DNA from: Obrimoposthia wandeli
Taxonomy: Eukaryota
Assembly: GCA_977020255.1 (NCBI GenBank)
Contig: CDROCS010006690.1
Span: 1 to 64,000, forward strand
DNA: 64,000 bases
Reading direction: 5' to 3'
Shown: in pieces, positions 1-64,000 of the stretch
Layout of the letters: each line of letters begins with the position of its first letter
How positions within the stretch are numbered: the first letter of the stretch is position 1
Notes under the pieces: model-generated
Database searches by the model: none
What the model was told of the DNA's origin: nothing
The model's input: the letters and a program-made list of their open reading frames with translations, nothing else
Made by a program: the position numbers and the translations under genes

Positions 1-1052
1 GCAACATTCTATTAAAATATTGTGATTTAAATGGGCAACACAATTTTATTAAAATATTGTGATTTAAAGTGGGCAACACAATTCTATTAAAATAATGTGA
101 TTTAAAATGGGCAACACAATTCTATTAATATATTGTGATTTCAAATGCAAACAATTCCCACTAAAATATTGTAGTTAAAATGCTATCCAACCTCGTCGTC
201 TCACCGATTTGATCTTGAATATCCGAGATGGTCGCTTGCTTTTGTGGGATATCGAGCTTATGTAGACCTAGTCGACCGATTTGAGATTTGTGAGCTAAGT
301 TGGTTGATTTGAGATTTGCAAGCGAAATTGTCTGTTTTGAGGATTTGAGCTAAATTGTCTGATTTGAGATTTGCGAGCTAAATTGTCTGTTTGAGATTTG
401 CGAGCTAAATTGTCTGATTTGAGAGATTTGCGAGCTAAATTGTCTGATTTGAGGATTCAATTTCCTTTCCTTTAAGCAATTAATTTCAGGCAATCTAAAT
501 TATAGACTAAAATGAAATCGCCCAAATTCATACCTACTGCTTCTCCTCAGTCGATTGTCTATTCCGCTTTGTTTGTGTGTTCCTTCTCTTTTGTAATTGG
601 TTTGGGCAGCGACTTTTATAGTCGATTTTCAATCAGTAATGTCGGCAGTGTGCGTGTTTGTTTTCTTGGCGACTTTTATAGTCGATTGTCAATCAGCAAT
701 GTCGGGCAGCTGAAATATAATTCTGAGCGTAAAGTCTGACGGCTTCAGAAAATTCAATTAATTCACGGCACGAAAATGTGCTTACCGTTTCGCCGATTGA
801 CGTTTTCCAGTTCTGTTTTCTTTTAATTGCCAACATTTTTTGTTGCACTTTTGGGTTAATTAATCTAACTTTTATACATTTCACATTATACACGACCTTC
901 GTGGTCCTCTAATTTTACCCTAAATTCCACTAATTTCAATTCTAAAACTAAAATTAATATTTAATTTAATTTTCAACCTTGCTTTCCAAGGATTTTTTAT
1001 TTTAGTATTTAATCGGCTAAAATATTTAATTTCTTAATTCTCAAACCTAACA
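1..1052 (-). repeat. 3' LTR, partial (U3 end)
   Basis: Collinear with about 21900-22973, including the end of the 38-bp array and the 29-bp repeats. Similarity stops exactly after ...aaacctaaca (TGTTAGGTTT on minus). Confidence 0.95.
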
Positions 1053-1334
1053 TACCTCGGGGTTCCAAAAAAGTTACGTCCCGGAACGTATCGATTTTAC
1101 TTAAACAAGCCTCTGGCTGTTGATTTTAGGTTCATCCCTACAAAATCAATCATTCAACTTCAACAAACATGCCCCAAAAACAAAATTTCTCAAAATCCCG
1201 GTTTTTAGTGGGAAACATAATGTATAATTTGGAGCAAGTCTCAGACTATACATTATTATCTATACACAAACTACATGCATAACCAAGGATTAGGAAGGAA
1301 AGAAGGAGGAAAGGATCAATTGTCATAAGTTAGG

Positions 1335-1850
1335 TCAATTGTAATTGTCGGCTGGTTCCGACTGGCCAGGTAGCGCAGGACCTGCTCCAGGGGTAGGTCG
1401 GGAAAGGACGGACTGTCCCCGTTGTACAGGTGTAGTTGTTGGCTCCGGGTTAGGTGTGGGCTCTCGACAAACAGGTCGAAATACTGCCCGTTCATCGCGT
1501 GATTTTCTATCCAGAGACGTCTGGCCTGGAACCACAGTGGCAGTCTCGACTAGACCGCCATCTCTCGCGGATGCCCAGTTGTGTGTCGCGCCGGCGTGCG
1601 AGACACGCAGCCAGCGTGGCAATGTATGCCGCAATGCAGCTGGCAGGCGATCGGGTGCCCTTGTGCCTTCCACGGCTCTGGAGCGTCCATTTGCCAAAGG
1701 GTGTCCGGCACAGTGGACATGTGATATGGCCGGGGTCGAGCCTTGGCCCACAAATAGAAGGCACTCCTCGTGAAATTTGTGACGGCAGCCGACAGGGGAT
1801 GCTGATACCGCCCAAATCTTCTCCATACATACAGAGCACTTCATCTGCAT
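1335..1850 (-). pseudogene. RING-H2 protein 3 (frameshifted)
   Basis: MKCSVCMEKI...GCRHKFHEECL, then WAKARP and ITCPLCRTPF in adjacent frames. Confidence 0.72.
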
Positions 1851-2161
1851 AAGAAAATAACTCCTTTCAATTTGGGGTTCACCGTTCTCATCGTTAATTT
1901 AAATTTTAATTTCAAAACGAGTCCTTAGTTATCTAATCCTACCGAGTTTTGTTTCGATTTTAGGCATGTTTACGCATTCACACTAAGCATAAAATTGTCT
2001 TTTTTAGAAATTCAGTATAATAATTACAATTTCAGTTAAACATCATACATAAAAATGGTAATGGTCAATTTACAGTTCACAAGATTATATAATTATGATT
2101 ACAATTATGGTAGCTAATTTATCGCGGTATGCCATACACAGGGTAGTTCATGATGTCACGT

Positions 2162-2491
2162 TCAAGTCAGAAAGTTACCTTCGATTATTGTTGGGGATTG
2201 GGCTGGCCTGTGCTTCGCTCCTCCACGCAGAACGAGCACCAGCAATCGCAGATGGTTTTTCAGCAGTGTACGATGGGTACCACTGCTTGGAGGCTGTCCT
2301 GGTTGTACACGTAGTGTACTGAGAAGGTCGCTCTGCACATCGGGCAGGTTGGGAAGTCGAGGGATTGTTGCTGTTGGCAATGGGGATCCACGTCTCGAGG
2401 CATTCGACGTGGAAGAGAGGTGGTCGCAGTTGTTGGGCTTGGTGTAGAAGTCCACGATGCTCTCGTAGCAGATGGAACATTCTCCAGACAT
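2162..2491 (-). pseudogene. RING-H2 protein 2 (frameshifted)
   Basis: MSGECSICYESIVDFYTKPNNCDH continues in the neighbouring frame as LFHVECLETWIP. Confidence 0.7.
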
Positions 2492-2499
2492 TACTGTGG

Positions 2500-2849
2500 G
2501 AGGTTGATGTTGAATTTGGGCTCGATTGAGGACTGGTGGTTGTGTGATGTTTACACAAAGTGGTCGGATTTTGTCGATCTGACAAACAGTAATAACACCA
2601 ACACTCTCCGAAATTCTTCCAACAGAATACCACCTGTACATATACATCCTCTTGGTCGGGTTCTAACATGATGAATCTTGCGAATTGTCTTCTGCATACA
2701 GGGCAACAAGGGTATGTTGGATGTCCGAACTGTCCATAAGTTCTGATCCATGTCGATAAACATTCCTCGTGGTGTAAATGGTTTGCAGTTTCGGGTCTTG
2801 TTCTTCGTTCGGTTAGATCTTCCAAACATATTGGGCATTCTTCGGACAT
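2500..2849 (-). CDS. RING-H2 protein 1
   Basis: MSEECPICLEDL...HLHHEECLSTWI...CPVCRRQF. The 3' end is uncertain because of frameshifts. Confidence 0.75.
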
Positions 2850-2972
2850 TCTAAATACATGATGATGATTAATTTCTACATGAGTTTTATATATTTCTAC
2901 TATTTGTACAATCACTTCTAGATATTTCTACATATTTCACACACTAATTTATCTACAACCTCCTCTGACTTA

Positions 2973-4195
2973 TCATATCTTGATTGGAGGCGGAGGTAAG
3001 TCTAATTCCACTTCCTCCATGATGGGTGTGTCACAGCATCGCAATCCTTCGCATTTTCGTCGTACTCTTGGGCATACTTGACTGCCTTTTACGCACACGA
3101 TTGTCAATAGAACCACTGCTGTTGACACTACGGCCATTCCAATTAGGGCATTGACCGCCGTTATTCCGCTGTCTGATGATTTATAATCATACTTCATTTT
3201 GTTGTTTGTCGGTTCGAATGACATTTCCATGGGTTTTGATCGGTTTCCATGTATTATGTCCGATTTTCTAAAAATTCGGGGATTTGGGTGTTTTGTTTCT
3301 GATGGAACAGGTATTATTATTTTGGATTGGAAATGATGTTTGGGATCTAGTGGGATCGTTCCCCTCACTCTTGTCCTCTTAATAATTGTACTTTGGTTTC
3401 TGGGATTTAGCTCTTTTTCTTTCGCTTCTGTCTTTGTTCTGATCACTGTCGGTTTTTTGGAATGGCGTTTACTTTCGATTACCTTTGCCTTCTTTTTTGA
3501 CTAGGATTGGTCTTTTTGGGAATGATTTTCTGGGTTTGATACTTATACCGTATCTACGAAATCGACGGTTCTGGTATCTTAGAGTTATGTAGAATATTTC
3601 ACCTGTTATTATCATGATTATGGTCGAGGTCTCTGTAGTATTACTGGAAATTCGATTACACAGACATTCTGTGTTAAAATGTGGTACTAACATTTGGCTT
3701 TGGATTTCGAATCTGATTCCGCCATCTGGGTTGGGACACATTACTGTTACTCTGTCGGTCTCAGCAATCTGAAAAATATCCTAACGGAATTCCATACGGC
3801 TTTACGTCGTCAACCTGTGATTATACTCCTGTCGACAATTTTCCAGAAGCGCTCATCTCTAGGTAATATTGATGACTGTGTTCGATACTTTGGATAATCA
3901 GCTTCCTCTTTGATATTGTTATCCGTAGGTATAACACTCTTTCATGATACAATAATATTAAATTGTAAACGGGTGTATATTGGTCGATTTTTATTCTGAC
4001 CTGTCGGATGACATACAATTTCTGATCGATATTATCAGTTGCTGACGTCTGTAGATGAATGTCTACTACGTGATTTGTTTTTAGAAGGGGGATTTCTATG
4101 TATACTGCCCGTATTACGTCTTATCTCCATTTACTGATCATGATCTCATAACTAGCCTTGGTAGTGGTGATTTGTATGATCAGCATGATTCCTAT
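2973..4195 (-). pseudogene. Putative type I membrane protein, broken by stops and frameshifts
   Basis: Signal-like IIGIMLIIQITTTKA near 4150-4190. Fragments 3821-4018, 3469-3741 and 2973-3446 follow, the last with TM ALIGMAVVSTAVVLLTIVCV and a PPPP tail. Confidence 0.45.
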
Positions 4196-5105
4196 GATCG
4201 TTCGATTCTAAACTCAGGAACTTCAATGAAACAAGTCAAATTACTCATATAGTACGGTCTTTCCTCGATGTGTTCATATATCGTTGGCTGGTACTCTGGT
4301 GCTGGTTCATCTAAAAATGGTGGTCTTGGTATAATTGTGTTGAATTTTTGTAAGTTCATTTGACCTGTTCGTCTTGCGAGATCATGCCGTTTCTTTTTGA
4401 TCTCAATTCTAACTTTGTACAACAAAACAAGATGAGTAATATTAATATTATAAATCCAATGATCAGTGCGAGTATTGGATTAATCAATTCTAGAATACCG
4501 TAACGTACTGCTGGTATTCCTTTACTCTTGATGGTTAATATTTTAAATTTGTGTGCACTTTGGTTGGATATGTCACTGAAAGTACTATTTTAGTTTGTCC
4601 AAATGTGTAGTCTTCACATGTGACAACATCAATTCCATAATGTCTATTAAGTGTTTTCATTTCGGTCAGCTGGAACTATACATATCCGTCCTGGACATCC
4701 TTTTACACACATGATCATTACAGCTTTACTGTAGGATGTCTTGATTATTTCTAGGGTGTTGTCTAGATTTCTCAAATGTAGATTATATTCGGATAATGTC
4801 ATCATTTCAGCTTTACTGGTCGGCATGGCTTGTAGTACCAATCCAATTACTACTCCATAAATCAATCCTTGTGCAACGGTGCACAGGGCCTTGACTGACC
4901 TTTTGCAAAGGGTTTTAATTATCAATCGTTTGAGAGATATCTGTTTCTGATTAGATCGTTTTGTTATCTGTCGTTGTTTTGACATCTCCTCGATTCCATT
5001 TCTTCCGATAATTAACTGTACCGGTTTACCTTGTATCGTCAACTTTCCGAATCCATTTTTGGCGGACAAGCATGTTTTATGTCCTTCCATCGTTTCAATT
5101 ATCAC
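4192..5105 (-). pseudogene. Putative type I membrane protein, broken by frameshifts
   Basis: Signal-like GLIYGVVIGLVLQAMPTSKA. A frame shift near 4665 gives an ectodomain ending in TM ILALIIGFIILILLILFCC (about 4430-4490). ORF 4192-4425 is a basic and Tyr/Pro-rich tail. Confidence 0.5.
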
Positions 5106-7702
5106 TCTCTTACTTCATACTCACGTGTTTTGATGACATCGCCATCGAATATATACGTTGGTCCTTTTGTATCAGCATCTTTTTGTATTTCCTTTACAAC
5201 TCGTTTTCTTCGCTTGCATCCAGCGAATGTTGTTGATATTCGGTCAAGTGTGCGCTGTCGGTCAGCTTCGTAATCTATTCGAAATTGATTCAGTATTCTG
5301 TTTTGTGGGTAAAATATCGCTTCATTTACTATATTGTCCTCGATCCTTTCGTCTAGATACACAAGCACTTTGTTCGTTGGTCCATTTGGTCTTTTCATCT
5401 TTACAAACTGAAATCTTTTACTGTCGGTTCTCATAGATCGAAGACATTTTCGGATGATCCACACATCAATTAGTCCTAACAACACTAATAGCATCATCAG
5501 TGCCGGTGTATGGTACTGTGTGGTGTAGTTGTGGATTTCGTTGAACCAGGAACTATTTCCGTGGTTGGAGCCTATCTCCTGTGCTCCCGTTATCGGCATT
5601 AAACAGCTTAACAAGCCTATCGCTAGCAATCTTTGGTATTGAAAGCTGGGCACTGTTGTTGTAGCTTCATTTGTTTCTCGTTGTTGTTTCCTCTTTTCGG
5701 TGTATTTCTCTATTTCTCGAACGAGTAACGGTTTGAATTCCGTATTTGGTCTATTCTGTTTGATGTAGACCATCGCTTCTTCTGGCGTGTGACCATGGTA
5801 CTCTACCAACAAGGATACACCTATGGTAGGCGCTAACATTGTACCTTTTTTCTGATATATCAGAACGCCGTTTCCTTCTGTGACTTCAGCTTGGATGGTT
5901 TGAGTCAATTTCGTCAGATGTTGTTGTGCATCGTTTATCTCTCGATTGGAAGCATGTATGTATCGAGTGGTGTCATCTTCAGTATTTTGACATAGACTAA
6001 TTATCTCGTTTCCGACTTCGACAATGTTGATTACTCGGTTGATACTGTGGAACTTTAATCCAGCAGTGTCTATATCTCCTGGATGACATAAAAATACTTT
6101 TGGCATTATCTGTGTAATTTTGTCGACTCCGGCTAAAAATAACCCGGTCAATGATAATGCTTGGAGGAAATTCTTTTCCTTTGGATCCTCAGGAATGTCG
6201 TCCATCCGTCTTTGTTCTTGCAACAGAAGTTGGTAATTTGCCAACTGTCCCAAAAAATTAAGATTTGGGTTTGCAATACTTCTTCTCTCCTGTAGGTATT
6301 TTAGCGCTTCTAGTACCTGCATTCGTCTAGTCTTTATTAGGTATGCTAATACTAGAGTTGCTGATCGAGAAATTCCTTTCTGACAATGTACTAACACTTT
6401 TCCTTGGTTCCGGAGTTCTCTGTGAAGTATTTCGTTTGTTTCTACAAACCATTCGAGAAGATTAGCGTCCATTGAGTCTTTTACTCTTAATGTCATAGCT
6501 CTGATTGTCTGATATTGTGATTTATGACTCATTGTAACGTTGATCACGTATGTTATCCCTTGTTCCAACAGTTTCTTTTCATCTGTTGCATCTTCCACAT
6601 TTCCGAGGTATAACTTATTTGGAATGATCTCACTCATTGGTGGCATTAATTCTGACTCTTCAAGTTTTAGTCTTTCTAATCTCTTCTCTATCTGTTCGTC
6701 GATGTTAGTTAGTTTTGCCAGTTTCTTTCCTCTCAGCATTCGTATTGCTGGAGAGGTATTCATCTTTGTCTCTGATGTCTGTTCCTTTGTTGAGTCTTCT
6801 TCCGACTCGGTCTCTTCTGCAGATTTAATTCGTCTTTCTTGTATATTCTGTTTCACGAATTCTATGTTTTGTCTTTTTCTGCTCTCTTTAGCGAATTCAA
6901 CCTCCATGGTTCTTCCGAATCGCTCTATTATGTTATCTTCGGATTCTGTTGATTCTGTATCGTTACTTTCCGGTTCGCTGTCTTCACTAGACTCGCTCGA
7001 AGGGTATTCTGGTATGTCTGTCTGAACTGAAATTAATGAAGGTGTTAGAATAATTGGATTGATTTCCCCTTCGTATTTGTGAATCGGATACGGTATTACA
7101 CTATCTTTAAGTATCTCAACTTGGAACTGTGCTCCATAGCACATGACAATTGTTTCCAATTTACCCATGATGGACAATCCATCAAAATAGGTAACATTCA
7201 GCTTAGATATCGGTGTCTTCGCATAATTAATTAAGTTTACTCGTATCTCAGTTGATGACGGCCATCGATGTTTTAGTAAAATTATAATTTCGTCGTTTAT
7301 CGATGTAATTACACTTGGTGCGGATGATACTATTTCGGCATGATATTTTGGCTGGTTTGAAGTTGTTACTTGTTCTCGGATCATATTGATTCTTTGTGGT
7401 TTTTTATTTTTAGCTTCCCACTTCCGGTATCCGCTGTCAATGCGTAATTCTGCCGTTGCTTTGATGATTTTATTGTTAGTCACTTCCGGATGGGTTGGCG
7501 AATGGAATCCTTCTATTACGCTCAACCTTACAGATACTTCCGTTTGATCTGTGTCTAACCGGTGAGATTCTGGTATACAACATACAATTGTCTTTCCATC
7601 AAAGTATTTGGTGTCCATCTGACAAATTATCTTTTCAGTGTCAGCGTCGATTAATTGGACTCTCATGATATCTCTTTTCCCATGTGAATTACGTAATACC
7701 AT
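5102..7702 (-). CDS. 866-aa accessory ORF: YFDG repeats, acidic linker, dual-specificity phosphatase, pseudophosphatase, signal/TM segments
   Basis: KLYLGN...ITYVINVT...D...VLVHCQKGISRSATLVLAYL...RRSIANPNLNFLGQL at 6230-6637. A second DSP-like copy at 5700-6122 has IYQKKGTMLA in place of HCxxGxSRS. Confidence 0.9.
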   Translation of the reverse strand: MVLRNSHGKRDIMRVQLIDADTEKIICQMDTKYFDGKTIVCCIPESHRLDTDQTEVSVRLSVIEGFHSPTHPEVTNNKIIKATAELRIDSGYRKWEAKNKKPQRINMIREQVTTSNQPKYHAEIVSSAPSVITSINDEIIILLKHRWPSSTEIRVNLINYAKTPISKLNVTYFDGLSIMGKLETIVMCYGAQFQVEILKDSVIPYPIHKYEGEINPIILTPSLISVQTDIPEYPSSESSEDSEPESNDTESTESEDNIIERFGRTMEVEFAKESRKRQNIEFVKQNIQERRIKSAEETESEEDSTKEQTSETKMNTSPAIRMLRGKKLAKLTNIDEQIEKRLERLKLEESELMPPMSEIIPNKLYLGNVEDATDEKKLLEQGITYVINVTMSHKSQYQTIRAMTLRVKDSMDANLLEWFVETNEILHRELRNQGKVLVHCQKGISRSATLVLAYLIKTRRMQVLEALKYLQERRSIANPNLNFLGQLANYQLLLQEQRRMDDIPEDPKEKNFLQALSLTGLFLAGVDKITQIMPKVFLCHPGDIDTAGLKFHSINRVINIVEVGNEIISLCQNTEDDTTRYIHASNREINDAQQHLTKLTQTIQAEVTEGNGVLIYQKKGTMLAPTIGVSLLVEYHGHTPEEAMVYIKQNRPNTEFKPLLVREIEKYTEKRKQQRETNEATTTVPSFQYQRLLAIGLLSCLMPITGAQEIGSNHGNSSWFNEIHNYTTQYHTPALMMLLVLLGLIDVWIIRKCLRSMRTDSKRFQFVKMKRPNGPTNKVLVYLDERIEDNIVNEAIFYPQNRILNQFRIDYEADRQRTLDRISTTFAGCKRRKRVVKEIQKDADTKGPTYIFDGDVIKTREYEVRE

Positions 7703-7887
7703 TATTACATCGTGGTATTCTTGTTTGAGTCTTTTGGTGTACCATGCAGTATGTGACCACCGGCCGGTTCTTTTTCTTCCTGACTGGCTAGTCCTGCTTC
7801 AGTACTGTCATAGTTCTGCCATGCAACTATGTTTGGTGTCAATGTGATTTCGATTATCACTTTCTCAGTCGTAAACACATTGGAATT

Positions 7888-9396
7888 TTAATAAAGCGCT
7901 GCGACTAGTGTATTCCCGTCATAGTATGACACTCTAAGTTCGCACAGAAATTCGTTTGTCAGTGCATCTTTCACAATGACTTCTTTCGCCACATCTGTTG
8001 GTTGTGTTTTTTCAAAAACAACTATTATCTCTTCGTCTTCTTCTAATATCTCTTGTGGTGCGATGTGTCGGATTACTTCCTTTTCCTCTTGGTACTTCAT
8101 TCTGAGCATACCAATTCTCGCTGGTTTTTTCTCGCTACCACTCGTCATCATGTTTATGTAGTTCTGATCACTTACCATTCGTGTAAGTTTAATGGTATTG
8201 GTATTCGATTTCGATTTCTGTGATCTTAACTCATATCGTGACGCATTATCTTTATTTGGTACTAATTTGCATCGATTTGCATGTACAATCATCGGTTCCT
8301 TGTTCCGATTCTCTTCGTTGATTACTTTCAAATTTGTTGAGGTTGTCTGGATCACCTTGTATGGTCCTTTGTATGGTCTATGAAGTTTAAACGATAGACC
8401 TGGTTCGATGACTGGATAAAATATCATCACTTGATCTCCGACTCTAAATTCATGCGGTTTTGCTTTTTTGTCGTATTGTTCCTTGTAACCTTCTTGATTG
8501 AATTTCAACTTCAATCCGGCTTTGGTCCAAGCATCTTGTAACCTTTCCTTCATGACGACAATGTATTGTTCAGTTTCTAGGTACTGAGATGTTGGCTCGG
8601 TCCACTCCAGATCCATTGGCATATTGTTCTGTCTGAGATACATCAGATAGAATGGTGTGTGACCCGTCGCCTCTCGAACTGAATTCCTGTAAGCATATAA
8701 ACATGAAGGTAAATATTTATCCCAATCCTCTTGCTTGTCTGAGCAATAGGATTGTACCATCATACATAAAGTTTTATTAAACCTTTCCACCAGACCATCT
8801 GTCTGTGGGTGATATGGTGAAGTTTGTAACTTCATGATTCCGAATATCTTCGATACTGCTTTTATGACTTCTCCAGTGAAGTTCTTACCTTGATCCGTTA
8901 ACAATTTTCTAGGCACTCCGTATCGAAATATTATCTCTTCTACTAAGATTTGTGCTATTGTTTCAGCCTTCTGGTTCTGCATGGGATATGCTTCTACCCA
9001 TCTCGTCATGTAATCCGTAAATACTATGACATACTTGTTTCCTTTACTTGATTCTCTCAATGGTCCCAATATATCCATCGCTGTGAATTCCATTGGTGCC
9101 AAGGGAACTGGCATTGGTTTCAGTGGAACTTTAGTACGAGTTCCGGTGTCTTTTCTGGTTAAACATACTTTACATTGTTTACACCATTGTTTTATGTCGT
9201 CTTCCATACCATCCCAATGGTACTTCTCTTTGATTCTGGCTATTGTCTTTCGCCCTGACAGATGTCCTCCTAGTGTTCCGTCGTGATACTGGATCATCAC
9301 TGCTGTTTTCAATGACTTCGGAATTACTACTACTATCTTTCCGACATTATTGACAATATACAAGATGCCTTCTTTTATCGAGTATTTTTTCGTCAT
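7888..9396 (-). CDS. pol: Integrase with C-terminal extension
   Basis: HHCC (HDGTLGGH...CKQC), DILGP, TDQGKNF, YHPQTDGLVERFN and GPY/F (YKGPYKV). Confidence 0.95.
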   Translation of the reverse strand: MTKKYSIKEGILYIVNNVGKIVVVIPKSLKTAVMIQYHDGTLGGHLSGRKTIARIKEKYHWDGMEDDIKQWCKQCKVCLTRKDTGTRTKVPLKPMPVPLAPMEFTAMDILGPLRESSKGNKYVIVFTDYMTRWVEAYPMQNQKAETIAQILVEEIIFRYGVPRKLLTDQGKNFTGEVIKAVSKIFGIMKLQTSPYHPQTDGLVERFNKTLCMMVQSYCSDKQEDWDKYLPSCLYAYRNSVREATGHTPFYLMYLRQNNMPMDLEWTEPTSQYLETEQYIVVMKERLQDAWTKAGLKLKFNQEGYKEQYDKKAKPHEFRVGDQVMIFYPVIEPGLSFKLHRPYKGPYKVIQTTSTNLKVINEENRNKEPMIVHANRCKLVPNKDNASRYELRSQKSKSNTNTIKLTRMVSDQNYINMMTSGSEKKPARIGMLRMKYQEEKEVIRHIAPQEILEEDEEIIVVFEKTQPTDVAKEVIVKDALTNEFLCELRVSYYDGNTLVAALY

Positions 9397-10412
9397 TTCA
9401 TCATTTCATCTCCTTTCACCAACAATTCTTTGATTAGACTCAGTTCTTCATCTTCTTTCTGTTCTTTGATGATCTCTTTGTCTATTTTACCCGTCTTTAG
9501 CAAAATCGTCAGTAGATTTGCTTCTCCTTTTTGGTCATTGGTTTCATCTTCTTCTGGAATGATGTTTCCTTTTTCATCTACATTTGTCAATCTCGATAAA
9601 CAATCTGCGTTGCCATTCGACTTTCCGGTTCTATAACGGATTTCTAGATCGAATTCGGCCAATTTTAGAAACCATCTGTTTAATCTACTCATCTCATCTC
9701 TATGTTTATACAAGAACTGTAGTGGTTTGTGATCTGTATATAGGAATACTTTTTGTCCTAGCAAGTAGTGTCTGTACTGTCTACATGAATACACTATGGC
9801 TAGACATTCCTTTTCGATAACAGAGTATCCTCTTTCGGCTCTGTTTAATCCTCTACTCGCATACGCGATGACGTGTTCTCTTCCTTCGTCATCCTCTTGT
9901 CCCAATACTGCTCCTACAGCATAGTTACTTGCATCTGTCATAAGTATGAATTGTCGGTTTATATCTGGAAACGCTAATATTGGTGCTTTTATCAGTCTTT
10001 CTTTTAAATGCTCGAACGCTTGTTGGGCTTCTTCTCCCCATATGAACTTCTCATCTTTTCTCGTCAACTTTCTCAATGGTGTTGCTATATCTGAAAAATG
10101 TTCAACAAATCGTCTATAATAATTCGCCAGACCTAAAAAACTCTGTATCTCCTTAACAGTCTTTGGCGCTAAATGCGCTTTTACTTTCTCGATCTTTGCT
10201 GGATCAGGTCGAATGCCTTCTTTCGATACTATATGTCCTAAAAATGTTACTCGCTCTTTAGCCCATTCGCATTTTGTAGGTTTAACTTTTAATTTAGCGT
10301 TTTCCAGTCTTTTAAATACAACTTCAAGATTTTTTAAATGTTCTTCGAACGTTTTCGAAAATATTATTATGTCATCGATATAAACCATCGTGTTTGCACG
10401 ATGCGAGTACAA
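9393..10412 (-). CDS. pol: Reverse transcriptase C-terminus and RNase H (frameshifted from upstream ORF)
   Basis: VYIDDIIIFS, FLGHIVS, SFLGLANYYRRFV, TDASNYAVGAVL, EKECLAIV, TDHKPL, NADCLSR. Confidence 0.95.
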   Translation of the reverse strand: MYSHRANTMVYIDDIIIFSKTFEEHLKNLEVVFKRLENAKLKVKPTKCEWAKERVTFLGHIVSKEGIRPDPAKIEKVKAHLAPKTVKEIQSFLGLANYYRRFVEHFSDIATPLRKLTRKDEKFIWGEEAQQAFEHLKERLIKAPILAFPDINRQFILMTDASNYAVGAVLGQEDDEGREHVIAYASRGLNRAERGYSVIEKECLAIVYSCRQYRHYLLGQKVFLYTDHKPLQFLYKHRDEMSRLNRWFLKLAEFDLEIRYRTGKSNGNADCLSRLTNVDEKGNIIPEEDETNDQKGEANLLTILLKTGKIDKEIIKEQKEDEELSLIKELLVKGDEMMK

Positions 10413-13400
10413 AATTCATGCAACGCTGAAATGTTGCTGGAGCTCCTGTCAGTCCGAATGGCATCTTTTCGCATTCGTATAATCCATCTCCGCAGGAAAA
10501 GGCTGTTTTGTGTTTATCCTCTTCCTCTATCTCGATTTGCCAGTATCCACTCTGCAAATCTAATGTTGTAAAATAATCTGAATTACCCAATTTATCGAGC
10601 ATCTCTTCGATTCTAGGTAATGGATACACATCTTTTCTTGTGATCTTGTTCAGTTCTCTGAAATCTATACAGAATCTCATTTTCCCATCCTTCTTTTTTA
10701 CCAACACCACAGGTGCTGAGAATGGCAAAAAACTCGGTCTAATTACTCCTGTTTTAGACATATCTTCAATCTGACTTTTTACTTCATCTTGTAACTGTAA
10801 TGGTACTCGATATGGTCTTCTTCTGACTACTTTGTCTTTTGTCAGTGGTATTGTATGTTTTATGACAGGTGTTTCTCCTATGTCATATGGATTTTTTGCA
10901 ATTACTTTCGGAAATTTATGTATTAGATCAAGTAATTGTTTCTTTTCTCTAGTTGTCAGTCTTTCTGATTGGATTACTATTTCTTCGTAATCATTCGTAT
11001 CTTTATCGAGTTTCATAGTGCATACAGTGGAATTCTCCATCTGTGCTATCTTTCCCAACCTCATTCCTCTGTATAATAGGATGTCATTGTTGGTTGTATT
11101 CATCAGTCTAACTGGTATTTTGTGGTTTTCGATCAGGCATACTGTACTCACAACTGGTAATTCGTATTTCTCTATGAAATCTCGTGATGGTTCGAACACA
11201 ACTGGTCCTTTATCTTCTGATAATGTGTGACCTTGAATAAGAAATTGCGATCTTTTACCGATTTTTATAGGATTCTCTATAATTACATCAATTTGGTTTA
11301 TTTGTCTGTTTGATGTGCTATCCTTCAATCTTGGATCTTGTAAATCAATACTTATCCCTTTAAGTTGTGATAGTACATCCATTCCTAAAATTGTAGGTTC
11401 AGGACATTCTTTCATGATTCTAACTGGTATAGTGATCGTATTACGTCCAATTATAAATGTACATGGTAATATTCCCGTTACTTTTACAGGGTCTCCATTG
11501 ACCGATACCAAGAATTCGTCTGGTTCTGCCATTGTTCGTTTCTGTTCCTCTGTCAAACAGTCTTCACTTACTATCGAAGCTACAGCACCTGTATCAATTA
11601 AGGCTTTTACTCTTAAATTATTTACTCTAATGATAGCTGCTGGTCGCTGTGCTCCATTTATGTTTCCCATATGGTATATTGTATTTATCGAATTATTACA
11701 CTCTGTCAGTCCACTTCCTATGTTTGGATAGTGAAATCTAATGTTTCTCACTTGTCGATCTATTATTCTTCGACAAATCGGACATGATACCATTTCATTC
11801 GCACATCTCCGACATGTTCTTACATGTCCGCATGGTAGAAAGGCAACTTCTATTTTGTTGACCATGCAAACTGCGCATTCCGGATCTTCTAGTACGTATT
11901 CTAGTTCATTTATGTACTCTTTCTCTTTTGTTTCAATTGTACTGTCATCTTTATCTCGCAGTAATTCAAAAATCGATCCGTATCCGTTTCGCGTAGTTTT
12001 TATTTTTAATTCTACCAATTCTCTGATTCTTTCTGCTTCTTTTGGATATAACCTTCTCACGAATGACACTACCGGTGTGTCTTGTTGAGCCAAAATCTCT
12101 TTCCGTGTGATTTGGTATTCGATTATACATTCGGTTTTCTGTTCTTTTTGCTTTATTTTGTTTTTAAAAGTACAAAATTCGCAAAATTCATGATGTAAAA
12201 TTTTCTTAGGTAGCTCAAGAGTATATCTGTCGATAATTCGTTCTTTTTTACACTTGTGGCATTTAATTACGTCTTTACCATCCTTTTTTATAGCAAAAAG
12301 TCCCTTTTTTGCCAATTTTTTAAGTCTTGGGTCTTCGAAGGTTATTTCTCGATACTGTTCGTCACATTCGTTCACTTCTCGCATAACTTCGAATATATCT
12401 TCAATTCGACTATTCGTTATTACTCTACCTGTTATTAGAGCTGATTCTCCTTTCGGAATCCCGTCACTGTAATCGAAATCGGGTGCTTTTCCCGTTTGGA
12501 TTTCTGGTACGTTTGACGTTTTCAGTTTCAAAAGAAATGGACAATTTGGTGCATCTCTTTTATGACGTCTCATTGGGTTTTCATTCTGTTCCCATTCTCT
12601 AAACTTTACTCTACACCATACGCATCGTACTACTATCTCCTGACCATAACTGCTTGTCGCGTTTAACATTTCTAAACCTGATCTTGCCATTTTACGTGCC
12701 ATTCCTTTTGAATAGTACTGTTCTAATATATTTCGTCTCTTTCTCTCGAATCTCATGGGATCCCTTTCTGACAGATTCACATATGTTATTTTTCTCCTCG
12801 TCATCTCTTGTGGTCCGAGGTTTACGTTTTTGTAGTGAAGTATCGACTTTACTAGCGCTTCCTGTTTTTTGTCTTGGTACGAATTTCCCATACGGAACGT
12901 AGTGTATTTTTCCTTTTCGACTATAGGTCCTCTCAACATTTTTATCTCTCTCACTGAACTGTCATTCTTATAACTCTTGTTGTTTGGTAGTATAATTATT
13001 CCTTCAAACATTCGTATTACGTCCATCCCAATCATGACTGGACTACCGCAATCTGTGAATATTCTAGCATTTAATTGTAATGCTCTTCCATCGATATTCA
13101 ATGAACATTTCAGTGTTCCTTCCGACACTACATCTGTACCATTCACGTTAACAAATGTCTGTTTTCTAGGACATACTTCTCTTAATTCTTTTGATGACAA
13201 GATTTCTTTACTTAGTACTGATACTGCTGATCCGGTATCAACTTCGGCAAGATATTCTCTTCCGTTCAATGTTACTGCTACTTGTGGTGGAGCATTTGGA
13301 TTCTCATTTGATATTCTAGATTTCAGAATTCTTCTGGAATTATCTTTTTTGTCTTTTTCCTCTGCTTGTGGAATTTCACTGTAGCTCACTTTAGGCCATC

Positions 13401-16400
13401 TTATCATTAAGATGCCTCTCTTGAATTTTTCCTTCTCTTCCTTCAATTCCTTCATTGGATATAGGTTTAACGCCACTTCTTCCTTGTCTGGTAATGGAAT
13501 CTTTGGTTTTCCTGGTATCTTTGCATATACTTCTGGACTATCATTATCGTCGTCGTTGTCGTCTCGATAGTTTCTTGGTTCTCGCATCATGGTTCTCGTT
13601 TGGTGTTGTTCCTTCTTGAGGGCTCGCAACTCGTTCTCGTGATGATGATGCATTAGATATTTTGCTAAAAATGGAAAACATCCAATTATAAGTTGCCAGG
13701 TGATTCCGGTTATCCTGTATAAACTATACGTAGACAACACCTGGGCTATAATTACCTGCACAAATTTAATTATAACATAAATACCTATGATACCCGAAAA
13801 TAATTGTCCTAAGACAAGGAATTTCCCCCACATCTTTCTAAGTGTCTGATGTGCTGCTTCCTTGAAATGACTTGGCGATAATAACATATCGAAATTCGCA
13901 TATCTCGCTCCTGGCGGTAATGCTCGATGTACCATCTCCGTAAGTACTCTGGCTCTTCTTACTGGAAACATTATTTCGTTCCACGCCGCTTTTAAATCTT
14001 TTTCATTGTACAATCCTGCGTTCTCCATATTTTCCATCGCTTGGAATTTCATTTTACCTTTAAGATTCGTCATTCTTATCATCGCTGGGGTTGTCGTTGG
14101 CTTCCGATCAGGTAACGTTATCCATAGATTATTCGTCATCTGATATTCAGGTGCCATTATATTAGAGCAGCTGATTTCTTTAGTTGGAGTGTCTTTTGGA
14201 AGTAACATTCTCGTGATTGGTTCAACAAAAAGATCTTTTAAATTATACGTTACTGCCAATTCGCTCGTACATCGATCTGTTTTTCTCAACTGTACCTCTA
14301 CTTTATTACACTTGTAAGTATATAATACTTCTCCCATGGTTTTAGCAAATACTCCTTCATCCAAGGGTAATAATGGTGCTACCATGTCTGGATTCGTAAT
14401 AGCTAATGCTAATTTTGTTCTTACGATCTCTTTGTTTAACTGGCAATCTCTTTCGATCATCATCCGATATAACTGTTCCATTTGCATCAATCCTTTATGA
14501 TAATAGAAATCAATTTTATTATTAAAATACGTGTGTAGCTGCATATCTTTTGGTTTTAGCTTGGTTTCTGCCAATGCTATTGCTTCTTTAGACAAAACTA
14601 TTCCTGGATAGTTTGTAGTACTAACAGTCATTCCGCATCGCGCTTTGTTTCTCTTTTTAATAAATATCAATCCTTCTTCTATTGATGTTGCCATTAACAG
14701 TGTAGGTGTTTTTGTCATTGGAATTGGTCTTGTTTCATTTAGCAATCCTTTTCCTACTTTATTATACAGGAACCCTTCTCCATCTTTATTATACAGGAAT
14801 CCTTTTATTTTATTAAAGCTAATCTCTTTCAAAAATACTAAAGAGCATTGCTTCGGATTTATGTTATACACAATTGTGGATTCACCTGTAAAACAAGATG
14901 CATCTGTCATTTTACATTCTGGATACTTCATCATTAGTTGTGTCTTTTTATCAAAATTGGCGGTCCATGTTTTTAATTCGATTTTGTAAGTTACATCCAT
15001 TACTAACTCAGATACTTTGGTTGCACTCACGTTTTTTGTTTCTCCGTCACAAGATCCATCAGCCCATCGTTGTCCGACTCTCGTGACTGTTTCGTATCGT
15101 CTCACTCCAATTTTTACTTCAGGTTTGTAATTCTTGTCTACCTCTATCGTTCCCGTTCGAAATGCATCTTCGCAATCTCTCGGCAAAACCTTATGTGCCT
15201 TGTACGGTGTGGTAGGTGTGATTTCTGACATAAAACTTCTATGGCCACAATAGAATTCGTGATAACTTGAATGGATTGAACATTCTTTCACTTCTACTTG
15301 TACTTTATCAACATCCTGATACACAAAGTAGTTTTCAACACCTTGAACTTCTAGTTTTGACGGTTGTGATTCTGGACAGTCTTCGCTGTCAAGCAGTGAA
15401 TACGTTTGTCCCATCTTTGGTATGCTACAGTCATATGCTATCAATCCTGATGCCTGTTGCATTCCCATGAACATTACTAACATCATCATCATCATTGTTG
15501 TGGACATATTTGGTTGATTGTTTCTCTCTTTCGGACGGTATTGTTTATTTTCCTTTTGACGATTCTCATGACATTGTTCGTCATCGTCTTCATTCATTTC
15601 CACAATGGTTTTAGCGTAGTCACTTAATTTTGCCCAACCTCCATTTTCGTCAATTCGTCTCTGTAATACATTCTCGATCAAATACATCGCTTCATTTATT
15701 CCTTGTTTGACTTCGTGAGGTTGGCTCGTTCGTTCCGTCAATTGGAAACATAGATATGTGATCGCTGTAATTAACTTTTTATTTGTAGTCTGGTTTCCAC
15801 ATAGTCTCGCTAAAACTTCACCGTCATAAAATCTATCTATCGATGCATGGTATACATGATTCGCGGTCATTCTCTTTACTGCAGACATCTGTGATCTGAC
15901 TGCTTTAGTCAAATTGTCTGTTATATCGGTTGTTTCATCTCTGTACATTTTAAACAACTTCGGCTTCACTTGCCTGAGAATTCCCGTAAGTATATCTTTA
16001 CTACTTGGAGTTTCCGAATTCATATCACCTCTGATATCTTCATTCCTCTCTGCACTATACTGCTCTAATGACGCTGCTAACTGTCCAATACTTAGATGTC
16101 TCTCTTCATCAGTTTGTGGTGCTGTTAGAACATTTCGTAATATACTTTCGCCTTTTCTAGGTCTTCCAGGTCCTCTTCGAAAATACTGATACTCAGTTTG
16201 ATTCTCTCCTGGATCATACGTTTCACCATTATACTGTATCTCTTGACTTGGTCCTTCTTCATGGCCAATCTCTTCACTTTGTCGCATCATTTGCTCTGCT
16301 TGTCTATCTTTGTATGCGGCATGCCAAATTGGTGAATCCAAATCTACAATCTCGGAGACTTCGTCTTCTCCTACTAGTTGGGTTACGGTTTCGTTTTGTC

Positions 16401-16641
16401 TCACTTGGTTAGCTGTATCCGTGACTTCATCTTGTCTGATTGGAATTATATCTGGTTCTGGTGGCACCTCGACCACTGGAGTTGTCAACTCATTTTCTAA
16501 ATTCATGTCTTGTAATTCAGTTACGTACGGTTCTGGTGTGGATGTCTTGTTCCAAGCTTCAGCTACATCATTATCTCCGCTTTCACTTGAACTGTCTAAA
16601 ATTTCTATAGGCGTTTTTATCATTTCTAACGCAGAATTCAA
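10372..16641 (-). CDS. 2089-aa polyprotein: AT-hook, Bcl-2-like, Env, protease 1, BIR x2, RING, protease 2, RT N-terminus
   Basis: Motifs in order: PGRPRK, IDENGGW, signal peptide+LIAYDC, VDTGS/IGMD, CX2CX16HX6C, C3HC4, IDTGA/LGMD, RFCIDFRELN, LDLQSGYWQI, MPFGL. Confidence 0.93.
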   Translation of the reverse strand: MNSALEMIKTPIEILDSSSESGDNDVAEAWNKTSTPEPYVTELQDMNLENELTTPVVEVPPEPDIIPIRQDEVTDTANQVRQNETVTQLVGEDEVSEIVDLDSPIWHAAYKDRQAEQMMRQSEEIGHEEGPSQEIQYNGETYDPGENQTEYQYFRRGPGRPRKGESILRNVLTAPQTDEERHLSIGQLAASLEQYSAERNEDIRGDMNSETPSSKDILTGILRQVKPKLFKMYRDETTDITDNLTKAVRSQMSAVKRMTANHVYHASIDRFYDGEVLARLCGNQTTNKKLITAITYLCFQLTERTSQPHEVKQGINEAMYLIENVLQRRIDENGGWAKLSDYAKTIVEMNEDDDEQCHENRQKENKQYRPKERNNQPNMSTTMMMMMLVMFMGMQQASGLIAYDCSIPKMGQTYSLLDSEDCPESQPSKLEVQGVENYFVYQDVDKVQVEVKECSIHSSYHEFYCGHRSFMSEITPTTPYKAHKVLPRDCEDAFRTGTIEVDKNYKPEVKIGVRRYETVTRVGQRWADGSCDGETKNVSATKVSELVMDVTYKIELKTWTANFDKKTQLMMKYPECKMTDASCFTGESTIVYNINPKQCSLVFLKEISFNKIKGFLYNKDGEGFLYNKVGKGLLNETRPIPMTKTPTLLMATSIEEGLIFIKKRNKARCGMTVSTTNYPGIVLSKEAIALAETKLKPKDMQLHTYFNNKIDFYYHKGLMQMEQLYRMMIERDCQLNKEIVRTKLALAITNPDMVAPLLPLDEGVFAKTMGEVLYTYKCNKVEVQLRKTDRCTSELAVTYNLKDLFVEPITRMLLPKDTPTKEISCSNIMAPEYQMTNNLWITLPDRKPTTTPAMIRMTNLKGKMKFQAMENMENAGLYNEKDLKAAWNEIMFPVRRARVLTEMVHRALPPGARYANFDMLLSPSHFKEAAHQTLRKMWGKFLVLGQLFSGIIGIYVIIKFVQVIIAQVLSTYSLYRITGITWQLIIGCFPFLAKYLMHHHHENELRALKKEQHQTRTMMREPRNYRDDNDDDNDSPEVYAKIPGKPKIPLPDKEEVALNLYPMKELKEEKEKFKRGILMIRWPKVSYSEIPQAEEKDKKDNSRRILKSRISNENPNAPPQVAVTLNGREYLAEVDTGSAVSVLSKEILSSKELREVCPRKQTFVNVNGTDVVSEGTLKCSLNIDGRALQLNARIFTDCGSPVMIGMDVIRMFEGIIILPNNKSYKNDSSVREIKMLRGPIVEKEKYTTFRMGNSYQDKKQEALVKSILHYKNVNLGPQEMTRRKITYVNLSERDPMRFERKRRNILEQYYSKGMARKMARSGLEMLNATSSYGQEIVVRCVWCRVKFREWEQNENPMRRHKRDAPNCPFLLKLKTSNVPEIQTGKAPDFDYSDGIPKGESALITGRVITNSRIEDIFEVMREVNECDEQYREITFEDPRLKKLAKKGLFAIKKDGKDVIKCHKCKKERIIDRYTLELPKKILHHEFCEFCTFKNKIKQKEQKTECIIEYQITRKEILAQQDTPVVSFVRRLYPKEAERIRELVELKIKTTRNGYGSIFELLRDKDDSTIETKEKEYINELEYVLEDPECAVCMVNKIEVAFLPCGHVRTCRRCANEMVSCPICRRIIDRQVRNIRFHYPNIGSGLTECNNSINTIYHMGNINGAQRPAAIIRVNNLRVKALIDTGAVASIVSEDCLTEEQKRTMAEPDEFLVSVNGDPVKVTGILPCTFIIGRNTITIPVRIMKECPEPTILGMDVLSQLKGISIDLQDPRLKDSTSNRQINQIDVIIENPIKIGKRSQFLIQGHTLSEDKGPVVFEPSRDFIEKYELPVVSTVCLIENHKIPVRLMNTTNNDILLYRGMRLGKIAQMENSTVCTMKLDKDTNDYEEIVIQSERLTTREKKQLLDLIHKFPKVIAKNPYDIGETPVIKHTIPLTKDKVVRRRPYRVPLQLQDEVKSQIEDMSKTGVIRPSFLPFSAPVVLVKKKDGKMRFCIDFRELNKITRKDVYPLPRIEEMLDKLGNSDYFTTLDLQSGYWQIEIEEEDKHKTAFSCGDGLYECEKMPFGLTGAPATFQRCMNFVLASCKHDGLYR
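11350..11650 (-). other. Aspartic protease 2 (canonical pol position)
   Basis: ALIDTGAVASIV ... TILGMD, followed by the usual Gypsy spacer and RT. Confidence 0.9.
11761..11878 (-). other. IAP-type C3HC4 RING finger
   Basis: CAVCMVNKIEVAFLPCGHVRTCRRCANEMVSCPICRRII. Confidence 0.92.
12170..12760 (-). other. BIR domain plus degenerate second BIR
   Basis: CVWC-x16-H-x6-C (exact BIR zinc spacing, with W...P..H...PNCPF). The second is CHKC-x18-H-x6-C, preceded by LAKKGLF. Confidence 0.85.
13004..13290 (-). other. Aspartic protease 1
   Basis: LAEVDTGSAVSVL ... VMIGMD. Confidence 0.85.
13650..15507 (-). other. env: Envelope glycoprotein, chuvirus-G/gB-like (class III fusogen-like)
   Basis: Signal peptide MSTTMMMMMLVMFMGMQQASG then LIAYDC. 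The Cys-rich ectodomain includes GEVLYTYKCNKVEV, CTSELAV and EPITR, has N-glycosylation sequons, and ends in a hydrophobic C-terminal anchor. Confidence 0.8.
15610..16005 (-). other. Bcl-2-like domain within polyprotein
   Basis: BH2-like LQRRIDENGGWAKLSDY at about 15610-15665. Upstream helices fall at BH1-, BH3- and BH4-like spacing, but these matches are weak. Confidence 0.6.
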
Positions 16642-16759
16642 TATCTCGGTTAATCCTTCATTATCTACTAACTCTTGACGTCCTACAGTGATGACATCAA
16701 TTTTTCCTCTAATTCATTTCCTATCGGATATCCAAACTCGACTGGTACGTCCTCATCAT

Positions 16760-18364
16760 CTAGTGATCTCCTTTATAATGGAACAACATATTCATTCCAT
16801 CAATTTCAAGTTTCTCAGCCAACTTTTTCCGAATCGTTTTCATTGTTTGATACACGTTAAGTTTTTCATGTATTATCTGTCCGGAAATTAATCGAAGTGA
16901 AATTTTCATCGTTCCTTTTTGGTTTGATCTCTGTACATAACGACCATAACCTTTCAGTAGTCCTCGGGGTACTTCTTTGTAACCCAAGTTATCATGACTA
17001 TGTTTAACCAATTCTGCACGCACTTCTTCCAATCGGTGCACTTTAATTGTTTGCAATTTGGCCAGAACTTCTGGAGCTTCACTCGTTTCATCTAACGGTT
17101 GATTTAACGTCTCCTTAGCTTCACTAATTATCTTTTTTACATTTTCCATACTCGTAGCATTTCTTGCTGCTTCTACATGATCAGTCATAGGTTGTGCGTT
17201 ACACGTTTTCTCTATTGGTGTCTCATACGCTTCTAATATTCTATTCATTAAATCATTCATCTCTTCTCTCGAATGTAGACTTTTCTCTTGTTTCGACAAC
17301 GTAGATGAATTTGCCATCTTTGTATGTGGTGAATCTTTAATTATTCCCAACATTCGTTCAAATTTACTATCACTATCTTCAAAATCTATTTCGCGTCGAA
17401 GCTCGGTCTCGCGATTCCTATCACTGTCATCGTTTACATAACTAAAATTTCCTTTCGGTTTCGGCGAACTCTCACGACTATTTGTCTTGTCGACATTATT
17501 ATTATTATATCTACCAGAATTATTATATCTCTCAGCTCCTTGCTGTCCTACGTAATTATTGTATCTCTCAGCTCCTTGCTGTCTATCTGCATAGTTATTA
17601 TATCTACCTGGTGACTGTTGTCTATCTGTATACTGATTATTCAGTCTCCATGGCTGTGGAGTATATCCACCACCTCTATTCCATGGCGGAGGTGAATTAT
17701 ATCCTCTATAATTATTTCCAAAATTATTATTACCGAAATTATTATTTCCAAATCTGTTAGCTCCGAACTCTTTACTTCTCGTACAATCTCTCGAATAGTG
17801 ACCCATTTGTTTACACGTGTAACACATTATTCTCCCTCGAATATCTATCTTATTTTGTTCATCTTCGAACTGTACTCGACGACTATTTTGTCTATTATCA
17901 TAGCGTCCTCTAAAATCATTTCTTCGGAAATTCGATTCAAAACCGCTTCCTCGATTATTGAATCTTCCGTCGCTATTTCCTGTATTATTTCCAAATCGAG
18001 AGTCACTTCGCTCTCCTCTGTTGGCGTTATAATTCCTATCGTCTCCTCTCCAAGGTTGGCGATTTCCTGAATTATCTCTATTAAATCTATTCCTGGAATC
18101 ATCTCTATTTCTATTCCACGAATCATTATTATTTCTACCTCTTGAATCATCTCGATTCCTGTTCCAAGACTCACTATTATTTCTACCTCTCGAATCATCT
18201 CGATTCCTACTTCGGAAATTATCTCTATTTCCGTTACTGGATTCATCTACTTTTTCAAACTTATTTTGTCCATAATTTCGATTCTGAAAATTACTCGGTT
18301 CTGTTTTATTCACGAAGACCTTTGTCTTATCGTCGTCACCTGCAGTCATTGCGTAGATTGCCAA
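16760..18364 (-). CDS. gag: Gag C-terminal part: N/R/G-rich repeats, CCHC zinc knuckle, C-terminal ubiquitin-like domain
   Basis: CYTCKQMGHYSRDC at 17783-17824. It overlaps the previous ORF by 19 nt, and one extra A in the A5 run would fuse them. Confidence 0.85.
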   Translation of the reverse strand: MAIYAMTAGDDDKTKVFVNKTEPSNFQNRNYGQNKFEKVDESSNGNRDNFRSRNRDDSRGRNNSESWNRNRDDSRGRNNNDSWNRNRDDSRNRFNRDNSGNRQPWRGDDRNYNANRGERSDSRFGNNTGNSDGRFNNRGSGFESNFRRNDFRGRYDNRQNSRRVQFEDEQNKIDIRGRIMCYTCKQMGHYSRDCTRSKEFGANRFGNNNFGNNNFGNNYRGYNSPPPWNRGGGYTPQPWRLNNQYTDRQQSPGRYNNYADRQQGAERYNNYVGQQGAERYNNSGRYNNNNVDKTNSRESSPKPKGNFSYVNDDSDRNRETELRREIDFEDSDSKFERMLGIIKDSPHTKMANSSTLSKQEKSLHSREEMNDLMNRILEAYETPIEKTCNAQPMTDHVEAARNATSMENVKKIISEAKETLNQPLDETSEAPEVLAKLQTIKVHRLEEVRAELVKHSHDNLGYKEVPRGLLKGYGRYVQRSNQKGTMKISLRLISGQIIHEKLNVYQTMKTIRKKLAEKLEIDGMNMLFHYKGDH

Positions 18365-19158
18365 TGCTGCATTATTATATTTTTCTCAATCTCTCTCGCC
18401 TTTCGTACGGCGTTATCAAAATCATTTGTATCCGATACTGCTAATAACACTTTAATATCCTTTTTCAATCCTCCTCTAAATATATCTAACAAGACCTCTG
18501 CCATTTCATTTTGGTTCCGGTCATTTTCCGCTGCTTGTGCTTCTTGAGGTACAGGAATACCGTCCTGATTTCTCATTATTCTTCTTGGGTACGCTCTTGC
18601 GGCCAAGGTTCTCAAAACATACGCGTATTCATTCACGCCTTCATCATGTTTCTGTTTCCGTTCTCTCATGAGTCGCTTATTTACTTTGGCTAAGTCTCCT
18701 AATACCAATTTTCCAATAAAAGCATTTTCCAACGTTGGCCAGTCTAAACGTTCTGCTTCTGTCAAATGTTTATACACTTCAAGTGCTAATCCGGTTAAAT
18801 GTGCCTGTACTCTGACACATTTTTCTTTATCGTTCCATCCTTGAACATCTGCACAACTCGAATATTCTGCGAGGAAGTCACAAATACTTTCCTCATCTCC
18901 TTTAAATTTTGTAATCTGCAATGATCCTGAAAAATTGGGTCTCAACGTCGCATTTAAAGCTTGTGCCAACTGCTCGGCATTCATGTCACCTACATTATTT
19001 CCTGCATTAATATCTGCTTGAGCTCCTGGGTGAGCCATATCTTCAATTATATCGTCTTCAACTATTTCTTCAATATTATTCAACGGAACTTCCTCAATCA
19101 CTACTGGATTGGCAATTTCAAATTCTTCTGGGTCTATGTCACCAAATAATTCAGTCAA
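18346..19158 (-). CDS. gag: Gag, capsid-like N-terminal part
   Basis: Retrotransposon-gag pattern KFKGDEESICDFLAEY...WNDKEKC...LTGLALEVY...WPTLENAF...RKQKHDEGVNEYAYVLRTLA...FRGGLK. First ATG at 19038. The frame is open up to about 19390. Confidence 0.85.
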   Translation of the reverse strand: MTELFGDIDPEEFEIANPVVIEEVPLNNIEEIVEDDIIEDMAHPGAQADINAGNNVGDMNAEQLAQALNATLRPNFSGSLQITKFKGDEESICDFLAEYSSCADVQGWNDKEKCVRVQAHLTGLALEVYKHLTEAERLDWPTLENAFIGKLVLGDLAKVNKRLMRERKQKHDEGVNEYAYVLRTLAARAYPRRIMRNQDGIPVPQEAQAAENDRNQNEMAEVLLDIFRGGLKKDIKVLLAVSDTNDFDNAVRKAREIEKNIIMQHWQSTQ

Positions 19159-19429
19159 ATTAAAACTGCCGGTTGAAACCGCTGATTGATCAACGTCTCT
19201 TTCTGATACGTTTTCTTCGACTCTAGTCTTTTTTGTTACTTTGTTATCTGCTTGGGGAACCTGTTCAATTCGGTTAACTTTATTATTATTTATCTCTTCC
19301 TTGGGAATCTGACTTTGTCTTCTAGTATTAAACGCGGGTCCTTTTCTATTATCCGTTGTCTTATCAATTATGTATTCGTTTACGATATCAATTTACTTAT
19401 TATTTTTTATCTTATTTCACAATTCTTGT

Positions 19430-19650
19430 TTTATGATTTTTTATCTCTTTAATTAGTTCGAGGACAGAGTCTCCCGACTTAACCTATTCAATTAATTACT
19501 TCGAGTATCAATCCACTCGATTCTCACTTTATCAAATTTATTTACGATTTTATCTTTTTAATTAGTTCGAGGACAGAGTCTCCCGACTTAACTTATTCAA
19601 TTAATTACTTCGAGTATCAATCCACTCGATTCTCACTCTATCAAATTTAC
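19430..19650. repeat. About 109-bp tandem duplication in the retroelement leader
   Basis: attagttcgaggacagagtctcccgacttaac... starts at both 19452 and 19561. Confidence 0.9.
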
Positions 19651-19654
19651 TGAC

Positions 19655-20045
19655 TCGAAGAACAAATCTACCCGATTTCTCAAAACTTATCAACTTCTTA
19701 ACTTCGAGGAACAAATCTACCCGATTTCTCAAAAACTTATCAAATTCTTAACTTCGAGGAACAAATCTACTCGATTTCTCAACACTTATCAAATTCTTAA
19801 CTTCGAGGAACAAATCTACTCGATTTCTCAACACTTATCAAATTCTTAACTTCGAGGAACAAATCTACTCGATTTCTCAACACTTATCAAATTCTTAACT
19901 TCGAGAAACAAATCTACCCGATTTCTCAACACTTATCAAATTCTTAACTTCGAGGAACAAATCTACTCGATTTCTCAACACTTATCAAATTCTTAACTTC
20001 GAGGAACAAATCTACCCGATTTCTCAACACTTATCAAATTCTTAT
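19655..20045. repeat. 49-bp tandem repeat in the leader (about 8 copies)
   Basis: Unit cttcgaggaacaaatctactcgatttctcaacacttatcaaattcttaa, with the period checked at 19801/19850. Confidence 0.95.
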
Positions 20046-20065
20046 CTCAATTTACTTATCTTTTC

Positions 20066-20325
20066 TTCTGAAACTTATTCTCAATTGTCTATATTCTTCT
20101 GCTGAAACTTATTCTCAATTTATCTGAAACTTATTCTCAATTTATCTGCAACTTATTCTCAATATCTGAAACTTATTCTTAATATCTGAAACTTATTCTT
20201 AATATCTGTAACTTATTCTTAATATCTGTACTTATTCTATTTACCTGAAACTTATTCTCAATTATCTGAAACTTATCCGAACTTATTCTATTTACCTGAA
20301 ACTTATTCTCAATTATCTGGAACTT
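20066..20325. repeat. About 20-24-bp imperfect tandem repeat in the leader
   Basis: The core ctgaaacttattctcaat recurs about 11 times. Confidence 0.85.
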
Positions 20326-20356
20326 ATCTACGTGAATTCGCTGTGTCCGACGAGCT

Positions 20357-20375
20357 ATCCTCACTCGGGGCACCA
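20357..20375 (-). promoter_or_regulatory. Primer-binding site, elongator tRNA-Met-like
   Basis: Minus strand TGGTGCCCCGAGTGAGGAT lies 8 nt inside the LTR end. It resembles the complement of the metazoan elongator tRNA-Met 3' end (TGGTGCCCCGTGTGAGGAT). Confidence 0.8.
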
Positions 20376-20586
20376 CTTTAATATGTTGGGGTTTCTATAC
20401 GAAACTTGGTACAGATCCTCTGAAATGCGGAGGGCCCCAACGTGAGTTCGAATAGAAGCAGGTCTTAAAGTTGGTCGTGGCCTACTTAGTGTTATGGTTG
20501 CCTATCTCTTGTACTATCTGAAGGTATTTGATTTGATGTCTCTTAATTTGAAGGTGTAAAACAACTGGTTCTAATGTAGGAAATCG

Positions 20587-20592
20587 TTTATT
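20587..20592 (-). promoter_or_regulatory. Candidate polyadenylation signal in LTR
   Basis: AATAAA on minus, about 200 nt before the LTR 3' end. Confidence 0.5.
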
Positions 20593-20811
20593 GGTAATTC
20601 ACAAATCTAAAACACAACAATACGTTTATGTACGTATTTTCTAAAAAGTACAGTAAAAATTCCTAAGACTTCTGTAAGTCTCTATAACCAGTGGGGATGA
20701 ACCACGTATCGATTTTACGTTAAGGGTAATCGAGATTTTAGAGTTGTTCCTCTAACTCTCTTGACGACAATATTGTAGGGCAATTACTTCTTTAACAATT
20801 ATTGTAGTTCA

Positions 20812-22100
20812 AAAGGGGCAAACAATTCTACTAAAATATTGTGGTTTAAAATGGGTAAACAATTCTACTAAATTATTTTGGTTTACAATGGGCAAACAAT
20901 TCCACTAAATATTGTGATTTAAAATGGGCAACACAATTCTATTAAAATATTGTGATTTTTAAAATGGGCAACACAATTCTATTAAAATATTGTGATTTTT
21001 AAAATGGGCAACACAATTCTATTAAAATATTGTGATTTAAAATGGGCAACACAATTCTATTAAATATTGTGATTTAAAATGGGCAACACAATTCTATTAA
21101 AATATTGTGATTTAAAATGGGCAACACAATTCTATTAAAATATTGTGATTTAAAATGGGCAACACAATTCTATTAAAATATTGTGATTTAAAATGGGCAA
21201 CACAATTCTATTAAAATATTGTGATTTAAAATGGGCAACACAATTCTATTAAAATATTGTGATTTAAAATGGGCAACACAATTCTATTAAAATATTGTGA
21301 TTTAAAATGGGCAACACAATTCTATTAAAATATTGTGATTTAAAATGGGCAACACAATTCTATTAAAATATTGTGATTTAAAATGGGCAACACAATTCTA
21401 TTAAAATATTGTGATTTAAAATGGGCAACACAATTCTATTAAAATATTGTGATTTAAAATGGGCAACACAATTCTATTAAAATATTGTGATTTAAAATGG
21501 GCAACACAATTCTATTAAAATATTGTGATTTAAAATGGGCAACACAATTCTATTAAAATATTGTGATTTAAAATGGGCAACACAATTCTATTAAAATATT
21601 GTGATTTAAAATGGGCAACACAATTTTATTAAAATATTGTGATTTAAAATGGGCAACACAATTCTATTAAAATATTGTGATTTAAAATGGGCAACACAAT
21701 TCTATTAAAATATTGTGTTTTAAAATGGGCAACACAATTCTATTAAAATATTGTGATTTAAAATGGGCAACACAATTCTATTAAAATATTGTGATTTAAA
21801 ATGGGCAACACAATTTTATTAAAATATTGTGATTTAAAATGGGCAACACAATTCTATTAAAATATTGTGTTTTAAAATGGGCAACACAATTCTATTAAAA
21901 TATTGTGATTTAAAATGGGCAACACAATTCTATTAAAATATTGTGATTTAAAATGGGCAACACAATTCTATTAAAATATTGTGATTTAAAATGGGCAACA
22001 CAATTCTATTAAAATATTGTGATTTAAAATGGGCAACACAATTCTATTAAAATATTGTGATTTAAATGCAAACAATTCCACTAAAATATTGTAGTTTAAA
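20812..22100. repeat. 38-bp tandem minisatellite inside LTR (about 33 copies)
   Basis: Unit aaaatgggcaacacaattctattaaaatattgtgattt, with the period checked at 21121/21159. Copies degenerate at both edges. The same array ends at 1-180 in the other LTR. Confidence 0.97.
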
Positions 22101-22200
22101 ATGCTATCAACCTCGTCGCGTCTCACCGATTTGATCTTAGATATCCGAGATGGTCCTTGCCTTTTGTGGGATATCCGAGCTTGTGTAGACCTAGTCGACC

Positions 22201-22330
22201 GATTTGAGGATTTGTGAGCTAAGTTGGTTGATTTGAGGATTTGCAAGCGAAATTGTCTGTTTTGAGGATTTGCGAGCTAAATTGTCTGATTTGAGGATTT
22301 GCGAGCTAAATTGTCTGATTTGAGGATTCA
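22201..22330. repeat. 29-bp tandem repeat inside LTR
   Basis: Unit gatttgaggatttgcgagctaaattgtct, 4-5 copies. The counterpart is at about 277-455. Confidence 0.9.
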
Positions 22331-23338
22331 ATTTCCTTTCCTTTAAGCAATTAATTTCACTGATTTGAGGGTTCAATTTCCTTTCCTTTAAGCAATTAAT
22401 TTCAGGCAATCTAAATTATAGACTAAAAAATGAAATCGCCCAAATTCCTTACCTACTAACTTCTCCTCAGTCGATTGTCTATTCCGCTTTGTTTGTGTGT
22501 TCCTTCTCTTTTGTAATTGGTTTGGGCAGCGACTTTTATAGTCGATTTTCAATCAGTAATGTCGGCAGTGTGCGTGTTTGTTTCTTGGCGACTTTTATAG
22601 TCGATTGTCAATCAGCAATGTCGGGCAGCTGAAATATATTTCCTGAGCGTAAGTCCTGACAGCTGAAAAATTCAATTAATTCACGGCACGAAAATGTGCT
22701 TACCGTTTCCTTGATTGACGTTTTTCGAAGTTCCTGTTTTTCTTTTAATTACTGTTTTTTTGTTGCACTTTTGGGTTAATTAATCTAACTTTTATACATT
22801 TCACATTATACACGACCTTCGTGGTCCTCCTAATTTTTACCCTAAATTCCACTAATTTCAATTCTAAAACTAAAATTAATATTTAATTTAATTTTCAACC
22901 TTGCTTTCAAGGACTTTTATTTTAGTATTTAATCGACTAAAATATTTAAATTTCTTAATTCTCAAACCTAACACTTCTAGTAGTGTTGCTCTTTTATACA
23001 GAGCCAGGGAAAACAGAATTTGTCCAATCAGACACCGGCGGTAGAGGGAATATTCGCATCCGGGCCTGTAATCCGTCTGATCTGACCGCAAAGCTTGTAT
23101 TTTGAACTGGGACGGGGAAAACTGGCCGAGTGAGATAAATATTCCAAAAATCAATAATGCACAGGCAGCATTTGAACTGGGACGGGGAAAACACAGCACA
23201 TATCCGTCTACACAGCAGAGGCACTATCCGACAGTTTGTCAGTTCTGCACGCACGAGATGATGACGCTGCTGCATTGATGTAACTGGTCGAACCAGGAAA
23301 CTGTAGTAACAGTTGACGATGAAATGAAAAGGGAAATG

Positions 23339-23658
23339 TCATTGGCAGTAGGCAGAGACTGCATTCACAGTAGTGGACAAAATGGGGATTGGCGTTGTTG
23401 TTACTGCTGGCGGTTTGTTGTCGAGATACAGAGATGATGTTGATGATGACCACTGTGTTGGATGATGCTGGCCGATGATGGGGAAGGAGTTGTTATCTCC
23501 GGGCAGACAGAATGTTGTGCTGGCCGAGGACACTGGAGATAGGCCGCTGCTACTGGGCGGTAAATGCTTGAGATAAAAATCTATTTTTCCATCCACTTTT
23601 TCCGCCGCCTTCCTGACGAGCCTGGCAAGGCAAAACGGGACGTCCACCCCGTCGGAGG
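23339..23658 (-). other. Possible terminal exon of an unidentified gene
   Basis: GC-rich island with acceptor ttttacttgtcag and an open frame (DVPFCLARLVRKAAEKVDGKIDFYLKHLPP, then S/T/P-rich). No family recognised. Confidence 0.3.
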
Positions 23659-24414
23659 CTGACAAGTAAAACCTCCCTGACTGTGGGTACTTCAGTTAAT
23701 GTCAATTTTAATTGACGAAAAATATTTATTAATTTTTTTAATTAATTAATGTAATTTTTTAACCCAACATATCGATATCCCTTATTAATGGAAGAATTAA
23801 CCTTTGGATTAAATTTTGTATGGCTATAGATTCTTCTAATTGTTTTCATTTTTTGTATCTTATTGTAATTTTATTAAAATGTTGGGACCAGAGTTGAAGT
23901 ACTTCTTATCGAAGCCTCTGGTGCGTGAGTTCTTTAGAGTGACGGCCTACCCTTTTATTCTCAACATATATCTGTATGTATTTGTTTTTATCTGCCTCAT
24001 TTCTAATTCCAAATTTTCGCTTACTCAGTGAGTCTATGACTTCTAGAAACCGCATGTTTTCAGTTAAATGTGGAGCTGTTCTCTATATTCTCTAATCGTA
24101 AACGGTCAAACTCTTTCGAAAATACAATTTTTTTCAAAACAAATAATTTATTCAAATCAAATTGAACTAAAATACGTTAGCTTACAATATAAATACTAAA
24201 AAGAGTTTCGTCCAAGTTATCCTGAAGTGTCTGGGAAATATGTTCTGCGTGTTCAGACTAATTTTATTGTGGGAAAAATGGATATTACAAAAGGCTTCGG
24301 CTTGGTTCAGGCTTAATATATTTTTTCCCTGATTTTAATTCTACAAACAAAATAGTCCGTGTTCAGGACAACTAATAAATAAAATTGTTTTTAGATTTTA
24401 ATAATTAATTTGAA

Positions 24415-24800
24415 TTACACTCGCCATAAAATTCTCGAGGCTTGGTCCTGTTGTGAGTTCGTCCTATTGTTATTTTCTTGTTGATTTTTTCTTGGATCCT
24501 TCAAGTTTTCATCTCGTGGGAAAATTCGGTCTGCCTGATTTCTTCGAAACTCTGTCGGAAAATTGGTGATTCTTTTCTTGTTGTAGTCTTCTGTTATACA
24601 GCTGCAGTCCGCCAATGAGCGCTGCTTCTCCTTGGAAAATCCAAAAATTCTGCGATCACGAATCGCTGTGATTCTTTTGCCAACTGTTTGTTCTGGTCTG
24701 GCTAGTTCCACTGGGTGTAGTGGTGTCTGTCAAATCCACTTCTTGTATTTTCTTGCCCGCTTATTTTTCTTACTTACTTACAAGTTGTGGTGTCTCATGT
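24415..24800 (-). mobile_element. Degraded non-LTR retrotransposon (LINE) RT fragment
   Basis: Weak resemblance to the RPISLL..GK and QxGFR..RST.D.IF regions, split across frames. Confidence 0.3.
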
Positions 24801-27664
24801 GACTCTATTTATGCTGTTGAATCAGCGGTAACATGAGATCGATTAATTTCCATTTCCAGTTTTCTTAAATTGTTCCCTTTTTAGTAATTTAATTTTATCT
24901 TCAGAGTTATTAAATTTCCTTGGCCAGGACTATAAATATAGCCAATTATTTAATTATTTTTATTAAATTCGTCAGATTCTGGACCTCAACAAAAAGAGTA
25001 ATTAAAAATCTATTATAGTTTTTGAAGCACAATATATGTAAGTCTACACGAATCGGTAGTTCAATATCGTAAGTAAGAAATCTCGACATATTAATGACTA
25101 TTGTAGCCACAAATTAACAATAACCATTAAAAGACTTGAAACTTTATGCGAAATAAGTATAAAACCCGATTTGCACTCACTAATTAATCATGAAACCGGC
25201 GTTTGTCTACTATTGTTAATCCGATTGTTGACAATTCCGTAGAAATATGACATATTACAAATATATGGAATTTTAAAATAGGTAATTTATCTAAATTGAT
25301 AATACATGATAACAGGCTGAGTTTTTAATGTCATGTTAGGACGTATAAAGAGCAACTTTCTCGCTGTCTATAAGATGCAAAGTTGAGTTATCTAAATTTT
25401 CCTATTTTATTTTGATGTTTTTTTCGTATTCATTAGAAAAGTTAAAATTCAAATTTAATTGAAAAAATAAATTCAAACAAATGTAATTAATACGATTATA
25501 TTTGGTTACGGGTTTAATGACCACAAATGTATAAGACAGATGAAATTACATAAAAGTAGTGACTGAGTGGAATTGTCGAATAAATGGATTAATAAATATT
25601 ATACCGTAGTTGAACCCTGGAACTGAAACTGACCTAAGGTAATTACGGATAATTGAATGTGATTGAATAGACAGTCGGATTAACGAGTGTAGAATGTATC
25701 TCTAAATACAATTTAGTTTCAAACATCTGACGATCCTGTATCTAAATTTGTTTGTTTGTAAAATCTTGGTTTCTATTTAATAAAAGGAAATGTTTTAGTT
25801 AAAGTTATTTGATTAATTTTATTGCCGCGCAAGAATATTTTGACATGAATCCAAGATTTACCGAGAAAATTTAGGATGTTAAATTATAGAATAAATTCAC
25901 AAACCATTTTGATTATTTAATTACTTTATCAGAACCGATACAAAAAGGCATCATAGTATTTAAAAATAATTTATTAATTTGCCCATATTGCGAGTATTTC
26001 CTCTGATATATTTTGTATGTTTCATAAATTTGTTATACATTCATATTTGTAAAAGCATATTTTGTAAAAGCAACTCCATGTCGAAAATAAATGAAGGTCA
26101 CTGGAAAAGAATGTGTTCGTTGCGGATTGTCTTTCAAGAATATGACGGAGCTGAGGAAGCACCAGAAAAAGAAGAAGGTTAAAGAAGCCAACGTTGCTGC
26201 TGCTGCTGAGGCTGTTGTTGCCATTGCTGAGCCATACTGGATGGAGAGAGAAGACGACGACAAAAAGGTTGTGGGTGTAGTTTGTGTCGCCAGAGACCCA
26301 AGAACACAGTGCTGAGACCCTGCGGTCATACGATTTGTTCTGAGTGCGCAGTCGCTGACAGAGTGGAAAAAAAATATAACACCAAGATTTTCGTCTAAGT
26401 GCACTAATTAGTGTGTATGTTTGCTGCATAGTTTTAGATTTATGATATTTTTAACAAATGCAAATTAAAAAAGTTAGAAGTGGTGTTTTCGAATTTTTAA
26501 TATTCCTTAAAAACCACATTCCTGTCAGTGAATTTGTTCAACTTATTATATTGATGATATTCATTTCTAATTTTTTCTTTGTACTTTCATAATATTACCT
26601 AATTGATAATCTTTACGTTTATAAATTAAGTAATGAAACTGCCCCGCTTCCTACATACCAACTTACTGTTCTTTTTAGAAACCAGATAATTGTATTTACA
26701 TACAAATAACAAAATATTGAAGTATTATAAGTTATTGATATATTAAATAAATAAATCCAACCTGTAATACTATTCAAAAAGTTAATTATCCTTAATTGGA
26801 AAGACATAGATAAGATTAAATTTTTGGTGGACAATGTTTGATTCTTCGTAAATTAATTGCAATTTATTATTACTAAATAACATATTTTATCATTCCTTTT
26901 TGACAACTGACGATTTGCTTTTAAAATACCGTCAGTAACAAGGGGTCCTATAACCCTTAAATATGCCAAATATTCTGTTAAGTTTCTAAAGCTAATAAAT
27001 CTTGATATAAATGTCGAAGAACGTGGTTTATTTTACAAATTGTATAATTGTAATAAAAATCATAAAGTGTACTAAATTATATACTTATAATAATACTGTG
27101 TAATAACAGAAATAAAATAGTAAAAAAGCCTAGCTCCCAAAATACGTTATCAGTGATTTAATTTTGGTTTTCTTTTCAGTATTTGAAAAGTTAAACAACG
27201 AGACTTAAAAGGATAAAAAAATATTTTTAGATATTAACAAAAATAAAAACTTATTATTTGTAAAAATAAATATTTATGTGATTTATTTTGTATTATTGAT
27301 ATTATTTTTAAAATTTTCAGGCCTTTAATTGTTTTTGAGATTGTGAATTGATTGAAAGAATTTTAACCGATTTTTCAAAAATCCCACTTAAAGTAGAAGT
27401 TAACGGAATACTTTCCAAAGACATTTAAAACCAGAAATGAAGAATCTAAAAGTGTGGTTGTAGAATTAGAAGATTTATGGGCATCATTCAATATTCCCCT
27501 TATTTCTACACAGAAAATTCGTTATAAGATATCATTATTAATTAAAAAGCATGAATATTATATCAAACATCGTAGTACCAAAAAAACTGTTAATTATAAA
27601 AAGAAATCTTTTGTGATGTAACTGTATTAATTTGGCATGTATTACGTAATATTTTTAATGTTAA

Positions 27665-29238
27665 CCCATTATATCCCAGGTTCACAATTTTTTGATTTTT
27701 TAAATGATTTTTCCAACAATATAGTTTAAAAGGCGTAAAAATATTTTGTACTATTCGTAATTAATTTACCTCAACAAATAACCAAGATATGGGGTGATCT
27801 CATATGAGATCACTTGGATAATAAGGTACTAAATGTATAGTTAATTCAAACAAATACACCAATTTTTAAAAAATGTATTGACGAGTTATTATATTCTGTG
27901 GTACGGTAAAAAAACAAACAACACATAAGGTGATATTGCATTTTGAGTAATATGTTTTTGGTCGTGAAGAACAGGGCTTGTTTTGACATCTTCTTTGATG
28001 ATCCCGTTTTCTTATAATGTGACCTTTGGAGTTGAATCGAATACTTGGTTCAATTTTTGATGGTCCGGGTACTGATTTTTTCCGACCAAGCTCACATCAA
28101 GGACTTGCCAATTTTAAATATGATTTCCATAGATTCTTTTGGATCATCATGTACAAATTTGTAAATTATCCATGAATTTACCACTGCCACATCAATAATA
28201 CGAGTAAAAAGAGGCCAATACCACTTTTACCTCGAATTGATGTTGAGTATTTTTTTGCTAACCAATCATGTTTGTCAACACCTCCCATGTAAACATTATA
28301 GTTTTTCATTGTATTTGGTTGAGAAACATATCCTCTTATCTTTATGTCTTTTTGCCAACGTTGTACTTTTCCTAATGGCTCTACTGTGTCGTAATTAGTC
28401 CCAACAATCTCCATATAGGTACCGAATCACAAAGCTTTCTTTTTTTCTATGCAAAGGCGTTTTTTAAGATTTCAATAGATTGATTAAAATTTAATATCAT
28501 TACCTATCACTTGGCTGCCAGTTGAATCATCCACATGCAATTCCAGTATACGCCGAACATCTCCAATTATTGCTTCTGCAGTACATTTGTCATCGTCATT
28601 GTCTGTCAACTCATCCACTTCGGGAGGAATAATAATGACTTCTGCTGAATCGATATATCCATCTTCAACAGCGTCCTCCAAACGAACTTTGATCTCATCC
28701 AATGTCAAAGATTTGATACATAGATGTGACATGTTTGTAATATATTTAATTAAAAAGTAAAATTAAAAATGATGGTTTCATATATTTATTGAGAATTATG
28801 CAGATCTTATCGTATAATATATGTTTAATCTCCTACTAAAATTTTACCTAATATGACTATATACCCTACATTATCCCAGTGATCTCATATGAGATCAGTA
28901 AATTGTAACAACGTTTTCTCTTGACATACAATACATTCTCATGTATTTTAAAAAGTAGATTATTACTGTTTTTCTTATTTATTAGTCGAACTAAAATTCA
29001 ACTCGTTATTTTAATTTATACTATACAAATACACTCTATTTATACTACCATCCCTAATTGTGAAATTTTCAACATTTTAATTCATGTTTTGACCAATTAA
29101 TTTTTTTTATTAAATTAATAACGTATATGCATAGAAAAATATGTAGTATATTTGTAAAATCTATAAAACGTACATAAATCTCTAAAGTTGCTTCACAAAG
29201 TATCTTTTTATGGGGTGATCTCCTATGAGATCAGTGGG
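27665..29238 (-). mobile_element. Internally deleted piggyBac (PGBD2/3-like) element
   Basis: TTAA|CCC...GGG|TTAA ends. Transposase remnants are 28484-28732 (IIIPPEVDELTD) and 28178-28414 (YNVYMGGVDKHD..Y...IRGK). Three copies of a 20-bp palindrome. Confidence 0.8.
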
Positions 29239-29502
29239 TTAATATATTTAATTTTTCCCAAATTCGCAGAACGTTTTCTATATGTAATAATGAGATGGCT
29301 ACACAGAGATTGAGATGAATAAAGCAACGGTTAGATAAAGATCTTGAATTGCAGAAAGAATATACCGCTACAATTATTGACCATATCAAGAAAGGATATG
29401 TAAAAGAAGGGAAGTAAGAAGAGTTGGCTAATTCTCAGAAATATATTAAATAAAAACATAACATCAAAATAAATTCCGATACTGAAAAAAACGTTAACCG
29501 AG

Positions 29503-30600
29503 TCATATAATAGTTTCTGACTGGAAAAAAACTTGAAGATCTGTCTCAGTAGGTCTGACGATAGAAGCAACCTCAGCATCGAGTTCAAAATTGGTGGACT
29601 GCATGAAATGGGTGTTAGTTTGATTTTCGATCTCGGACTCATTGTTCAGTGTCTTCTCCTCATCGATCGTTTCATCGTGGTTAGCTGGCTCAATTTTGTG
29701 CTGCATGATGAGGGGGAATCTGACTCGGTAATTGTATGGGTAGTGTGGCTCTAACTGCGGCTGTGGTTTATAGCGCTTGGGCCAGCTGAAAGGAGGTACC
29801 GGCATCAGCCCAGCCTGCAGGCTGGTCGCCGGGTCTGGGAAGCAGTAATTATCCCAGTGTCGTAGTAAACCCAGCATCATGATACTCTTGCTCGACCTCT
29901 GCTCGTACTCATTTAGTGCTCGGTCCACTAACCCGCCTTGGCGACCGAAACAAGTCAGTGCCCGAAACGGTCCTCGACCCTTGAATGTAAATATATCAGA
30001 AAATTGAAACTTCACCTCGTACTTGTGAGATAAACCATTCAATATTCGACTATATGGAAACGCGTCAAAACTCATAAAAAGTTTGTAGAACGTCTTGGTA
30101 CGACTATAACCATTCGTGTTGCACCATTCGTAGAAATCCTCTTGTGTCATAATATCGATTTTCAAATTGTAGTAGCTCAAAAACTGTTTCCGAGTCGCAT
30201 CGCATTCCAGCACATAAATTGATCGAAACCATAGCTCGTATTTTTCATCATAAAATTTGCCAACCTTCATGACGCAGTTGTGATCATTCTTTGACATAAG
30301 AATCCCGTATCCGTAATCTTTAAACTTTGACTGTTGTTCTGAGGCATCGCCTTTACCATCCTTCTCGGTTTCAGGAGTTTGAATTTCGTCATTCATGTAT
30401 TCATCAGAAGAATTCTTCATTATGTTTTCACTGGGTAGTTTCTCATCGCCTTTGCTCTCTGGAATACCTTCGGTCTTTGACGTATCAACCTCAGCATAAT
30501 TGTCATCATAATTTTCATATACAGCTTCTGATTTTGTTGACCCTATTTTTGGTGCCTTTTCAGGCTCTTCTTCTTTAGTTTTACTCTTACAGCAGCCCAT
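29503..30600 (-). CDS. Intronless orphan protein with N-terminal MGCC acylation motif
   Basis: Long uninterrupted ORF in AT-rich DNA. MGCCKSK fits myristoylation plus palmitoylation. No family recognised. Confidence 0.6.
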   Translation of the reverse strand: MGCCKSKTKEEEPEKAPKIGSTKSEAVYENYDDNYAEVDTSKTEGIPESKGDEKLPSENIMKNSSDEYMNDEIQTPETEKDGKGDASEQQSKFKDYGYGILMSKNDHNCVMKVGKFYDEKYELWFRSIYVLECDATRKQFLSYYNLKIDIMTQEDFYEWCNTNGYSRTKTFYKLFMSFDAFPYSRILNGLSHKYEVKFQFSDIFTFKGRGPFRALTCFGRQGGLVDRALNEYEQRSSKSIMMLGLLRHWDNYCFPDPATSLQAGLMPVPPFSWPKRYKPQPQLEPHYPYNYRVRFPLIMQHKIEPANHDETIDEEKTLNNESEIENQTNTHFMQSTNFELDAEVASIVRPTETDLQVFFQSETII

Positions 30601-31826
30601 TTGAGCTGTGCAGATAAATACCTTCTCAGACTTCTGATAAACTAAATCATGACAAAACCAATAATTATACAATCAATTATATAATATAACTTTTTTTTTC
30701 AATGCCATATTTTCTTGACAATCAATTTGAAAGTTGATACAGGATTTCCACTTAACCAGACTTTAAATTAATGTATCATATATATTGTTTTAAATTACTA
30801 TAACAAAAGAAAGTTATGAATACATGAAAACGAAAAATTCAGGAAAACATAACAGATGGGTAATTTCTGGTTCATTAAGATTCTTTATTCCGTTTGTTAT
30901 TCAGGCAAATATTTTGATGCATAAACTTTGCTTAGCTGATTGGAATGAAGTCATCGATGATACATTGGATATAGGAATTAAAATTTGTAATAACACAATT
31001 CCAGATATTCCAGATAATAAAAAGTAATATAATTAAAGGTGTTCGTAATACATTGTGGAATGCAAACGCAGCTGTGGAATATATGAAACTGTGGAGTTAG
31101 GCTATATAGTTGAACATCTATTAGGAATCGTGGAGTCGCCGACAAACTAAACAATTATTGTATTCGAATCCGAAACCTATAACAAAGTTGTGGATTGCTT
31201 TTGTCCGACGCTTACTTGGATTGGACGTCTGGTTACTAACCACGAAGCATTCATCGCTAAAAGTATTCTGATCACCTCTAGAACTCAGACGTATGCTGCT
31301 GAATATGAAACGCAATAGAGAAGCCCCGTCAACAATCGGAGAAGTGCTAAGTTATATGGTAACAAAATTGCACCTAAACAAAGAAAGGTTCTTTAGTTGT
31401 TCACCCTGTCATACGAATAATGACTTATTTTTCACGCTAGGCAAGTCTGATCGACTTGAGATGGTCCAGAAGCTGTTCTATGAAAGGGGTTTCGCCACTT
31501 TCAAAAAGAAGAAAATTGCCATGGACAACAAGGTATTTCAGACTGCTCTTGATAAGTACGAGATCTACACTGTTGGCCCGAACATAAAAAGGCCAATAAC
31601 TTCATCTACTACTTCAAGTTGAACAACCCTCCTGGCGGTTTCAGAAGGACGGTCAATCAATTCGTTGAATATACAGACTTTGAAAACAGAGAGATCTTAG
31701 TTAATTTGCTAATTTAGTAAATTTATTTAGATTACTTAATATATTTTTTAATTAATATCCATTTAAACATTTTCAAATTTATTCAATAAGCAGTAACAAT
31801 ATTCTATTTCAGACTATCTATACTAA

Positions 31827-32533
31827 TGTTGGGGTTTCTGTATTTTGAAATGCTTTGATTGAGACAGATCCTCGTATGGAGGCCCCCAACGTGAGTTCTG
31901 TAGCGATACGGCTTACATATGGATGTGGCCTATATGCGTTTGTCTTACATAAATTTAGTCTCAAATCTGAAGGTATTGTATTGTGATGTGTGTAAGGAGT
32001 TGTGTTCACAAAATAACTAGTAGGGTTCAAAACTAATGTGGTGTTATGTATTCTGAAGGATTAGTCGTTTAGATTCAGGGAAAGGCTGGTTAGCAACCTA
32101 GACTGAATATATATAAAATAGCCGGAACCAAGCGACGACAACGATACTCCTCCAGTAATATTGGGACACAAAAATCCTCAAATACCCCAGTGCTTAGAGT
32201 ACCGTCACTTGGTTGTCCCTCGGCTGGCCTATAGCGTAGTGGGCTCGACAATATTGCGAGGTTAATAACGGGAAACAAGCTTTGTTAGTCTGTTCTATTC
32301 ACTAAACTTTATTTCCTAATACACAACACGTAAGGGCTCTAAAACACGAGGATACAATTTCACAATTTCCTAGAGAAAGGTGACACTCTAAGTCTTTTTC
32401 TAGTTATTTACTTCGTTATTTATTCAACCTTTTAATACTCGTATGCTCTCTCTAATTAAACCTGTCGTACAACTCTTACTATTAAAGTAGCATATAGTGT
32501 CGGTACTAAACCCAAGCGTCAAAGCCCCCAACG
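31827..32533 (-). mobile_element. Solo-LTR-like sequence related to the giant element's LTR
   Basis: Shares tgttggggtttct, acagatcctc, gg(c)cccaacgtgagttc, gtggccta and tctgaaggtatt with 20384-20540. It ends in cccccaac. No TSD found. Confidence 0.6.
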
Positions 32534-33942
32534 TTTTACCTATTTGATAATATTAACTTTTTTACTTACTCTTGTTATCACTGAGTATCATTTTAAACCA
32601 TACTGTACAACTCTTATTAACTCGGAACTCTTAATTTTACTATTTTATAAAATAATTTTTTTTTAGAAATTTGAATAAAATATGTAGGTATTAAGATGAT
32701 AATTTAATATGTTTGAACTATTTGTTTTATTTAAACAATGTGATTAAAGATTTGGTTTTATAATTTATTGACAAAGCTTTCAGTTTGTTTTCATGTCTTT
32801 AAAAATAATTTTGCAATATTCTATACACAGAGAATAAAATTGTTTTGTTGAGTTAATTTACTAAAATATTTAAAATGAGAAACGAATAATAATGATAATT
32901 TTCAAATTATATTTATTAATACATTTTTATAACCAAGTTATTTGAAAATAAAGAATTCAAATTTATCTAATTATTTTAAAATATTTCAATTAAGGAATGT
33001 TATCAAACGAGATAAGAAATTTTAATTATTTATTTGCATGAATGTGTATTAACTGTTTACTTTAGAGCAAAGATATGAAGGTAAAATATGTGAAAATAAA
33101 ATATGGAAATTCTCATTATTATATTTTTCATCAGATTGTTACATCATCTTCATTGATTGATAGTATTCATTTAATAATTAGCTAGTACTCACTTGCAGTT
33201 TTACATTCACTTGCTAAGACTCTTACTTGTATTTGCATTCATTCTAATTTTATTGGTTATTTGAGCTTTATTCCAATGTGTACCTATGCTACTTTTAAGA
33301 AGTACTATTTAAAGAATCGTCTAATGAATCTATATTTAATTTCAATGAACATTTTATCAAGTAAACAAGTAATCGGATTTGGTCTCAAATATGGAGAAGG
33401 AAAGTTCTAATTATCATTTTAAACCAAAACTAATTAAAAGTGATTAAGATGCAAAATTTGAAAATATAGACAAGGCAAAGTTTCTTTAACAATAATGTTT
33501 TCCTATCTTTACTAGAATTGACCAAATGTCGAACCACCGACTGATTTAGGATCGCAAAGGTTGTTAGAGGAGCGCACGGAAGCAACGAAGAGACGAGGAT
33601 CAAGCTTTGTAATCGAATTTATTATGCCGAAATAATAAAAATAAGAAAATTCGAACAGTACAACTCTTAATCTAGCATTAATATACGATTGTGGTATCAA
33701 GCAACGCTGAAAGTGTTGTTGCTGACGTAGAAAGAAAAATAAAAGGAATATAGAAATAATAGAAGAAAGAAGAAGAAGTTCGTAGCGATAGTGAAGAACG
33801 ACTTTCCGGAGTTGAAAAAGCAACACAAGAAGCATGAGAGGATCGACGGGACCTCATCAGAGTCACTATGGGAGGAATGAAGATATTTAGCGGGAATCAT
33901 TAAAGTGCGGCAAAAGGAATGTCTAGATAGATTTGTGGAGGT

Positions 33943-34247
33943 CTACTGCAGTCGTCTGAAGTACTCAATGAGCGACTTCACGCCGTAGATGCAGTTGGAA
34001 TCGTTGTTCGTCATGGGCAATACGTGTGTAAAGTCGATGAATTTGACAAGCACTTTCTCGACGGGCTCGTCTTCATGAGTCCCATTGGCTGTCGGGAGAC
34101 TCTCGTAGGCCAGCAGGATGGATGAGGCGATGAAGGCCATGCTCGTTTGCGACTCAAACCAGTCCAGCAACTTCAGAAGCTCCACGACGAACAAGTTCGC
34201 TAGCACACAAGCCCGCTTAGTGTCACCTCCAAGAAACTTAGCGAGAC
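33943..34247 (-). CDS. IPMK: Inositol polyphosphate multikinase, last exon
   Basis: Acceptor tttaatttag. Protein ...WFESQTSMAFIASSILLAYE...VKFIDFTHV...DSNCIYGVKSLI carries the SSLL and IDF motifs of inositol phosphate kinases. Phase 1 matches the upstream donor. Confidence 0.9.
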
Positions 34248-35008
34248 CTAAATTAAATGCATTTTAATTCGTGACAATAATCGATAGAATTGTATGTTGT
34301 ACATCGATCCAGATATATCCATAAAGAAATATTTATACAGAAAATAAATATGTCAGTTTATTTCACAGCATCAGTTCTGCTTACCAAAAATGATGCGCTA
34401 GCAATTATTATGCGAATAAATTCGAAATATTTTTGTATAAAATTCAAGAAAAGAATAAAGATATTAAAATCAGTTATTTATAGTAAATGAAACAAGCTTG
34501 GATTTAGAATTAACTAAGTTAAATGTGTTCAGATACGAAAAACAGCAAGTAAGAGTAATAAAATCAAGTTATTTAAAGTGGATAATAACATAACCTTAAT
34601 GAAAATTTTAAAATAATAAAATTAAATATAAATTATAAAATCCTATAGAAAAATGGAAGAAGAAATTATGACTTTGATAGGCTTTGAGATATGTAAAGAC
34701 ATATAAGGAGAAAAGCAATGTGAAGAGTGCCGGAGAAATAAAAAACAGTGAAAATCGCATTACAGTCGAAAATCAAAGAAACCGGAAAATAATTCGCACA
34801 ACCAACAGAAGTTGACGAAAATTCACAAGCGCTACTTTAGTCAAATAGAAGTGTTAATTTTATAATCGAGGATCCTATTTGTTATTATCGAAGAACCGAA
34901 AATATTATTGTAAATTTACGTCAAATGGAATTCCAAAATCGATATCAAATTGACTTTCAACAAAATTTCACAAAACTGTAGACAAAATTGTCAGCATCAA
35001 AATACTTG

Positions 35009-35815
35009 TGTCATAGTTTGTATTATTTAATAATTGTGTCGAACTTATAGAAGCTTTTGGATATACACATGGATATACAGAGAAGAGGTAATAAACATAC
35101 ATACACCCCAATCACGACACTCAGTCTGTGTCCCTGTGCACCTTTATGTAGGAGTCATTGGGGCATAAATTATGTCTAATAGTGTTTTGCCATCCCTGTC
35201 TGTTGCGATAACAGAAGGAGAAATTGTCCACTATGGATTTGTTGATTTCGAAGATAGCGAGAAACAGCGACAGTAGCGAAAAAATGGCAGTCACTACTGA
35301 GTAAAACTCAGAAAGAATCGAGAGAGAGAGAGTTGGTATGGATAAGACTAAGAGAGAGAGAGAGACAAATTACAGCAGGCAGCACTGAGGAAAAATATTG
35401 ATAGAGAGAAGACAGCAGATGTTGGAGAGAGGAGAGATGGTGAGAAGAAGTAAGCAATTCGGTCCAATTTTCCGAGATTGGCTTGGGAAATCACTGCAAC
35501 TGGCCGAGAACACATGGGGGAAAACTGGGCGGAAACTTCACACAGTAAAAGTCGATTTCTTCCCCTCTTCAGTTCAATGTCCTTTTTATCTCCGACTTCG
35601 CATTAGACAGGTACTCGCGATAACTATCGACTGAACGAATGAGGAGTCCAGCAGGACGACACATTTAAAAGTGCCAACTATCGCGGTCTGACGTTACCGC
35701 CTGATTGTGGGCATTTCAGTTTCATAATTTATTTTAATGAATTAATTAAGATTAATAAAACAAATCCGAATCCCATCAGTAGCGTCGCGAATCATGACAC
35801 CTGGTATTAGCGCGA
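35009..35815 (+). mobile_element. Candidate LTR plus PBS of another retrotransposon (truncated)
   Basis: TGTCAT at 35009 and ATGACA at 35799, AATAAA near 35755, then CC and TGGTATTAGCGCG. No partner LTR or pol found. Confidence 0.35.
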
Positions 35816-37154
35816 TCATTCATATCCGACCATAGGTAACTACCATATCCAGCCAGGTATAAGTATCGCCAGCAATTGTATTAGCAGAGTTCTACAGGTG
35901 AAATCAAGCAGAAATAACTGAATTTACAGAAGTATCATTCGGAGTAACCTTAGCAGCGTGGGAACAGGGAATTCACGTATCATGTGAAATCAAGAACTAA
36001 TTGAATTGACGGGACATATATTCGAAATAAAACTGTTAGCAGCGGATCAACAGACTCGACAGAATTACAGCAGACACATTAAACAATGAGATCCCATAAA
36101 CATAATTGTTTTTAAGTTAGATTGAATTGTTCTCTAAATTAAGTCGTTAAATTGAATTGTAATGTTCTTTAAATTCAGTTGAAAAGTTTCGGAAACATTC
36201 GAATTAAATAATTTTTTAACATATAAAAAGGTTTAAGATTTAAATTGAGAGAAATTGAGAAGGTCTAAATTGCGTTCTAGCCGATTTAAGAATATTAACG
36301 TACCCTAGGAATAATGTTAAGAGATAACGAGTAAGAATTGTAGAGCGTCCCCGCACTAGAAATAAAGATTACGAAGGTTTTGGTAAACGTACTAAAATGA
36401 CTTGTTTAATATAATGAATCTGTTTAACCTTGAAAACGTCTAAATCAAAAAACTGTCCAAGGTCGGAACCCAACCTACATAAAAGTGATCCACACAGTGC
36501 ATCGGTAAGGTCAACTTGAGGTAGAGTTATCCGACTTAAAAACTGCCAATTCTCTGGTCTAGGTTCGGTCAACCTATTTTCGAATTCAAACCACGTTTGG
36601 CCTAACCAGCAGTTTTTGAGACCTACATTAAACAACAATAGTTTTGGGATATAAATCAGTAAATTGTAAATAACACAAATACACAGCATAAAAACCTTCG
36701 GACTTCGTTAAACTAGGTAAGGAAAGATCTATATCCCGCAGGGGGCCCGAGGATTTCTGGAAATTACTTAGAAAACCCCAACAAAAGTGGAAAAACAAAG
36801 TGGAACTGGTGAAAAATTGTGACCTTGATAGACCTTATTAAATTTAATTCCAACTAAAAATCTCTACAAGTTAAAATGTATGACTCGGATGTGCAACAGG
36901 AAAGTTATAATTATAATCTTTAGACCCAATCTAAAATCTTAATTTTTATTTCATTGAATTAATATTATTAGACTACAAAATTAATTTTATAATTCACAAG
37001 TTTTTATGGTACATAAAAATATTCTATATAGAATGAACCCATCAACGAGGAAAACTCCAATGAGTAATCTACAGGAATAGCCGTACCGGGCCCAACACAA
37101 TCAACGCAGGACAATAACGATCCTTACTACAGGCAAGTGAAGAGGGCACAACTA

Positions 37155-38449
37155 CAGGGTGGTCCGTAGAAAACCAAAGGATTTAAATAAATTTATTTAC
37201 ATTTATAATAAATGTTCAAAATGTTTTCCTTCATTATCCCGACATGTTTGAAGACGTTTTATCCATGATGATGTAGCTTTTCGTATGGTATCCAGACTAA
37301 TATTATCCCAAGCTTGCGTTAAAAATAGTTTGAGTTCATCGATTGTGGAAACCTCTTCGCGTACTAACTGCAATTCATGTAGCACTATTCCCCAAATAGC
37401 ATAGTCCATAACATTTAAGTCTGGACTTTTTGAGGGCCAATCAAGTGGCATAATTAAACTTGGTACATTCTCTTGAAGCCATGAAATAGTCGCATTGGCT
37501 GTGTGTGCTGTAGCGCCATCTTGTTGCCAAATCCACGATTCACCATCCATTACGTTGATTATGTCTTGGAACATTGGGGGGCACATCTCATTACGATACA
37601 CATGCTGATTAACTGTTTTCTTTTTGAAGAACCAACATTATTCGGTACTTCAGCGAAGCCTTCAATAAATCTTAGTTGTGATTTTCCATGCCACGATACT
37701 GCACCATAAATCATTATTGATGGCTGCTGTCGATCAACTTCAACAATTAATTCTTCGTTTGGAATATCGGTTTTCACCGTACCTTCTCTGTATATGCGTT
37801 CATTTTGACTATTTATTGGAGGAGAGATATTGAATGAGGCTTCATCAGAGAACCAAACTTTTTTCCATAAATCCTCATGTTGGAAACGTTCTAGCAAGTT
37901 AATTGATTTCAAGTTTCGAGCTTCTTTGTGACGTTCTGTCAGTTTGTGACATTGTATACGTTTATAACATTTTAGAGAACATATTCGTAATTCTCTAAAG
38001 ACTGATGTCTTTGATATTCCTAATTTTTTAGCAATTTGTCTTTGGCTGCTATGCCTATGACGAGGACTGCTTACAGGGGTTACAGCCAGTGCTTTTATTT
38101 CCTGCTTCATTGGAGTAGTTATTATTTTTAAACTTCCTGATCCTTTCTTTCTTTTTTTAGCCATCGCTGCGCCTTCCGTCTTCAACCGAACACATGCTGC
38201 ATAAAACTGATTTTCAGTTATTTTACTAAAAAACTGGGGTAAAATGCTTTTACATTTTTCAAGTCCCCACTTAGGATTTTCTTCTTTAAATAAAATAATT
38301 ACTTGCCTTTGAAAATTAGAAATTTGTGGCGTCATAATTTAAATCTAATAAAATTTTAATATTTTATAATATTTAAAACTTACATTTATTGAAAATAGAT
38401 AAAAATAATTCTTTTAAACAAATCCTTTGGTTTTCTACGGACCACCCTG
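37155..38449 (-). mobile_element. Tc1/mariner DD37D (maT) transposon, full length
   Basis: Perfect 30-bp TIRs cagggtggtccgtagaaaaccaaaggattt with TA TSD. Transposase 37203-38335 has WFSDE, QQDGATAH-x-PDLNVMD with 37 residues between D2 and D3, and one frameshift. Confidence 0.95.
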
Positions 38450-39999
38450 TACTATTCAAATATCAAATTTAACATAATTTTCTATAAAATACTTTTAACC
38501 TGTAACGGTATCAATTTTTATAGGACAAAATCATTGCCTTGTAACGGTCGCTGACTTTTATAATTTTATAAACTCGCCAGTAGGGTTAGAAACAAACATT
38601 TTATACCTTGCAGTTGTAACGCTGCTATTTGTAAGCTGCTGTATCACACGTAATCTGAGTAACTGAGTGATCTGTGTCAAACAATTTCAGTATTGCATAA
38701 ACCAATCTGATTATATTTTTTATGATAATTATTTGTATCTAACTGTTTCAGTGAATTAAAATATTGAAATACTTTGTGTTATACTTTTCTAGCTGTTTAC
38801 AAATAAAGTTAATAGATATATATCGCGAGGGACTTTAGCAAAGATAAACCAATAATAACCTATAACGAAAAAGAACAAGACGATTGGTCACAATAAGATA
38901 AGACAGATAACATTCGGAAATTTGAGATAATTAAGGATAGGCCTTCCACACAATTCATAAACCTCGTAAGAACTCACACACCAGAGGCTTCCCTAAGAAG
39001 TGAAATAACTCTGGTCCCAACAAAAACATAAGCAATGTACATCTGGACAAACAAAGTACGCAAATTAAATTAGACTGCGGTGCGGACTGTTTTTCTAGAT
39101 AACTCAAAATATTAAAATGCCTGTACAGTTTAAAGTTATTTTTAATATGCATTTGAAAACATAAGAAAATTTTGCAAACAGATTAGAAATATCATTCTTA
39201 TTATATTTTTACAAAATATTAAACATGCTATGGTAAAATTAACATTAAAAAATAAATTGATGGAAATGGGCCTAATATAGAACTTGAAAATCGACTCTTA
39301 AGTCCGCTAACCTTCCTTGAGTAATGAAAAGATTAGAAACATTGAAGACAAATCAAAACAATACTTCACAATAAGTAGAGAAACGAGCTTTTTGCACAAA
39401 AAGTGCATTATTAAAGTAACTAGTTTTTAGCCATTGATAATTTTAATAAATATTATATAAAAATTAATGTCAAATTAATGCTATATTGATATATTGGCCC
39501 GGCAGCAGCGGCAGCAGCGGCATGCTGCAATGGGCAAATGTAAGCCAAATAAAAGCTGAGGGAGGCTTGATATGATATGAAGAGCTGTAACAATGACCTA
39601 TTCAAGGAATTGTTGAGTTATCAACAGTGAATGATTTCTGGCTATTATTCATCTCGATTGTATAAAGGTTTCCAAAGATTGGTATGTAAATCTGAATTTA
39701 GGAGTTGGGCTAAAAATGTCACTGGTTAACTAGTAAAAATACGAATTATTTTAAATTCAGTATTAATATCCACTTATTTCAGTCGGTGAATTTGATACTT
39801 TAGACTCTAGAATCTACCACTGAATTTATAAGATTTTTATATATATATAGGATGAATTTTAGGTATGGACCAACTTTACACGACTGCAGGATATTCGTAA
39901 AATAAACGTTAATCTTACCTCATATACATAGGATTTTTAAATAATATATTCACAATTACTAACTAAAACTGTACAATCAATACGGGGGAGATTCTTAAA

Positions 40000-40620
40000 G
40001 ATTAAATACAAAAAATAAATTAAAAGTCAACTACATGTGTTTTCCACCAACTCTTAATAACCTTTCTAATCTATTAGGAATTAATTTAGCTGCTTAATCC
40101 AACTCATGAAGTTTGGACACTTTCATTTCCATTCTTTTTAGTTCATTATAGATATCAATTTTAAGATGATACACTCAAAATCGAAATTTACACGAAGTTA
40201 AATCCGGTGATGGAGCCCCCCAGAATCAATTGAATCTTTTAGAAATAACATGATTTCCGAATTGTCTTGGTAAATACTGAGTCAATACTGGTCAAATTGG
40301 CCGAATGTGATGTGACTCCGTCTTGCATAAATTTTGTTAGTAAATTCGAGAATTATTTTCTGATGAATTTTGATGTGTTAGACATTCCAACCGATCATTT
40401 TGGTGAATGCCAAGATTTTTCAATTTGAGTTTCAGGATTTCACTATTAACTAATTGAAGAAAGGTCCCCAGATAAACGAAAGCAAGCCTCGTCTGTCCAT
40501 AATATGGCTCCTAGCGACGAATAAATAGACAATATTTCTGCAAATGCAATCCGATTTGATGTCACATTCTTGTGATTCTGGAACAAAATATAGTTGATTT
40601 TTTTGTTAGTTTAGGTTGTA
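40000..40620 (-). mobile_element. Degenerate Tc1/mariner transposase remnant
   Basis: Minus-strand WTDEACFRLSG near 40470-40505 and a PPDLT-like motif near 40200. Multiple stops. Confidence 0.55.
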
Positions 40621-41296
40621 AAAAGATGTAATATGTTTAAATTTTAATTGAAGCAAAAATCGCCATTCTGCACAAAAAGGGGAATTTGAGATCCTAAATG
40701 TGTTTTTTAGTTAAAAAGAAAACGTTGTTTTAACTTATCAAAAATGATAAGTGGTTGCTTTAAAAAACAATTTTAAAAAGTTATCGATGTTTTATGAATA
40801 AATGTCTTATGTTTAATGAAAATAAAGTTCGTAAACATAGGTACTTTTACCAAATTTTTCGTACTGTGTCTTTTGAAGCTTGACAAATTGAAAGAAATTC
40901 GAAGGAAACTTTTCCTGAGATTGTTTCCATAAGCTCACTTTTAGGAGTTTCCTGTAATAGGTTTATTCGATTCCAGCCCCCCCCAATTTTCAAAAGTGGG
41001 TTATTGTGAATGTAAAGGTGAAAGTTATTTGATATATTTAGAGAAAATGAAACTAGATGCCAAAGCTATTGAGAAAATCTCAAATAAAGTTGATTAAAAT
41101 GTATCAAGAATCTATTTGACAATACAGACGAGGGAGTATGTGAAGTTTTGTTCGTTTTTATGAGTGATTTTCAGTCAGATAATGATGTGTAAATGTGAAA
41201 TTCTGAAAATTTTATATAATCTATCAAAATCGAGATTTTAGAAATTCACGACAAAGTTTCGCTATTTATATTATTATATATAGAGTTGTAACCTTC

Positions 41297-43380
41297 GGGA
41301 ACCATAGATTTTATCGCGATTCATTTTAAAGCATTCATTTTATAGTGATACATTTTATAGCGAATTTCATTTTATAGTGGTTGATGTGGTAGCGATTTAT
41401 TTCAATGCGTAATTTTAAATTTATTTTATATTTATACTACATCGTTTTGATTTTTTTAATTGAATTAGTATTTTATTGAATTATTTTGATTTTAATTTCA
41501 AAATGGAAATCATTAAAAGTATCAGAAATAAAGATAAATTAGTTTATCAAGGTTATTTTATTTATATATTTTTTAGGTTTTTTGTACAATAAAAATAGAG
41601 TTAACTTAAACTCCGTATATTGGTTATGTGAAAAAGCCAGATGTAGCATATCAATAAAAACACAATTGAATTATATAGAACATGTTGGTGAATCATAGAG
41701 GTATCAGGGGAACATTATCACTTACCCGATAATGTTAAAATCGAATTTTTAAAAAAGAAAAATGATATTAAAATTGAAGCAACTTCTTCTCAAATGACAC
41801 CAAGAGAAATCATAGCAAACTCTAGTGAATACAAGTACAGAAGCACAATTTAAGATTATGAGATCAAAAAATATGAAACAAGTTATCAATAGAAAAAGAC
41901 GTTCACTAAACCAACACCCAGTAAATCCAAGTTCGGCATTGGATTTGGTATTACCCGAATCTTATAAATTATCCTTATCGTCACAAAATTTTCTTCTTTC
42001 CGATACTGTATTTTCCAATTAACGCATTCTAATTTTCGGTACAAATGATAGCTTAACGTGGCTTGAAACATACAGGCATTGGTTTTGTGATGGCACGTTC
42101 AAGGTGGTTCCAATAATTTTCTACCAGCTTTATACCATACATATACTATTCAATCAAACTGTAATACCTGCATTGTACGTACTATGCACAAACAAAAATG
42201 CAAGAACATATACCAAAATTTTAACAATCATTAAAACATTAAATCCAAATTTAAACCCATTAACAATAATGAGCGACTTTGAAGTTGCTTTGAGGTCAAG
42301 CATAAGAATTGTGTTCCCAGAAACACAAATTCGAGGATGTTTTTTCCATCTATGCCAATCAGTTTTTCGAAAAGTGTGCAGCATTGGAATGAAATCTGAT
42401 TATGTGAACAATACTAACAATTTTCGCCTATATATTAAATTATTGACATGCTTGTCATATCTGCCAATTGAAGAAGTTGTGCAAGGATTCGAATATTTAA
42501 AAAATAATGATGGATTTCCAACCAATGCACTATAAATCTATGATTATTTCGAGGATAACTATATTGGAAGAATTAATGGGATAAGCCAAGAAAGGAGAAT
42601 ACCAAGATACTCGATCCCTTCTTGGAATTCCTGCGATGCTGTCTTAAGTGGTATACCAACTTCCAATAACGCCATTGAATCATGGCATGGGTCTTTTCAG
42701 CAGATGCTACAATGAGCCATCTTACAGTCTTTACTTTAATTAATAACTTAAAAAAGGAAGAAGTATACCAAAAGGGAATATATAATCGCACGCTAGGAGG
42801 AGAATTTCCTTATAGAAAGCCTTATGTGGTCATTAGAAATAGAAATATATTCAATATTGTGTCAAATTTAATGGATGTAAATTATAGTGTATTTAACTGG
42901 AATTTCATTAAATATTTAAATAATTATAATAATATTGTTTAGTTTTTATTTGCAGGGTTCTATATTTTAAATTCTGTAAGCTTATTGTTCCGAAGTGTTC
43001 GTAGAGGTTATTTTTTATATAATAATTAAAAATAAAAAATTTCTGTTTATAAATTAAAATTTTAAATATCTATCAGTATTGTGTAAAAACATTTTAACTT
43101 TAACCTTTAATTTTACTATCAAAAAACTTTTAAAAATAAAATTTTATTTCATTTTATGCATCTTGATGATTAAAATAATATATTCAATCTTTAAAAATAA
43201 TTATTATATGTATGATAAGTATACAATTAATAGTTTTAAAAATAAATTTAAAATAAATTTAAAATTATGCATTGAAATAAATCGCTACCACATCAACCAC
43301 TATAAAATGAAATTCGCTATAAAATGTATCACTATAAAAAGAGTGCTTTAAAATGAATCGCGATAAAACGTAGCTTCTTC
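41297..43380 (+). mobile_element. Mutator-like (MULE) DNA transposon, inactivated
   Basis: About 130-bp TIRs and a perfect 9-bp TSD gtaaccttc (41288-41296 and 43381-43389). FLYWCH-like YWLCE, WFCDGTF, IMSDFE, GCFFHLCQ, NNAIESWH. Stops and frameshifts present. Confidence 0.93.
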
Positions 43381-45373
43381 GTAACCTTCAAATGTACAGC
43401 GTTGGTCCTTATGGTTAGAGTTACTTAGGCTTTTGATGCCTGGAGAACATTTGATTTTTTCAACAATTGAAAGGTCAATGACGTTTCTGATTTTTTATAC
43501 CATATTTAATTGTATTTATCCCTTTCATTGTGCAATGAAATTTTGCTTCTCAGATAAACACATATCATGTGTATTTTTAAAAATTTACTTTGGAAGCCTA
43601 AATGTTAGTTAATTATGATATAATAGGCGATATATCAAAGCAGGTACAATAATAAGGTGTGTAAGGTGCAAATTCACCGATAAAGCACATCTTACATAGG
43701 AAAAAAAATTGAATTCTAAAATTACATGAATAAAATTATTCACTACACAATAAAATTATGACATTCGTCAGGATAAACAATATAGAAGGAAGAATCGAGA
43801 AGACAAATCCAACCGATTATCTGCCAAAGACACGAAGTAGCTATTAGTTTCGAGGGACCATTTCCGTGGAATAGGAGACCCTGTAAACAAGGCACCACGT
43901 CATTCACCGAGGAATCAACAATCGTAGAGTGATTTCAGACAGATTCAGACTTCGTTCATCAAATCGGTAACCACGCGAACCCACCACAAGCGACTAAACC
44001 AGTGTTATCTCATCCGAACCTACGAAAGCAGAAATCGTAAATAGAGCTCACAAATCGAATGCATTTATTTAATCAATCACTCATCGAATCAGCTACCCGC
44101 AACTATCTCAGAGATACTTCACCCAACTTCGGACTCGTAACCAGCATGAGAATAAAAGGCGATCCAAGGCTCGACGTGGGTAGTAACAAGTCAGGATACA
44201 TGTAAAAGAGACCTCAAACGCACAAAGTTTCAGAACAATGAGCACCCAAGGAAATATGGCCTCGGGGCTAAATCAGCGATCCAGTCGTTGACAACATTAA
44301 TATTTAGTGGTGGAACTAATTTCCCTCTAATTTTATATTTAATTAATTAAAATGGACGTACAAATAACTATTCTTAATAAATACTTAATTTATTATGTTT
44401 AGCAGAAATTTAAGATTCAAGGTGGGTACTAATTAAAAAAATATATATATATTAATTTTATTTAGTTTTTAATAAATCTCAAGAATAAGGAAACAGCCAA
44501 AATTAGGAGGAATGGGGGAAATACTCTTAAAGAAATAAGTTTATTAATAGAAATTATAAGAGGAAAATCTTTTTTAAATATAGTTTTCAAATATTCAACT
44601 TAAAAGGTGTATAATTGTAACATATTTACCTGAAATAACCAATTTAATGAAAAACGTTTACTTCTGTCACGAGCGTTACCGGGGTTTGACCCATATGGTA
44701 AAAATAAATTTAGTCAGGATTAGCTAGGCGTGCTGTCATTGGCCTCACTTTGTTATATAATACTAGGCTTCATAAACAGTATCGCCAATTTCAAGTTTAA
44801 TATTCTGAATTAAGAATTCTTGTTAAACTGTAAGTGGTTTTTAAGGAGAATTTGATTATAATTGAGCTTACACAAATGCTAAAATTGCAAACCTTGTTAG
44901 AGCCGTTAAAAGTGAAGCAACTAAAGAAAACGAAGACCCAAACATTGTTGACAGAAGCTCTCGGTTAGACATTTTGAAAACACAAAAAATTAAGGAAAGA
45001 AGCCACGAAGAAATTACAACCATTCTAGACTGGAATGAAGAGAATAGCAATATTGAGCTTTACAAATGTGAGAGTTCCAAACCAGCCTCTTCCCCAGAAA
45101 AGTCCCAGAATTCTGGCTCTTAGTTAGAAGAGTATTTTACCTATAAGTTAACTTAAGTTAGTTTTAGGTATGATAGACAAAATCAATTGTGAGATTTTTC
45201 GATTCATAAAATTAATTTATATTCATCCACTTTATAGTGAAACATTGAATAATGTGGTGGGAAAGATGAACGTACAGATAAATTATACATTAAAATTTGA
45301 AGACGATTTAGAAAAGGATAAGGCTAACGAGATAAAAAAGAATACAATCAATTCTCACTTTGTTTAAATATAT

Positions 45374-47990
45374 TTGGACCAAGGACCTTTGTCGGAGGCG
45401 TTTGGACGAATTCGCAGGATCGATTCCAAGAAAGCCATCTACATTTTGGCCCCCAAAATCATTGGGTCTAAACCCAGAACCAAGAGCCAGAAGATCCTTT
45501 TACGAATGAGGACATTTGCCTTCTTGGATGAAGACGAGATCAAATTGGTCGTGCGAGAGGATCAGAAGTTGGAGATAGGGGAAAAAATGGACCCAGAAAT
45601 GATCGGACAATCGGAGAAGGTGCCACAGCTGGAGCCCTTTGTAATGGACAAGTCATTGCTGGAGGTTAGGCCTTTATTACTGTTTTTATTGCCGCCCCTT
45701 GCCGTTATCTCATATGTGCCCACAATTTTCAACTTGATTATGTTTTATTAGTAGTGGTTGATTATTCAACTGTAAGGGGTGAAGTAATGATAAAGTACTT
45801 GGTAATATTAAACTGCAGAGAAAGTTTTAAGGAACGAAGTGAGGGAGAATATATGGAGGATTTTAGAGGATGGCAGGCACGATCCGAGAAACTACCTCAG
45901 CTGGCATTGGCGGAGGCCTATAGACGAAGTCTGACACAGGGATGCTTCGCAGTGTCGGTTGAGGGCGGGGACAGCGTACATCCAAACGCAAGGATCGTGA
46001 CCCCAGGAAAAGGTGGATACAACTTTTCAAGAAGATATGAAAGAGTGGAAGAGTTAACATGGAGGTCGAGCAGTGAAGTCCGAGAGAGGAAGTGCGCGAT
46101 CAGTGGTGGGTATATGATTGGGGATCATAGGCCGACTAGAGAAGGAAGTGATGCGGGACAATACTTTTTATGCATAGGGGGACATATAAATGTAGTGCCC
46201 TTGAAACGGAATGGCACAGGAAAGAACGCAATGGAGGAGATTCAGGAGCGATATGGGTTAAAGGAGGAGAGTTGCTGGTTACAACGCCTGAGAAGGAGGG
46301 TGGAGATGGGGGAGAGCACTGGCGATGGCAGCAATAATGTCATGATGATGAGGTTGAAAGGGGGAATGTGGGAGGAAAACAATAAGAAAGCGGAGAGAGT
46401 TACGAGATTGGATATAATATTGGCTGGGGATGAATGGACGGAAGCACGGAATACAGAATAGGATTCAGACAAGAGAAAGAGGTATAGGGATATATAGGGA
46501 AGATTCAGTGACCAGAAGAACAGAGATTTGGAGCAGGCGATTGAAAACAAAGACCAACTCAAGATAAAGGATACAAAGAGTGAAATAGCAAAAGAAAAAA
46601 AAAGAATTTGAGGTTAGAAACACAAAAGAGTCAAGAGAAAATAAGAATCAAGAATTAAGAGAAAATAAGTCAGGCCAAAATGTGTGGAAGGGGCTAAAAA
46701 AGATTAGTATCCCATATTTTTTGGTGGTTATAAGGATTATGAAAGTTGGAGGGCAATATTTGGTACTGTTATCGATCAGACCAATGCGTCGAAGCAAGAA
46801 AAGATGCTGCAATTGATGGAGTATGTGAGGCGGGAACCTTACAGGTTAATTCAAAACATTGGGTTTACGGATGCAAGTTACGATGAAGCTTTAAGATTGT
46901 AGAAGAAAGGGAAAGAAATTATAGGGGTTTGATGGACGAAGTTGAAATGTTTAGAGTGATAAGATGGAGAGAAGACCAAGATCTGGACGCCTTTGTACAA
47001 TTAATAAACAAGATAGTAATCAGAGCAAGAGAAGAAGACAACAAGGGTGATCTTGGAAATGGGTTTCTGTTCAACAAGCTGTTGAGAAAGTTGCTAATGT
47101 TAGGAGTGATGGATTCGACGAAGTGGATCCAACAAAACGGGGAGAAAGAGAATGTATGTACGTTAAAGATATGGACCCAGCAAGAAAGTGAGAATCTAAG
47201 AAGAGCCAATGAGATTAATGGAAGTCGTGAGAATCAAAGAAGACGAGCCAGTGACGTTGAAAAACCCAGGAGATGGAACAATGACACACATCATTACACT
47301 CACGCATTATTAGCGAATAGTAAAGGAAATGGTAAAACGGTTATAAACCATTCCACAAAAGTCGAAAGAAAGGCAGAATGTGCAAAATGTAAAGCCAATC
47401 ACTATACTGATCAATGTGAGCAGGTTAAACAGTTGACAGTGGCAGCGAGGCAGAAGTGGGTAGAGAGAAAATATGCAAGAATTGCTTACGCAGTAATCAC
47501 ACGGTGGAGAAGTGTAGGTTTAACCAGTTATGTCGGACATATGGATGCCACGAAAAGCATTACTGGCTTCTACACAATAAAGGGGGAGGGGAAGAATAGT
47601 AGGTCAAACAATGGTAATAAAGGACAGACAACAGAAGGCACACGCATTCATAGCGTTAAGGACAGTGCCAGTGATAATAAGGAGAAAAGGAATTGAAACA
47701 TGCGCGAACGCACTTTTAGATGACGCTAGTACCCTACCATATATAAGTAAGGAATTAGCTTGCACTTTGAGAGCACGAGGTACAAAAATAGAACTGCCTG
47801 TCGGAGTTATTGGTGGTAAGGTGCGTAAGTTAGACTGCGAAGAGATAGAAGCCGAAATTAGCAGCAGAGATGGGAAAATTAAACGAGAAGTAAAGATGTT
47901 GACTCTGGAGGAAATTGCAGATAGTTTAGAAGTGATAAACTGGTCTGAAGAATCATCTTACTGGCAACATATACATAGATATTTGTGGTC
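45374..47990 (+). mobile_element. BEL/Pao retrotransposon remnant (gag, Cys-His motifs, protease)
   Basis: VPIFFGGYKDYESWRAIF...KMLQLMEY (about 46700), CAKCKANHYTDQC, a frameshifted CKNCLRSNHTVEKC...C..YGCHEKH, and NALLDDASTLPYIS. Confidence 0.75.
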
Positions 47991-48370
47991 CATGGAAAGA
48001 GACAGTAAAAAGAGAAAAGTATATTATGGCAATGATAGACCACCATAGCAAATATATAGTGCTAACAGCTATCAAACGACAAGACGAAGAGACAATTATA
48101 GAAACGATACTAAAAAGTTGGATTCTTAAATTTGGCGCACCAAAGGAGATTCACGTTGGCTGTGGAAAATGTTTTGAGGCAAAAAAAGTAAGAGATCTGA
48201 TGAAAGAAAAAGGTATTAATTTAATTTTCTCAAGCCCATATCACCAGAATACAAATGGGATGGTAGAAAGACAGTTTAGGACGATAAAAGATTTCATACA
48301 CGCGAGTATGAAAGAAAGAAACTTAACAAGTTGTGCAGAGATATATAAAAATTATTCACATGACATTTGA
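47990..48370 (+). mobile_element. Gypsy-type integrase core fragment
   Basis: MIDHHSKY...KFGAPKEI...GINLIFSSPYHQNTNGMVERQFRTIK. Confidence 0.8.
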
Positions 48371-50099
48371 ATTAGATATTATAATGGATGTGAGCTAGAA
48401 TATACAAAAAGGAAGTTCTCAAAATTTGTTTAAATATTGTAAATAAAATTTTGAATTTTGATAAGTCTTTGAATTAATGGAAACGACTAATATTAATAGT
48501 CCAATTGCGGCTAACAGTGTCTTTTACTTCATGCACTCCAGAGGAAATTGTTTGTATGACACTGCTTTGTGGTTTCCCAAGTTGTGACTGCATTTTCTGA
48601 GTATTTCCAGATTATTGTATTTTCAAGTTTAAAGAAATGAATGACAACCTCAAGATGACAACACTCACATCAAATCTATCTCTCGTCATTGCATTCATAA
48701 AGAAACTGATTATTCAAGTCTAGTGGTATATTAGTCTCAAGCGTTATAACATTTGCAAGTTTCCCTCATTAAGTGTTTTATGCTTAGTTGTAAATGGTTG
48801 CGCACGTTATGTAAACGCGATTTGCTGATCTATTATCGCTGGAAAAAATCCCAATGGACAATCAACCAATTCACATCTGATGTCGCAATCGTCAACCCCG
48901 ATATACAAGAGAAGCTAACACACCACGGTTGATGCTGTCATATATACCCGGTAGGGTTATCAACAATTTTGGATAAACAACGTTATTGAACGTTACCCTG
49001 AGTTGGCTGTAGTGCTGCAGCTACAAATTGTGGTATTTCCAACATTTTAGTTGGTTGAAAGGGGCTTTAACAAAGCAGCGGAATCGATAGCAAGTTTGGG
49101 AAAGATGCAGACTTTGTCTACTACTGACTGATATTCGACTAAATATCCCAGATTTGATTTCTAATCGTTATACACATCCATCTCATTGACATTTTATGTG
49201 GTTTGAATGTAATGCTGCCATGTCGATTTGTGTGCAATACATTAAATTAATAATAATTATGCTACATTTTTATTGCGTAGAAAACAAATCAGGTAAATAA
49301 CAAATTGATACACAGGGAGCGCTCGCCAATATTTAATTTGTCAAGAGGACGTTGAACTAAATACATCTAGGAACCACTGATATAATTGTTTGCAGGATCT
49401 AAAATTTCTAACCGAAAATTCCCTTTTAAATGATGCTATAAGCCTACCCCATGTGATGTTGTCATTAACTAAAATATTTTTGTAAGCCTCTCAGGATATA
49501 CTTTGAAATGCATTCTGAATATAGCTAATGTGAGTTGCATCCCAACCACATGCTTCGGCTTTTTTATAGTATTGCAAAATAAATTCAGTTTTAACCAATT
49601 ATAATTTATATGATTGACCATTTGTGCTTTTAATTTTGTCTCAAAAAAAGATTCATTTGCAACTATTTAAGTAGAAAGATATTATATTTAAGTATTAAGT
49701 ATACCCCCTCACCCGATGAGCAACATATCAATCAGTGTCATATATAACAATAACATTGATACTGTTCGATAACTTTAAAATTATTAATGATTTTCATCAT
49801 CACAGGCTCCTACATCCCACCCTCTAAATAGTCAACAATGATAACATAAATGACTGAAGCTTAACATGAAAGTTATTCGTAACGTTTCATACATAACATG
49901 ATTACATAAAAACACGTAAGATATGACTCTTTTTTCTAAGCAAACCTACGTGAACATTGACGTATTCATTTACGTTTTCATAAAATATTACATCATGATG
50001 AAAAAGAATATGGTCAAATGATACTATATAAGCACTCACAGAAGTGAGTTTTATTTATTATTCTAAGAAATATACTGCAAGCTTTGTAAAACCGGAGCT

Positions 50100-51250
50100 A
50101 TGAATGAGTATTCGTTCAATTAGTGTCTGACTTTTCCTTTCGAAGGAAACCATAACCCCTTTAGATAATTCCAATTTCTAGCTGCATCTTCCCTATCTAT
50201 TAAATTTAATTTGGTTGCTACTTGTTTAACCGCCATAACATTTATAAATTTACCTATCTATTTATTATAACTTTCAAATTTGAAGTTTTCCTCCCGACAA
50301 CGCATTAACTCATTTCTTCCTCTAATCGTTCATATAGGTATGGACTTCATATGGCCTTTTAAATTTATATGGTAAGCAACATTGTCACTACTAACACTGG
50401 CTGTAATGACATCGTTCAGTAGAGCATTTATCGTAACTTCTCTATGGCTATTAAGTTTTTTTTAAAGAAATTGTTCTTAGGACTACAAATTCATGTGTAT
50501 CTTGTTAAGTGAGATTTCTCATGTACATCGAACTCGTTCCCAGATTTTAAATCGTTGATATTATCTATATGTAACAGCCAAAATTGTTTGAAGATACTTC
50601 CTTCTTTAAACATAATTTTGTACGTCTACAATCTGTAGCACAATGACCCTTTTTAAACTATTATTTCAGATAGCTCTTTTTTAACCCAACGTTCCTCTAC
50701 TTTTATTTGCTTTTACGCTTCACATTGATCAGGATAGTAACTTTTACTGCATATTAAATGTTTATTACGATCTGTATTTCCTTTGCTTTTATGAATACTG
50801 ATTTCTTTCACGTCAATTTCATTCGTTTTACTAAACGTAGTATGCTTATAATCATTTTCTGTTCACATCTTTAAAACTCCTCTGAATTTCCAAAATCTTC
50901 CGTTTCTTGCTGGGCCCATTTAAACAGATTGCTACAATTTTCGTCTAAATCTTCAGATCGTATCCATCTAGTCCAATTTATTATTTCAATTTGTGGTAGC
51001 TAATTCTCTTTATCTAAATACTTTAACATGATATTAATGTTACTAACATTTCTGCAAATCTTTCTAGGTCTTTACTATCACCACATCTCACAGGCTTTAA
51101 TTTATCGATATCATCTAAAACGTTTCTTTAACCTTTACTATTTAATCGTCCAAGTGCTACATCATATGATTCGGCTAAAGTTCGTATAAATAAACCGCAT
51201 ACATTCAACCCTCTCAGCATCACTATTTCCACTTAAAAACTGATAAGCTC
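50100..51250 (-). mobile_element. Second degraded BEL/Pao gag-protease remnant
   Basis: Minus-strand DDIDKLKPVR, KGHCATDCRRTKLC and NALLNDVITAS-like fragments, with many stops. Confidence 0.5.
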
Positions 51251-52925
51251 ATCATCCAAACCAGCATTCCTAGCAAAGGAACCTAATGGAGTTGCACTAT
51301 TGCGAGCCTGAGAATGAATCACACATTGCTGCCCGCCTTGCATTTCCAATTCGATTAAGACAACTACTTATGCAGTTTCCTTTGCCACAAGAGAAACCAC
51401 AATATCAAAATTGATCCGTTTTTGTCTATGTTCAGACAGGCATTGCTCCCGTATTTGCCGCCACAATTGAATGCCGTACATTCTTCAATGCCGCGTCCAA
51501 CCGAGCCACCGCTACCTCCATCAGGCTTCACCAGGCGCCATACAGTGCCAGCCACCAGCGATCTATGACTATCCATTAGCAATAGCATTAAGTAGAACGC
51601 CACTGCACAGTTTGCACTGGTGACCGCACGTTCACCATCTTCGTCAGCACTAACTACGGTACATCCGCAGTCTAGGTCAACTCCCTGACAAGCACAGGGT
51701 CTAACTCGCAGCGTTTGATCATGGCTAAGCTGTAACCCATTCTCCAAACTCTTCAGGATTCGTTTATAATGACCCATAACCACTTTGTACGTCTCAACTC
51801 CATCTAATAGCGCTGAACGAACTTCAGCATTAAACTTCTTCACTCTCAGATTGTTTCAGTTTTCACAAGATTCAACTAAGCCACACATATTTCACATGGC
51901 ATCGACTTAACTGTCAATTTTAACGCTGCTGAGCAAGAAAATGTTATGTAATATTTACAAAGTGATGATTCAGTAAGAAGATGAGTAATGTTGTCATGTT
52001 ATTGGTGTCTCGTTGGTGCTGACCTAAAACCATCCATGATAGTTATCGATGATTTCATTTATTATTGCTTCACATCATCAATTGATTGATATATTACTCG
52101 TCGAAGGAGAGTAGTGGCCAATAACCCTCACATATCTCCACTTATATTGCTTTTCTTTTTTAAATACTTTGGGATTGAAACGTTTTGTTCATATTAACCC
52201 AACTTGAGGTTTGTATAAAGGTGACGCCGAAAGAAACACATATGGCATCAAACAATGCCTACAACTGTTTCGAGATTTAGTGGAATCTTTGGCAGAGAAA
52301 ATAAAAAACAGTACATTTTAAAATACTATAATTTATTTTATTTAACCACTATCTGTTATTTATAAATATTAAAACATAGAGAATTGGATTTAATGTATTT
52401 AATTTTGTTTTTCATAGCTTTTTACCATATGTACCCATGGTACTTTAAAAGAGTACTATTAAAAGATGAATCTTTGTTTAATTTCAATGAACATATAAAC
52501 TAGAAAAGTAATCTAATTTGATTATTAAATCAATATGGTTCGTCAGTTTGTTGTCAAAACGTTTACATAGAAGTAAATGGTTTTGAAAAGAGTTTCTGCA
52601 AAAAACTGGTGGTTCCTTTTTCTTTCAGTAAATGCTGAAACAGAACACTACATGATACAAAATGTAATACTGGCACTTAAGAGAAAATGAAAATAGTTAT
52701 TAATCATTTTTAGTAATATTTTTCAATTGTTTAAGTCAAAAGGTCGCAGTTCAATGAGGGGTCAATGGGAATAAGGTTCTTGTGTCCTACAGACACACAT
52801 CGGATTTTCGGCGACCTTGAAATGAATAGAGGCTTTATTGTAATACTTTCACTACAAAAACTGATAAAGCTGAACATGTGGAACGATGTACATTAACAAT
52901 GCAGTTAAACAGGATGGCCACTGAC

Positions 52926-53180
52926 CTTCTGTGTAAACGGTCTCGGAATTCAGTTTGCGCCCGTGGTATCGGTCCAAGAACAACGTCTGGGGATGGTGCA
53001 CCACAAGCCCGGTGAGCAGAAAGCCTACATCCTTACGGTAGAGGTACTTGTCGATTTCTACTTTCTTCTTCTCATCTGGTGCATTGGGCTCATAGCTGAC
53101 CTGACCCACCTTGACGTCAGCCACCGCTGGACGACTCATATTCGAGAGCAGGTCCTCGATACCCAGATAGAGATTCTCTC
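52926..53180 (-). CDS. IPMK: IPMK internal exon (PxxxDxKxG motif)
   Basis: ttgcag/GAGAG...GAAG/gtcagt, 255 nt. YLGIEDLL...PAVADVKVGQVSYEP...GFLLTG. Confidence 0.92.
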
Positions 53181-55855
53181 CTGCAAGCAAGTATGTGCCC
53201 CAGTATGACGTCGACCCACAGGCAGGTAGAAACGTGTCTTAACTATACATTGATCAGTAGTCCTAAACTTGTCAATAAAGATGGAGACAGTGAACACCAC
53301 TATCACATCAAATATCACTATGCTCATAGGGTCATCACAGGCCCAAAGGCATGCGTTTACCCGAGTGACCCTTCAAGCGGAGCGATGAGAATATTTATAC
53401 CGCACGTGGAGCTTCCAAGTTTTGAGTTCACAATCCATTTCGCCCTCTGAGTGGGGGTGGAGTGACAACTGACCTTTAGCTTTTGAGATTACATAGGATA
53501 AGCCCTCAAAACGAGTCCCATGCCGTTAAGAACTCACAAATAAGAAGTGAAATAATTTTCAATCCCAACGGTATGGTGCAGTAAGCAAACGTGACAACTT
53601 ATACAGTGTTAAGAAGTTTAAAAGAACATGTTGGAAAGTTCACAAGATATTCTAACCTATATAGCAGGCCAAGAATCGTAGTCACCTGCTCGAACTGGCT
53701 CTTGATAGAATTCAAGTATCCTTTCACCTAATCTTCCAATTCCAGTCCACAACCATGACAGTTGTACCATCCACCGCAAGTAAACTGCACTTGTGTGGTT
53801 GACAAGTGTATGTGTGTTTTTCAGTTTGAAAAAAAATTTAAACATGCATAGATTTTTACATTCAAGCATGAAATTTCCCTACATACAGTACATGTACAGT
53901 TTTTAAAGACACAACCACCTACTGTGATGGCAAAAATAACAGTAGTTTTGAAATCAGCACTACTATAAATTACAATAAAATTAAATTTTGTAAGACAAAA
54001 TAACGTATAGTAGCATAATCCACCATCTCTAAAACAACGGCATTCCCTTTTTAATTGAAATCTATAGAAAAAGCAAATACGAAGTAGAAGCCCAAGAACT
54101 TATCTCAAAAATAAGTGCTTTGTAAATCAACTCTTTCTTTTATTTTTGTGTGACATACTTACGACTTTCGCATATTTACTTAGGCAGAGTGTAATATTGA
54201 AGCTTTATTCAATCGTACATATGATAAGAAGCTCTGTCAGATTGTCAAACATCTGATATAAAATGAGTGAAGCTCGTCTGCGTGGTCCGCCTGAGAGCGA
54301 GGTAAACACAGTACCGGCTATTAATGGTATGTGTAGTCAGACAGCATCGATACTCAGCTCTACACGACATCGTGAGCAACGACATGATATTTGCTACCAC
54401 CACAGCTGAATGCAGCTGAATTGTTTCAAATTAAAAAAGAATACACGTAAAATATTTAAACTGAAACGTTATTTAAACATGATAGCGTAATTACAAACTA
54501 ACATTTCAATGATTTGTTAAATTTTCTCTTTAAATTTAATTACATGAAGTTTCTTTGATAAATAAATCGTAAAAATAACATAAATAAATCATGTTTAACA
54601 TAAAATAACAAAATATGTAATATATCACCAATTTCCTGGCAATATAAACTGTTGACTATAACTCGATTGAAACAAATCAAAGTATTCATTAGGAAACATT
54701 TTGATATTCCCACAGATCACAAATTGCTGTCCAATGCTGGTACTGGCACCCAAATATGGGAAATAGAATCTCACAACTGCGGAAATAATTAGTCGACATT
54801 TGCCTCGAAACACAGCAAAATGAGGCTCGCTATTGGAGAGTCAGGGCAGCGACAGGCTTATTCCTTGACAACAGTACCGTACAGATACGACGATTCCATA
54901 TGAATTTTTCCAAGCTAAAAGTTGGACATTATAATTTTTAATATACAGTATGTAAACTTTCATAAGATAAAAAGATGACATAAATTTATATAGCATCGGA
55001 ATTTATTTATCACACCTTCTTCAAAGACGCATCAACATTATTTTACAACATTTCTGAAACTGGAGCTGGGATTTTCAAAAGTTTAAAGAATTTATTTTAG
55101 ACTTGAATCGGCAGTCAATGCCTTTTAATAAGATTACGTGCAATACCGTATCTTTAGTTGAAACACTGACCAGGCAGCTTCATTAAGAATGAGTCGGAGA
55201 CGACCCACTTGTTTAATATTATGTCAATTGTAGAGCTAGAGACAAACAAATAAGATTATTTTAAATATTCGAAACGAGACAGAAATAAATGAAATCACTG
55301 GAACGAGATGCCGAAGTTCAAGTTTCGTGACAACGTTCTTGCTAGTTAAACCGTTGATACACTATTTCAACAACGAAAAGCGACGAAGTGATTGCAACAG
55401 CGCATTGTTTATTCTTTTCTAGCGAATCTTAACCATTTTTCTTGTTGTTCAAAGGTCAAAGATAATCTGAAGATAAAGCAACAACAGAATAGTTTATTAC
55501 GTCACGTTTTTTCTCGTAAATTCAAAACTTTTCTTTTCTATTATTACCTAAAACATATTTTAATAAACAAATCTGTTGAAAATGAACATTAGATTATAAA
55601 AATATAAGGAAATAAGTATTTGGTAATCAAAATACAAGGAAAATTACACACAAATATTATTCATTACATGAGCCGAGGTGTTGTTAATGAAACCAAGGCT
55701 AATTTTTGGATCTAAGTGTAGCATAGACCATATAAAATGGTTTCATACATGTCTGTGAAAATATTTCTAATCTATAATGTAAAATAAAGAACATTGGTTG
55801 CGTCTTTGATGAAAATATTACAATGAAAATATTACACTAATTAAGTGATACGAAA

Positions 55856-56251
55856 ATGAACGTCATAAAAAATTATGTAGTAAGGAAATATCTAACTACT
55901 GAGATAACTCCGAGACTTGATTTTCAAAATTCTTTACTCTTCAATACTCCAGCAAATCAATTAAATCGGTTACATAAAATTTTAAAGAAAGCCGTCCGAA
56001 TTATATTCAAATTAAAGATTGCTAGTACAAGTGAACACTTAGTGAAGGTCCATTGGGTACCAATCAATGTCAGAATTGAATTCAAGGTCCCACTTGTTAT
56101 TAGAAAAACATATTCTCTCACAAAAGCCCGACGATTTATGTTATCATCTCGAGCCCGGTGCAGTGAGTATGAATATGCATTTTATGAATATACGATTATG
56201 ACTGCAGATATATTTAAAAATTCTCAAATAACACAGGGATGGAATATTTGA
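55856..56251 (+). mobile_element. L2/CR1-clade LINE 3' fragment in an IPMK intron
   Basis: RLDFQNSLL..P...L.RL......AVRII.......S..L.KVHWVPINVRIEFK matches the post-RT region of L2/CR1 elements. Confidence 0.75.
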
Positions 56252-56640
56252 AATGTATGCTACGAATAATTATAACAATATTTAGATGGAAATAAGCAAC
56301 TGTAACCATGTTGAAAAATTCAGGCAGCTGAAGACTTTGACATTAAAAAAACAAAAAGAATAATGAAAAAAGGAAGCGCTTTTGAGTAATAAATCCAAAT
56401 TTTGTTAGAGGTAACCATAGATATATGTTGGTTTTCCTTATATTATTGTCATATTTAGTCCCGTGACTTCAAAAATAAAATCTCGTTCACTGTATCAAAT
56501 AGGGATAAATAAGGATTTCCTAAAAGTAATCCATGGCGACAAATATGAGTCAAACATCGTTTAGAAAGCCTTAACTGATTCTGAATTTGTTGACAAGGAT
56601 TATGCTTGAAACCGCAGTCGGATATCATCAGAGAACTCAC

Positions 56641-56817
56641 TTTCAGGATTGGCACACGAGAAGAGTCCTCTGTACTCGGGAATAAATTTCCGCAGCTCCA
56701 ACAAGGTCTTGTCTTGACAAAATGAGTTGAAGACTTTCTGATAGAAGAGAATCTCCTTTTCTCCTTTGGGGAAATTTTGCACAGGCTTATACAAAGTACC
56801 ATTTCCGTCGCTCAATA
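56641..56817 (-). CDS. IPMK: IPMK internal exon
   Basis: ttttcag/TATTG...GAAA/gtgagt, 177 nt. GTLYKPVQNFPKGEKEILFY...FIPEYRG. Confidence 0.9.
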
Positions 56818-59800
56818 CTGAAAATTGAAGGGGGACAATAATAAAAAAATAGTTCTTTGATTATACCAAATTTCCAAAAATAGAAATGGAAAATCCCATA
56901 ATATTCGCGACCGAGGCTACAGTTTAATGTTCAAATTATTTAACAAAAACAACGACTTGATGAGTTTACAATCAGTAGGAAACTCGTTTTATAGAAAAAA
57001 TGGGAAAGACATCAAATGTTCGTAAATTTATTAAGCACTATAAAAATATTAGATCCAATAATATTTCTAAAAAAATGTTTTAGCCTATCAATAATTGTTT
57101 TAATGTTTTTCTGATTAATTCATTTATTTCTTATCATGAAGCGTTATAATTACGTAGTTCACATTTACATGTAAAATACAGAGCTGTGAGAAAAGGCAGA
57201 AACGTGCAAAAGATTTCAAATACCATGCTTTACATTTAATTGTTTGCTAAAAGATAAGGATAAAATTATTATGTCCTTCAATCTCCGTTGTTTACTCTAG
57301 AAAGAAAACTATGGAACTACTATAGCTTTGACGATCTCAACAAATGTTTGCTTGCATCAAAACCAATCTGAGAAAGTGCATATTTGCCTCACTTTAAAAA
57401 AAGACATCCAAGATTATTCCTCAAGAAAACATTGATATTTAATCCACCAAGTTCCGTAGGGACAGAGGTCCATTTTTCACCATAAGAAAATCAGCGTCCT
57501 ATGATGTTTTAAGGAAATCAAAGTGCTACTTGTGTGGATGGTCAATGGAATGTTTGAGAATTATGTTCGTGGCATGGATAATGAAATGACACAAGCATTG
57601 TAAGGTGGTTCTGCTCATTCAATTATTGTTAACCTTGCTCAGTTCAATCGATGTTTTTTCACCGAGCATTCACTTCAAAATCCAACCATTGGATTGAAGT
57701 GTCATCTACGCTTTTAAATGCGACTACCGTCGCTCCATGACAACACACCCATTTCAGCACAAGATGCAGAAAACCAACTGAAATTGTTCAAAAAGCAATG
57801 GTCTCTAGTATCGGCAGACGCTAAAGCCAATTGACTTTTGCAATGTAATTTCCCAACATATATCCAATCACTCACTACAAGAACCCTTAGTTTTAAACCT
57901 TTTCGAGTCTCCCTCATTCGTTCCATCCCGATGTCGCTGTTAAGGAAAAGTTTTTTGTTGATGATAATTTGATCTTGTTTTTGTAAAGAAATACAAGGAA
58001 AATTATTCACAAATCGATGATGAAGCTTCAGCAAATGATGTCCAGTGTAAAAATCAATCTATGTATTCAGCAGTCGAGCTTCTCAACTCGAACGTAACCC
58101 AAATAATTGTCATTAATCATTTGTTTCGAAGGCAGTGTGTGAATAAATTTATCATAACGTAATACATAGAGTACAATGGTATTTACATACATTCTAACAC
58201 ATCACCTATTTGTAAGCGTACTACGGATTTGTACCCATTGGGTTAAAGTAAGAAACCGTTAAGGTCATTTTAATTGATAGTGAATTTAGAGGAAGTTGAA
58301 GAATAAAATTTAAATTTCCTCATAAATTCAAACCTGTTTACTTTTGAGATTTAGGCATAAGATTTCGGGGATCAATTTAAGATTGTGGATAATGACCGAT
58401 TTTTGAAATTGATATCTTCAAAAAATTCGCAATTAAGAGAAATATTTCTGGCAGAAATGATAGTTGATGTCAATGAAATCAATAAACGTATGTAAGGCTA
58501 TATTTTAATAGGTGTTTTGGAACAACTGTGTGTTTTATCCTGAACTCTAAATGATTTGTTGTCTTCGTTAACAGATCATATTAAAGTTAAATGTTTTTCT
58601 CATTTTTTTGTATCATAATTTGAGGTATTGTACAAAAGATCTGAGGATGTATTATCATTTTTAAAGATTGGGATAAGCGGCCCTGTATATTCCAAGGAAT
58701 AACCCTAGGAACACCACTGACACCTAAAGGATTGTTAATTTTCTAACCAGATAAATGCTGATGTATTATGTATACGGTCAAATTAACGGTAATTTTTAAA
58801 AGGAACATGACAAATTGTCACAACATTTTGTTACAGAATAAATTTTACTTCTAAAATGAATAGATTTTTTTTATTTCCCAATTCAAAAACACCCTTTTGA
58901 TCAAAAATTCTTCTAGTTGAAGTTCAAATACTCCTAGATTACTTTAGATATTGTATTACTTGTATGTACTAAATACTTATAAATATTTCGGTTTACTGCC
59001 ATCAGGACGATTATTAAGTTGGCACAAAACATAATGCTAATTTCATTATGTCATTTGACTTAAATATGTTATATAATACACATATACTCAGATTAAGAGT
59101 ATCACAGGGCCACCTTGTTGCCATCCCTCACTTCACCAAAGCCACTAGCTCATAATTATTGTTCTGTTCGATTTCAAAGGGTCTACCAGGACTTTCCTCA
59201 CAGCACTGATATTCTACGGCCTTTTAATTAATTATACCCATTGATAAATAGTCTTTGAAATCTTCACTAATAGTTTAGTCTTTATCTTGTTTATTTACAA
59301 AGTTCTTAATGCTTCTAAATTCTATATCATATAATTTTTTTAAAATCATCATGTGATCAAAACAAAAATAGTGTTATAAAAAATTATTTATATTTACTTC
59401 TCTTTTTTTGGGAATAAGTGTACACATTTTCAGTTCAAATTACTTTTTCTTCCTTTTGAGTCTAACTACTTAATGGGTGCATTGCAACAATGTAATTACA
59501 CAGTAACAATGATTTTAAAATTAGTCTACGACAAATTATTACAGAAAAATGTCAATACGGCAGTTTGTTATGAAAAGGGAAGGATACAATATATTCCTTA
59601 CACGATTTATAGTCTTTATCAATGGTTTGTATCGTGACGATAAGCTTATTAACCCAATAAATGTGTGACAGTCGTTTAATGGTTTGTAAGGAAAACTTTA
59701 GGACTTTCAATGCTCTTAGAGTAGCTTTTTTATCAGACATTAATACGATGGATGATACATTATTATCCCTGTCTTTCTGCACTATGTAAAAGTGTCTGAA

Positions 59801-60509
59801 GTATAAATTGCCTACAGAAAGTGTTACAAGAAAGTTACAAGGGCATCAACAAGTCACAGAAAGTCTAATGTTATTTATTTTTATCTTTACATGAAAAACA
59901 GAAAATAAATTCGGAATAATATGTAAGTTTTCTCCTAGCCATAAAATTACACAGAAAAGCGAGGCTAATATTTATTCCTATTATAATTCAATGCTCCCTC
60001 ACAAGCCAGGTCAGTTCGTCGGTGATTGTCAGGCTTTCCCACATGCACCATATGTGGCTCTTGTTTACCCACCCATGAAGTTATTTAGGATCAAACTTTG
60101 ATGTGTAAAGAAGATTGTGAAATATTTCCCGAACAAGCAAATCCAAGATTCTTTAAATCAAAATGGCTTCAATGAGTTTGTTGAGCGATGGAAAATATTA
60201 TTATATTGAAAAATAGTTATGTACATTAGTTTGGCTATTTAATATGCAATTATGGAAAATAATACTTTCTTTTTAAAAACTGCAGATATTTCTTAGTACC
60301 TCTAGTTTCTAGCCATTGCTAATCAAAAACATTAAATATCGAAATAAAGAAATAAGTCTTCATTTCAAACCAAAAACAAATGTCAAGAAAATAAAACATA
60401 TCAAATAAAATTATGATTTATTATCATTCTATAATATAATTTATTTATAACTATTATAACCTACTTTGTATGACTTCATAATAAAAGATAAGAATTTATA
60501 AATGCTAAC

Positions 60510-60624
60510 TTTGATATTTATTGTTATTCAACATTCCATGGCCGCCAACTTGCAATTGATAAAGCTCAATATTTAAAGGAAGTGGTGGACTTAAATCTAC
60601 ATATTCCGATCTCGGTTTTATGTT
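60510..60624 (-). CDS. IPMK: IPMK exon with QVGGH motif
   Basis: tttttag/AACATA...CAAA/gttagc, 115 nt. LYQLQVGGHG matches the HQVxGH N-terminal motif, and the phase joins the next exon. Confidence 0.8.
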
Positions 60625-60659
60625 CTAAAAAGATTAAATATTTTAAAAAAATAAGTTAC

Positions 60660-60671
60660 CTCTAAATTCAT
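60660..60671 (-). CDS. IPMK: IPMK candidate first coding exon (MNLE)
   Basis: ATG AAT TTA GAG/gtaact, then a 35-nt intron. An in-frame upstream ATG at 60740 is an alternative start. Confidence 0.5.
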
Positions 60672-63331
60672 TTTAAAATGGAAATTAATAAATCTACTAT
60701 TAAAATATAGTAAACTTTTTGACGATATATAACTCTGCATAAGAATAACACTACAAAACTATTTTAACCAATGAAATCCACTTTAACAAATATCAGAAAT
60801 TTTAATGCAACACAATAATTGTAGTAATAGTAATATTTATTTTCGTCAATTTATTTTTTAACAATTTAAATCTAAAAACCATAACAAATTAATTTAGAAA
60901 CATTTTGAAGTAGACAGCTACGCCGTCTACTTCCGGTTCCTATGCTAATAATACCTTATACATAAAAATGAGTTTAAATTCATAAATATCAACATAAATT
61001 TTGTACAAATAGTAAAAGAAATAGTAAACAGCAACTATTTTGCATAAATAAATTTAATATAAGTTGATGTTTTAATGCATTACAATAAAATGACAAATAA
61101 ATATTTTAAATTCGAACAAACACATTGAATAATATTTTATCTAAAGTTTTCGAGTAATTTTTAGTTTTACTGGATATTACAATCAATTATCAGATAAAAC
61201 ATAGTCAAAATAAGTGGAAGGTTTTTAAGCAATTAATCATATTGATTAGAAAAAAAAACTAGAAATACCAGCACGAGGAAACAACAATGAGATTAAATAG
61301 CTTTAAAATATAAATTACTTGGCAATTTCAAAAAGAAACAGAAGTATTTTCAGAAATTATATCTCAATTTAAATTTTTCTAAAATGGTTATATACAAATT
61401 ATTGAAATGTCATCTTTTAATCTTGGTATACATCAATATTTTTTTGTTAAAATTCAGTTTAGCATAATCAATATATTTTGGTGTTTTAAACTATACTTTA
61501 AAATGTACTAAAACTTCCCATAAAAGCACGATTAAAATAGTTTAAAGGCCCTTATTTTGAACTAATATGTTTAACTATTATATAGATTAAATTTTATAAA
61601 GAATATTTATTATTCATTTAAAATTAAATAAATGGAATTTGAAAAAAATCATTCATTCACCTAAGCAATTAATTTTATGTATTTGACTTGAAATGAGCAG
61701 ACTGTATACTTTAGAATAAATGAATTTGTACTTTTATTATGATTAGCTCAATAATGTTCAGATAATTGCTGGTTTAGAATATGAATTGCGTGTATTTATG
61801 ATTTTAATAAATTTTTCTTCGTCGAAAAAACTTCACATTCACATTGTTTGAAAATGTCCACAACCTGAAAAGGGTTATCAATCCCAAACCGAGTGCAACA
61901 ATGGGAAGACAAATTTAAGCTGTTATCTGTGTTGGGAATAATGTTTAAATTAATTTACCGAAGTGTCCGTAGTCAACAGTGATTTTTAAAAAAAGCGATG
62001 GCCAGTTTTTATCCTCTGTTTCGCGGTGAGAAAATTGCATGCGAAGTAAGAGATAAGACAGAATGAATTATTGCATCCTCTATCGATTTTCTGCCTGTCC
62101 AATTTCAAGTGCACCACATACACACATGTTATTTTACTGCCTCTATCTGTGTAATGATGCTGATTTAGGAATGTGTGTCTGCAAATTTATACAATGTCAC
62201 TTACGACAGAAAATGATTATAAAATTCTTTAGCATAAAGAGATTTGATAAAATTTCTAAAAGCAATTTTTAAATTGTTGCTGATATTACTAAATTGTTGC
62301 TAATGAATTAGTTGGAATTAATAATCAAATATAACATATGTGGCTACATGCTTGACATTCCCGCGAAGTCACTTGTAATTCTGACAGCAAAACGATAGTA
62401 AATTCCGTTTAATCATCGGTCAGAATGTATATTTTCCTCTATTTTAACAACTTTGCCTAATTTTGCTGCACATCGAAATAGCCTTCCTGGAAACAGCAGT
62501 AGCAGGCTCGATAGCATCTAAACTCGGTCCTGTGGTCCTTCTCATTGCAACAACTGTGTGTTTCTCTTCATTTACATTGCGTCCCTACGCCAGGCCGCTA
62601 ACTGTGAGGGACCATATGTGCGCACAATCTGCCATAATAAAACATCATATGAACATTATGTTTTGAATTTTACAATAAACTAGCTACCAAATGTGAATTT
62701 TAAAAAAAAACTTTACTTTTTCATTAATACGTTAAAGAATTTTTAAAACCACAATTTACTTGTTATTAATTGCAGCTGTATAATTCAGTAATATATAAAA
62801 TAATTTTCGAGTTCATGTTTACTGGGATGAAACTTTACAATTGTATATATAAATAATCGGAGTTCATGAATCTTTCATTAGTTTTTTATGATTTAAATTT
62901 CTTTAAAATATATATTTATTGTGTTAATCTGCTTTTAATCTGTAAGTAACATATAATTCTATACATTGTCCTGGTTTAAAAGAAATTGTTAAATGTTTTA
63001 ATAACTTCAATTCTTTATATTAATATAATTATTTATTTGAAAATAGTCAACGTCTTTTATATTTAAAATTGAAACAAAACGTTGACAAGAATTTTTAAAA
63101 TTTTATACCTTCTAAGTGCTAAAGTTTATTTTAGAAAATCAATATTATTTACAGTTCTATTTTTTAAATCTTTTATTTATTATAATATAATATTGAATTC
63201 AACTGAAAAGTTTAAACTGGTATTTGAACTCAAAATTGGACTTTACACTTTATTCATCATTGATATAACATCGTCTAAACAATGTAGTTCAGTCAGATGC
63301 TATGTTCAATTCAAATTTTGCTCTTTTGCAG

Positions 63332-64000
63332 CTTACAGCTGATGTTAGCACAAAAAGTCGCAAAATTATTGGAATTAAAGATATTGTGGATCTTGTGGAA
63401 ACATTAAAGTTTGACTCAGATGTCGAAATATCGGAATTATCTATTGATAACTGTGATAAAAGGACTTTTGCTATAAAAATGTTGTTTAAAACAGAAAAAA
63501 ATTATATTAAAAAAATACAACTGTTACTTACTGATGTTTTTTCAATTTTCAAAAAAGAAAGCAAGAAGGTTGGAAAGAAATTGATAAATTCGTCTGATGT
63601 TATATCTCTTTATCAATATTTCCCAACTATATATGATATACATTATAATATGAACATAGAACTTCGAGATGCAATAGAAAAAGGTGAAAATATTGGACAT
63701 ATTCTTGTTAAATATCTTTCTAAGGACGACTTGTTAAATTGTTATATTGAATACGTTGAAAAGTGTACAAATTATCTGGAAATCTGCTTGAATGTTCGTT
63801 CTGGAGATACAACTAAATTCCCATTTTTAAATCAATTGGAACAAATAATAATGCTTCCAATCCAGAGATTTCCTCAATTTGAATGTGCAATTGGAGAAAT
63901 TTATTCTAATACACCAAGCAGACATTCAGATAAAGTACAACTGTTCAGAGCACTGAATGTTGTGAAGTCGATTTCTTTGAAATTGGATAGAGCTCGAAAA
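63332..64000 (+). CDS. RhoGEF Dbl-homology (DH) domain exon, runs off the window (not in the ORF track)
   Basis: Acceptor ttttgcag and an open frame to the end. KRTFAIKMLFKTEKNY...IMLPIQRFPQF...ILSNTPSRHSDKVQLFRALNVV. In-frame ATG at 63302. Confidence 0.85.

Follow-up and report, generated by a model that had tools for sequence, protein, structure and literature searches.

A multi-copy ~24-kb Ty3/Gypsy element of Obrimoposthia wandeli with phosphatase, IAP-type and Bcl-2-like domains in one polyprotein

The minus strand of the DNA analysed here (64,000 nt of Obrimoposthia wandeli, positions 1 to 64,000 of contig CDROCS010006690.1, assembly GCA_977020255.1, hereafter the window) carries a real multi-copy Ty3/Gypsy element of ~24 kb, which is neither nested nor chimeric. 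It is best explained as an autonomous Burro-type (GAG-ENV-POL) element that underwent recent massive amplification and whose cargo serves host-cell survival and signalling control, a reading that we regard as probable. A preliminary description had proposed a single enveloped Gypsy unit, bounded by LTRs and carrying Bcl-2, IAP, phosphatase, ubiquitin-like and RING cargo, and all the domains that it named were found on the minus strand and held up in profile and structure searches. Its extent of 1335..19158 had the right place but was too small, with the LTRs lying at 22973-20384 and from 1052 off the contig start, and the phosphatases and "three membrane proteins" that it listed are present, but as the in-frame tail of one polyprotein rather than as separate genes.

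Layout of the element

A single polyprotein frame of ~5,480 codons encodes, in order, gag, a ubiquitin-like domain, a Bcl-2-like domain, env, a protease, a BIR-BIR-RING module, a second protease, reverse transcriptase (RT), RNase H, integrase, two phosphatases and a membrane tail, and is followed downstream by three RING-H2 ORFs. The order protease, RT, RNase H, integrase is present by Pfam, and the IAP module is flanked by the two retroviral proteases. The longest open frame, 5,478 codons, was found in 1 of 150 scored copies, and frames exceed 4,900 codons in 3 of the 150. The window copy itself is frame-broken at several places. From the 5' to the 3' end of the element, the features are as follows.

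20384..22973, minus strand: 5' LTR, ~2.6 kb, TG...CA ends, start and end common to other copies; internal arrays of 38 bp (34 copies), 29 bp and 45 bp
20358..20375, minus strand: primer-binding site, starting TGG 8 nt past the LTR end; presumably tRNA-Met-like
19439..20328, no strand assigned: 5' leader built from 109-, 49- and 20-bp tandem arrays
16970..19392, minus strand: gag, with a retrotrans_gag core, an Arg/Asn/Gly-rich region and one CCHC knuckle at ~17824-17780 (Pfam E 0.01 and 5e-6)
16690..16930, minus strand: ubiquitin-like domain lacking a terminal diglycine; broken near 16760 in the window copy, open in 4/4 other copies
15598..15945, minus strand: Bcl-2-like domain, BH2-type GGW kept, BH1 NWGR not kept
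13550..15504, minus strand: env with signal-like hydrophobic segment, a Monjiviricetes-type fusion glycoprotein (PF24664, E 1.9e-94) having membrane segments at its C terminus; shares the frame of gag and pol and lies between them
13018..13281, minus strand: first retroviral-type protease, DTG motif (Pfam)
12532..12760, minus strand: BIR1, ligands C-X2-C-X16-H-X6-C intact (Pfam E 2.8e-10)
12172..12363, minus strand: BIR2, degenerate, C-X2-C-X18-H-X6-C (weak Pfam E 0.007)
11755..11886, minus strand: IAP-type C3HC4 RING (Pfam E 2.1e-11; cIAP1 RING E 6e-11)
11356..11649, minus strand: second retroviral-type protease with a DTG motif, sharing 31% identity with the first
9651..10701, minus strand: RT and RNase H; window copy broken near 10390
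8260..9324, minus strand: integrase; window copy broken just upstream, near 9400
7050..8250, minus strand: three tandem repeats of a ~100-aa domain, 25-27% identity among repeats
6230..6613, minus strand: dual-specificity phosphatase, MKP type, catalytic Asp, Cys and Arg present (Pfam E 2.2e-41)
5708..6094, minus strand: pseudophosphatase without catalytic Cys and Arg (E 1.2e-6, read from another copy)
2976..5638, minus strand: polyprotein tail with three membrane-spanning and signal-like segments; several frame breaks in the window copy
2555..2849, minus strand: RING-H2 ORF a, ~99 aa (Pfam E 2.8e-9, read from another copy)
2190..2490, minus strand: RING-H2 ORF b, ~101 aa, 38% identity with ORF a (Pfam E 5e-9, read from another copy); frame-broken in the window copy
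1316..1850, minus strand: RING-H2 ORF c, of two types, 64% identical, among copies (Pfam E 2.7e-7, read from another copy); frame-broken in the window copy
1..1052, minus strand: first 1,052 nt of the 3' LTR; the contig begins within the 38-bp array

Gag is broken near 18350 in the window copy, where the frame is open in 4/4 other copies. The ubiquitin-like domain is weak by sequence (Pfam E 0.016; best single-domain PDB match E 6e-4). The Bcl-2-like domain alone gave only a Pfam E of 0.056, a word-indexed homologue search with this region found no match, an Atlas search with it returned unrelated families only, and its single-sequence fold (pLDDT 39) was unusable. The match of a five-sequence family profile to Bcl-xL reached 6e-5, and the 60 PDB rows listed were all of the Bcl-2 family; one of five matches, P0004, a repetitive unrelated protein, was excluded from the alignment. 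In Foldseek, Bcl-2 proteins headed the list for a model with a pLDDT of 54, filling 46 of 47 rows, with no row reaching E<=0.001, and a second fold search gave a Z of 8.0 over 103 aligned residues (rmsd 2.9), a Z that may reflect a common helical arrangement. A Bcl-2 fold is therefore predicted, each line of evidence being moderate and all concordant. The best neighbours by sequence and fold are the pro-survival proteins Bcl-xL, KsBcl-2, DPV022, GIV66 and A179L. Compared with Bcl-xL, the BH1 glycine is replaced in all five aligned family sequences, while the basic residue is kept. The domain directly precedes the env signal segment in 4/5 library matches and in one further relative.

In the IAP module, alignment places Arg and Asp of BIR1 at the Glu and Trp positions of cIAP1 BIR3, with the acidic residue kept; from the numbering we take the changed positions to lie in the peptide groove. 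Between protease and RT, a conserved region of ~90 codons occupies the place where Burro has a dUTPase-like domain, and gave no match in Pfam or PDB sequence searches. The post-integrase repeats were assigned to no family by Pfam or PDB search, and they may resemble an Ig-like TIG/DBB fold.

An intact dual-specificity phosphatase with an inactive copy, as proposed beforehand, was recovered, the catalytic Cys and Arg being kept in the first only. Among copies, the phosphatase Cys and Arg are present in 20/20 and the Asp in 19/20. Its best PDB matches are the cellular MAP-kinase phosphatases DUSP10, 2, 4, 16, 1 and 8 (best E 2.7e-24), which suggests an animal host, and not a DNA virus, as the source of the captured domain; upstream of it, Pfam gave no match to a rhodanese/MAPK-docking domain. 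The tail segments are probably type I membrane proteins, with topology and cleavage sites predicted from hydropathy only, and no strict PPxY motif was found in the tail. Atlas matches of the tail to viral glycoproteins, at 0.79-0.85 and under the tool threshold, constitute a lead.

Copies, selection and LTR diversity

At least 150 copies of the element exist, with bodies ~98% identical. Among the matches listed, 40/40 phosphatase-region matches are full length at 98-100% identity, and among those scored, 150/150 Bcl-2-domain matches are 100% identical and 150/150 phosphatase matches reach 99-100%. By eye, at least 28 contigs carry Bcl-2 and phosphatase matches on the same strand and 9.2-9.4 kb apart, as in the window. 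Two runs of contigs cover all 30 bins, and summed depth was not taken as copy number. A 4-bp target duplication was found in 2/5 same-contig LTR pairs and in one cross-contig match for the window copy, whose 3' LTR is 91.5% identical to its 5' LTR (43 mismatches, 48 gap positions). Recency is indicated by two elements in which both LTR cores are 100% identical to the query and which each have a 4-bp target duplication. Judged from these sequences, the element appears to have been recently and massively amplified. Frame breaks occur in most assembled copies (18 of the 20 fetched); the whole 9.8-kb stretch is open in 2/20, and the integrase-to-phosphatase junction in 15/20.

Independent insertions nested in one another, or a chimeric assembly, with cargo foreign to the element, could be suspected from the position of the window copy at a contig end and from its many frame breaks. 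All 20 fetched copies, however, can be aligned with the window from env to tail at 91-98% (internal deletions occur in some), the 3' ORFs and the gag-Ubl-Bcl-2 part are each present in 4/4 copies, and the cargo shares its reading frame with integrase and evolves under purifying selection. The presence of the cargo in other copies, on which the preliminary description had made its proposal depend, already refutes this reading, and we give it almost no credence.

Shared variants among 19 copies and the window comprise 195 synonymous and 27 non-synonymous changes, a pooled pN/pS of 0.04; by domain, pN/pS is 0.07 for the phosphatase, 0 for the pseudophosphatase (13 synonymous, 0 non-synonymous shared variants), 0.18 for BIR1 and 0.11 for BIR2. 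Pairwise values (four comparisons each) are 0-0.07 for Bcl-2 and 0-0.09 for the ubiquitin-like domain. One copy, L024, was left out of the selection and recombination analyses owing to poor alignment. These ratios are evidence that selection at the level of the element maintains the cargo, the catalytically dead phosphatase included, and with such selection the standing proposal of interference with host survival becomes testable domain by domain.

The LTRs behave differently from the bodies: copies that diverge by 1-2% in their bodies have U3 cores that mostly cannot be aligned with one another. The 19 copies compared represent 9-18 U3 types, with 158/171 pairs lacking detectable shared sequence, and all 19 LTRs start with a shared head (L061, whose stretch contains no LTR head, was left out). 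Four-gamete incompatibility rises from 0.47 at <100 nt to 0.73-0.75 at >300 nt, and the distance matrices calculated for five segments show no correlation with one another (Spearman -0.28 to 0.22). Frequent recombination among copies would thus have joined one young, uniform body to many U3 promoter cassettes. Since target duplications match in only 2/5 same-contig pairs, some copies are assembly or ectopic-recombination mosaics, and the recombination signal could be inflated by them. Taken further, the LTR diversity might be an artefact altogether, produced by nesting of different elements at the 3' end or by assembly errors in tandem arrays: target duplications do not match in three of the five same-contig LTR pairs, in one of these the two LTRs match the window core differently, and contigs often end within tandem arrays. 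Such an artefact is nevertheless quite improbable, given that two elements carry the same unusual core at 100% in both LTRs with matching target duplications, that the two LTRs of a third share one 84% variant, and that every tested core was found again at other loci, with the shared head in all 19 LTRs.

LTR-based classifiers will split this family, with its 98% identical bodies and mostly unrelated U3 regions. If the recombination reading is true, the diverse U3 cassettes would allow expression in many cell types or escape from sequence-specific silencing. The diversity may also bear on the tissue-specific transposon expression that a published study reports for planarians (PMC8532177).

Candidate functions of the cargo

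Under the mechanism that we propose, the two element proteases and host signal peptidase would cut the polyprotein and release a Bcl-2-fold protein, ER-anchored through the env signal segment immediately downstream of it, a baculovirus-like BIR-BIR-RING IAP from between the two proteases, an MKP-type phosphatase paired with the pseudophosphatase, and small type I membrane proteins. Acting alongside the RING-H2 ligases, such products would dampen JNK/p38-type stress signalling and cell death and ubiquitinate host factors, so that a cell engaged in making a huge polyprotein, envelope protein and reverse transcripts stays alive and quiet. A block of death at the mitochondrial and caspase levels, which had been proposed more firmly before, may be part of this, in softer form given the changes in the Bcl-2 and BIR motifs. 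More tentatively, the element can be pictured as a complex, endogenous-virus-like retroelement in which a captured host MAP-kinase phosphatase and its pseudophosphatase, alongside the IAP, the Bcl-2 protein and the three additional ligases, would silence stress and death signalling, in a recombining swarm whose uniform body is driven by dozens or more unrelated U3 cassettes; we think this possible, though not probable.

The same element could have another target, its kit mainly rewiring innate-immune and stress signalling or removing restriction factors, with no direct block of Bax/Bak or caspases, the Bcl-2 fold serving as a scaffold and BIR1 acting like type I BIRs. Signalling inhibitors with a Bcl-2 fold occur in poxviruses, and type I BIRs bind TRAF or TAB adaptors. 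The BH1 motif is changed in 5/5 family members, groove positions of BIR1 are changed and BIR2 is degenerate, and four RING ligases with an MKP-type phosphatase point to signalling and degradation. Against this, the nearest Bcl-2 neighbours by sequence and fold are pro-survival, and BIR-BIR-RING is the layout of anti-apoptotic baculovirus IAPs. For Burro1, a MATH/TRAF domain is described (PMC6431247), which again favours signalling. We consider the shift of target rather doubtful, and the scaffold and type I BIR roles equally so; the anti-death and signalling readings are compatible with each other.

Comparison with known systems

GAG-ENV-POL errantiviruses with an HSV gB-type env are described from Platyhelminthes, Nematoda and Bryozoa, and the main text of that study, as far as available, makes no mention of BIR, phosphatase, apoptosis or accessory (PMC13524379). 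The element shares their gene order and, by eye, its env ectodomain resembles six listed S. mediterranea sequences, but is not near-identical to any of them (PMC13524379). The relatives P0091-P0096 are 35-39% identical in the env region; P0091 has gag, Bcl-2, env and ankyrin, and P0095 and P0096 each encode gag-env-pol in one full frame, at whose end lie a signal segment, a membrane segment and a PPxY motif. Neither BIR nor phosphatase was found in the seven relatives scanned (several of them partial), none of which matches the element's tail or phosphatases. Searches for phosphatase-carrying relatives gave 0/85 matches with env or BIR annotation, one unrelated 2.2-kb contig in a metagenome scan, and none in a viral-contig scan with env. 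One fish protein among the 85 matches is annotated as RT-plus-phosphatase.

With cellular DUSP10/MKP5, DUSP2, 4, 16, 1 and 8, the element phosphatase shares the catalytic domain, and Asp, Cys and Arg align; it differs from them in lacking a rhodanese/docking domain and in standing in tandem with a pseudophosphatase within a retroelement polyprotein. In the Onsen retrotransposon of Arabidopsis, intra-family recombination likewise makes copies recombinant mosaics, whereas here the U3 cores are mostly unalignable across near-identical bodies (PMC5668417).

A Burro type had been suspected from the outset, and the ~5,000-aa polyprotein, in-frame env, Ubl-BCL2 order and BIR all match. Burro, or GYPSM1, denotes giant Gypsy elements of Schmidtea mediterranea with a relative in Dugesia tigrina, with in-frame gag-Ubl-BCL2-env-pol and BIR, and interference with apoptosis and ubiquitination has already been proposed for them (PMC6431247). 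As in that account, the element has one ~5,000-aa polyprotein, a gag CCHC knuckle, Ubl followed by BCL2-like, env between gag and pol, PR-RT-RH-IN and BIR, an env similar to mononegavirus fusion proteins, long LTRs with tandem repeats and a high copy number (PMC6431247). Pfam detected in it no ankyrin or MATH/TRAF domain, both of which are variable among the described Burro members, and it differs from Burro in having one knuckle rather than two or three and a total of ~24 kb rather than >30 kb (PMC6431247). The initial view that the whole combination was undescribed stands in part: Bcl-2, BIR, Ubl and in-frame env together are already in print, but the phosphatase pair and the RING-H2 ORFs are unreported in the portion of that source at hand (PMC6431247). 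In the literature searched, with the Burro-2 to -4 annotations of Grohme et al. 2018 outside the comparison, no report was found of a post-integrase MKP-type phosphatase pair, three RING-H2 ORFs or LTR diversity. Relative to the Burro account, as far as its text is available, the element adds a second protease, the phosphatase with its pseudophosphatase, the post-integrase membrane tail, three downstream RING-H2 ORFs and many U3 types within one family (PMC6431247). The known Burro cargo, concerned with cell death and ubiquitin, is thereby broadened to include phosphatase control of signalling.

Element boundaries, copies and reading frame

The element could be delimited from its two LTRs (window 6-1052 and 21927-22973, 91.5% identity), with the following placement:

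Element: minus strand of the window
5' LTR: 22973-20384, minus strand, TG and CA ends

The 5' LTR contains an array of 34 copies of a 38-bp unit, and a primer-binding site starting with TGG lies 8 nt past it. As the contig begins within the 3' LTR, the complete unit is extrapolated to about 24 kb. The LTRs of this copy differ by 43 mismatches and 48 gap positions, which probably stem from low sequence quality where the contig ends. In a second contig, which stops within an element, the phosphatase is the sole other 100% match among the 150 scored, the LTR head is 100% identical to that of the window copy, and the 3' flank equals the four bases preceding the window's 5' LTR; the two probably represent one insertion assembled twice.

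At least 150 copies are present in the genome (the best 150 of >11,000 first-look candidates in each of two protein searches), and judging by the candidate number there may be a thousand or more. The window aligns with all 20 retrieved 9.8-kb stretches at 91-98%; two are open throughout, the integrase-phosphatase junction is open in 15, and five share the window's frame change near 7,700-7,800. At the window's two gag-region breaks the frame is open in 4/4 other copies, and none of 19 copies compared has the breaks that the window shows near 10390, 9400, 5110 and 4660. The longest open frame among the 150 scored copies (5,478 codons) spans gag through the membrane tail, hence the coding capacity is one polyprotein plus three RING-H2 ORFs. 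The giant Gypsy element with cargo proposed in the preliminary description is real and well supported; its separate ORFs survive for the RING-H2 trio but not for the polyprotein part. Three copies (L015, L021 and L027) have lost ~1.0, 5.4 and 0.2 kb internally, in the BIR1/BIR2 area or from gag to protease.

Other features of the window are:

29503-30672, minus strand: open frame of 389 codons, no family in a Pfam search
37203-38338: remnants of a Tc1/mariner-like transposase (HTH, DDE_3 matches)
41309-43368: 2-kb DNA transposon (inverted repeats of 127 nt) holding part of a MULE transposase
46887-48370: integrase core among decayed LTR-retrotransposon fragments
52852-53238: match to inositol polyphosphate kinase (Pfam IPK, E 1.6e-12), probably an exon of a host gene

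Domains of the polyprotein and selection on the cargo

Pfam searches of the window element identified gag, a CCHC knuckle, two proteases, RT, RNase H and integrase, as well as env (E 1.9e-94), BIR (E 2.8e-10; BIR2 scores E 0.007), RING (E 2.1e-11) and, for the first phosphatase, DSPc (E 2.2e-41). The best PDB matches of this phosphatase are DUSP10, 2, 4, 16, 1 and 8, with Asp, Cys and Arg aligned; the second copy (E 1.2e-6) is without the catalytic Cys and Arg. The three RING-H2 ORFs, with sequence taken from another copy, match at E 2.8e-9, 5e-9 and 2.7e-7, and the Ubl gives weak yet consistent matches. Recognition of the Bcl-2-like domain depended on its relatives: four of five library matches are related elements, with the same domain immediately before the env signal segment. 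A joint profile of these relatives reaches Bcl-xL at 6e-5, all 60 matches listed being of the Bcl-2 family; with a structural model (pLDDT 54), Foldseek returned Bcl-2 proteins in 46 of 47 listed matches, none at E<=0.001, and the top six of a wide fold search were Bcl-2 proteins (Z 8.0-7.2). Each line is moderate; taken jointly they make a convincing case for the fold but not for function.

Among 19 copies plus the window, shared variants (present in at least two sequences) comprise 195 synonymous versus 27 non-synonymous changes (pN/pS 0.04), and singletons give 0.18. Shared-variant pN/pS is <0.2 for the phosphatase (12 versus 3), the pseudophosphatase (13 versus 0), the post-integrase repeats (29 versus 5) and, on small counts, BIR1 (4 versus 3) and BIR2 (6 versus 3). 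In four pairwise comparisons Bcl-2 has values of 0-0.07, Ubl of 0-0.09 and the greater part of the tail of 0.18-0.47. RING ORF a has zero synonymous differences and gives no estimate; for RING ORF c the copies show two types with 64% identity.

Between integrase and phosphatase lie three conserved tandem ~100-aa repeats (window 7050-8250, pN/pS 0.05), for which no named family was found. After the integrase, the distant gag-env-pol relatives P0095 and P0096 carry an in-frame signal segment, a cysteine-rich region, a membrane segment and a terminal PPxY motif, so that post-integrase membrane cargo may be general in this group. Annotations of RT and DSPc also occur together in the catfish protein P0018, perhaps the product of a gene-model fusion.

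LTR diversity and probable recombination

Four other copies follow the window's 3' LTR for ~160-450 nt and then diverge from it, their arrays having units of 57, 56, 45 and 67 bp versus 38 bp in the window. At LTR positions 301-600, 19 of 20 3'-LTR stretches were comparable (window 1-1052; L029-L032 and L054-L068 from other copies); the cores form 18 groups at a strict threshold or nine by single linkage on any match, and 158 of 171 pairs have no match at E<=1e-8. U3 cores are mostly unrelated even across copies whose bodies are 98% identical, and every core carries a tandem array of its own. For both cores tested, the two LTRs of the element are 100% identical in the core, which is also found at other places; hence these cores are replicated and not flanking DNA. 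First-look candidates, which are not copy numbers, were 137 for the window's core versus 4,059 for the LTR end that the copies share.

The median difference between bodies is 1.4-2.1% and they appear mosaic, and the simplest reading is that frequent recombination couples a young body to many U3 cassettes, be these old lineages or quickly arising ones. Matching 4-bp target duplications flank two of five same-contig LTR pairs; since the other three (L043/L044, L050/L051 and L041/L042) have no matching duplication, part of the mosaic signal may come from assembly chimeras. Among these three, one pair's 5' flank equals the 3' flank of another pair on a different contig, a hint of mis-joining or of ectopic recombination between copies.

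Proposed role and relation to known elements

Domain content, single frame, conservation and recency of the element are observed; what follows is a proposed mechanism. Signal peptidase and the element's own two proteases would cut the polyprotein, leaving the Bcl-2 domain anchored in the ER through the env signal segment, a layout that five relatives share, and releasing the IAP from between the proteases. The phosphatase might damp JNK/p38 signalling, with its dead copy as adaptor or regulator. We lean towards a cargo for cell survival and stress damping. A simple anti-apoptotic reading is countered by the replaced BH1 glycine of the Bcl-2-like domain, by two BIR1 groove positions unlike those of cIAP1 BIR3 and by the phosphatase, in which no docking domain was found. 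The less likely reading is that the targets are mainly immune signalling or restriction factors.

In PMC6431247, Burro is described with a polyprotein of 4,873-5,140 aa carrying gag, Ubi2/SUMO-like, BCL2-like, in-frame env, BIR and ankyrin domains, and is already proposed to meddle with apoptosis and ubiquitination; the word "phosphatase" is absent from its text. Flatworm GAG-ENV-POL elements are catalogued in PMC13524379, whose main text mentions neither BIR nor phosphatase. A literature search covering few subscription papers, the original Burro paper not among them, and judged in part by title or abstract, found no published phosphatase-carrying LTR retrotransposon, no further GAG-ENV-POL flatworm element with Bcl-2 and IAP and no comparable U3 diversity. 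In every structural feature that could be assessed the element is Burro-type, an assignment by structure and not by RT clade or host. Of the combination, which the preliminary description did not know to be described as a whole, the cell-death kit is largely known from Burro (PMC6431247). Apparently new are the two phosphatases, the second protease, the three RING-H2 ORFs and the diversity of U3.

Follow-up and report, generated by a model that had tools for sequence, protein, structure and literature searches.

The closest described counterparts of the element reported here are the giant Gypsy elements of planarians, Burro and GYPSM1. In the available text of PMC6431247 and PMC13465017 these elements exceed 30 kb and encode a giant single polyprotein that starts with gag, has an env-like fusion glycoprotein inserted in the same frame after gag and before pol, and carries BIR and RING domains; they reach a scale of thousands of copies, with tandem repeats, in flatworm hosts. 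Burro1 is described as helping planarian stem cells survive via its BIR-RING region (as cited in the accessible part of PMC13465017), while BURRO1 is derepressed on PIWI loss (PMC8532177, in the portion available). If a related element expresses three further RING genes separately, transposon counter-defence would reach beyond the blocking of cell death to the targeted degradation of proteins, as DNA viruses are known to practise it, and the element would have its own tools to destroy host defence proteins.

The window analysed here, a stretch of 64,000 nucleotides, holds on the minus strand of positions 1-22973 a single LTR element of ~23 kb, which is composed as follows.

20384..22973, minus strand: 5′ LTR of ~2.6 kb with TG...CA ends and a 38-nt tandem array, matching window 1-1052
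20357..20375, minus strand: primer-binding site, TGG followed by 16 nt that match host tRNA-Met(CAT) genes at their 3′ end
2973..19038, minus strand: giant polyprotein region, recognised by Pfam and by long open frames in other copies, fragmented in the window copy
2550..2849, minus strand: RING1 gene (usually 99 aa in the family; position of the 3′ end approximate; broken in the window copy), RING-H2 and a second four-Cys cluster
2186..2491, minus strand: RING2 gene (usually 101 aa in the family; position of the 3′ end approximate; broken in the window copy), a paralogue of RING1
1316..1844, minus strand: RING3 gene (165-179 aa in the family; broken in the window copy), RING-H2, second Cys cluster and helical tail, hypervariable
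1..1052, minus strand: 3′ LTR, cut off by the window edge; its TATA boxes are those of the 5′ LTR, and a donor-like site lies at 533

The element is a giant, env-bearing, high-copy Gypsy retroelement of Burro-like type. Two LTRs (93.7% identical over 604 columns), a tRNA primer site and the order protease-RT-RNase H-integrase identify it as Ty3/Gypsy. According to Pfam, the polyprotein runs from gag with a CCHC knuckle through a weak BCL2-like stretch, a Monjiviricetes-type fusion glycoprotein, protease, BIR, C3HC4 RING, protease, RT, RNase H and integrase to a dual-specificity phosphatase and membrane segments. The fusion glycoprotein (PF24664, E 1.9e-94) lies between gag and pol in a frame common to protease and RT, both BIR (PF00653) and RING (PF13920) lie inside the polyprotein, and the BCL2-like stretch (PF00452) is found at the expected place before env with an E of 0.047, under the cut-off, and with no match to a solved structure. 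Among the 150 phosphatase matches listed, the longest open frames span 4,633 and 4,002 codons, in keeping with a single polyprotein of ~5,000 residues; the frame of ~16 kb reaches the stop at 2973 in 2 of the 11 copies mapped. At least 150 uninterrupted RING1 matches with at least 97% identity are present in the genome (150 of the 150 scored).

With Burro and GYPSM1 the element thus shares the gag-led giant polyprotein, the in-frame glycoprotein, BIR and RING, the copy-number scale with tandem repeats and a flatworm-type host, as far as the available text of PMC6431247 and PMC13465017 describes them, whereas at 23 kb it is shorter. MATH, ankyrin, ubiquitin-like and dUTPase-like domains gave no Pfam match in the scanned frames, the published dUTPase call for Burro being a profile comparison, and unlike the frame described for Burro the present one runs past the integrase through the phosphatase. 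Furthermore, three stand-alone RING-H2 genes, of which the available Burro descriptions make no mention, lie behind the stop here; the Burro RING is described within the BIR-RING (B-IAP) region in the accessible part of PMC13465017. As those four domains were not found in the scanned frames and the assignment follows domain architecture, we use the label "Burro-like" only; the element probably belongs with the Burro group and works like Burro elements. Burro hosts are triclads; the present host is placed by its mitochondrial code, and the element is compared with Burro by its domain description. A literature search returned no report of a 3′ stand-alone RING-H2 cassette or of a phosphatase in such an element, whereby the 2026 Burro1 paper, Grohme 2018 and figures and supplements outside its coverage may bear on novelty.

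The dual-specificity phosphatase (PF00782, two stretches) and the membrane segments occupy window 5102-7702 on the minus strand, after the integrase and within the polyprotein, and are not among the Burro domains described in the text available. An 86-aa membrane ORF before RING1 was considered as a fourth accessory gene and rejected, as it proved to be where the polyprotein ends. From the primer site to gag (19039-20356, minus strand; 1.3-1.6 kb) the sequence consists largely of tandem repeats, and this interval is ATG-free in the window and in all three other copies in which gag was located.

A sequence-only reading of the window had described three tandem RING-H2 ORFs, each with an acceptor immediately ahead of its ATG, and had proposed small E3 ligases expressed, like complex-retrovirus accessory genes, by alternative 3′ splice sites or by spliced-leader trans-splicing. 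In complex retroviruses, 3′ accessory genes are reached by alternative acceptors from a 5′ donor, and the lentiviral proteins Vif, Vpr, Vpx and Vpu serve host ligases as adaptors and are not themselves RING proteins. The present element resembles complex and foamy-like endogenous retroviruses in having small genes that follow the main frames and precede the 3′ LTR (PMC6431247 for the foamy-like elements, in the part available), but has a Metaviridae-type pol order and an invertebrate host. Inspection of the window copy confirmed the minus-strand ATGs at 2849, 2491 and 1844, with a YAG ending 1, 2 and 0 nt upstream, respectively, and a C-x2-C within 5 residues of each start. The full C3H2C3 pattern, by contrast, is present in none of the three window frames: in RING1 it fails near codon 22 and the frame overruns the usual family end, RING2 goes out of frame near codon 25 and RING3 near codon 30, breaks that had been overlooked by this reading, which also left the element unnamed. 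Since 15 of the 17 indel events relative to the nearest copy (99.3% alike) fall in or beside runs of equal bases, their placement suggests that the breaks may well be long-read assembly errors.

The integrity of the RING genes was assessed in 87 other copies, 47 of them picked by likeness to the RING region and 40 via the phosphatase domain. Starts were recognised by the N-terminal motif in 74 copies for RING1, 65 for RING2 and 63 for RING3; the remaining 13, 22 and 24 copies are truncated, deleted or unrecognisable and stand outside the counts. The full C3H2C3 pattern follows 51/74, 42/65 and 49/63 of these starts and is incomplete after 23, 23 and 14, respectively, and Pfam zf-RING_2 scores above its cut-off for all three genes. 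All three starts occur in the same order in each of the 52 copies having them. Median dN/dS values of 0.36 for RING1 (260/378 pairs), 0.16 for RING2 (313/351) and 0.19 for RING3 (295/561), taken from non-independent pairs with a synonymous difference of 0.08-0.6, indicate that all three genes are under purifying selection. Several copies chosen via the phosphatase (L114, L122, L126, L128, L129, L138, L143, L144 and L150) align piecewise or stop inside the RING cassette, which suggests deletions or replaced segments there.

All three products carry a second Cys cluster after the RING. RING1 and RING2 share 40% identity over 93 aa with invariant zinc ligands, and the other paralogue pairs 27-30%. 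RING3 is the most variable: even where RING1 and RING2 remain above 70% identical, two copies can have as little as 48% identity in RING3, and its divergence begins at its ATG. From their family membership the products are predicted to be zinc-binding RING E3 ligases. Homologue searches returned nothing for RING2, for the phosphatase region or for the RING3 alignment, and the best matches in a representative-sequence search cover the RING alone. Structure models were poor, with a pLDDT of 50 for RING2 and 58 for RING3. The nearest language-model clusters contain small RING proteins of large DNA viruses (83-196 aa, scores 0.87-0.94); this likeness is a lead only, as the best sequence matches are to the RING alone and no alignment spans the second Cys cluster. 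Two possible origins were rejected: a host family of intronless RING genes shows only RING-level likeness (25-42% over 35-63 residues), and the element's own BIR-RING shows none.

To rank the acceptors, a host model was built from myosin introns (24 kept out of 32 inferred, with 8 junctions lacking a candidate) and applied to the 1,827 AG sites on the sense strand of the element, with the following outcome for the sites next to the three starts.

2851..2880, minus strand: RING1 acceptor-like site, TAG ending at 2851, rank 63 of 1,827 (moderate)
2494..2520, minus strand: RING2 acceptor-like site, C-rich, CAG ending at 2494, rank 407 of 1,827 (weak)
1845..1870, minus strand: RING3 acceptor, CAG abutting the ATG, rank 1 of 1,827

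The RING2 site scores -3.7, near the bottom of the host range of -6.2 to 11.1. After two RING1 starts mis-sorted as RING2 had been moved out, a YAG was found before 73/74 RING1, 64/65 RING2 and 63/63 RING3 starts. At RING3 the junction reads CAG/ATG in every one of these 63 starts and in 41/41 distinct contexts; over 53 distinct regions all three acceptor columns are invariant, compared with 5 of 97 other columns, and of the third codon positions following the ATG 0/19 are invariant. A branch-like TNAY is found in 41/42 RING3 contexts, a count made without a shuffle control, and in only 8/26 RING2 contexts. Around RING1 and RING2, conservation of the acceptors is uninformative because the spacers are too conserved: 74/122 and 28/57 other columns are as constant as the acceptors, so that their constancy equals background. 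The AG is lost in one copy whose RING2 is complete, and the two positions just before the RING2 ATG vary (10/37 differ). A YAG 0-2 nt before an ATG is found at 50 of 461 ATGs on the element's sense strand (rate 0.11), which would put the chance of three out of three at ~0.0013 if the genes were independent, a value that overstates significance because they are paralogues. In the host intronless RING genes, taken as a control, the arrangement occurs in 0/13 distinct start contexts from 28 loci.

Model score and conservation clearly mark the RING3 acceptor as a real, selected splice site, whereas the RING1 and RING2 acceptors are plausible candidates. Of the proposal that an acceptor precedes each ATG, the part concerning RING3 thus holds across copies; for RING1 and RING2 it is plausible only, given their ranks and conservation not above that of the spacers. 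The parallel to complex retroviruses stands as regards the position of the genes behind the polyprotein stop and before the 3′ LTR, purifying selection and the RING3 acceptor, and the RING genes form a real accessory cassette of a giant retroelement. A non-coding block at window 1995-2150 (minus strand), 150-306 nt before RING3, is also highly conserved and is possibly an RNA structure or a splicing or export element.

Candidate donors for these acceptors were found in the LTR leader and behind the primer-binding site.

22447..22540, minus strand: TATA box and ATG-free leader with a putative donor-like site TAG/GTAAGG at 22452, rank 15 of 1,111 GT sites
20239..20298, minus strand: second candidate donors, CAG/GTAAAT at 20295 and 20244, in repeats behind the primer-binding site

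The donor behind the primer-binding site is present in the window and in 4 of 6 stretches bearing that site (8 fetched) and missing in 2 of the 6. Of 57 LTRs, 41 could be anchored, and these form 16 unrelated leader types. Over the 16 types, the best donor 40-200 nt after the TATA box beats shuffled sequences (Fisher p = 0.006), in a scored test done with a changed anchor and window after a strict GTRAG test that was not significant (4/20 types, shuffle rate 0.11). Individually, 5 of the 16 types have a significant donor (p < 0.05) and 11 do not, including that of the window (p = 0.16) and a type represented by 10 LTRs in which no good donor occurs; no ATG precedes the best donor in any of the 16. 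Downstream of the TATA box, the 41 LTRs (L173-L202, L111-L150) divide into at least 16 unrelated sequence types, with the first part of the LTR staying alignable. As for 3′ signals, AATAAA is nearly absent before RING1 (1/52 copies) and RING2 (0/52) and at chance level before RING3 (25/52 vs 24.4 expected), while A(A/T)TAAA 15-115 nt before RING3 is somewhat above chance (48/52 vs 34.2 expected). Four sequencing runs from one sample of unrecorded kind gave even, DNA-like coverage of the element over window 460-19430; none of the 15 joints listed (379 more exist) has intron-type ends, which has no bearing either way on splicing.

On balance we favour expression of all three RING genes by cis-splicing to alternative acceptors. 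Lying behind a frame of ~16 kb, the genes would be out of reach of ribosomes on the genomic RNA and would hence need mRNAs of their own. Cis-splicing would join one of the three acceptors to a short, ATG-free 5′ exon derived either from the LTR leader or from the sequence that closely follows the primer-binding site, whereby each RING ATG would become the first start of a nested mRNA terminating in the 3′ LTR. The products, judged by their family, would ubiquitinate host proteins that restrict the element, with RING3 as the fast-changing one. Position behind the polyprotein stop, selection and the RING3 acceptor at its ATG are direct observations; the donor enrichment in the leaders, the scarcity of AATAAA before RING1 and RING2 and the poor upkeep of a TATA-like box before RING1 count for cis-splicing of all three, and the moderate and weak acceptors of RING1 and RING2 with their background-level conservation, the few branch-like motifs and the one lost AG at RING2, the loss of the donor behind the primer site in some stretches, the basis of the host model in 24 myosin introns, the many leaders without a significant donor and the A(A/T)TAAA excess before RING3 count against it.

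The last two of these opposing points would fit spliced-leader trans-splicing, in which the same acceptors are used and the cassette is resolved like an operon, a reading we consider unlikely. The host has a flatworm-type mitochondrial code, and flatworms including a planarian do trans-splice, with UUNYAG-type acceptors often common to cis-splicing (PMC12582326, in its available text). The terminal AUG of the parasitic-flatworm leader described in the same part of that source would be in frame with RING3 but not with RING1 or RING2, and the two variable bases before the RING2 ATG would produce a start-stop or an out-of-frame start; the near absence of AATAAA before RING1 and RING2 and the donor enrichment in the element's own leaders likewise argue against it. 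The ranks and background-level conservation of the RING1 and RING2 acceptors would in turn fit a different arrangement, quite improbable in our estimate, in which RING3 alone is spliced, while RING1 and RING2, preceded by AGs of no significance, depend on an internal promoter and on reinitiation or leaky scanning. In the window's subfamily a TATA-like box stands 35-45 nt ahead of the RING1 ATG, and both this box and the conserved non-coding spacer before RING1 would suit such a promoter. Against it, the box is kept in only 9/33 phosphatase-chosen copies and altered (TATGTAAA or similar) in 24/33, it would give a leader of only ~10 nt, and a YAG so close to an ATG has the background rate given above. 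An internal TATA in the RING2-RING3 spacer likewise gained no support as a general promoter, being present in 31/60.

That the RING genes are captured, decaying passengers without function might be read from their breakage in the window copy and from the incomplete patterns in other copies. This reading is very improbable and largely refuted by the selection tests, with dN/dS well under 1 for all three genes; the uninterrupted RING1 matches and the invariant zinc ligands between RING1 and RING2 speak against it as well, and in the window copy the polyprotein is likewise broken. The cassette supplies three exact junction coordinates and three small proteins for testing, and it could serve to learn whether host trans-splicing is exploited by a retroelement.

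At its end RING3 carries a further short feature.

1328..1345, minus strand: SUMO-interaction-like motif ITIDLT

A tail of this kind (xIDLT or xVDLT) occurs in 23 of 35 full-length RING3 forms and is missing in 12. It resembles the SUMO-binding peptide VIDLT of PIAS2 (PMC9071424, in the part available). Measured against the SIM core (V/I/L)-x-(V/I/L)-(V/I/L) or its mirror, as given in the available text of PMC3174244, it is usually one residue off, with Thr at the first core position. The combination of a RING with a SUMO-interaction-like motif is shared with herpesvirus ICP0 and with cellular STUbLs such as RNF4 (PMC3174244, same part), and suggests that RING3 may be a SUMO-targeted ligase. 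In contrast to ICP0 and RNF4, RING3 is a RING-H2 protein with one C-terminal motif that is absent in the 12 forms and off the strict four-residue core. When the RING3 tail was modelled in complex with a host SUMO exon of 58 residues, the score of 0.13 against a mark of 0.34 gave no verdict, the SUMO fragment being incomplete. A further reading, which we regard as doubtful, is that the retroelement supplies E3 ligases of its own from spliced mRNAs like those of retroviruses, with RING3 as a SUMO-targeted analogue of ICP0 stripping SUMO-dependent silencing proteins from the element; if this were true, the many RING3 variants would record an arms race with the host.

The host itself was characterised from its multi-copy COX1 (3 loci), which reads AAA as Asn, ATA as Ile, AGR as Ser and TGA as Trp, the flatworm/echinoderm code; we take its COX1 protein to be flatworm-like. 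The assembly also contains stop-free COX1 genes of bacterial type, together with a single COX1 from another animal whose mitochondrial code differs (L151-L156). The host intronless RING genes form a large, often tandem family of ~300-330 aa with an N-terminal RING and a C-terminal Cys-rich domain (L051-L080; at least 150 matches over the cut-off, 150 of the 150 scored). One true SUMO gene was seen at 2 places, and many degenerate ubiquitin-like units occur in longer frames apart from true polyubiquitin (L217-L220). Elsewhere in the window, an intronless 365-aa ORF at 29503-30600 (minus strand) has no Pfam match and starts with MGCCKSK, which resembles a lipid-anchor signal; a broken Tc1/mariner-like transposase lies at 37203-38335 (minus strand), and fragments of another LTR element with an integrase match lie at 45787-48370 (plus strand).

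Follow-up and report, generated by a model that had tools for sequence, protein, structure and literature searches.

Large DNA viruses carry signalling phosphatases, and phosphatase folds are also found as tandems in which one domain is dead: in the receptor PTPs, an active domain (D1) is followed by a dead one (D2) in the same chain, and in the Cdc14 A/B domains the dead domain comes first. The Burro/GYPSM1 elements of planarians are giant Ty3/Gypsy retrotransposons of >30 kb that encode a polyprotein of ~5,000 amino acids; their motifs differ from one Burro family to another, and HHpred was needed to detect some of them (PMC6431247). Burro elements form one RT/IN clade with Burro1, and their hosts belong to Dugesiidae or Geoplanidae. 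According to the summary passage in PMC13465017, the IAP carried by Burro1 shields stem cells from apoptosis. For the cellular MAP-kinase phosphatases (MKPs), the sections of Liu et al. (PMC4802042) used here report that the catalytic domains of MKP5 and MKP7 bind and dephosphorylate JNK1 through an FXF motif without the kinase-binding domain (KBD), that dephosphorylation of p38 by MKP5 requires the KBD, that an FXF-type motif is common to all MKPs, with Leu as the MKP5 variant, and that MKP7-CD lowers UV-induced apoptosis.

The window, i.e., the whole stretch of DNA analysed, comprises 64,000 nt from Obrimoposthia wandeli (GCA_977020255.1 CDROCS010006690.1:1-64000). An LTR element with TG...CA ends spans positions 1-22973 on the minus strand, on which all features given below are located. 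Its length is ~24.5 kb, made up of a 19.3 kb internal region and two LTRs of ~2.6 kb each. The 5' LTR (20384-22973; TG...CA, 2,590 bp) contains an internal 38-bp tandem array, and the 3' LTR (1-1052) is cut by the contig start; over their outer part, the two are 90.8% identical (39 mismatches and 46 gap positions in 925). The primer-binding site (20357-20375) sits 8 nt behind the LTR end, and its 19 nt can pair with the CCA-bearing 3' end of the host tRNA-Met(CAT); a search for the site gave 54 matches, compared to 0 with the reversed control. The host tRNA-Met occurs in tandem arrays in the genome, with 7 tRNA-Met genes in L152 and none called in L151. The LTR ends, the tRNA primer site and the PR-RT-RH-IN order are those of Ty3/Gypsy elements.

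The domain order is Gag with a CCHC knuckle, a Monjiviricetes-type fusion glycoprotein, protease, BIR, RING, a second protease, reverse transcriptase, RNase H and integrase, after which follow a conserved domain X, an acidic linker, two dual-specificity phosphatase domains (DSP1 and DSP2), hydrophobic segments and finally two small RING ORFs. The Gag region (16763-19392), with a single CCHC knuckle at ~17780-17824, is in two frames in the window copy; its N-terminal part was assigned by position and has no Pfam match. The env-like glycoprotein (13552-15447; Monjiviricetes_fusion, PF24664, E 1.9e-94) starts at a GLIAYDC motif and lies in frame between Gag and Pol. Two aspartic proteases with DTG motifs, both recognized by Pfam (13018-13281 and 11356-11650), flank an IAP-like module (11755-12702) comprised of one BIR stretch (12702-12532, E 2.9e-10) and a RING (~11886-11755, E 2.2e-11). 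A degenerate, second BIR-like Cys/His pattern was identified by eye at ~12261-12180. The reverse transcriptase and RNase H (9396-10701) are broken near 10400 and 9400 in the window copy, and the integrase (7891-9405) has H2C2, rve and C-terminal domains by Pfam. Domain X (7100-7702) had no match in Pfam or the PDB, and its Atlas scores of 0.81-0.85 fall under the threshold for recognition; it is possibly a pair of IPT/TIG-like beta domains, which we regard as a lead only. A Ser/Glu-rich acidic linker with a helical segment (6644-7099) connects it to DSP1 (6215-6640) and DSP2 (5702-6127). Directly behind DSP2, hydropathy indicates a signal-peptide-like segment, assigned as such by eye, followed by a short spacer and a transmembrane segment (5450-5635). 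The C-terminal part of the polyprotein (2976-5449) has further hydrophobic segments, is fragmented in the window copy and gave no significant Pfam match. Each of the two small downstream ORFs (1338-2927) has an N-terminal RING finger (E 3.1e-08 and E 7e-04, the second of which falls under the Pfam cut-off), and counterparts of both were seen in three other copies.

As judged by this architecture, the element appears to be a giant, env-bearing, Burro-like Ty3/Gypsy LTR retrotransposon. In common with Burro/GYPSM1, it has a single ORF of ~5,000 amino acids in which env, a relative of the mononegavirus fusion proteins, is placed in frame between the gag and pol parts; it further shares the BIR and RING domains of the polyprotein, the accessory ORFs and a copy number in the thousands (PMC6431247). 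At ~24.5 kb, however, it is shorter than the >30 kb of Burro (PMC6431247); it has no Pfam match at E ≤ 0.1 to MATH, BCL2, ankyrin, dUTPase or SUMO-like domains; its two proteases flank the IAP module; and its polyprotein continues for ~1,600 codons past the integrase, through the DSP pair. The best 120 integrase matches included no named Burro, but were unnamed or spider and fish elements. The BIR and RING domains and the Burro likeness, which frame the function of the pair, were absent from the preliminary description of this DNA.

That description had placed the phosphatases in a separate ORF downstream of the integrase. The separation turned out to be an artefact of breaks in the window copy, in which the pair lies in an 898-codon ORF. 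The stop that follows the window integrase is private to this copy (0/64 other covered copies). Frame maps of other loci include frames starting at the equivalent of window position 19392 and frames ending at 2976, a distance of ~5,470 codons, and the longest open frame listed over the RNase H–integrase region has 5,497 codons; the breaks fall at differing places in different copies. At 116 loci examined for phase, with only loci having both anchors counted, the integrase was in phase with domain X in 64 of 75, X with DSP1 in 73 of 85, DSP1 with DSP2 in 90 of 94, and DSP2 with the next part in 80 of 87. Thus, in most copies, the DSP pair is encoded inside a Gag-Env-Pol polyprotein. A programmed frameshift between the integrase and the cassette, considered for a break common to several close copies, was rejected on the same count of 64/75. 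Among 60 older copies, 46 of which had the integrase motif, integrase and DSP1 shared one stop-free frame in only 5/46, as expected of decaying insertions.

Candidate loci numbered 3,839 by DNA, 11,424 by DSP2 protein and 14,212 by DSPc; these are first-look candidates rather than copy numbers, of which 40/40, 150/150 and 150/150 scored rows matched, respectively. Candidate loci of the element are on the order of 10^4. All 40 scored DNA matches were ≥99% identical, and all 150 scored protein matches were 100% identical to DSP2, which rules out a one-off host retrocopy. Both domains were present in 38 of 40 copies picked by RNase H–integrase similarity. The retrotransposon-borne pair of active and dead DSPs suggested previously is supported. 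Contig depth summed over the DSP bins was close to that over the RT/IN bins, although depth is not a measure of copy number. No host MKP donor gene was found, as element copies filled all scored rows, and a rhodanese search returned mostly bacterial-looking, single-exon matches. Low-depth pieces, mostly 95-99% alike, covered 25/30 bins in one marine metagenome run; no RNA run was among the listed sequencing runs that hold the sequence. COX1 is multi-copy in large contigs, one of which (C3456) also carries a copy of the element. Judged at codon positions that another COX1 of the assembly fixes, AAA in COX1 codes for Asn, ATA for Ile and AGA for Ser, corresponding to NCBI table 9 (flatworms, echinoderms); of these, a flatworm is the likelier host by the style of the sequence and by the Burro parallel.

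The tandem itself is real: the two domains occupy 6640-5702, with all previously quoted peptides in one frame, and Pfam DSPc matches the window ORF in two passing stretches (E 2.3e-41). DSP1, with the peptides IIPNKLYLG (6628), VKDS (6484) and HCQKGISRS (6388), is an intact-looking DSP with the full catalytic set, i.e., the CX5R loop (Cys 6385-6383, Arg 6367-6365) and the upstream general-acid Asp (6478-6476) in VKDS, as described before, and the AYL motif in addition. The top 18 PDB matches were all MKP catalytic domains, with DUSP10 first (E 6.5e-25), and the best single-domain matches among 1.84 billion representatives, at 43-48% identity, were animal proteins that either were named DUSP10 or DUSP4 or carried a rhodanese domain. 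The catalytic domain is closed by an FXF-type LNFL motif of the MKP5 type (from 6262; 91/100 loci). Among 343 DSP domains collected, only 45 have the pattern PN-[FL]NF[LM], and its carriers include all five DUSP10 domains and one DUSP4 domain with names. DSP1 thus shares with MKP5/DUSP10, MKP7/DUSP16 and MKP2/DUSP4 the Asp, HCxxGxSRS, the AYL motif and the L-N-F-L motif, as these are given in the sections of PMC4802042 used here. It differs from them in its dead partner domain, in its location in a retroelement polyprotein and in the absence of a rhodanese/KBD domain, for which the DSP1-bearing ORF gave no match at E ≤ 0.1, while its best relatives have one. At the second position past the Cys, DSP1 carries Lys, whereas Ala is usual in MKPs; this Lys is found in 8 of the 343 domains. 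In a tree of 66 domains and 148 columns, DSP1 came out as the sister lineage of the group that includes the MKPs (support 0.72) and not inside any MKP subgroup. Of the earlier proposal of an MKP/VH1-type enzyme acting on MAPK or STAT, the MKP affinity is upheld by the matches and the LNFL motif, and the VH1/STAT link found no support. Generic D-motifs were no commoner near DSP1 (5 in 898 residues) than elsewhere (14 in 2,113), and docking by this route was rejected.

DSP2 was recognized by the peptides ITQIMPKVFL (6118), INRVINI (6043), YQKKGTMLA (5857) and EEAMVYIKQNRP (5782). Its fold, first proposed from this pattern with YQKKGTMLA at the active site, is now supported by a profile, by Atlas features and by a model. 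A profile was built from 48 unrelated DSPs, leaving out both domains of the element; DSP2 by itself reached 31 bits with it, compared to 4.6 for the highest-scoring of 500 shuffled sequences. The first ESM-Atlas match scored 0.95, with 190/256 shared features, and the ten best named matches all belonged to the DSP clan, the nearest look-alikes being DSPs of large DNA viruses. A phmmer search of the PDB gave 26 matches at E ≤ 1, 25 of which were DSP/PTP chains. An AlphaFold model (pLDDT 80), which is not independent evidence because it was guided by a 50-row DSP alignment and is thus partly circular, matched human and viral DSP folds, among them STYX, DUSP14, DUSP5 and MKP-2 at Z 17.7-17.9, with TM up to 0.79. 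In the alignment, the general acid is replaced by Asn (5947-5945), the nucleophile by Gln (5854-5852) and the phosphate-binding Arg by Leu (5836-5834), and the site of the FXF-type motif for MAPK docking reads TEFK. DSP2 has retained the DSP fold, while catalysis, the phosphate-binding Arg and the FXF motif are gone. The active-then-dead order resembles that of the receptor PTPs, and D2 may serve as an analogy for DSP2, although the receptor PTPs and Cdc14 belong to another subfamily than the element DSPs. DSP1 and DSP2 are 21% identical (E 1e-4); DSP2 formed a long, unplaced branch in the 66-domain, 148-column tree, which is uninformative on whether the two domains are sisters by duplication within the element. 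AlphaFold prediction of the tandem from a single sequence gave a pLDDT of 37, and prediction of a DSP1+DSP2 complex gave 0.53, compared to 0.64 for the control, and does not count as evidence in either direction.

Selection on the pair was assessed in two sets of copies. Set A consisted of 66 copies, 60 of them picked by DSPc score, and hence biased for DSP1, plus 6 others; for set B, 40 loci were taken from the 64 that RNase H–integrase similarity had yielded, and neither DSP governed the choice. Pairwise dN/dS was calculated after dropping codons near indels and stops, with bootstrapping over codons; the copies are not independent. In set A, dN/dS was 0.10 for the integrase core, 0.11 for DSP1, 0.10 (0.07-0.15) for DSP2, 0.20 for domain X and 0.31 for the linker; the values in set B were 0.11 for DSP1, 0.07 (0.04-0.14) for DSP2, 0.09 for domain X and 0.25 for the linker, which was the loosest of the parts measured. 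Both DSPs are thus under purifying selection as strong as that on the integrase core (dN/dS 0.07-0.11). The catalytic His, Cys and Arg of DSP1 were present in 66/66 set A copies, a count biased by the choice on DSPc score, and Asp, Cys and Arg in 37 of the 38 covered set B copies. The dead site was constant as well, with the DSP2 loop replaced in 63/63 copies of set A and all three residues replaced in 38/38 of set B, one of which had a stop in the loop. DSP2 alleles found in at least three set A copies comprised 58 synonymous and 11 non-synonymous changes. Changes in single copies were near neutral (0.85) in the older set A and ~0.3 for both DSPs in the younger set B. Such silent-rich shared alleles, together with near-neutral singletons, are consistent with selection during transposition and decay after insertion. 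Judged from its codons, the pair is functional cargo kept by purifying selection via replication of the element, and the low dN/dS and mostly silent shared alleles imply that DSP2 is kept for something in its dead state.

The explanation towards which we lean is that DSP1, a captured MKP domain without a KBD, lowers JNK and perhaps p38 signalling beside the IAP module, with DSP2 as an interaction module. The donor would have been an animal MAP-kinase phosphatase, whose catalytic half the element took up in an intron-less form. The polyprotein would be cleaved upstream by the element's proteases and behind DSP2 probably by host signal peptidase, releasing a DSP1-DSP2 unit that may be cytosolic and perhaps ER-tethered, because a signal-peptide-like segment follows DSP2. 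DSP1 would then dephosphorylate stress MAPKs, most likely JNK, since the MKP5 and MKP7 catalytic domains need only the FXF motif for this kinase; the motif does not by itself single out JNK, because all MKPs have it. Wherever the element replicates, the cell's stress and apoptotic signalling would thereby be lowered, an effect complementary to that of the BIR-RING module in the same polyprotein. DSP2 could provide targeting, regulation of DSP1 or scaffolding, and would not be a trap for phosphorylated substrates. This suggests that the element dampens host cell-death signalling alongside a known type of anti-apoptosis domain. The identity of only 43-48% to the best matches, the position outside the MKP subgroups, the Lys in the loop, the lack of a host donor gene among the scored rows and the small share of older copies (5/46) with one open frame from integrase to DSP1 weigh against this reading. 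Baculovirus PTP2 and the bracovirus PTPs are likewise virus-borne phosphatases acting on invertebrate host signalling, and PTP2 has an MKP-like C-terminal consensus, but they are stand-alone genes of large DNA viruses and are described in the relevant parts of PMC5923475 as pro-apoptotic. As a viral MKP-like enzyme can promote apoptosis, DSP1 might also act in the opposite direction. A more far-reaching version, which we consider doubtful, is that the retroelement edits host MAPK signalling with a captured MKP domain whose lost KBD was replaced by DSP2 as a targeting module, that this enzyme and the IAP make up a two-armed anti-death kit, and that the position after the integrase serves throughout a wider clade of giant elements as an interchangeable slot for in-frame cargo, relatives having a receptor-like membrane protein or a protease there.

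The pair might instead serve the life cycle of the element itself, with DSP1 acting on Gag, integrase or the Env tail, or being packaged in particles, and with DSP2 serving in structure or assembly. A role in the virus's own cycle or particles is also played by some phosphatases of poxviruses and baculoviruses. The fusion of the pair directly behind the integrase and ahead of membrane segments would fit such a role, as would the lack of a kinase-binding domain in DSP1 and the resemblance of DSP2 in its features to DSPs of large DNA viruses, and purifying selection is compatible with any benefit to replication. Nevertheless, we consider this unlikely, given that DSP1 has kept its MKP-type docking motif and that relatives with 54-59% identical integrase carry other cargo and have no DSP in the stretches covered. 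Integrase relatives at 48-59% identity continue in frame into a protease (P0276) or into a hydrophobic leader, an ectodomain and a membrane anchor (P0275 and L156), and in L156 a RING ORF follows downstream. No DSP was present in the 120 integrase relatives listed, which are fragments, nor in the three ORFs scanned over 5 kb of L156. A phosphatase is thus not a core need of the clade.

It is quite improbable that DSP2 acts in the manner of STYX, binding phosphorylated MAPK as a trap or competitor so as to sequester or shield it, as the preliminary description had proposed by comparison with STYX-type pseudophosphatases. The fold is kept, STYX, tied with other DUSPs, is its best structural match, and DSP2 is strongly conserved. 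In the portions of PMC8622459 on which we draw, STYX is also stated to bind ERK without a KBD. According to the same portions, however, STYX lacks only the Cys, regains activity by a single change and, like MK-STYX, retains the Arg (HCX5R to G or FSX5R). DSP2 has in common with these proteins a DSP fold without the catalytic Cys, but has lost the Arg and the general acid as well, is fused behind an active-type DSP1, and has Arg, general acid and FXF motif replaced in every covered copy. With all three catalytic residues and the FXF motif gone, the reading of DSP2 as a STYX-like phospho-trap is not supported.

We give as little weight to the idea of a passenger, according to which DSP2, perhaps together with DSP1, would persist as a decayed duplicate only for the sake of the frame and of tolerable folding. 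DSP2 does sit between conserved parts of a single reading frame, and this position by itself selects against stops and frameshifts; its long, unplaced branch shows that it once changed rapidly. Its dN/dS, however, equals that of the integrase core, and the linker, though part of the same frame, has a higher value. Shared amino-acid variation affects only 13 of its 142 codons, compared to 50 with shared silent variation and to 24 in DSP1, and the replaced loop residues are themselves fixed. Finally, an origin of DSP1 from a large DNA virus or other non-animal source, with RNA, a lipid or another protein as substrate in place of MAPK, is very improbable: DSP1 is unplaced within the MKPs, the Atlas neighbours of DSP2 are viral and the env was itself acquired from a virus, but the top sequence matches of DSP1 are DUSP10/DUSP4-named or rhodanese-bearing animal proteins and its top PDB matches are all MKP catalytic domains.

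The phosphatase appears to be a new type of cargo on a known kind of giant element. No literature report of a phosphatase in an LTR retroelement was found in a search whose scope did not extend to the primary Burro papers, and the word "phosphatase" has 0 occurrences in those portions of the main texts of PMC6431247, PMC8532177, PMC11410931 and PMC13238120 that were covered. All matches from searches of near-length and representative proteins were DUSPs of cellular type or multi-DSP proteins (24-48% identity), and among 1,444 candidates, a weak test, there was no longer protein with the DSP tandem. Retroelement domains were absent from 26 DSP relatives scanned with Pfam, one of which has a DDE_1 domain. 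Metagenome contigs held no relative of the DSP pair, and viral contigs no relative of the integrase.

Burro1 indicates that the cargo of giant elements can alter the survival of host stem cells, and DSP1 would give the element a further means, in this case an enzyme, of acting on the pathway of the IAP cargo. DSP2 is a cleanly defined natural pseudoenzyme, constrained like the integrase across many replicating lineages; with its catalytic residues gone and yet constrained as tightly as the integrase, it presumably must bind something. Both domains are only ~150 residues long and directly testable. If the more far-reaching version were true and the pair expressed in stem cells, like Burro1, the JNK/p38 control of regeneration in the host would be partly dependent on a transposon enzyme.

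The polyprotein of the Burro-like element carries two aspartic proteases that flank the BIR-RING (IAP) module (window 11,356–13,281, reverse strand). The DTG motif is intact in both, and the two flanking proteases could excise the IAP as a unit. Domain X, the segment between the integrase and the phosphatases DSP1 and DSP2 (window 7100–7702, reverse strand), is conserved, with a dN/dS of 0.09–0.20, and has the appearance of two beta-rich repeats. IPT/TIG folds were a weak Atlas lead for this domain, and our guess would be that it serves as a decoy of Rel/NFAT-type IPT domains. In P0273, the translation of locus L027, residues 442–497 (window about 4390–4520) begin with a transmembrane segment, after which come Cys-Cys, a run of basic residues and a Pro-rich portion. 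Pfam gave weak, non-significant hints to WBP-1 (E = 0.056) and the reovirus p10 fusion protein (E = 0.065).

In the related element at locus L156 (2684–6448), a RING ORF and a 707-codon ORF lie downstream of the integrase and membrane cargo. The latter ORF has no Pfam match, and its sequence, judged by eye, looks like that of a DEDD-type exonuclease. At locus L029 (contig C370, about 2,646,800–2,650,000), a second element copy appears to have inserted inside or adjoining the LTR of another, forming a nested insertion.

The LTR end is separated from the primer site by eight bases (window 20,376–20,383), a longer gap than usual, and the same gap was found in four other copies. Tandem arrays of 109, 49 and 20 bp occupy the leader (window 19,430–20,330) and one of 38 bp lies inside the LTR (window 20,780–22,100); the length of the arrays varies from copy to copy. 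The tRNA that matches the primer site, tRNA-Met(CAT), is itself encoded in long tandem gene arrays with a period of ~284 bp (C2252:485–11,858 and C2837:586,194–598,329).

Outside the element, the window contains a 389-codon ORF without a Pfam match (29,506–30,672, reverse strand), an ORF with an HTH that is possibly a piece of a DNA transposase (37,562–38,338, reverse strand), a stretch with strong G/A skew and long ORFs (45,368–48,370, forward strand) and, at 63,269–64,000 on the forward strand, a host-gene exon encoding RhoGEF.

The assembly seems to include bacterial contigs (e.g., C506, C253, C665, C372 and C400); the bacterial-type signs were COX1 without stops and numerous single-exon rhodaneses. 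It also seems to include a second animal mitochondrial COX1 (C5352), one that is consistent with table 5. Under code 9, the mitochondrial code of flatworms and echinoderms, at least eight full-length COX1 copies with near-equal scores were found in long contigs (C109, C652, C736, C2590, C2533, C3456, C5570 and C626), and these are probably nuclear mitochondrial insertions.

Follow-up and report, generated by a model that had tools for sequence, protein, structure and literature searches.

Layout of the Element

The stretch analysed here (the window) comprises 64,000 nt of Obrimoposthia wandeli contig CDROCS010006690.1, and its minus strand carries a Ty3/gypsy LTR element of ~23 kb. The features, ordered from the 5′ to the 3′ end of the element, are as follows.

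20384..22973 (−): 5′ LTR, ~2.6 kb, containing a 38-nt tandem array, putative inner end; direct repeat with 1–1052
20359..20375 (−): putative primer-binding site, starting TGG, from sequence
17780..19041 (−): Gag region, first Met at 19041, CCHC knuckle at 17824–17780; a frame change breaks the window copy
15589..15954 (−): Bcl-2-fold domain, aa 254–375 of the 2,113-aa frame, with a BH2-like GGW at 15642
15445..15507 (−): internal env signal, aa 403–423; signal peptidase is predicted to cut after Gly423
13825..15444 (−): class III fusion glycoprotein ectodomain with 14 Cys and two N-glycosylation sequons
13729..13824 (−): env transmembrane (TM) helix (stop-transfer), aa 964–995
13663..13707 (−): second, weaker hydrophobic stretch, aa 1003–1017
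13444..13464 (−): Tyr-Pro motif resembling LYP-x-x-x-L, closing the env tail
13018..13281 (−): aspartyl protease 1 (PR1), DTG intact, aa 1145–1232 (Pfam)
11755..12702 (−): IAP-like module with BIR (12702–12532, E 2.9e-10) and RING (11886–11755, zf-C3HC4_3, E 2.2e-11)
11356..11649 (−): aspartyl protease 2, DTG intact, aa 1689–1786 (Pfam)
7705..10701 (−): RT, RNase H and integrase, then the C-terminal tail of ORF1; window copy broken near 10400, 9400 and 7890
2973..7702 (−): ORF2, ~1,575 aa in the family, with dual-specificity phosphatase domains followed by about six hydrophobic segments; broken in the window copy
1335..2927 (−): three small RING-finger ORFs
1..1052 (−): 3′ LTR, ended by the contig end

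The two direct LTRs have TG...CA ends and open with an identical TG-start sequence; of the 3′ LTR, only this start is visible. Their alignment over 853 nt gave 798 matches, 33 mismatches and 43 gap columns. The putative primer-binding stretch at 20375 may resemble the 3′ end of an elongator tRNA-Met. A RhoGEF exon was seen at 63269–64000 of the window.

The ORF at 10372–16713 is stop-free over 2,113 aa and encodes, in this order, the Bcl-2 fold, the signal, the class III ectodomain, the TM helix, a protease, BIR, RING, the second protease and RT. Downstream of PR, Pfam returned RVT_1, RT_RNaseH, RT_RNaseH_2, Integrase_H2C2 and rve. With gypsy-type domains in PR-RT-RNase H-integrase order, the element is of the Ty3/gypsy type, family Metaviridae. 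It is not a BEL/Pao element, the group for which an earlier, sequence-only reading of this DNA cited capture of a chuvirus-like G; unlike in BEL/Pao elements with a chuvirus-like G, env precedes PR here. The capsid-like part of Gag is assigned from its position and from relatives, including a Retrotrans_gag match in P0012; in the window copy, this part gave no Pfam match.

ORF1 ends at the equivalent of window position 7707 in 29/29 copies. The hydrophobic segments of ORF2 may form three signal/TM pairs. With the largest of the ORF2 ectodomains, Pfam yielded nothing above the cut-off, and the ESM Atlas rows, mostly viral glycoproteins, scored at chance level (0.78–0.81).

Conservation of the Reading Frame among Copies

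A first look at the genome returned 4,355 candidate copies, and at least 40 full matches at 99% were found. The family is young and recently amplified, with many near-identical copies.

Two sets of copies were compared with the window, 39 chosen by env and 34 by integrase/phosphatase. Neither flank of env has a stop or frameshift shared among these 73 copies; the claim that env lies upstream of pol and in frame with it thus holds, as does the frame conservation across copies that had been proposed as a check. In the env-chosen set, the frame was open from Bcl-2 to the signal in 37/39 copies, within env in 38/39 and from the TM helix to PR1 in 31/38, and each interval on either flank of env was broken in at most two copies; these counts are biased, since the copies were picked by their likeness to env. 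Among the 34 copies chosen by integrase/phosphatase, env was at the expected place in 33, of which 25 were open from Bcl-2 to the signal, 15 within env, 23 from the TM helix to PR1 and 11 over all three. The worst-hit interval, with seven breaks, lies inside env. Breaks were scattered among the copies, none being held in common.

Those of the window copy itself (near 18370, 16730, 10400 and 9400) are each common to at most two other copies, implying that gag, env and pol form one ORF in the family. The stretch from gag to RNase H is open in just 2/36 copies, most copies being broken somewhere. Of the 72 best env matches, the window included, 70 lie within open frames of at least 1,000 aa (query 607 aa). 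The open frames of the copies, together with independent relatives, ruled out that the long frame stems from an assembly artefact. Programmed frameshifting and readthrough at the gag-env and env-pol boundaries were likewise rejected because no break is shared among the copies.

A Predicted Class III Fusogen Fold in the Envelope

The env ectodomain matched the Pfam family Monjiviricetes_fusion (PF24664) with E 1.9e-94. Its AlphaFold model (mean pLDDT 79.8) was compared with known structures by Foldseek, yielding E 9e-44 and a TM-score of up to 0.65 by target for chuvirus-like G, and E 4.4e-13 and a TM-score of 0.40 by target for gB. The env profile gave no clear match against PDB sequences, the best gB row having E 0.91. 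The predicted structure points to a class III fusogen with the five-domain fold and conserved disulfides of gB/G, closest to chuvirus-like G, in agreement with the type originally proposed for this env. The protein shares its fold and cysteine frame with the G of chuviruses (Monjiviricetes) and with herpesvirus gB.

In a single ORF, a stop in env also kills pol; the open frame alone therefore does not show that env functions, and env might be a decaying passenger that is not inserted into a membrane and whose frame is preserved solely by the need to express Pol. We regard this as very improbable, given the confident class III model, the presence of env in 33/34 integrase-chosen copies, and the preservation of cysteines, signal pattern, TM helix and tail motif across proteins that are only ~25–40% identical.

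A quick tree of 13 embedded and 25 free-standing envs placed the 13 embedded ones on one side of a branch with 100% SH-aLRT; in this tree, P0073 is labelled 'after integrase' without a Pfam check. The env of P0021 follows DUF5641, and the embedded branch stands apart from it. Chuvirus G, gB and the chuvirus-like G of BEL/Pao elements are separate proteins or follow integrase, whereas the embedded envs form a branch of their own.

An Internal Signal with a Conserved Predicted Cut Site

The hydrophobic core of the env signal spans aa 403–418 (15507–15460), and at this place 65/73 copies match the window without a difference across 33 aa. A hydrophobic stretch occupies the same position in 13/13 gag-env-pol proteins. 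Small residues at −1 and −3, with the cut two residues before the AYDC-like motif, were found in 14/15 embedded envs (other registers, 1–6/15), P0006 being the relative that fails the rule. The same register occurred in 59/79 free-standing envs with N-terminal signals (other registers, 0–22/79); 58/152 proteins, either partial or without the motif, were left out of these counts. The window env shares both its predicted cut register and its tail motif with free-standing relatives.

The signal might alternatively stay uncut as an N-terminal anchor, the element's protease cutting on the cytosolic side and Env being held by two anchors. The leader peptide of foamy viruses is a comparable uncut anchor. 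Two intact proteases are encoded here, and PMC13524379 describes some gB-type ectodomains with a predicted TM domain on either side, which would fit an uncut anchor. Against such an anchor stand the −3/−1 pattern, found at the register of free-standing envs in 14 of the 15 embedded ones, and the shortness of the hydrophobic core (~15 aa), so that we judge this arrangement quite unlikely.

In the window family, the signal begins exactly with Met403, which would suit a separate env transcript. The main source of Env could then be an RNA that is spliced or starts internally (with Met403 or a leader-exon start codon), the in-frame place of env being an accident of capture. The env of Drosophila gypsy is made from a spliced RNA, and ORF2 and the three small RING ORFs need a non-genomic route of expression in any case. 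However, only 4/13 relatives have a Met fit to start a standalone signal (20–31 aa before the motif), the frame upstream of the signal is open in all relatives, and 16400–15507 contains no strong pyrimidine-rich acceptor, the best having 10/18 pyrimidines. As no stop follows env, a separate env RNA would still yield Env-Pol. In two sequence runs of unspecified kind (contigs), coverage extended to each of the 30 bins, env among them, with no joint informative on splicing. We consider a separate env RNA an unlikely main source of Env.

Predicted Membrane Topology

Scored on a Hessa-type scale with our own weighting, all ORF1 pieces of the window contain only two predicted membrane segments, which would return Pol to the cytosol. 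From the env signal to the RT motif, the number of segments was even in all five relatives holding both (2, 2, 4, 2 and 2). Ahead of the signal, P0011, P0012 and P0016 carry one more weak hydrophobic segment, which would spoil the even count if it spanned the membrane.

The second hydrophobic stretch after the TM helix had a membrane-crossing score of 0 to +5.4, on the unfavourable side, in 11/11 proteins where it was located (0.0 in P0012), and may be read from its sequence as a cytosolic amphipathic helix. The dipeptide YP was present in 10/10 linkers between TM helix and protease (2.8 expected) and in 54/77 free env tails (14.8 expected).

The Bcl-2-Fold Domain and the Env Signal

Structure comparison with VIA-align bore out the Bcl-2-like domain that had been recognised from the sequence. 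The match to KSHV Bcl-2 had a Z of 10.1, an rmsd of 2.9 and 113 aligned residues. The tool advises caution with helical bundles at a Z this low; the profile search nevertheless supports the structure match. By title, 32 of the first 34 rows were Bcl-2-family or poxviral Bcl-2-like proteins. The profile matched Bcl-xL with E 0.0045, and Pfam Bcl-2 merely with E 0.1. An ESM Atlas reading of this stretch (weak fungal clusters, 0.87–0.90) was overruled by the structure and profile comparisons.

The BH2-like GGW (aa 358) lies 45 aa ahead of Met403, and counted from where the BH2 helix ends the distance is ~35 aa; the spacing of about 35 aa between this motif and the signal given by the sequence-only reading is thus fair. 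That reading had also suggested that the signal could double as the tail anchor of the Bcl-2-like protein. A scan for hydrophobic segments revealed no further anchor in the stretch from the domain to the signal, and in the five relatives with Bcl-2 the signal directly follows the domain. Eight of the 13 relatives lack Bcl-2 and keep the signal, which is therefore env's own and not a Bcl-2 tail; a Bcl-2-derived anchor was ruled out as its origin. The env signal may nevertheless act passively as a tail anchor for Bcl-2.

Proposed Processing of the Polyprotein

Judged from sequence comparison, this Burro-like giant Ty3/gypsy element probably makes Gag-Env-Pol as one polyprotein that threads through the ER, with signal peptidase releasing the N-terminus of Env. 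The model starts from the one common frame, the domain order, both folds and the two predicted membrane segments; all further steps are proposed. In the ORF1 polyprotein of ~3,780 aa, the env signal would act as an internal signal ~1,180 residues in and direct translocation into the ER. Signal peptidase would cut after Gly423 and free the N-terminus of the ectodomain, and the single TM helix would stop transfer, leaving PR-BIR-RING-PR-RT-RH-IN back in the cytosol. There, the element's protease(s) would process Gag to its mature form and, near the Tyr-Pro motif, separate Pol from the Env tail. The structural polyproteins of flaviviruses and HCV work in a similar way. Before the further cuts, the spent signal would keep Gag-Bcl-2 on the membrane and the Env TM helix would keep Pol there, and all parts could thereby be gathered on one membrane for assembly and budding.

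Processing by signal peptidase with threading through the ER, as originally suggested, is thus backed by comparative evidence for the N-terminus of Env. It does not extend to the cut between Env and Pol, which would take place in the cytosol and needs another protease.

Membrane modules located after integrase are in frame with pol in all four relatives reaching that far. Tentatively, these signal/ectodomain/TM modules may include the attachment partner of the fusogen, and the spent env signal may serve as the Bcl-2 tail anchor at the ER. On this speculative reading of multi-pass ER polyproteins, Burro-like elements would be built like enveloped RNA viruses, the captured Bcl-2 blocking apoptosis where the particle assembles.

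Comparison with Known Elements

An in-frame env between BCL2 and PR was described in 2019 for the planarian Burro elements (PMC6431247, citing Grohme 2018 and Jurka 2007 on Burro/GYPSM1), and the order GAG-ENV-POL for gB-type elements of Platyhelminthes, Nematoda and Bryozoa in PMC13524379, which cites Sacco et al. 2022. As the in-frame env and this order are already published, the novelty implied by the sequence-only reading is unsupported; what is added here is comparative support for the processing mechanism.

Likeness to Burro/GYPSM1 of dugesiid planarians is drawn from the description of Burro in PMC6431247. According to it, Burro has a huge ORF1 with Gag, BCL2-like, env, BIR and PR-RT-RH-IN, an env between BCL2 and PR that matches mononegaviral fusion glycoproteins, and a very high copy number with tandem repeats, as in the present element. 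The element described here is smaller (~23 kb versus >30 kb), as is its ORF1 (~3,780 aa in the family versus 4,873–5,140 aa; PMC6431247). Unlike Burro as described there, it has two proteases around BIR-RING and gave no Pfam match in the window to MATH, ankyrin, dUTPase or SUMO; an ankyrin match occurs in relative P0152, and cargo varies among Burro elements (PMC6431247). ORF2, with its phosphatases and membrane modules, and the three RING ORFs are absent from that description.

With the HSV/gB-type errantiviruses of PMC13524379, the element shares a Ty3/gypsy pol and a gB-type env between gag and pol. Intact multi-copy elements occur in both cases, the Smed elements having 45 and 215 copies (PMC13524379). 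The env fragment of Smed_errantivirus_1 shown there looks alignable with the window env by eye. The main text of PMC13524379 does not discuss frame or processing, and where it treats entry it calls the mechanism of gB-carrying elements unknown.

Atlas virus (Belpaoviridae) of hookworm, as portrayed in PMC9094657, likewise has Env in a single Gag-Pol-Env polyprotein, with release by cellular proteases predicted. It differs in that its Env is C-terminal and of the class II, phlebovirus-like type, and that its pol is BEL/Pao (PMC9094657). No return to the cytosol is needed after that Env, whereas env lies mid-polyprotein in the window element. The papers searched give no account of how Env enters the membrane while Gag and Pol stay cytosolic; Grohme 2018 and Sacco 2022 may discuss processing.

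Significance

The conserved cut site, the even count of membrane crossings and the tail motif make the processing scheme a concrete and testable model. With a young family of many near-identical copies, RNA and proteomic checks are easy in the host. The membrane modules after integrase are candidates for partner proteins of the gB-like fusogen.

The element and its family

The window opens contig C6690 of a source assembly that comprises 1.35 Gb in 6,912 contigs. A Ty3/gypsy LTR retroelement was located there; an assignment to BEL/Pao was rejected. Its architecture, taken by itself, would point to a planarian host.

1-22973, minus strand: LTR retroelement, a single element
1-1052 and about 20384-22973, minus strand: LTR copies, flanking the long ORFs

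The element family is young and abundant; all 40 scored env-region matches were full length at at least 99% (4,355 first-look candidates in the assembly). Tandem arrays with units of 38, 49, 20, 29 and 109 nt occupy the LTR and 5' leader (19400-22350). Elsewhere in the window lie the remnant of a MULE transposase, flanked by inverted repeats of 127 nt (41309-43368), a helix-turn-helix transposase-like ORF (37559-38338) and a RhoGEF host exon (63269-64000; E 2e-17).

A single frame from gag to pol

A stop-free ORF of 2,113 aa (10372-16713, minus strand) was found to encode, in this order, a helical domain, signal, PF24664, TM, protease, BIR, RING, another protease and the first part of RT.

aa 358, minus strand: GGW closing the helical domain
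aa 403-423, minus strand: signal-like stretch
between signal and TM, minus strand: fusion glycoprotein PF24664 (E 1.9e-94)
aa 964-995, minus strand: TM

BIR and RING stand between two intact proteases, the whole block spanning 11356-13281 (minus strand); in relatives, the number of protease-like motifs per polyprotein ranges from 1 to 8.

Since the window copy has several breaks outside this frame, other copies were checked for common breaks. Among copies chosen on env, a set biased towards clean env, the frame ran unbroken from Bcl-2 to signal in 37/39, through env in 38/39, from TM to the first protease in 31/38 and from gag to RNase H in 2/36; any one 75-nt interval was broken in at most seven copies, and any interval of the env flanks in at most two. 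Because of this bias, 34 copies chosen on integrase/phosphatase were added. Here, env was in place in 33/34 and the same three stretches were open in 25, 15 and 23 of 33 copies, the breaks being scattered. The sole break common to all copies follows the integrase (29/29). As no common break precedes it, we conclude that a single ORF of ~3,780 aa spans gag, Bcl-2, env and pol, and that a programmed stop or shift is absent from it.

In 13 proteins, the window counted, env is embedded, with 100 or more gag-side residues ahead of it; several of them also show CCHC knuckles before env and PR, RT and integrase after it. The sequence-only reading had placed env in frame upstream of pol with no flanking stop, and this is borne out by the 39 and 34 copies and by independent relatives. 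P0002, a relative with a gag-env-pol retroelement polyprotein, is listed as a hypothetical protein from a metagenome bin assigned to Flavobacteriaceae, a placement most likely due to eukaryotic contamination.

Fold of the env ectodomain

Structure searches with the AlphaFold model of env, built on a 61-sequence alignment (mean pLDDT 79.8), reached E 4.4e-13 against herpesvirus gB from the PDB and E 9e-44 against viral models of chuvirus-like glycoproteins. The ectodomain is thus a class III fusogen by its predicted fold, in agreement with the chuvirus-G/gB-like type first proposed.

Proposed membrane topology and processing

The single frame poses a topology problem, with cytosolic Gag and Pol against a lumenal ectodomain. 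As judged from sequence, ORF1 is most likely an ER-threaded polyprotein, and four results fit this model. A hydrophobic stretch directly precedes the conserved AYDC-like motif in all 13 embedded gag-env-pol envs, and a small-residue -3/-1 pattern in common register was seen in 14/15 embedded and 59/79 free-standing envs, and at other registers in 1-6/15 embedded envs (58 of 152 proteins, partial or without the motif, were dropped from this count). On a Hessa-type membrane scale with custom weighting, rather than SignalP or DeepTMHMM, only two segments of the window's ORF1 pieces scored as membrane-inserting, signal and TM, and a second hydrophobic stretch after TM scored 0 to +5.4 in 11/11 proteins. 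From signal to RT, the segment count was even in 5/5 relatives, qualified by a weak additional segment upstream of the signal in three relatives. A Met placed to start a standalone signal occurs in only 4/13 embedded-env proteins.

A Tyr-Pro motif, which closes 54/77 free env tails (14.8 expected) and precedes the protease in 10/10 polyproteins (2.8 expected), is likely to mark the end of Env; it might, as a guess, serve as a late domain or sorting signal. Env may alternatively be made from spliced RNA, which would still give an Env-Pol product because no stop follows env. With the ER-threaded polyprotein, signal peptidase would free the N-terminus of Env only, and the Env/Pol cut would be cytosolic, the element's own proteases being the simplest putative agent. 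Signal-peptidase processing as originally suggested gains comparative support for the N-terminus of Env, but would not extend to the Env/Pol cut.

The Bcl-2-like domain

Folded alone (pLDDT 61.9), the upstream domain matched Bcl-2 proteins (Z 10.1, rmsd 2.9, 113 residues), and its five-sequence profile reached Bcl-xL at E 0.0045. Pfam alone gave Bcl-2 at E 0.1, and an Atlas search of the domain did not recover the likeness. The domain is present in only 5/13 embedded-env proteins: its fold identifies it in the window, Pfam (E 0.00096) in one other protein, and motif plus alignment in the remaining three. On a quick env tree, its presence requires at least two changes, and three proteins without it nest beside one bearing it (99%).

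Where present, Bcl-2 lies 50-80 residues ahead of the AYDC-like motif, directly before the signal and without its own anchor, so that by topology it would remain attached to the spent signal after the signal-peptidase cut. The idea that the env signal doubles as a Bcl-2 tail anchor fails as an account of origin, since 8/13 proteins lack Bcl-2 and the predicted internal signal is env's own, but topology permits it; actual use of the spent signal in this way is conceivable, if on balance doubtful.

ORF2 and post-integrase modules

At the ORF1/ORF2 junction (7700-7710, minus strand) are tandem TAA stops, the second overlapping the first ORF2 ATG (TAATG) in 29/29 copies, chosen on the junction region itself. 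This stop-start resembles the pattern of termination-reinitiation, known at such overlaps from influenza B BM2 and SART1. ORF2 is open for >1,300 aa from its own ATG in 18/29 copies. In 6/72 env-chosen copies, frames of 4,017-4,749 aa exceed the ~3,900 aa of ORF1 alone, stop to stop; a fused or longer ORF1/ORF2 form may thus exist, and the division into two ORFs may vary.

5105-7798, minus strand: DSPc (dual-specificity phosphatase) domains in two stretches, E 2.3e-41
2973-5700, minus strand: about six ORF2 hydrophobic segments, near 5580, 5460, 4860, 4440, 4200 and 3134
1335-2927, minus strand: three small RING E3-like ORFs ahead of the 3' LTR, in most of 16 copies examined

By eye, the second DSPc stretch seemingly lacks the catalytic motif. 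One copy of a ~90-aa repeat, built around a Y-x-D-G core, lies at the ORF1 end, and two more lie in ORF2. With Bcl-2, IAP and the phosphatases, the RING ORFs form a host-control gene set like that of large DNA viruses. The hydrophobic segments are read as three putative signal/TM pairs, and all four relatives reaching past the integrase (P0001, P0002, P0015, P0152) have 2-4 signal/TM segments in frame with pol. For the post-integrase ectodomains, of which the largest in ORF2 was searched, no family was recognised by Pfam or Atlas searches.

Relation to known systems

Env in frame between BCL2 and protease was published in 2019 for planarian Burro elements (PMC6431247). The earlier interpretation is partly supported: it keeps its in-frame env and, as a likely model, ER threading, but not its implied novelty. 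The flavivirus structural polyprotein is alike in topology only. Published work describes Ty3/gypsy elements of GAG-ENV-POL order with a gB-type env from nematodes, bryozoans and flatworms (PMC13524379, citing Sacco 2022), one Gag-Pol-Env ORF with predicted cleavage by cellular proteases in Atlas virus (PMC9094657), and BURRO1 as transcribed and under piRNA control (PMC8532177). In the literature found, of incomplete coverage, signal-peptidase processing of the gag-env-pol form was neither proposed nor tested. Comparative evidence now stands behind the processing model, which lends itself to clear tests, and the additional membrane modules past the integrase offer a real lead.

Follow-up and report, generated by a model that had tools for sequence, protein, structure and literature searches.

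The window, i.e., the whole stretch of 64,000 nucleotides that was analysed, holds on its minus strand a copy of a giant LTR retroelement of the Ty3/gypsy type, whose length of about 24.5 kb follows from an LTR spacing of 21-22 kb plus an LTR of 2.2-2.8 kb. Its domains run Gag-CCHC, possible BCL2-like region, fusion glycoprotein, a first aspartic protease (PR1), an IAP, a second aspartic protease (PR2), reverse transcriptase, RNase H, integrase, phosphatase and RING ORFs, and the PR-RT-RH-IN order of the Pfam matches is the one expected of Ty3/gypsy. The 5' LTR (20384..22973, minus strand, as are all features of the window given below) reads TGTTAGG...CCCCAACA and has an internal 38-bp tandem array; 8 nt after it comes the primer-binding site, which starts TGG (20358..20375). 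The 3' LTR (1..1052) is cut by the contig start and is 91.5% identical to 21927-22973, with gap positions outnumbering mismatches. The LTR ends are TG...CA, and 4-bp target-site duplications were found in three of four LTR pairs from other copies, where LTR-LTR identity was 99.0-99.8%; the fourth pair, in which no LTR start motif could be located, was 94-97% identical.

The gag region with its CCHC knuckle (16760..19392; Pfam zf-CCHC) occupies two frames here and one in another copy. Downstream of it, the region with an NGGW motif at 15574..16020 is a possible BCL2-like domain: its Pfam Bcl-2 match had an E value of 0.05, a host-Bcl-2 HMM gave it 5.3 bits against 5.8 for the best of 500 shuffles, its single-sequence model (pLDDT 40) resembled unrelated helical proteins most closely (best Z 6.5), and its Atlas recognition score was low. 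The glycoprotein (env, 13552..15510), in frame upstream of PR1, is of the mononegavirus/chuvirus type (Pfam Monjiviricetes_fusion, PF24664, E 1.9e-94, best stretch 13552-14712), its upstream limit having been set from a hydrophobic leader. PR1 (13018..13281; Pfam Asp_protease_2) has DTGS at 13228-13239 and PR2 (11356..11649; Pfam RVP, gag-asp_proteas) has DTGA at 11584-11595; the two are 30% identical (E 4e-17), and the catalytic Asp is kept in 24/25 copies for PR1 and in 26/26 for PR2, so that the IAP module sits between two intact proteases. Reverse transcriptase and RNase H (9393..10701; Pfam RVT_1, RT_RNaseH), whose stretch changes frame near 10400 in the window copy, are followed by the integrase (7888..9405; Pfam Integrase_H2C2, rve) and by a post-integrase region (5102..7798), in the pol frame in another copy, that contains a dual-specificity phosphatase (6230-6613; Pfam DSPc E 2.3e-41, in two stretches) and a second DSP-like repeat without the HCxxGxxR motif. 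Small RING-finger ORFs (1335..2927; Pfam zf-RING_2) lie near the 3' end.

The frame changes of the window copy are near 18376, 16740, 10400, 9400 and 7735 and, repeatedly, below 5114, all of them outside the IAP. Another natural copy has a single frame of 5478 aa that holds gag, env, PR, BIR, RING, PR, RT, RH, IN and DSP, with the 3' RING ORFs lying outside it, and because of this copy the IAP is to be regarded as part of a gag-env-pol polyprotein. The preliminary description, which had it fused into pol, was right about a complete in-frame module, which does not, however, belong to pol alone. A genome search with the module gave 111 scored matches from 24,763 first-look candidates (figures that count matches and candidates, not copies), every one of them 98-100% identical and 110 without an internal stop, while open frames across copies ranged from about 700 to 5478 aa. 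The element has been mass-amplified recently. Chance or an assembly artefact was ruled out by the domain matches, the 111 near-identical matches and the invariant ligands of the IAP.

The IAP module

End-to-end alignment with stand-alone relatives and with a host gene, together with Pfam, placed the module at 11719..12864 (polyprotein aa 1284-1665), within a minus-strand open frame of 2113 aa (16713-10372) that encloses all the IAP motifs. The order is a conserved pre-BIR segment, BIR1, a variant BIR2, a UBA-like region, a RING and a tail. An earlier span of 11761..12760 had the place right, and the alignment to relatives has widened its limits, the start lying about 35 codons upstream at about 12864 and the end at about 11719.

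BIR1 (12526..12753) has the exact CX2CX16HX6C zinc motif that had been claimed for it, as a pattern search found CVWC-X16-H-X6-C at 12541-12624 and Pfam BIR matched above its cut-off (E 2.9e-10); all four ligands are kept in 26/26 element copies. In a sequence alignment with cIAP1 BIR3, BIR1 has neither the Trp nor the Glu of WVEHAKW, residues with a role in the IBM groove, and it probably does not belong to the classical IBM-binding BIRs. BIR2 (12172..12372) matches Pfam BIR below the cut-off (E 0.01). Its motif at 12172-12261 also fits CX2CX18HX6C in a pattern search, and the X18 spacing had led to its being called degenerate. The spacing is real, and the degeneration is not: CX2CX18HX3C (C1485, C1488, H1507, C1511) recurs in five of the six relatives that have a BIR2, i.e., the host exon, a 341-aa Polinton gene and the database proteins P0002, P0003 and P0007, and the sixth, P0024, has X19HX3C. 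The Cys at H+7 that had been taken as the ligand is not kept in the six relatives. Since both candidate cysteines are kept within the element copies (24/26 and 25/26), the ligand assignment rests on the relatives. Counting X17-19HX3C patterns among the database matches proved too unspecific to be informative. Decay inside the element was ruled out, since the host gene, which is spliced, and the Polinton copy have this variant spacing too; judged by it, BIR2 is a variant inherited from the host family.

The region between BIR2 and the RING (11941..12099) is probably UBA-like, a name suggested by an alignment to cIAP1 between BIR3 and RING that is weak and not significant alone, by three helices in the structure model and by conservation in the family; Pfam UBA_BIRC2-3 had no match anywhere in the genome. 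The RING (11773..11877; C-X2-C-X11-C-X-H-X3-C-X2-C-X6-C-X2-C) is, as had been proposed, of the IAP-type C3HC4 class, with a Pfam zf-C3HC4_3 match above its cut-off (E 2.2e-11), cIAP1/BIRC2 as best PDB sequence match (E 1.7e-15) and all 8 ligands kept in 26/26 element copies. The best solved relatives of the module by sequence were cIAP1, NAIP, cIAP2 and XIAP; its AlphaFold model had a mean pLDDT of 53 with the RING unresolved, and the Foldseek matches were BIR domains. The module thus resembles cIAP1/BIRC2, XIAP and DIAP1/2 in its order of BIR, probable UBA-like region and C3HC4 RING and in its PDB sequence matches, and differs from these cellular IAPs in that it is embedded in a polyprotein and belongs to a family with a variant second BIR, mostly longer tails and a separate, long-branched clade.

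Host gene, Polinton copies and the family tree

The genome has a spliced gene of the same IAP family, recognised as five collinear exon matches over about 15 kb (G000:C2454) with AG/GT splice signals; in the search, which covered 60 kb, their E values were 7e-22 to 6e-5. The model of this gene is without a middle exon, which lowered its scores. The exons cover the pre-BIR segment, BIR1, BIR2, the UBA-like region and then a terminal RING exon, and the gene shares the BIR2 variant and the tail with the element IAP. The same terminal exon, with a splice acceptor, the family tail and four collinear exon matches upstream, was one of 20 loci in a genome search with the RING, the others being 17 element copies and 2 other RING genes. 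The mobile copies are intronless, as capture through mRNA would predict, and we infer that the element IAP arose from a host IAP gene as a processed copy without introns.

Farther afield, a search of 1.84 billion representatives put four full-length relatives (P0002, P0003, P0007 and P0024) among its best 150, a profile search returned 2 proteins, and a metagenome scan gave 46 loci that were mostly RING-only matches. Queried with the N-terminus of P0002, this genome gave no match to it. Identity between the module and its relatives is only about 30-38%. Like the module, baculoviral IAPs are carried by mobile elements, lack introns and have two BIRs plus a RING; unlike it, they are stand-alone genes. 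A scan of viral contigs with the family profile found only 3 distant loci (22-34% identity), and a baculoviral origin was rejected in favour of the host family because the closest kin, in trees that hold no named baculovirus IAP, are genes of the Polintons and the host gene with its spliced exons. Of the baculoviral/cellular layout named in the preliminary description, then, the cellular part stands and the baculoviral part does not, the nearest kin belonging to a family of flatworm host genes.

When the genome was searched for BIR domains, two more families of repeats came to light, one with an ORF of 341 aa and the other with one of 301 aa. Next to these ORFs lie genes for an A32 ATPase, an rve integrase (with a chromodomain in one), a jelly-roll capsid protein (a weak match) and pPolB, and by this company both families are carried by Polinton/Maverick elements. 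The Polinton IAPs are of the same family as the retroelement IAP (35-38% identical, with tails of RNIRFH or RNVKFH) and differ from it in being stand-alone intronless ORFs with their own stop; the 301-aa protein has BIR1, the UBA-like region and the RING, and its BIR2 is absent.

In the tree, a single clade (100/100) unites the element, Polinton and host IAPs with the four database proteins and separates them from other cellular IAPs; it appeared again in a RING-only tree without the host (99/99). As outgroups served 6 database matches, cut down to the last 330 aa, and to our knowledge no further flatworm IAP was among the sequences. Inside the clade the retroelement, the Polintons and P0024 group apart from the host gene (85/93). 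Without P0024, which has a long branch, and with a simpler model, the retroelement and the Polintons still group (72/70). A pairing of host and retroelement was rejected at the borderline under the simple model (p-AU 0.048), and for one of host and Polintons p-AU was 0.19. A tentative scenario, to which we give somewhat less than even weight, is that the IAP was captured once, from the host gene with its introns, and then moved between the env-bearing LTR retroelement and the Polintons, with BIR1 diversifying in an arms race with host antagonists. If so, three mobile lineages in one genome amplify the same apoptosis regulator, and do so by two expression strategies, a protease-flanked cassette in a polyprotein and a stand-alone gene. 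The retroelement and the Polintons may instead have made independent captures. The literature searched, which left most subscription journals outside, contained no report of IAP sharing between a retrotransposon and Polintons, and there was nothing on twin proteases, a host donor or Polinton copies in the relevant passages of PMC11410931, PMC10175614, PMC10680173, PMC8532177, PMC13217685 and PMC4061559.

Tail, processing and selection

The tail (11719..11772) is homologous to the natural C-terminus of the host and Polinton IAPs, which bears out the suggestion that the residues after the RING resemble the end of an IAP. That suggestion went with a requirement that the RING be C-terminal and with a candidate cut at a particular Phe, the 13th residue beyond the final Cys of the RING. 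It is true that 118 of the 147 RING-bearing proteins among the best 150 database matches end exactly 13 residues after that Cys. The homology of the element tail nevertheless extends onward through IRFH, and the stand-alone members of the family have tails of 16 (host), 18 and 18 (Polintons) and 13, 19, 27 and 29 residues (database), i.e., 6/7 are longer than 13. The case for an end at that Phe is weakened accordingly, and since stand-alone tails span 13-29 residues a cut need not fall there; the family provides IAP RINGs with natural tails beyond the usual 13 residues.

As encoded, the frame runs on past the RING into PR2, so that the RING is not at the C-terminus and is predicted to become so only after processing. 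The candidate C-terminal cut is a Tyr-Pro at about 11725-11730, which would leave a tail of 15 residues; an aromatic-Pro bond is a preference of retroviral proteases, and the Tyr and the Pro are both present in 25/26 copies. An alternative candidate is the INT-I stretch just before PR2, with a tail of about 30 residues, and both lengths are within the natural range of the family. The motif behind this second candidate, [IV][NRKC][MTQ][MLI], was defined after looking and serves as a lead; it was not enriched, with 3 occurrences where 2.0 were expected and 5 where 2.6 were expected, and 160/500 and 51/500 shuffles scoring as high. A C-terminal extension impairs the RING dimers of cIAP and XIAP, and no usable paper on the effect of extending an IAP tail was found in the literature searched. 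Release by protease gains in plausibility from the proteases that flank the IAP on both sides, and it is these two intact enzymes, along with a RING tail that has no following stop in any of the 26 copies examined, that make a protease-free production of the IAP most improbable, whether from a transcript that is spliced, starts internally or ends early. Such a transcript would fit the observations that stand-alone relatives begin near the homologous pre-BIR segment, and that the frame breaks of many copies would truncate the polyprotein near the module.

Selection was gauged from related copies whose choice depended on their similarity to other queries, so that the dN/dS values are not independent and serve as indications. 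For the module dN/dS was 0.22-0.37 in all 16 pairings of the window with diverged copies, and pN/pS pooled over 16 copies was 0.08 for PR1, 0.12 for PR2, 0.12 for BIR2, 0.16 for the RING, 0.17 for the UBA-like region and 0.73 for BIR1. Shared variants among 26 copies (synonymous, then non-synonymous) numbered 11 and 3 in the RING plus tail, 14 and 3 in the UBA-like region, 23 and 4 and 8 and 2 in the proteases, 8 and 13 in the linker between PR1 and the IAP, and 14 and 30 in BIR1. In a second set of 16 copies, picked through the RING (one of 17 having been removed as a same-contig duplicate), the UBA-like region and the proteases were again conserved and BIR1 again variable (11 and 33), the RING plus tail was intermediate (14 and 10), and the constraint on BIR2 was not reproduced (11 and 25). 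These counts indicate purifying selection on the RING, the UBA-like region and both proteases, with a BIR1 surface that varies; the RING/UBA arm likely has a conserved function and BIR1 is likely a variable surface for binding partners.

It might be argued that the IAP is a passenger that persists for no other reason than that pol expression would not survive a stop or frameshift within it, and an in-frame position does by itself forbid stops and indels; the many replacements accepted in BIR1 and in the pre-BIR segment would also be in keeping with this. A mere passenger is nonetheless very unlikely, for the RING plus tail and the UBA-like region resemble the proteases in their counts where the PR1-IAP linker has excess replacements, and all 8 RING ligands are invariant in a module with only the modest identity to its relatives noted above.

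Burro elements and the role of the module

Burro elements, as outlined in the section that a review devotes to them, are over 30 kb long with an ORF1 of 4,873-5,140 aa that includes Gag-CCHC, BCL2-like, in-frame env, BIR, dUTPase-like and ankyrin regions; their MATH domain is variable, and the SUMO-like domain of Burro1 (also GYPSM1) was detected by HHpred (PMC6431247). Passages of a second paper state that the Burro1 B-IAP (BIR-RING) protects stem cells from caspase-mediated apoptosis (PMC13465017, citing doi 10.1016/j.devcel.2026.03.001). The likeness had been raised in the preliminary description, and it is apt: common to both are a planarian-type host, a giant LTR element with a single ORF of about 5000 aa, a Gag CCHC, a mononegavirus-type env in frame between gag and pol, a BIR in the polyprotein, thousands of candidate copies and, going by the same passages of PMC13465017, a RING in addition to the BIR. 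The element is, however, shorter (about 24.5 kb against over 30 kb for Burro1) and its ORF longer (5478 aa against the reported 4,873-5,140 aa). Over that 5478-aa frame Pfam gave no ankyrin, MATH or SUMO-like domain at E<=1, and between PR and RT there was no Pfam or PDB sequence match to a dUTPase-like region, the reported Burro detection having been made by HHpred. The possible BCL2-like region lies upstream of env, where Burro elements have theirs. The best RT-RH matches of the element were 57% identical or less, with no named Burro sequence among them. On balance its sequence features very probably make it one of the Burro/B-IAP kind.

An IAP in a Burro polyprotein is already known in kind, given that both the Burro BIR and B-IAP are in print (in the sections cited of PMC6431247 and PMC13465017), and the proviso that novelty would drop if such an element had been described comes into force. 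What is variant here is the cassette with a protease on either side, the phosphatase carried along and the triangle of host, retroelement and Polinton copies in one genome. The Burro section of PMC6431247 makes no mention of a phosphatase pair, 3' RING ORFs or twin proteases around the IAP, and the primary Burro papers may describe these variant features.

With these precedents, we favour, as a reading that we consider fairly probable, a Burro-type element with a host-derived IAP that is released by protease and dampens caspase-dependent death of the cells that express it. After the transmembrane segment of env the chain would return to the cytosol, where PR1 and PR2 would cut the polyprotein on either side of the IAP, an IAP of about 380-420 residues would be freed in step with RT and integrase, its RING would act as a ubiquitin E3, and the released protein would damp caspase-dependent death of element-expressing cells, as reported for Burro1 B-IAP. 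A different role, in which the module serves the life cycle of the element, its RING and UBA-like region acting on the polyprotein, on particle assembly or budding, or on host restriction and signalling factors, possibly within a processing intermediate, would agree with the conservation of those two domains while BIR1 drifts, with the Polinton family that lost BIR2 and kept BIR1, the UBA-like region and the RING, and with the extra RING ORFs and the phosphatase, which suggest a broad interference with signalling. We regard it as unlikely all the same, as the BIR1 zinc ligands are invariant (26/26 copies), the Polintons, whose life cycle is different, keep the same gene as a stand-alone one, which points to a host-directed function, and the phenotype reported for Burro1 B-IAP in the passages of PMC13465017 is anti-apoptotic. 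B-IAP in Burro1 reportedly underlies a mutualism between host and transposon in planarian stem cells, according to those passages. The present genome adds a comparative set, i.e., a spliced gene of the donor family, a protease-caged copy in a retroelement and two Polinton families, one of them without BIR2, that makes testable the origin of B-IAP, the domains that matter and whether mobile elements of triclads have taken up apoptosis inhibitors repeatedly.

The lineage of the host was read from COX1 copies that lie in several contigs and are open in table 9 (the flatworm/echinoderm code). Their best named matches, among 8000 candidates scored, were triclads at 73-75%, and the COX1 tree placed the host as far down as the triclads (93/89). 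One contig (C652) carries both a COX1 copy and a copy of the element. By these sequences the host is a triclad-like flatworm, in agreement with the hosts of Burro. The assembly also contains contaminant sequences. With no named COX1 relative above 75%, the animal is probably none of the well-sampled model planarians, and it may extend the range over which such elements are known.

The IAP family in Polinton/Maverick-like elements and host genes

Stand-alone members of the IAP family carried by the retrotransposon were encoded in Polinton/Maverick-like elements of the same flatworm assembly (G000), as ORFs of 341 and 301 aa on contigs C399 (loci L104-L105) and C3067 (L106-L107). The gene set of these IAP-bearing elements (L104-L107) comprised an A32 ATPase, an rve integrase, a jelly-roll capsid protein and pPolB, and many of the 150 BIR matches that were scored in the genome search fell in frames of 341 aa. 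On contig C3084 (L096, L097), a truncated Polinton-type IAP was seen in three repeats spaced ~7.15 kb apart.

The family was also represented by a spliced host gene on the minus strand of contig C2454 (L133:4265-4961 and L134:1669-9351), for which five exons were matched and a middle exon was not found. Pfam confirmed BIR domains in further host genes at L082 and L083, which by eye we take to be survivin-like and BIRC6-like.

Other cargo and repeats of the retrotransposon

Within the retrotransposon, window positions 5102-7798 encode a dual-specificity phosphatase, in which the motif HCQKGISRS is intact, followed by a second, similar repeat from which the motif is absent; in another copy of the element, the equivalent region shares the pol frame. 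Several small RING ORFs lie outside the polyprotein, at the 3' end of the element (1335-2927).

The LTR, which ranges from 2176 to 2754 bp across copies, includes a 38-bp tandem array (20790-22200), and the 5' leader holds arrays of 49, 109 and 20 bp (19439-20324). Low-complexity repeats rich in Asn, Arg, Gly and Asp flank the CCHC knuckle of Gag (17480-18330). A lone stretch of 10 bases at ~31827 matches the end motif of the LTR, probably by chance.

Remainder of the window and COX1 genes of the assembly

A Pfam search with the 389-aa open frame at 29503-30672 gave no convincing match. Judged by eye, fragments at 37203-38338, 42023-42535 and 46887-48370 resemble Tc1/mariner, MULE and other retroelement proteins, and the frames at 52852-53238 and 63269-64000 resemble host exons (inositol-phosphate-kinase-like and RhoGEF-like).

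Flatworm COX1 copies were found on at least eight contigs of the assembly, which also holds many bacterial-looking COX1 genes without TGA stops and one mitochondrial contig (C5352) that is non-flatworm and invertebrate-like.
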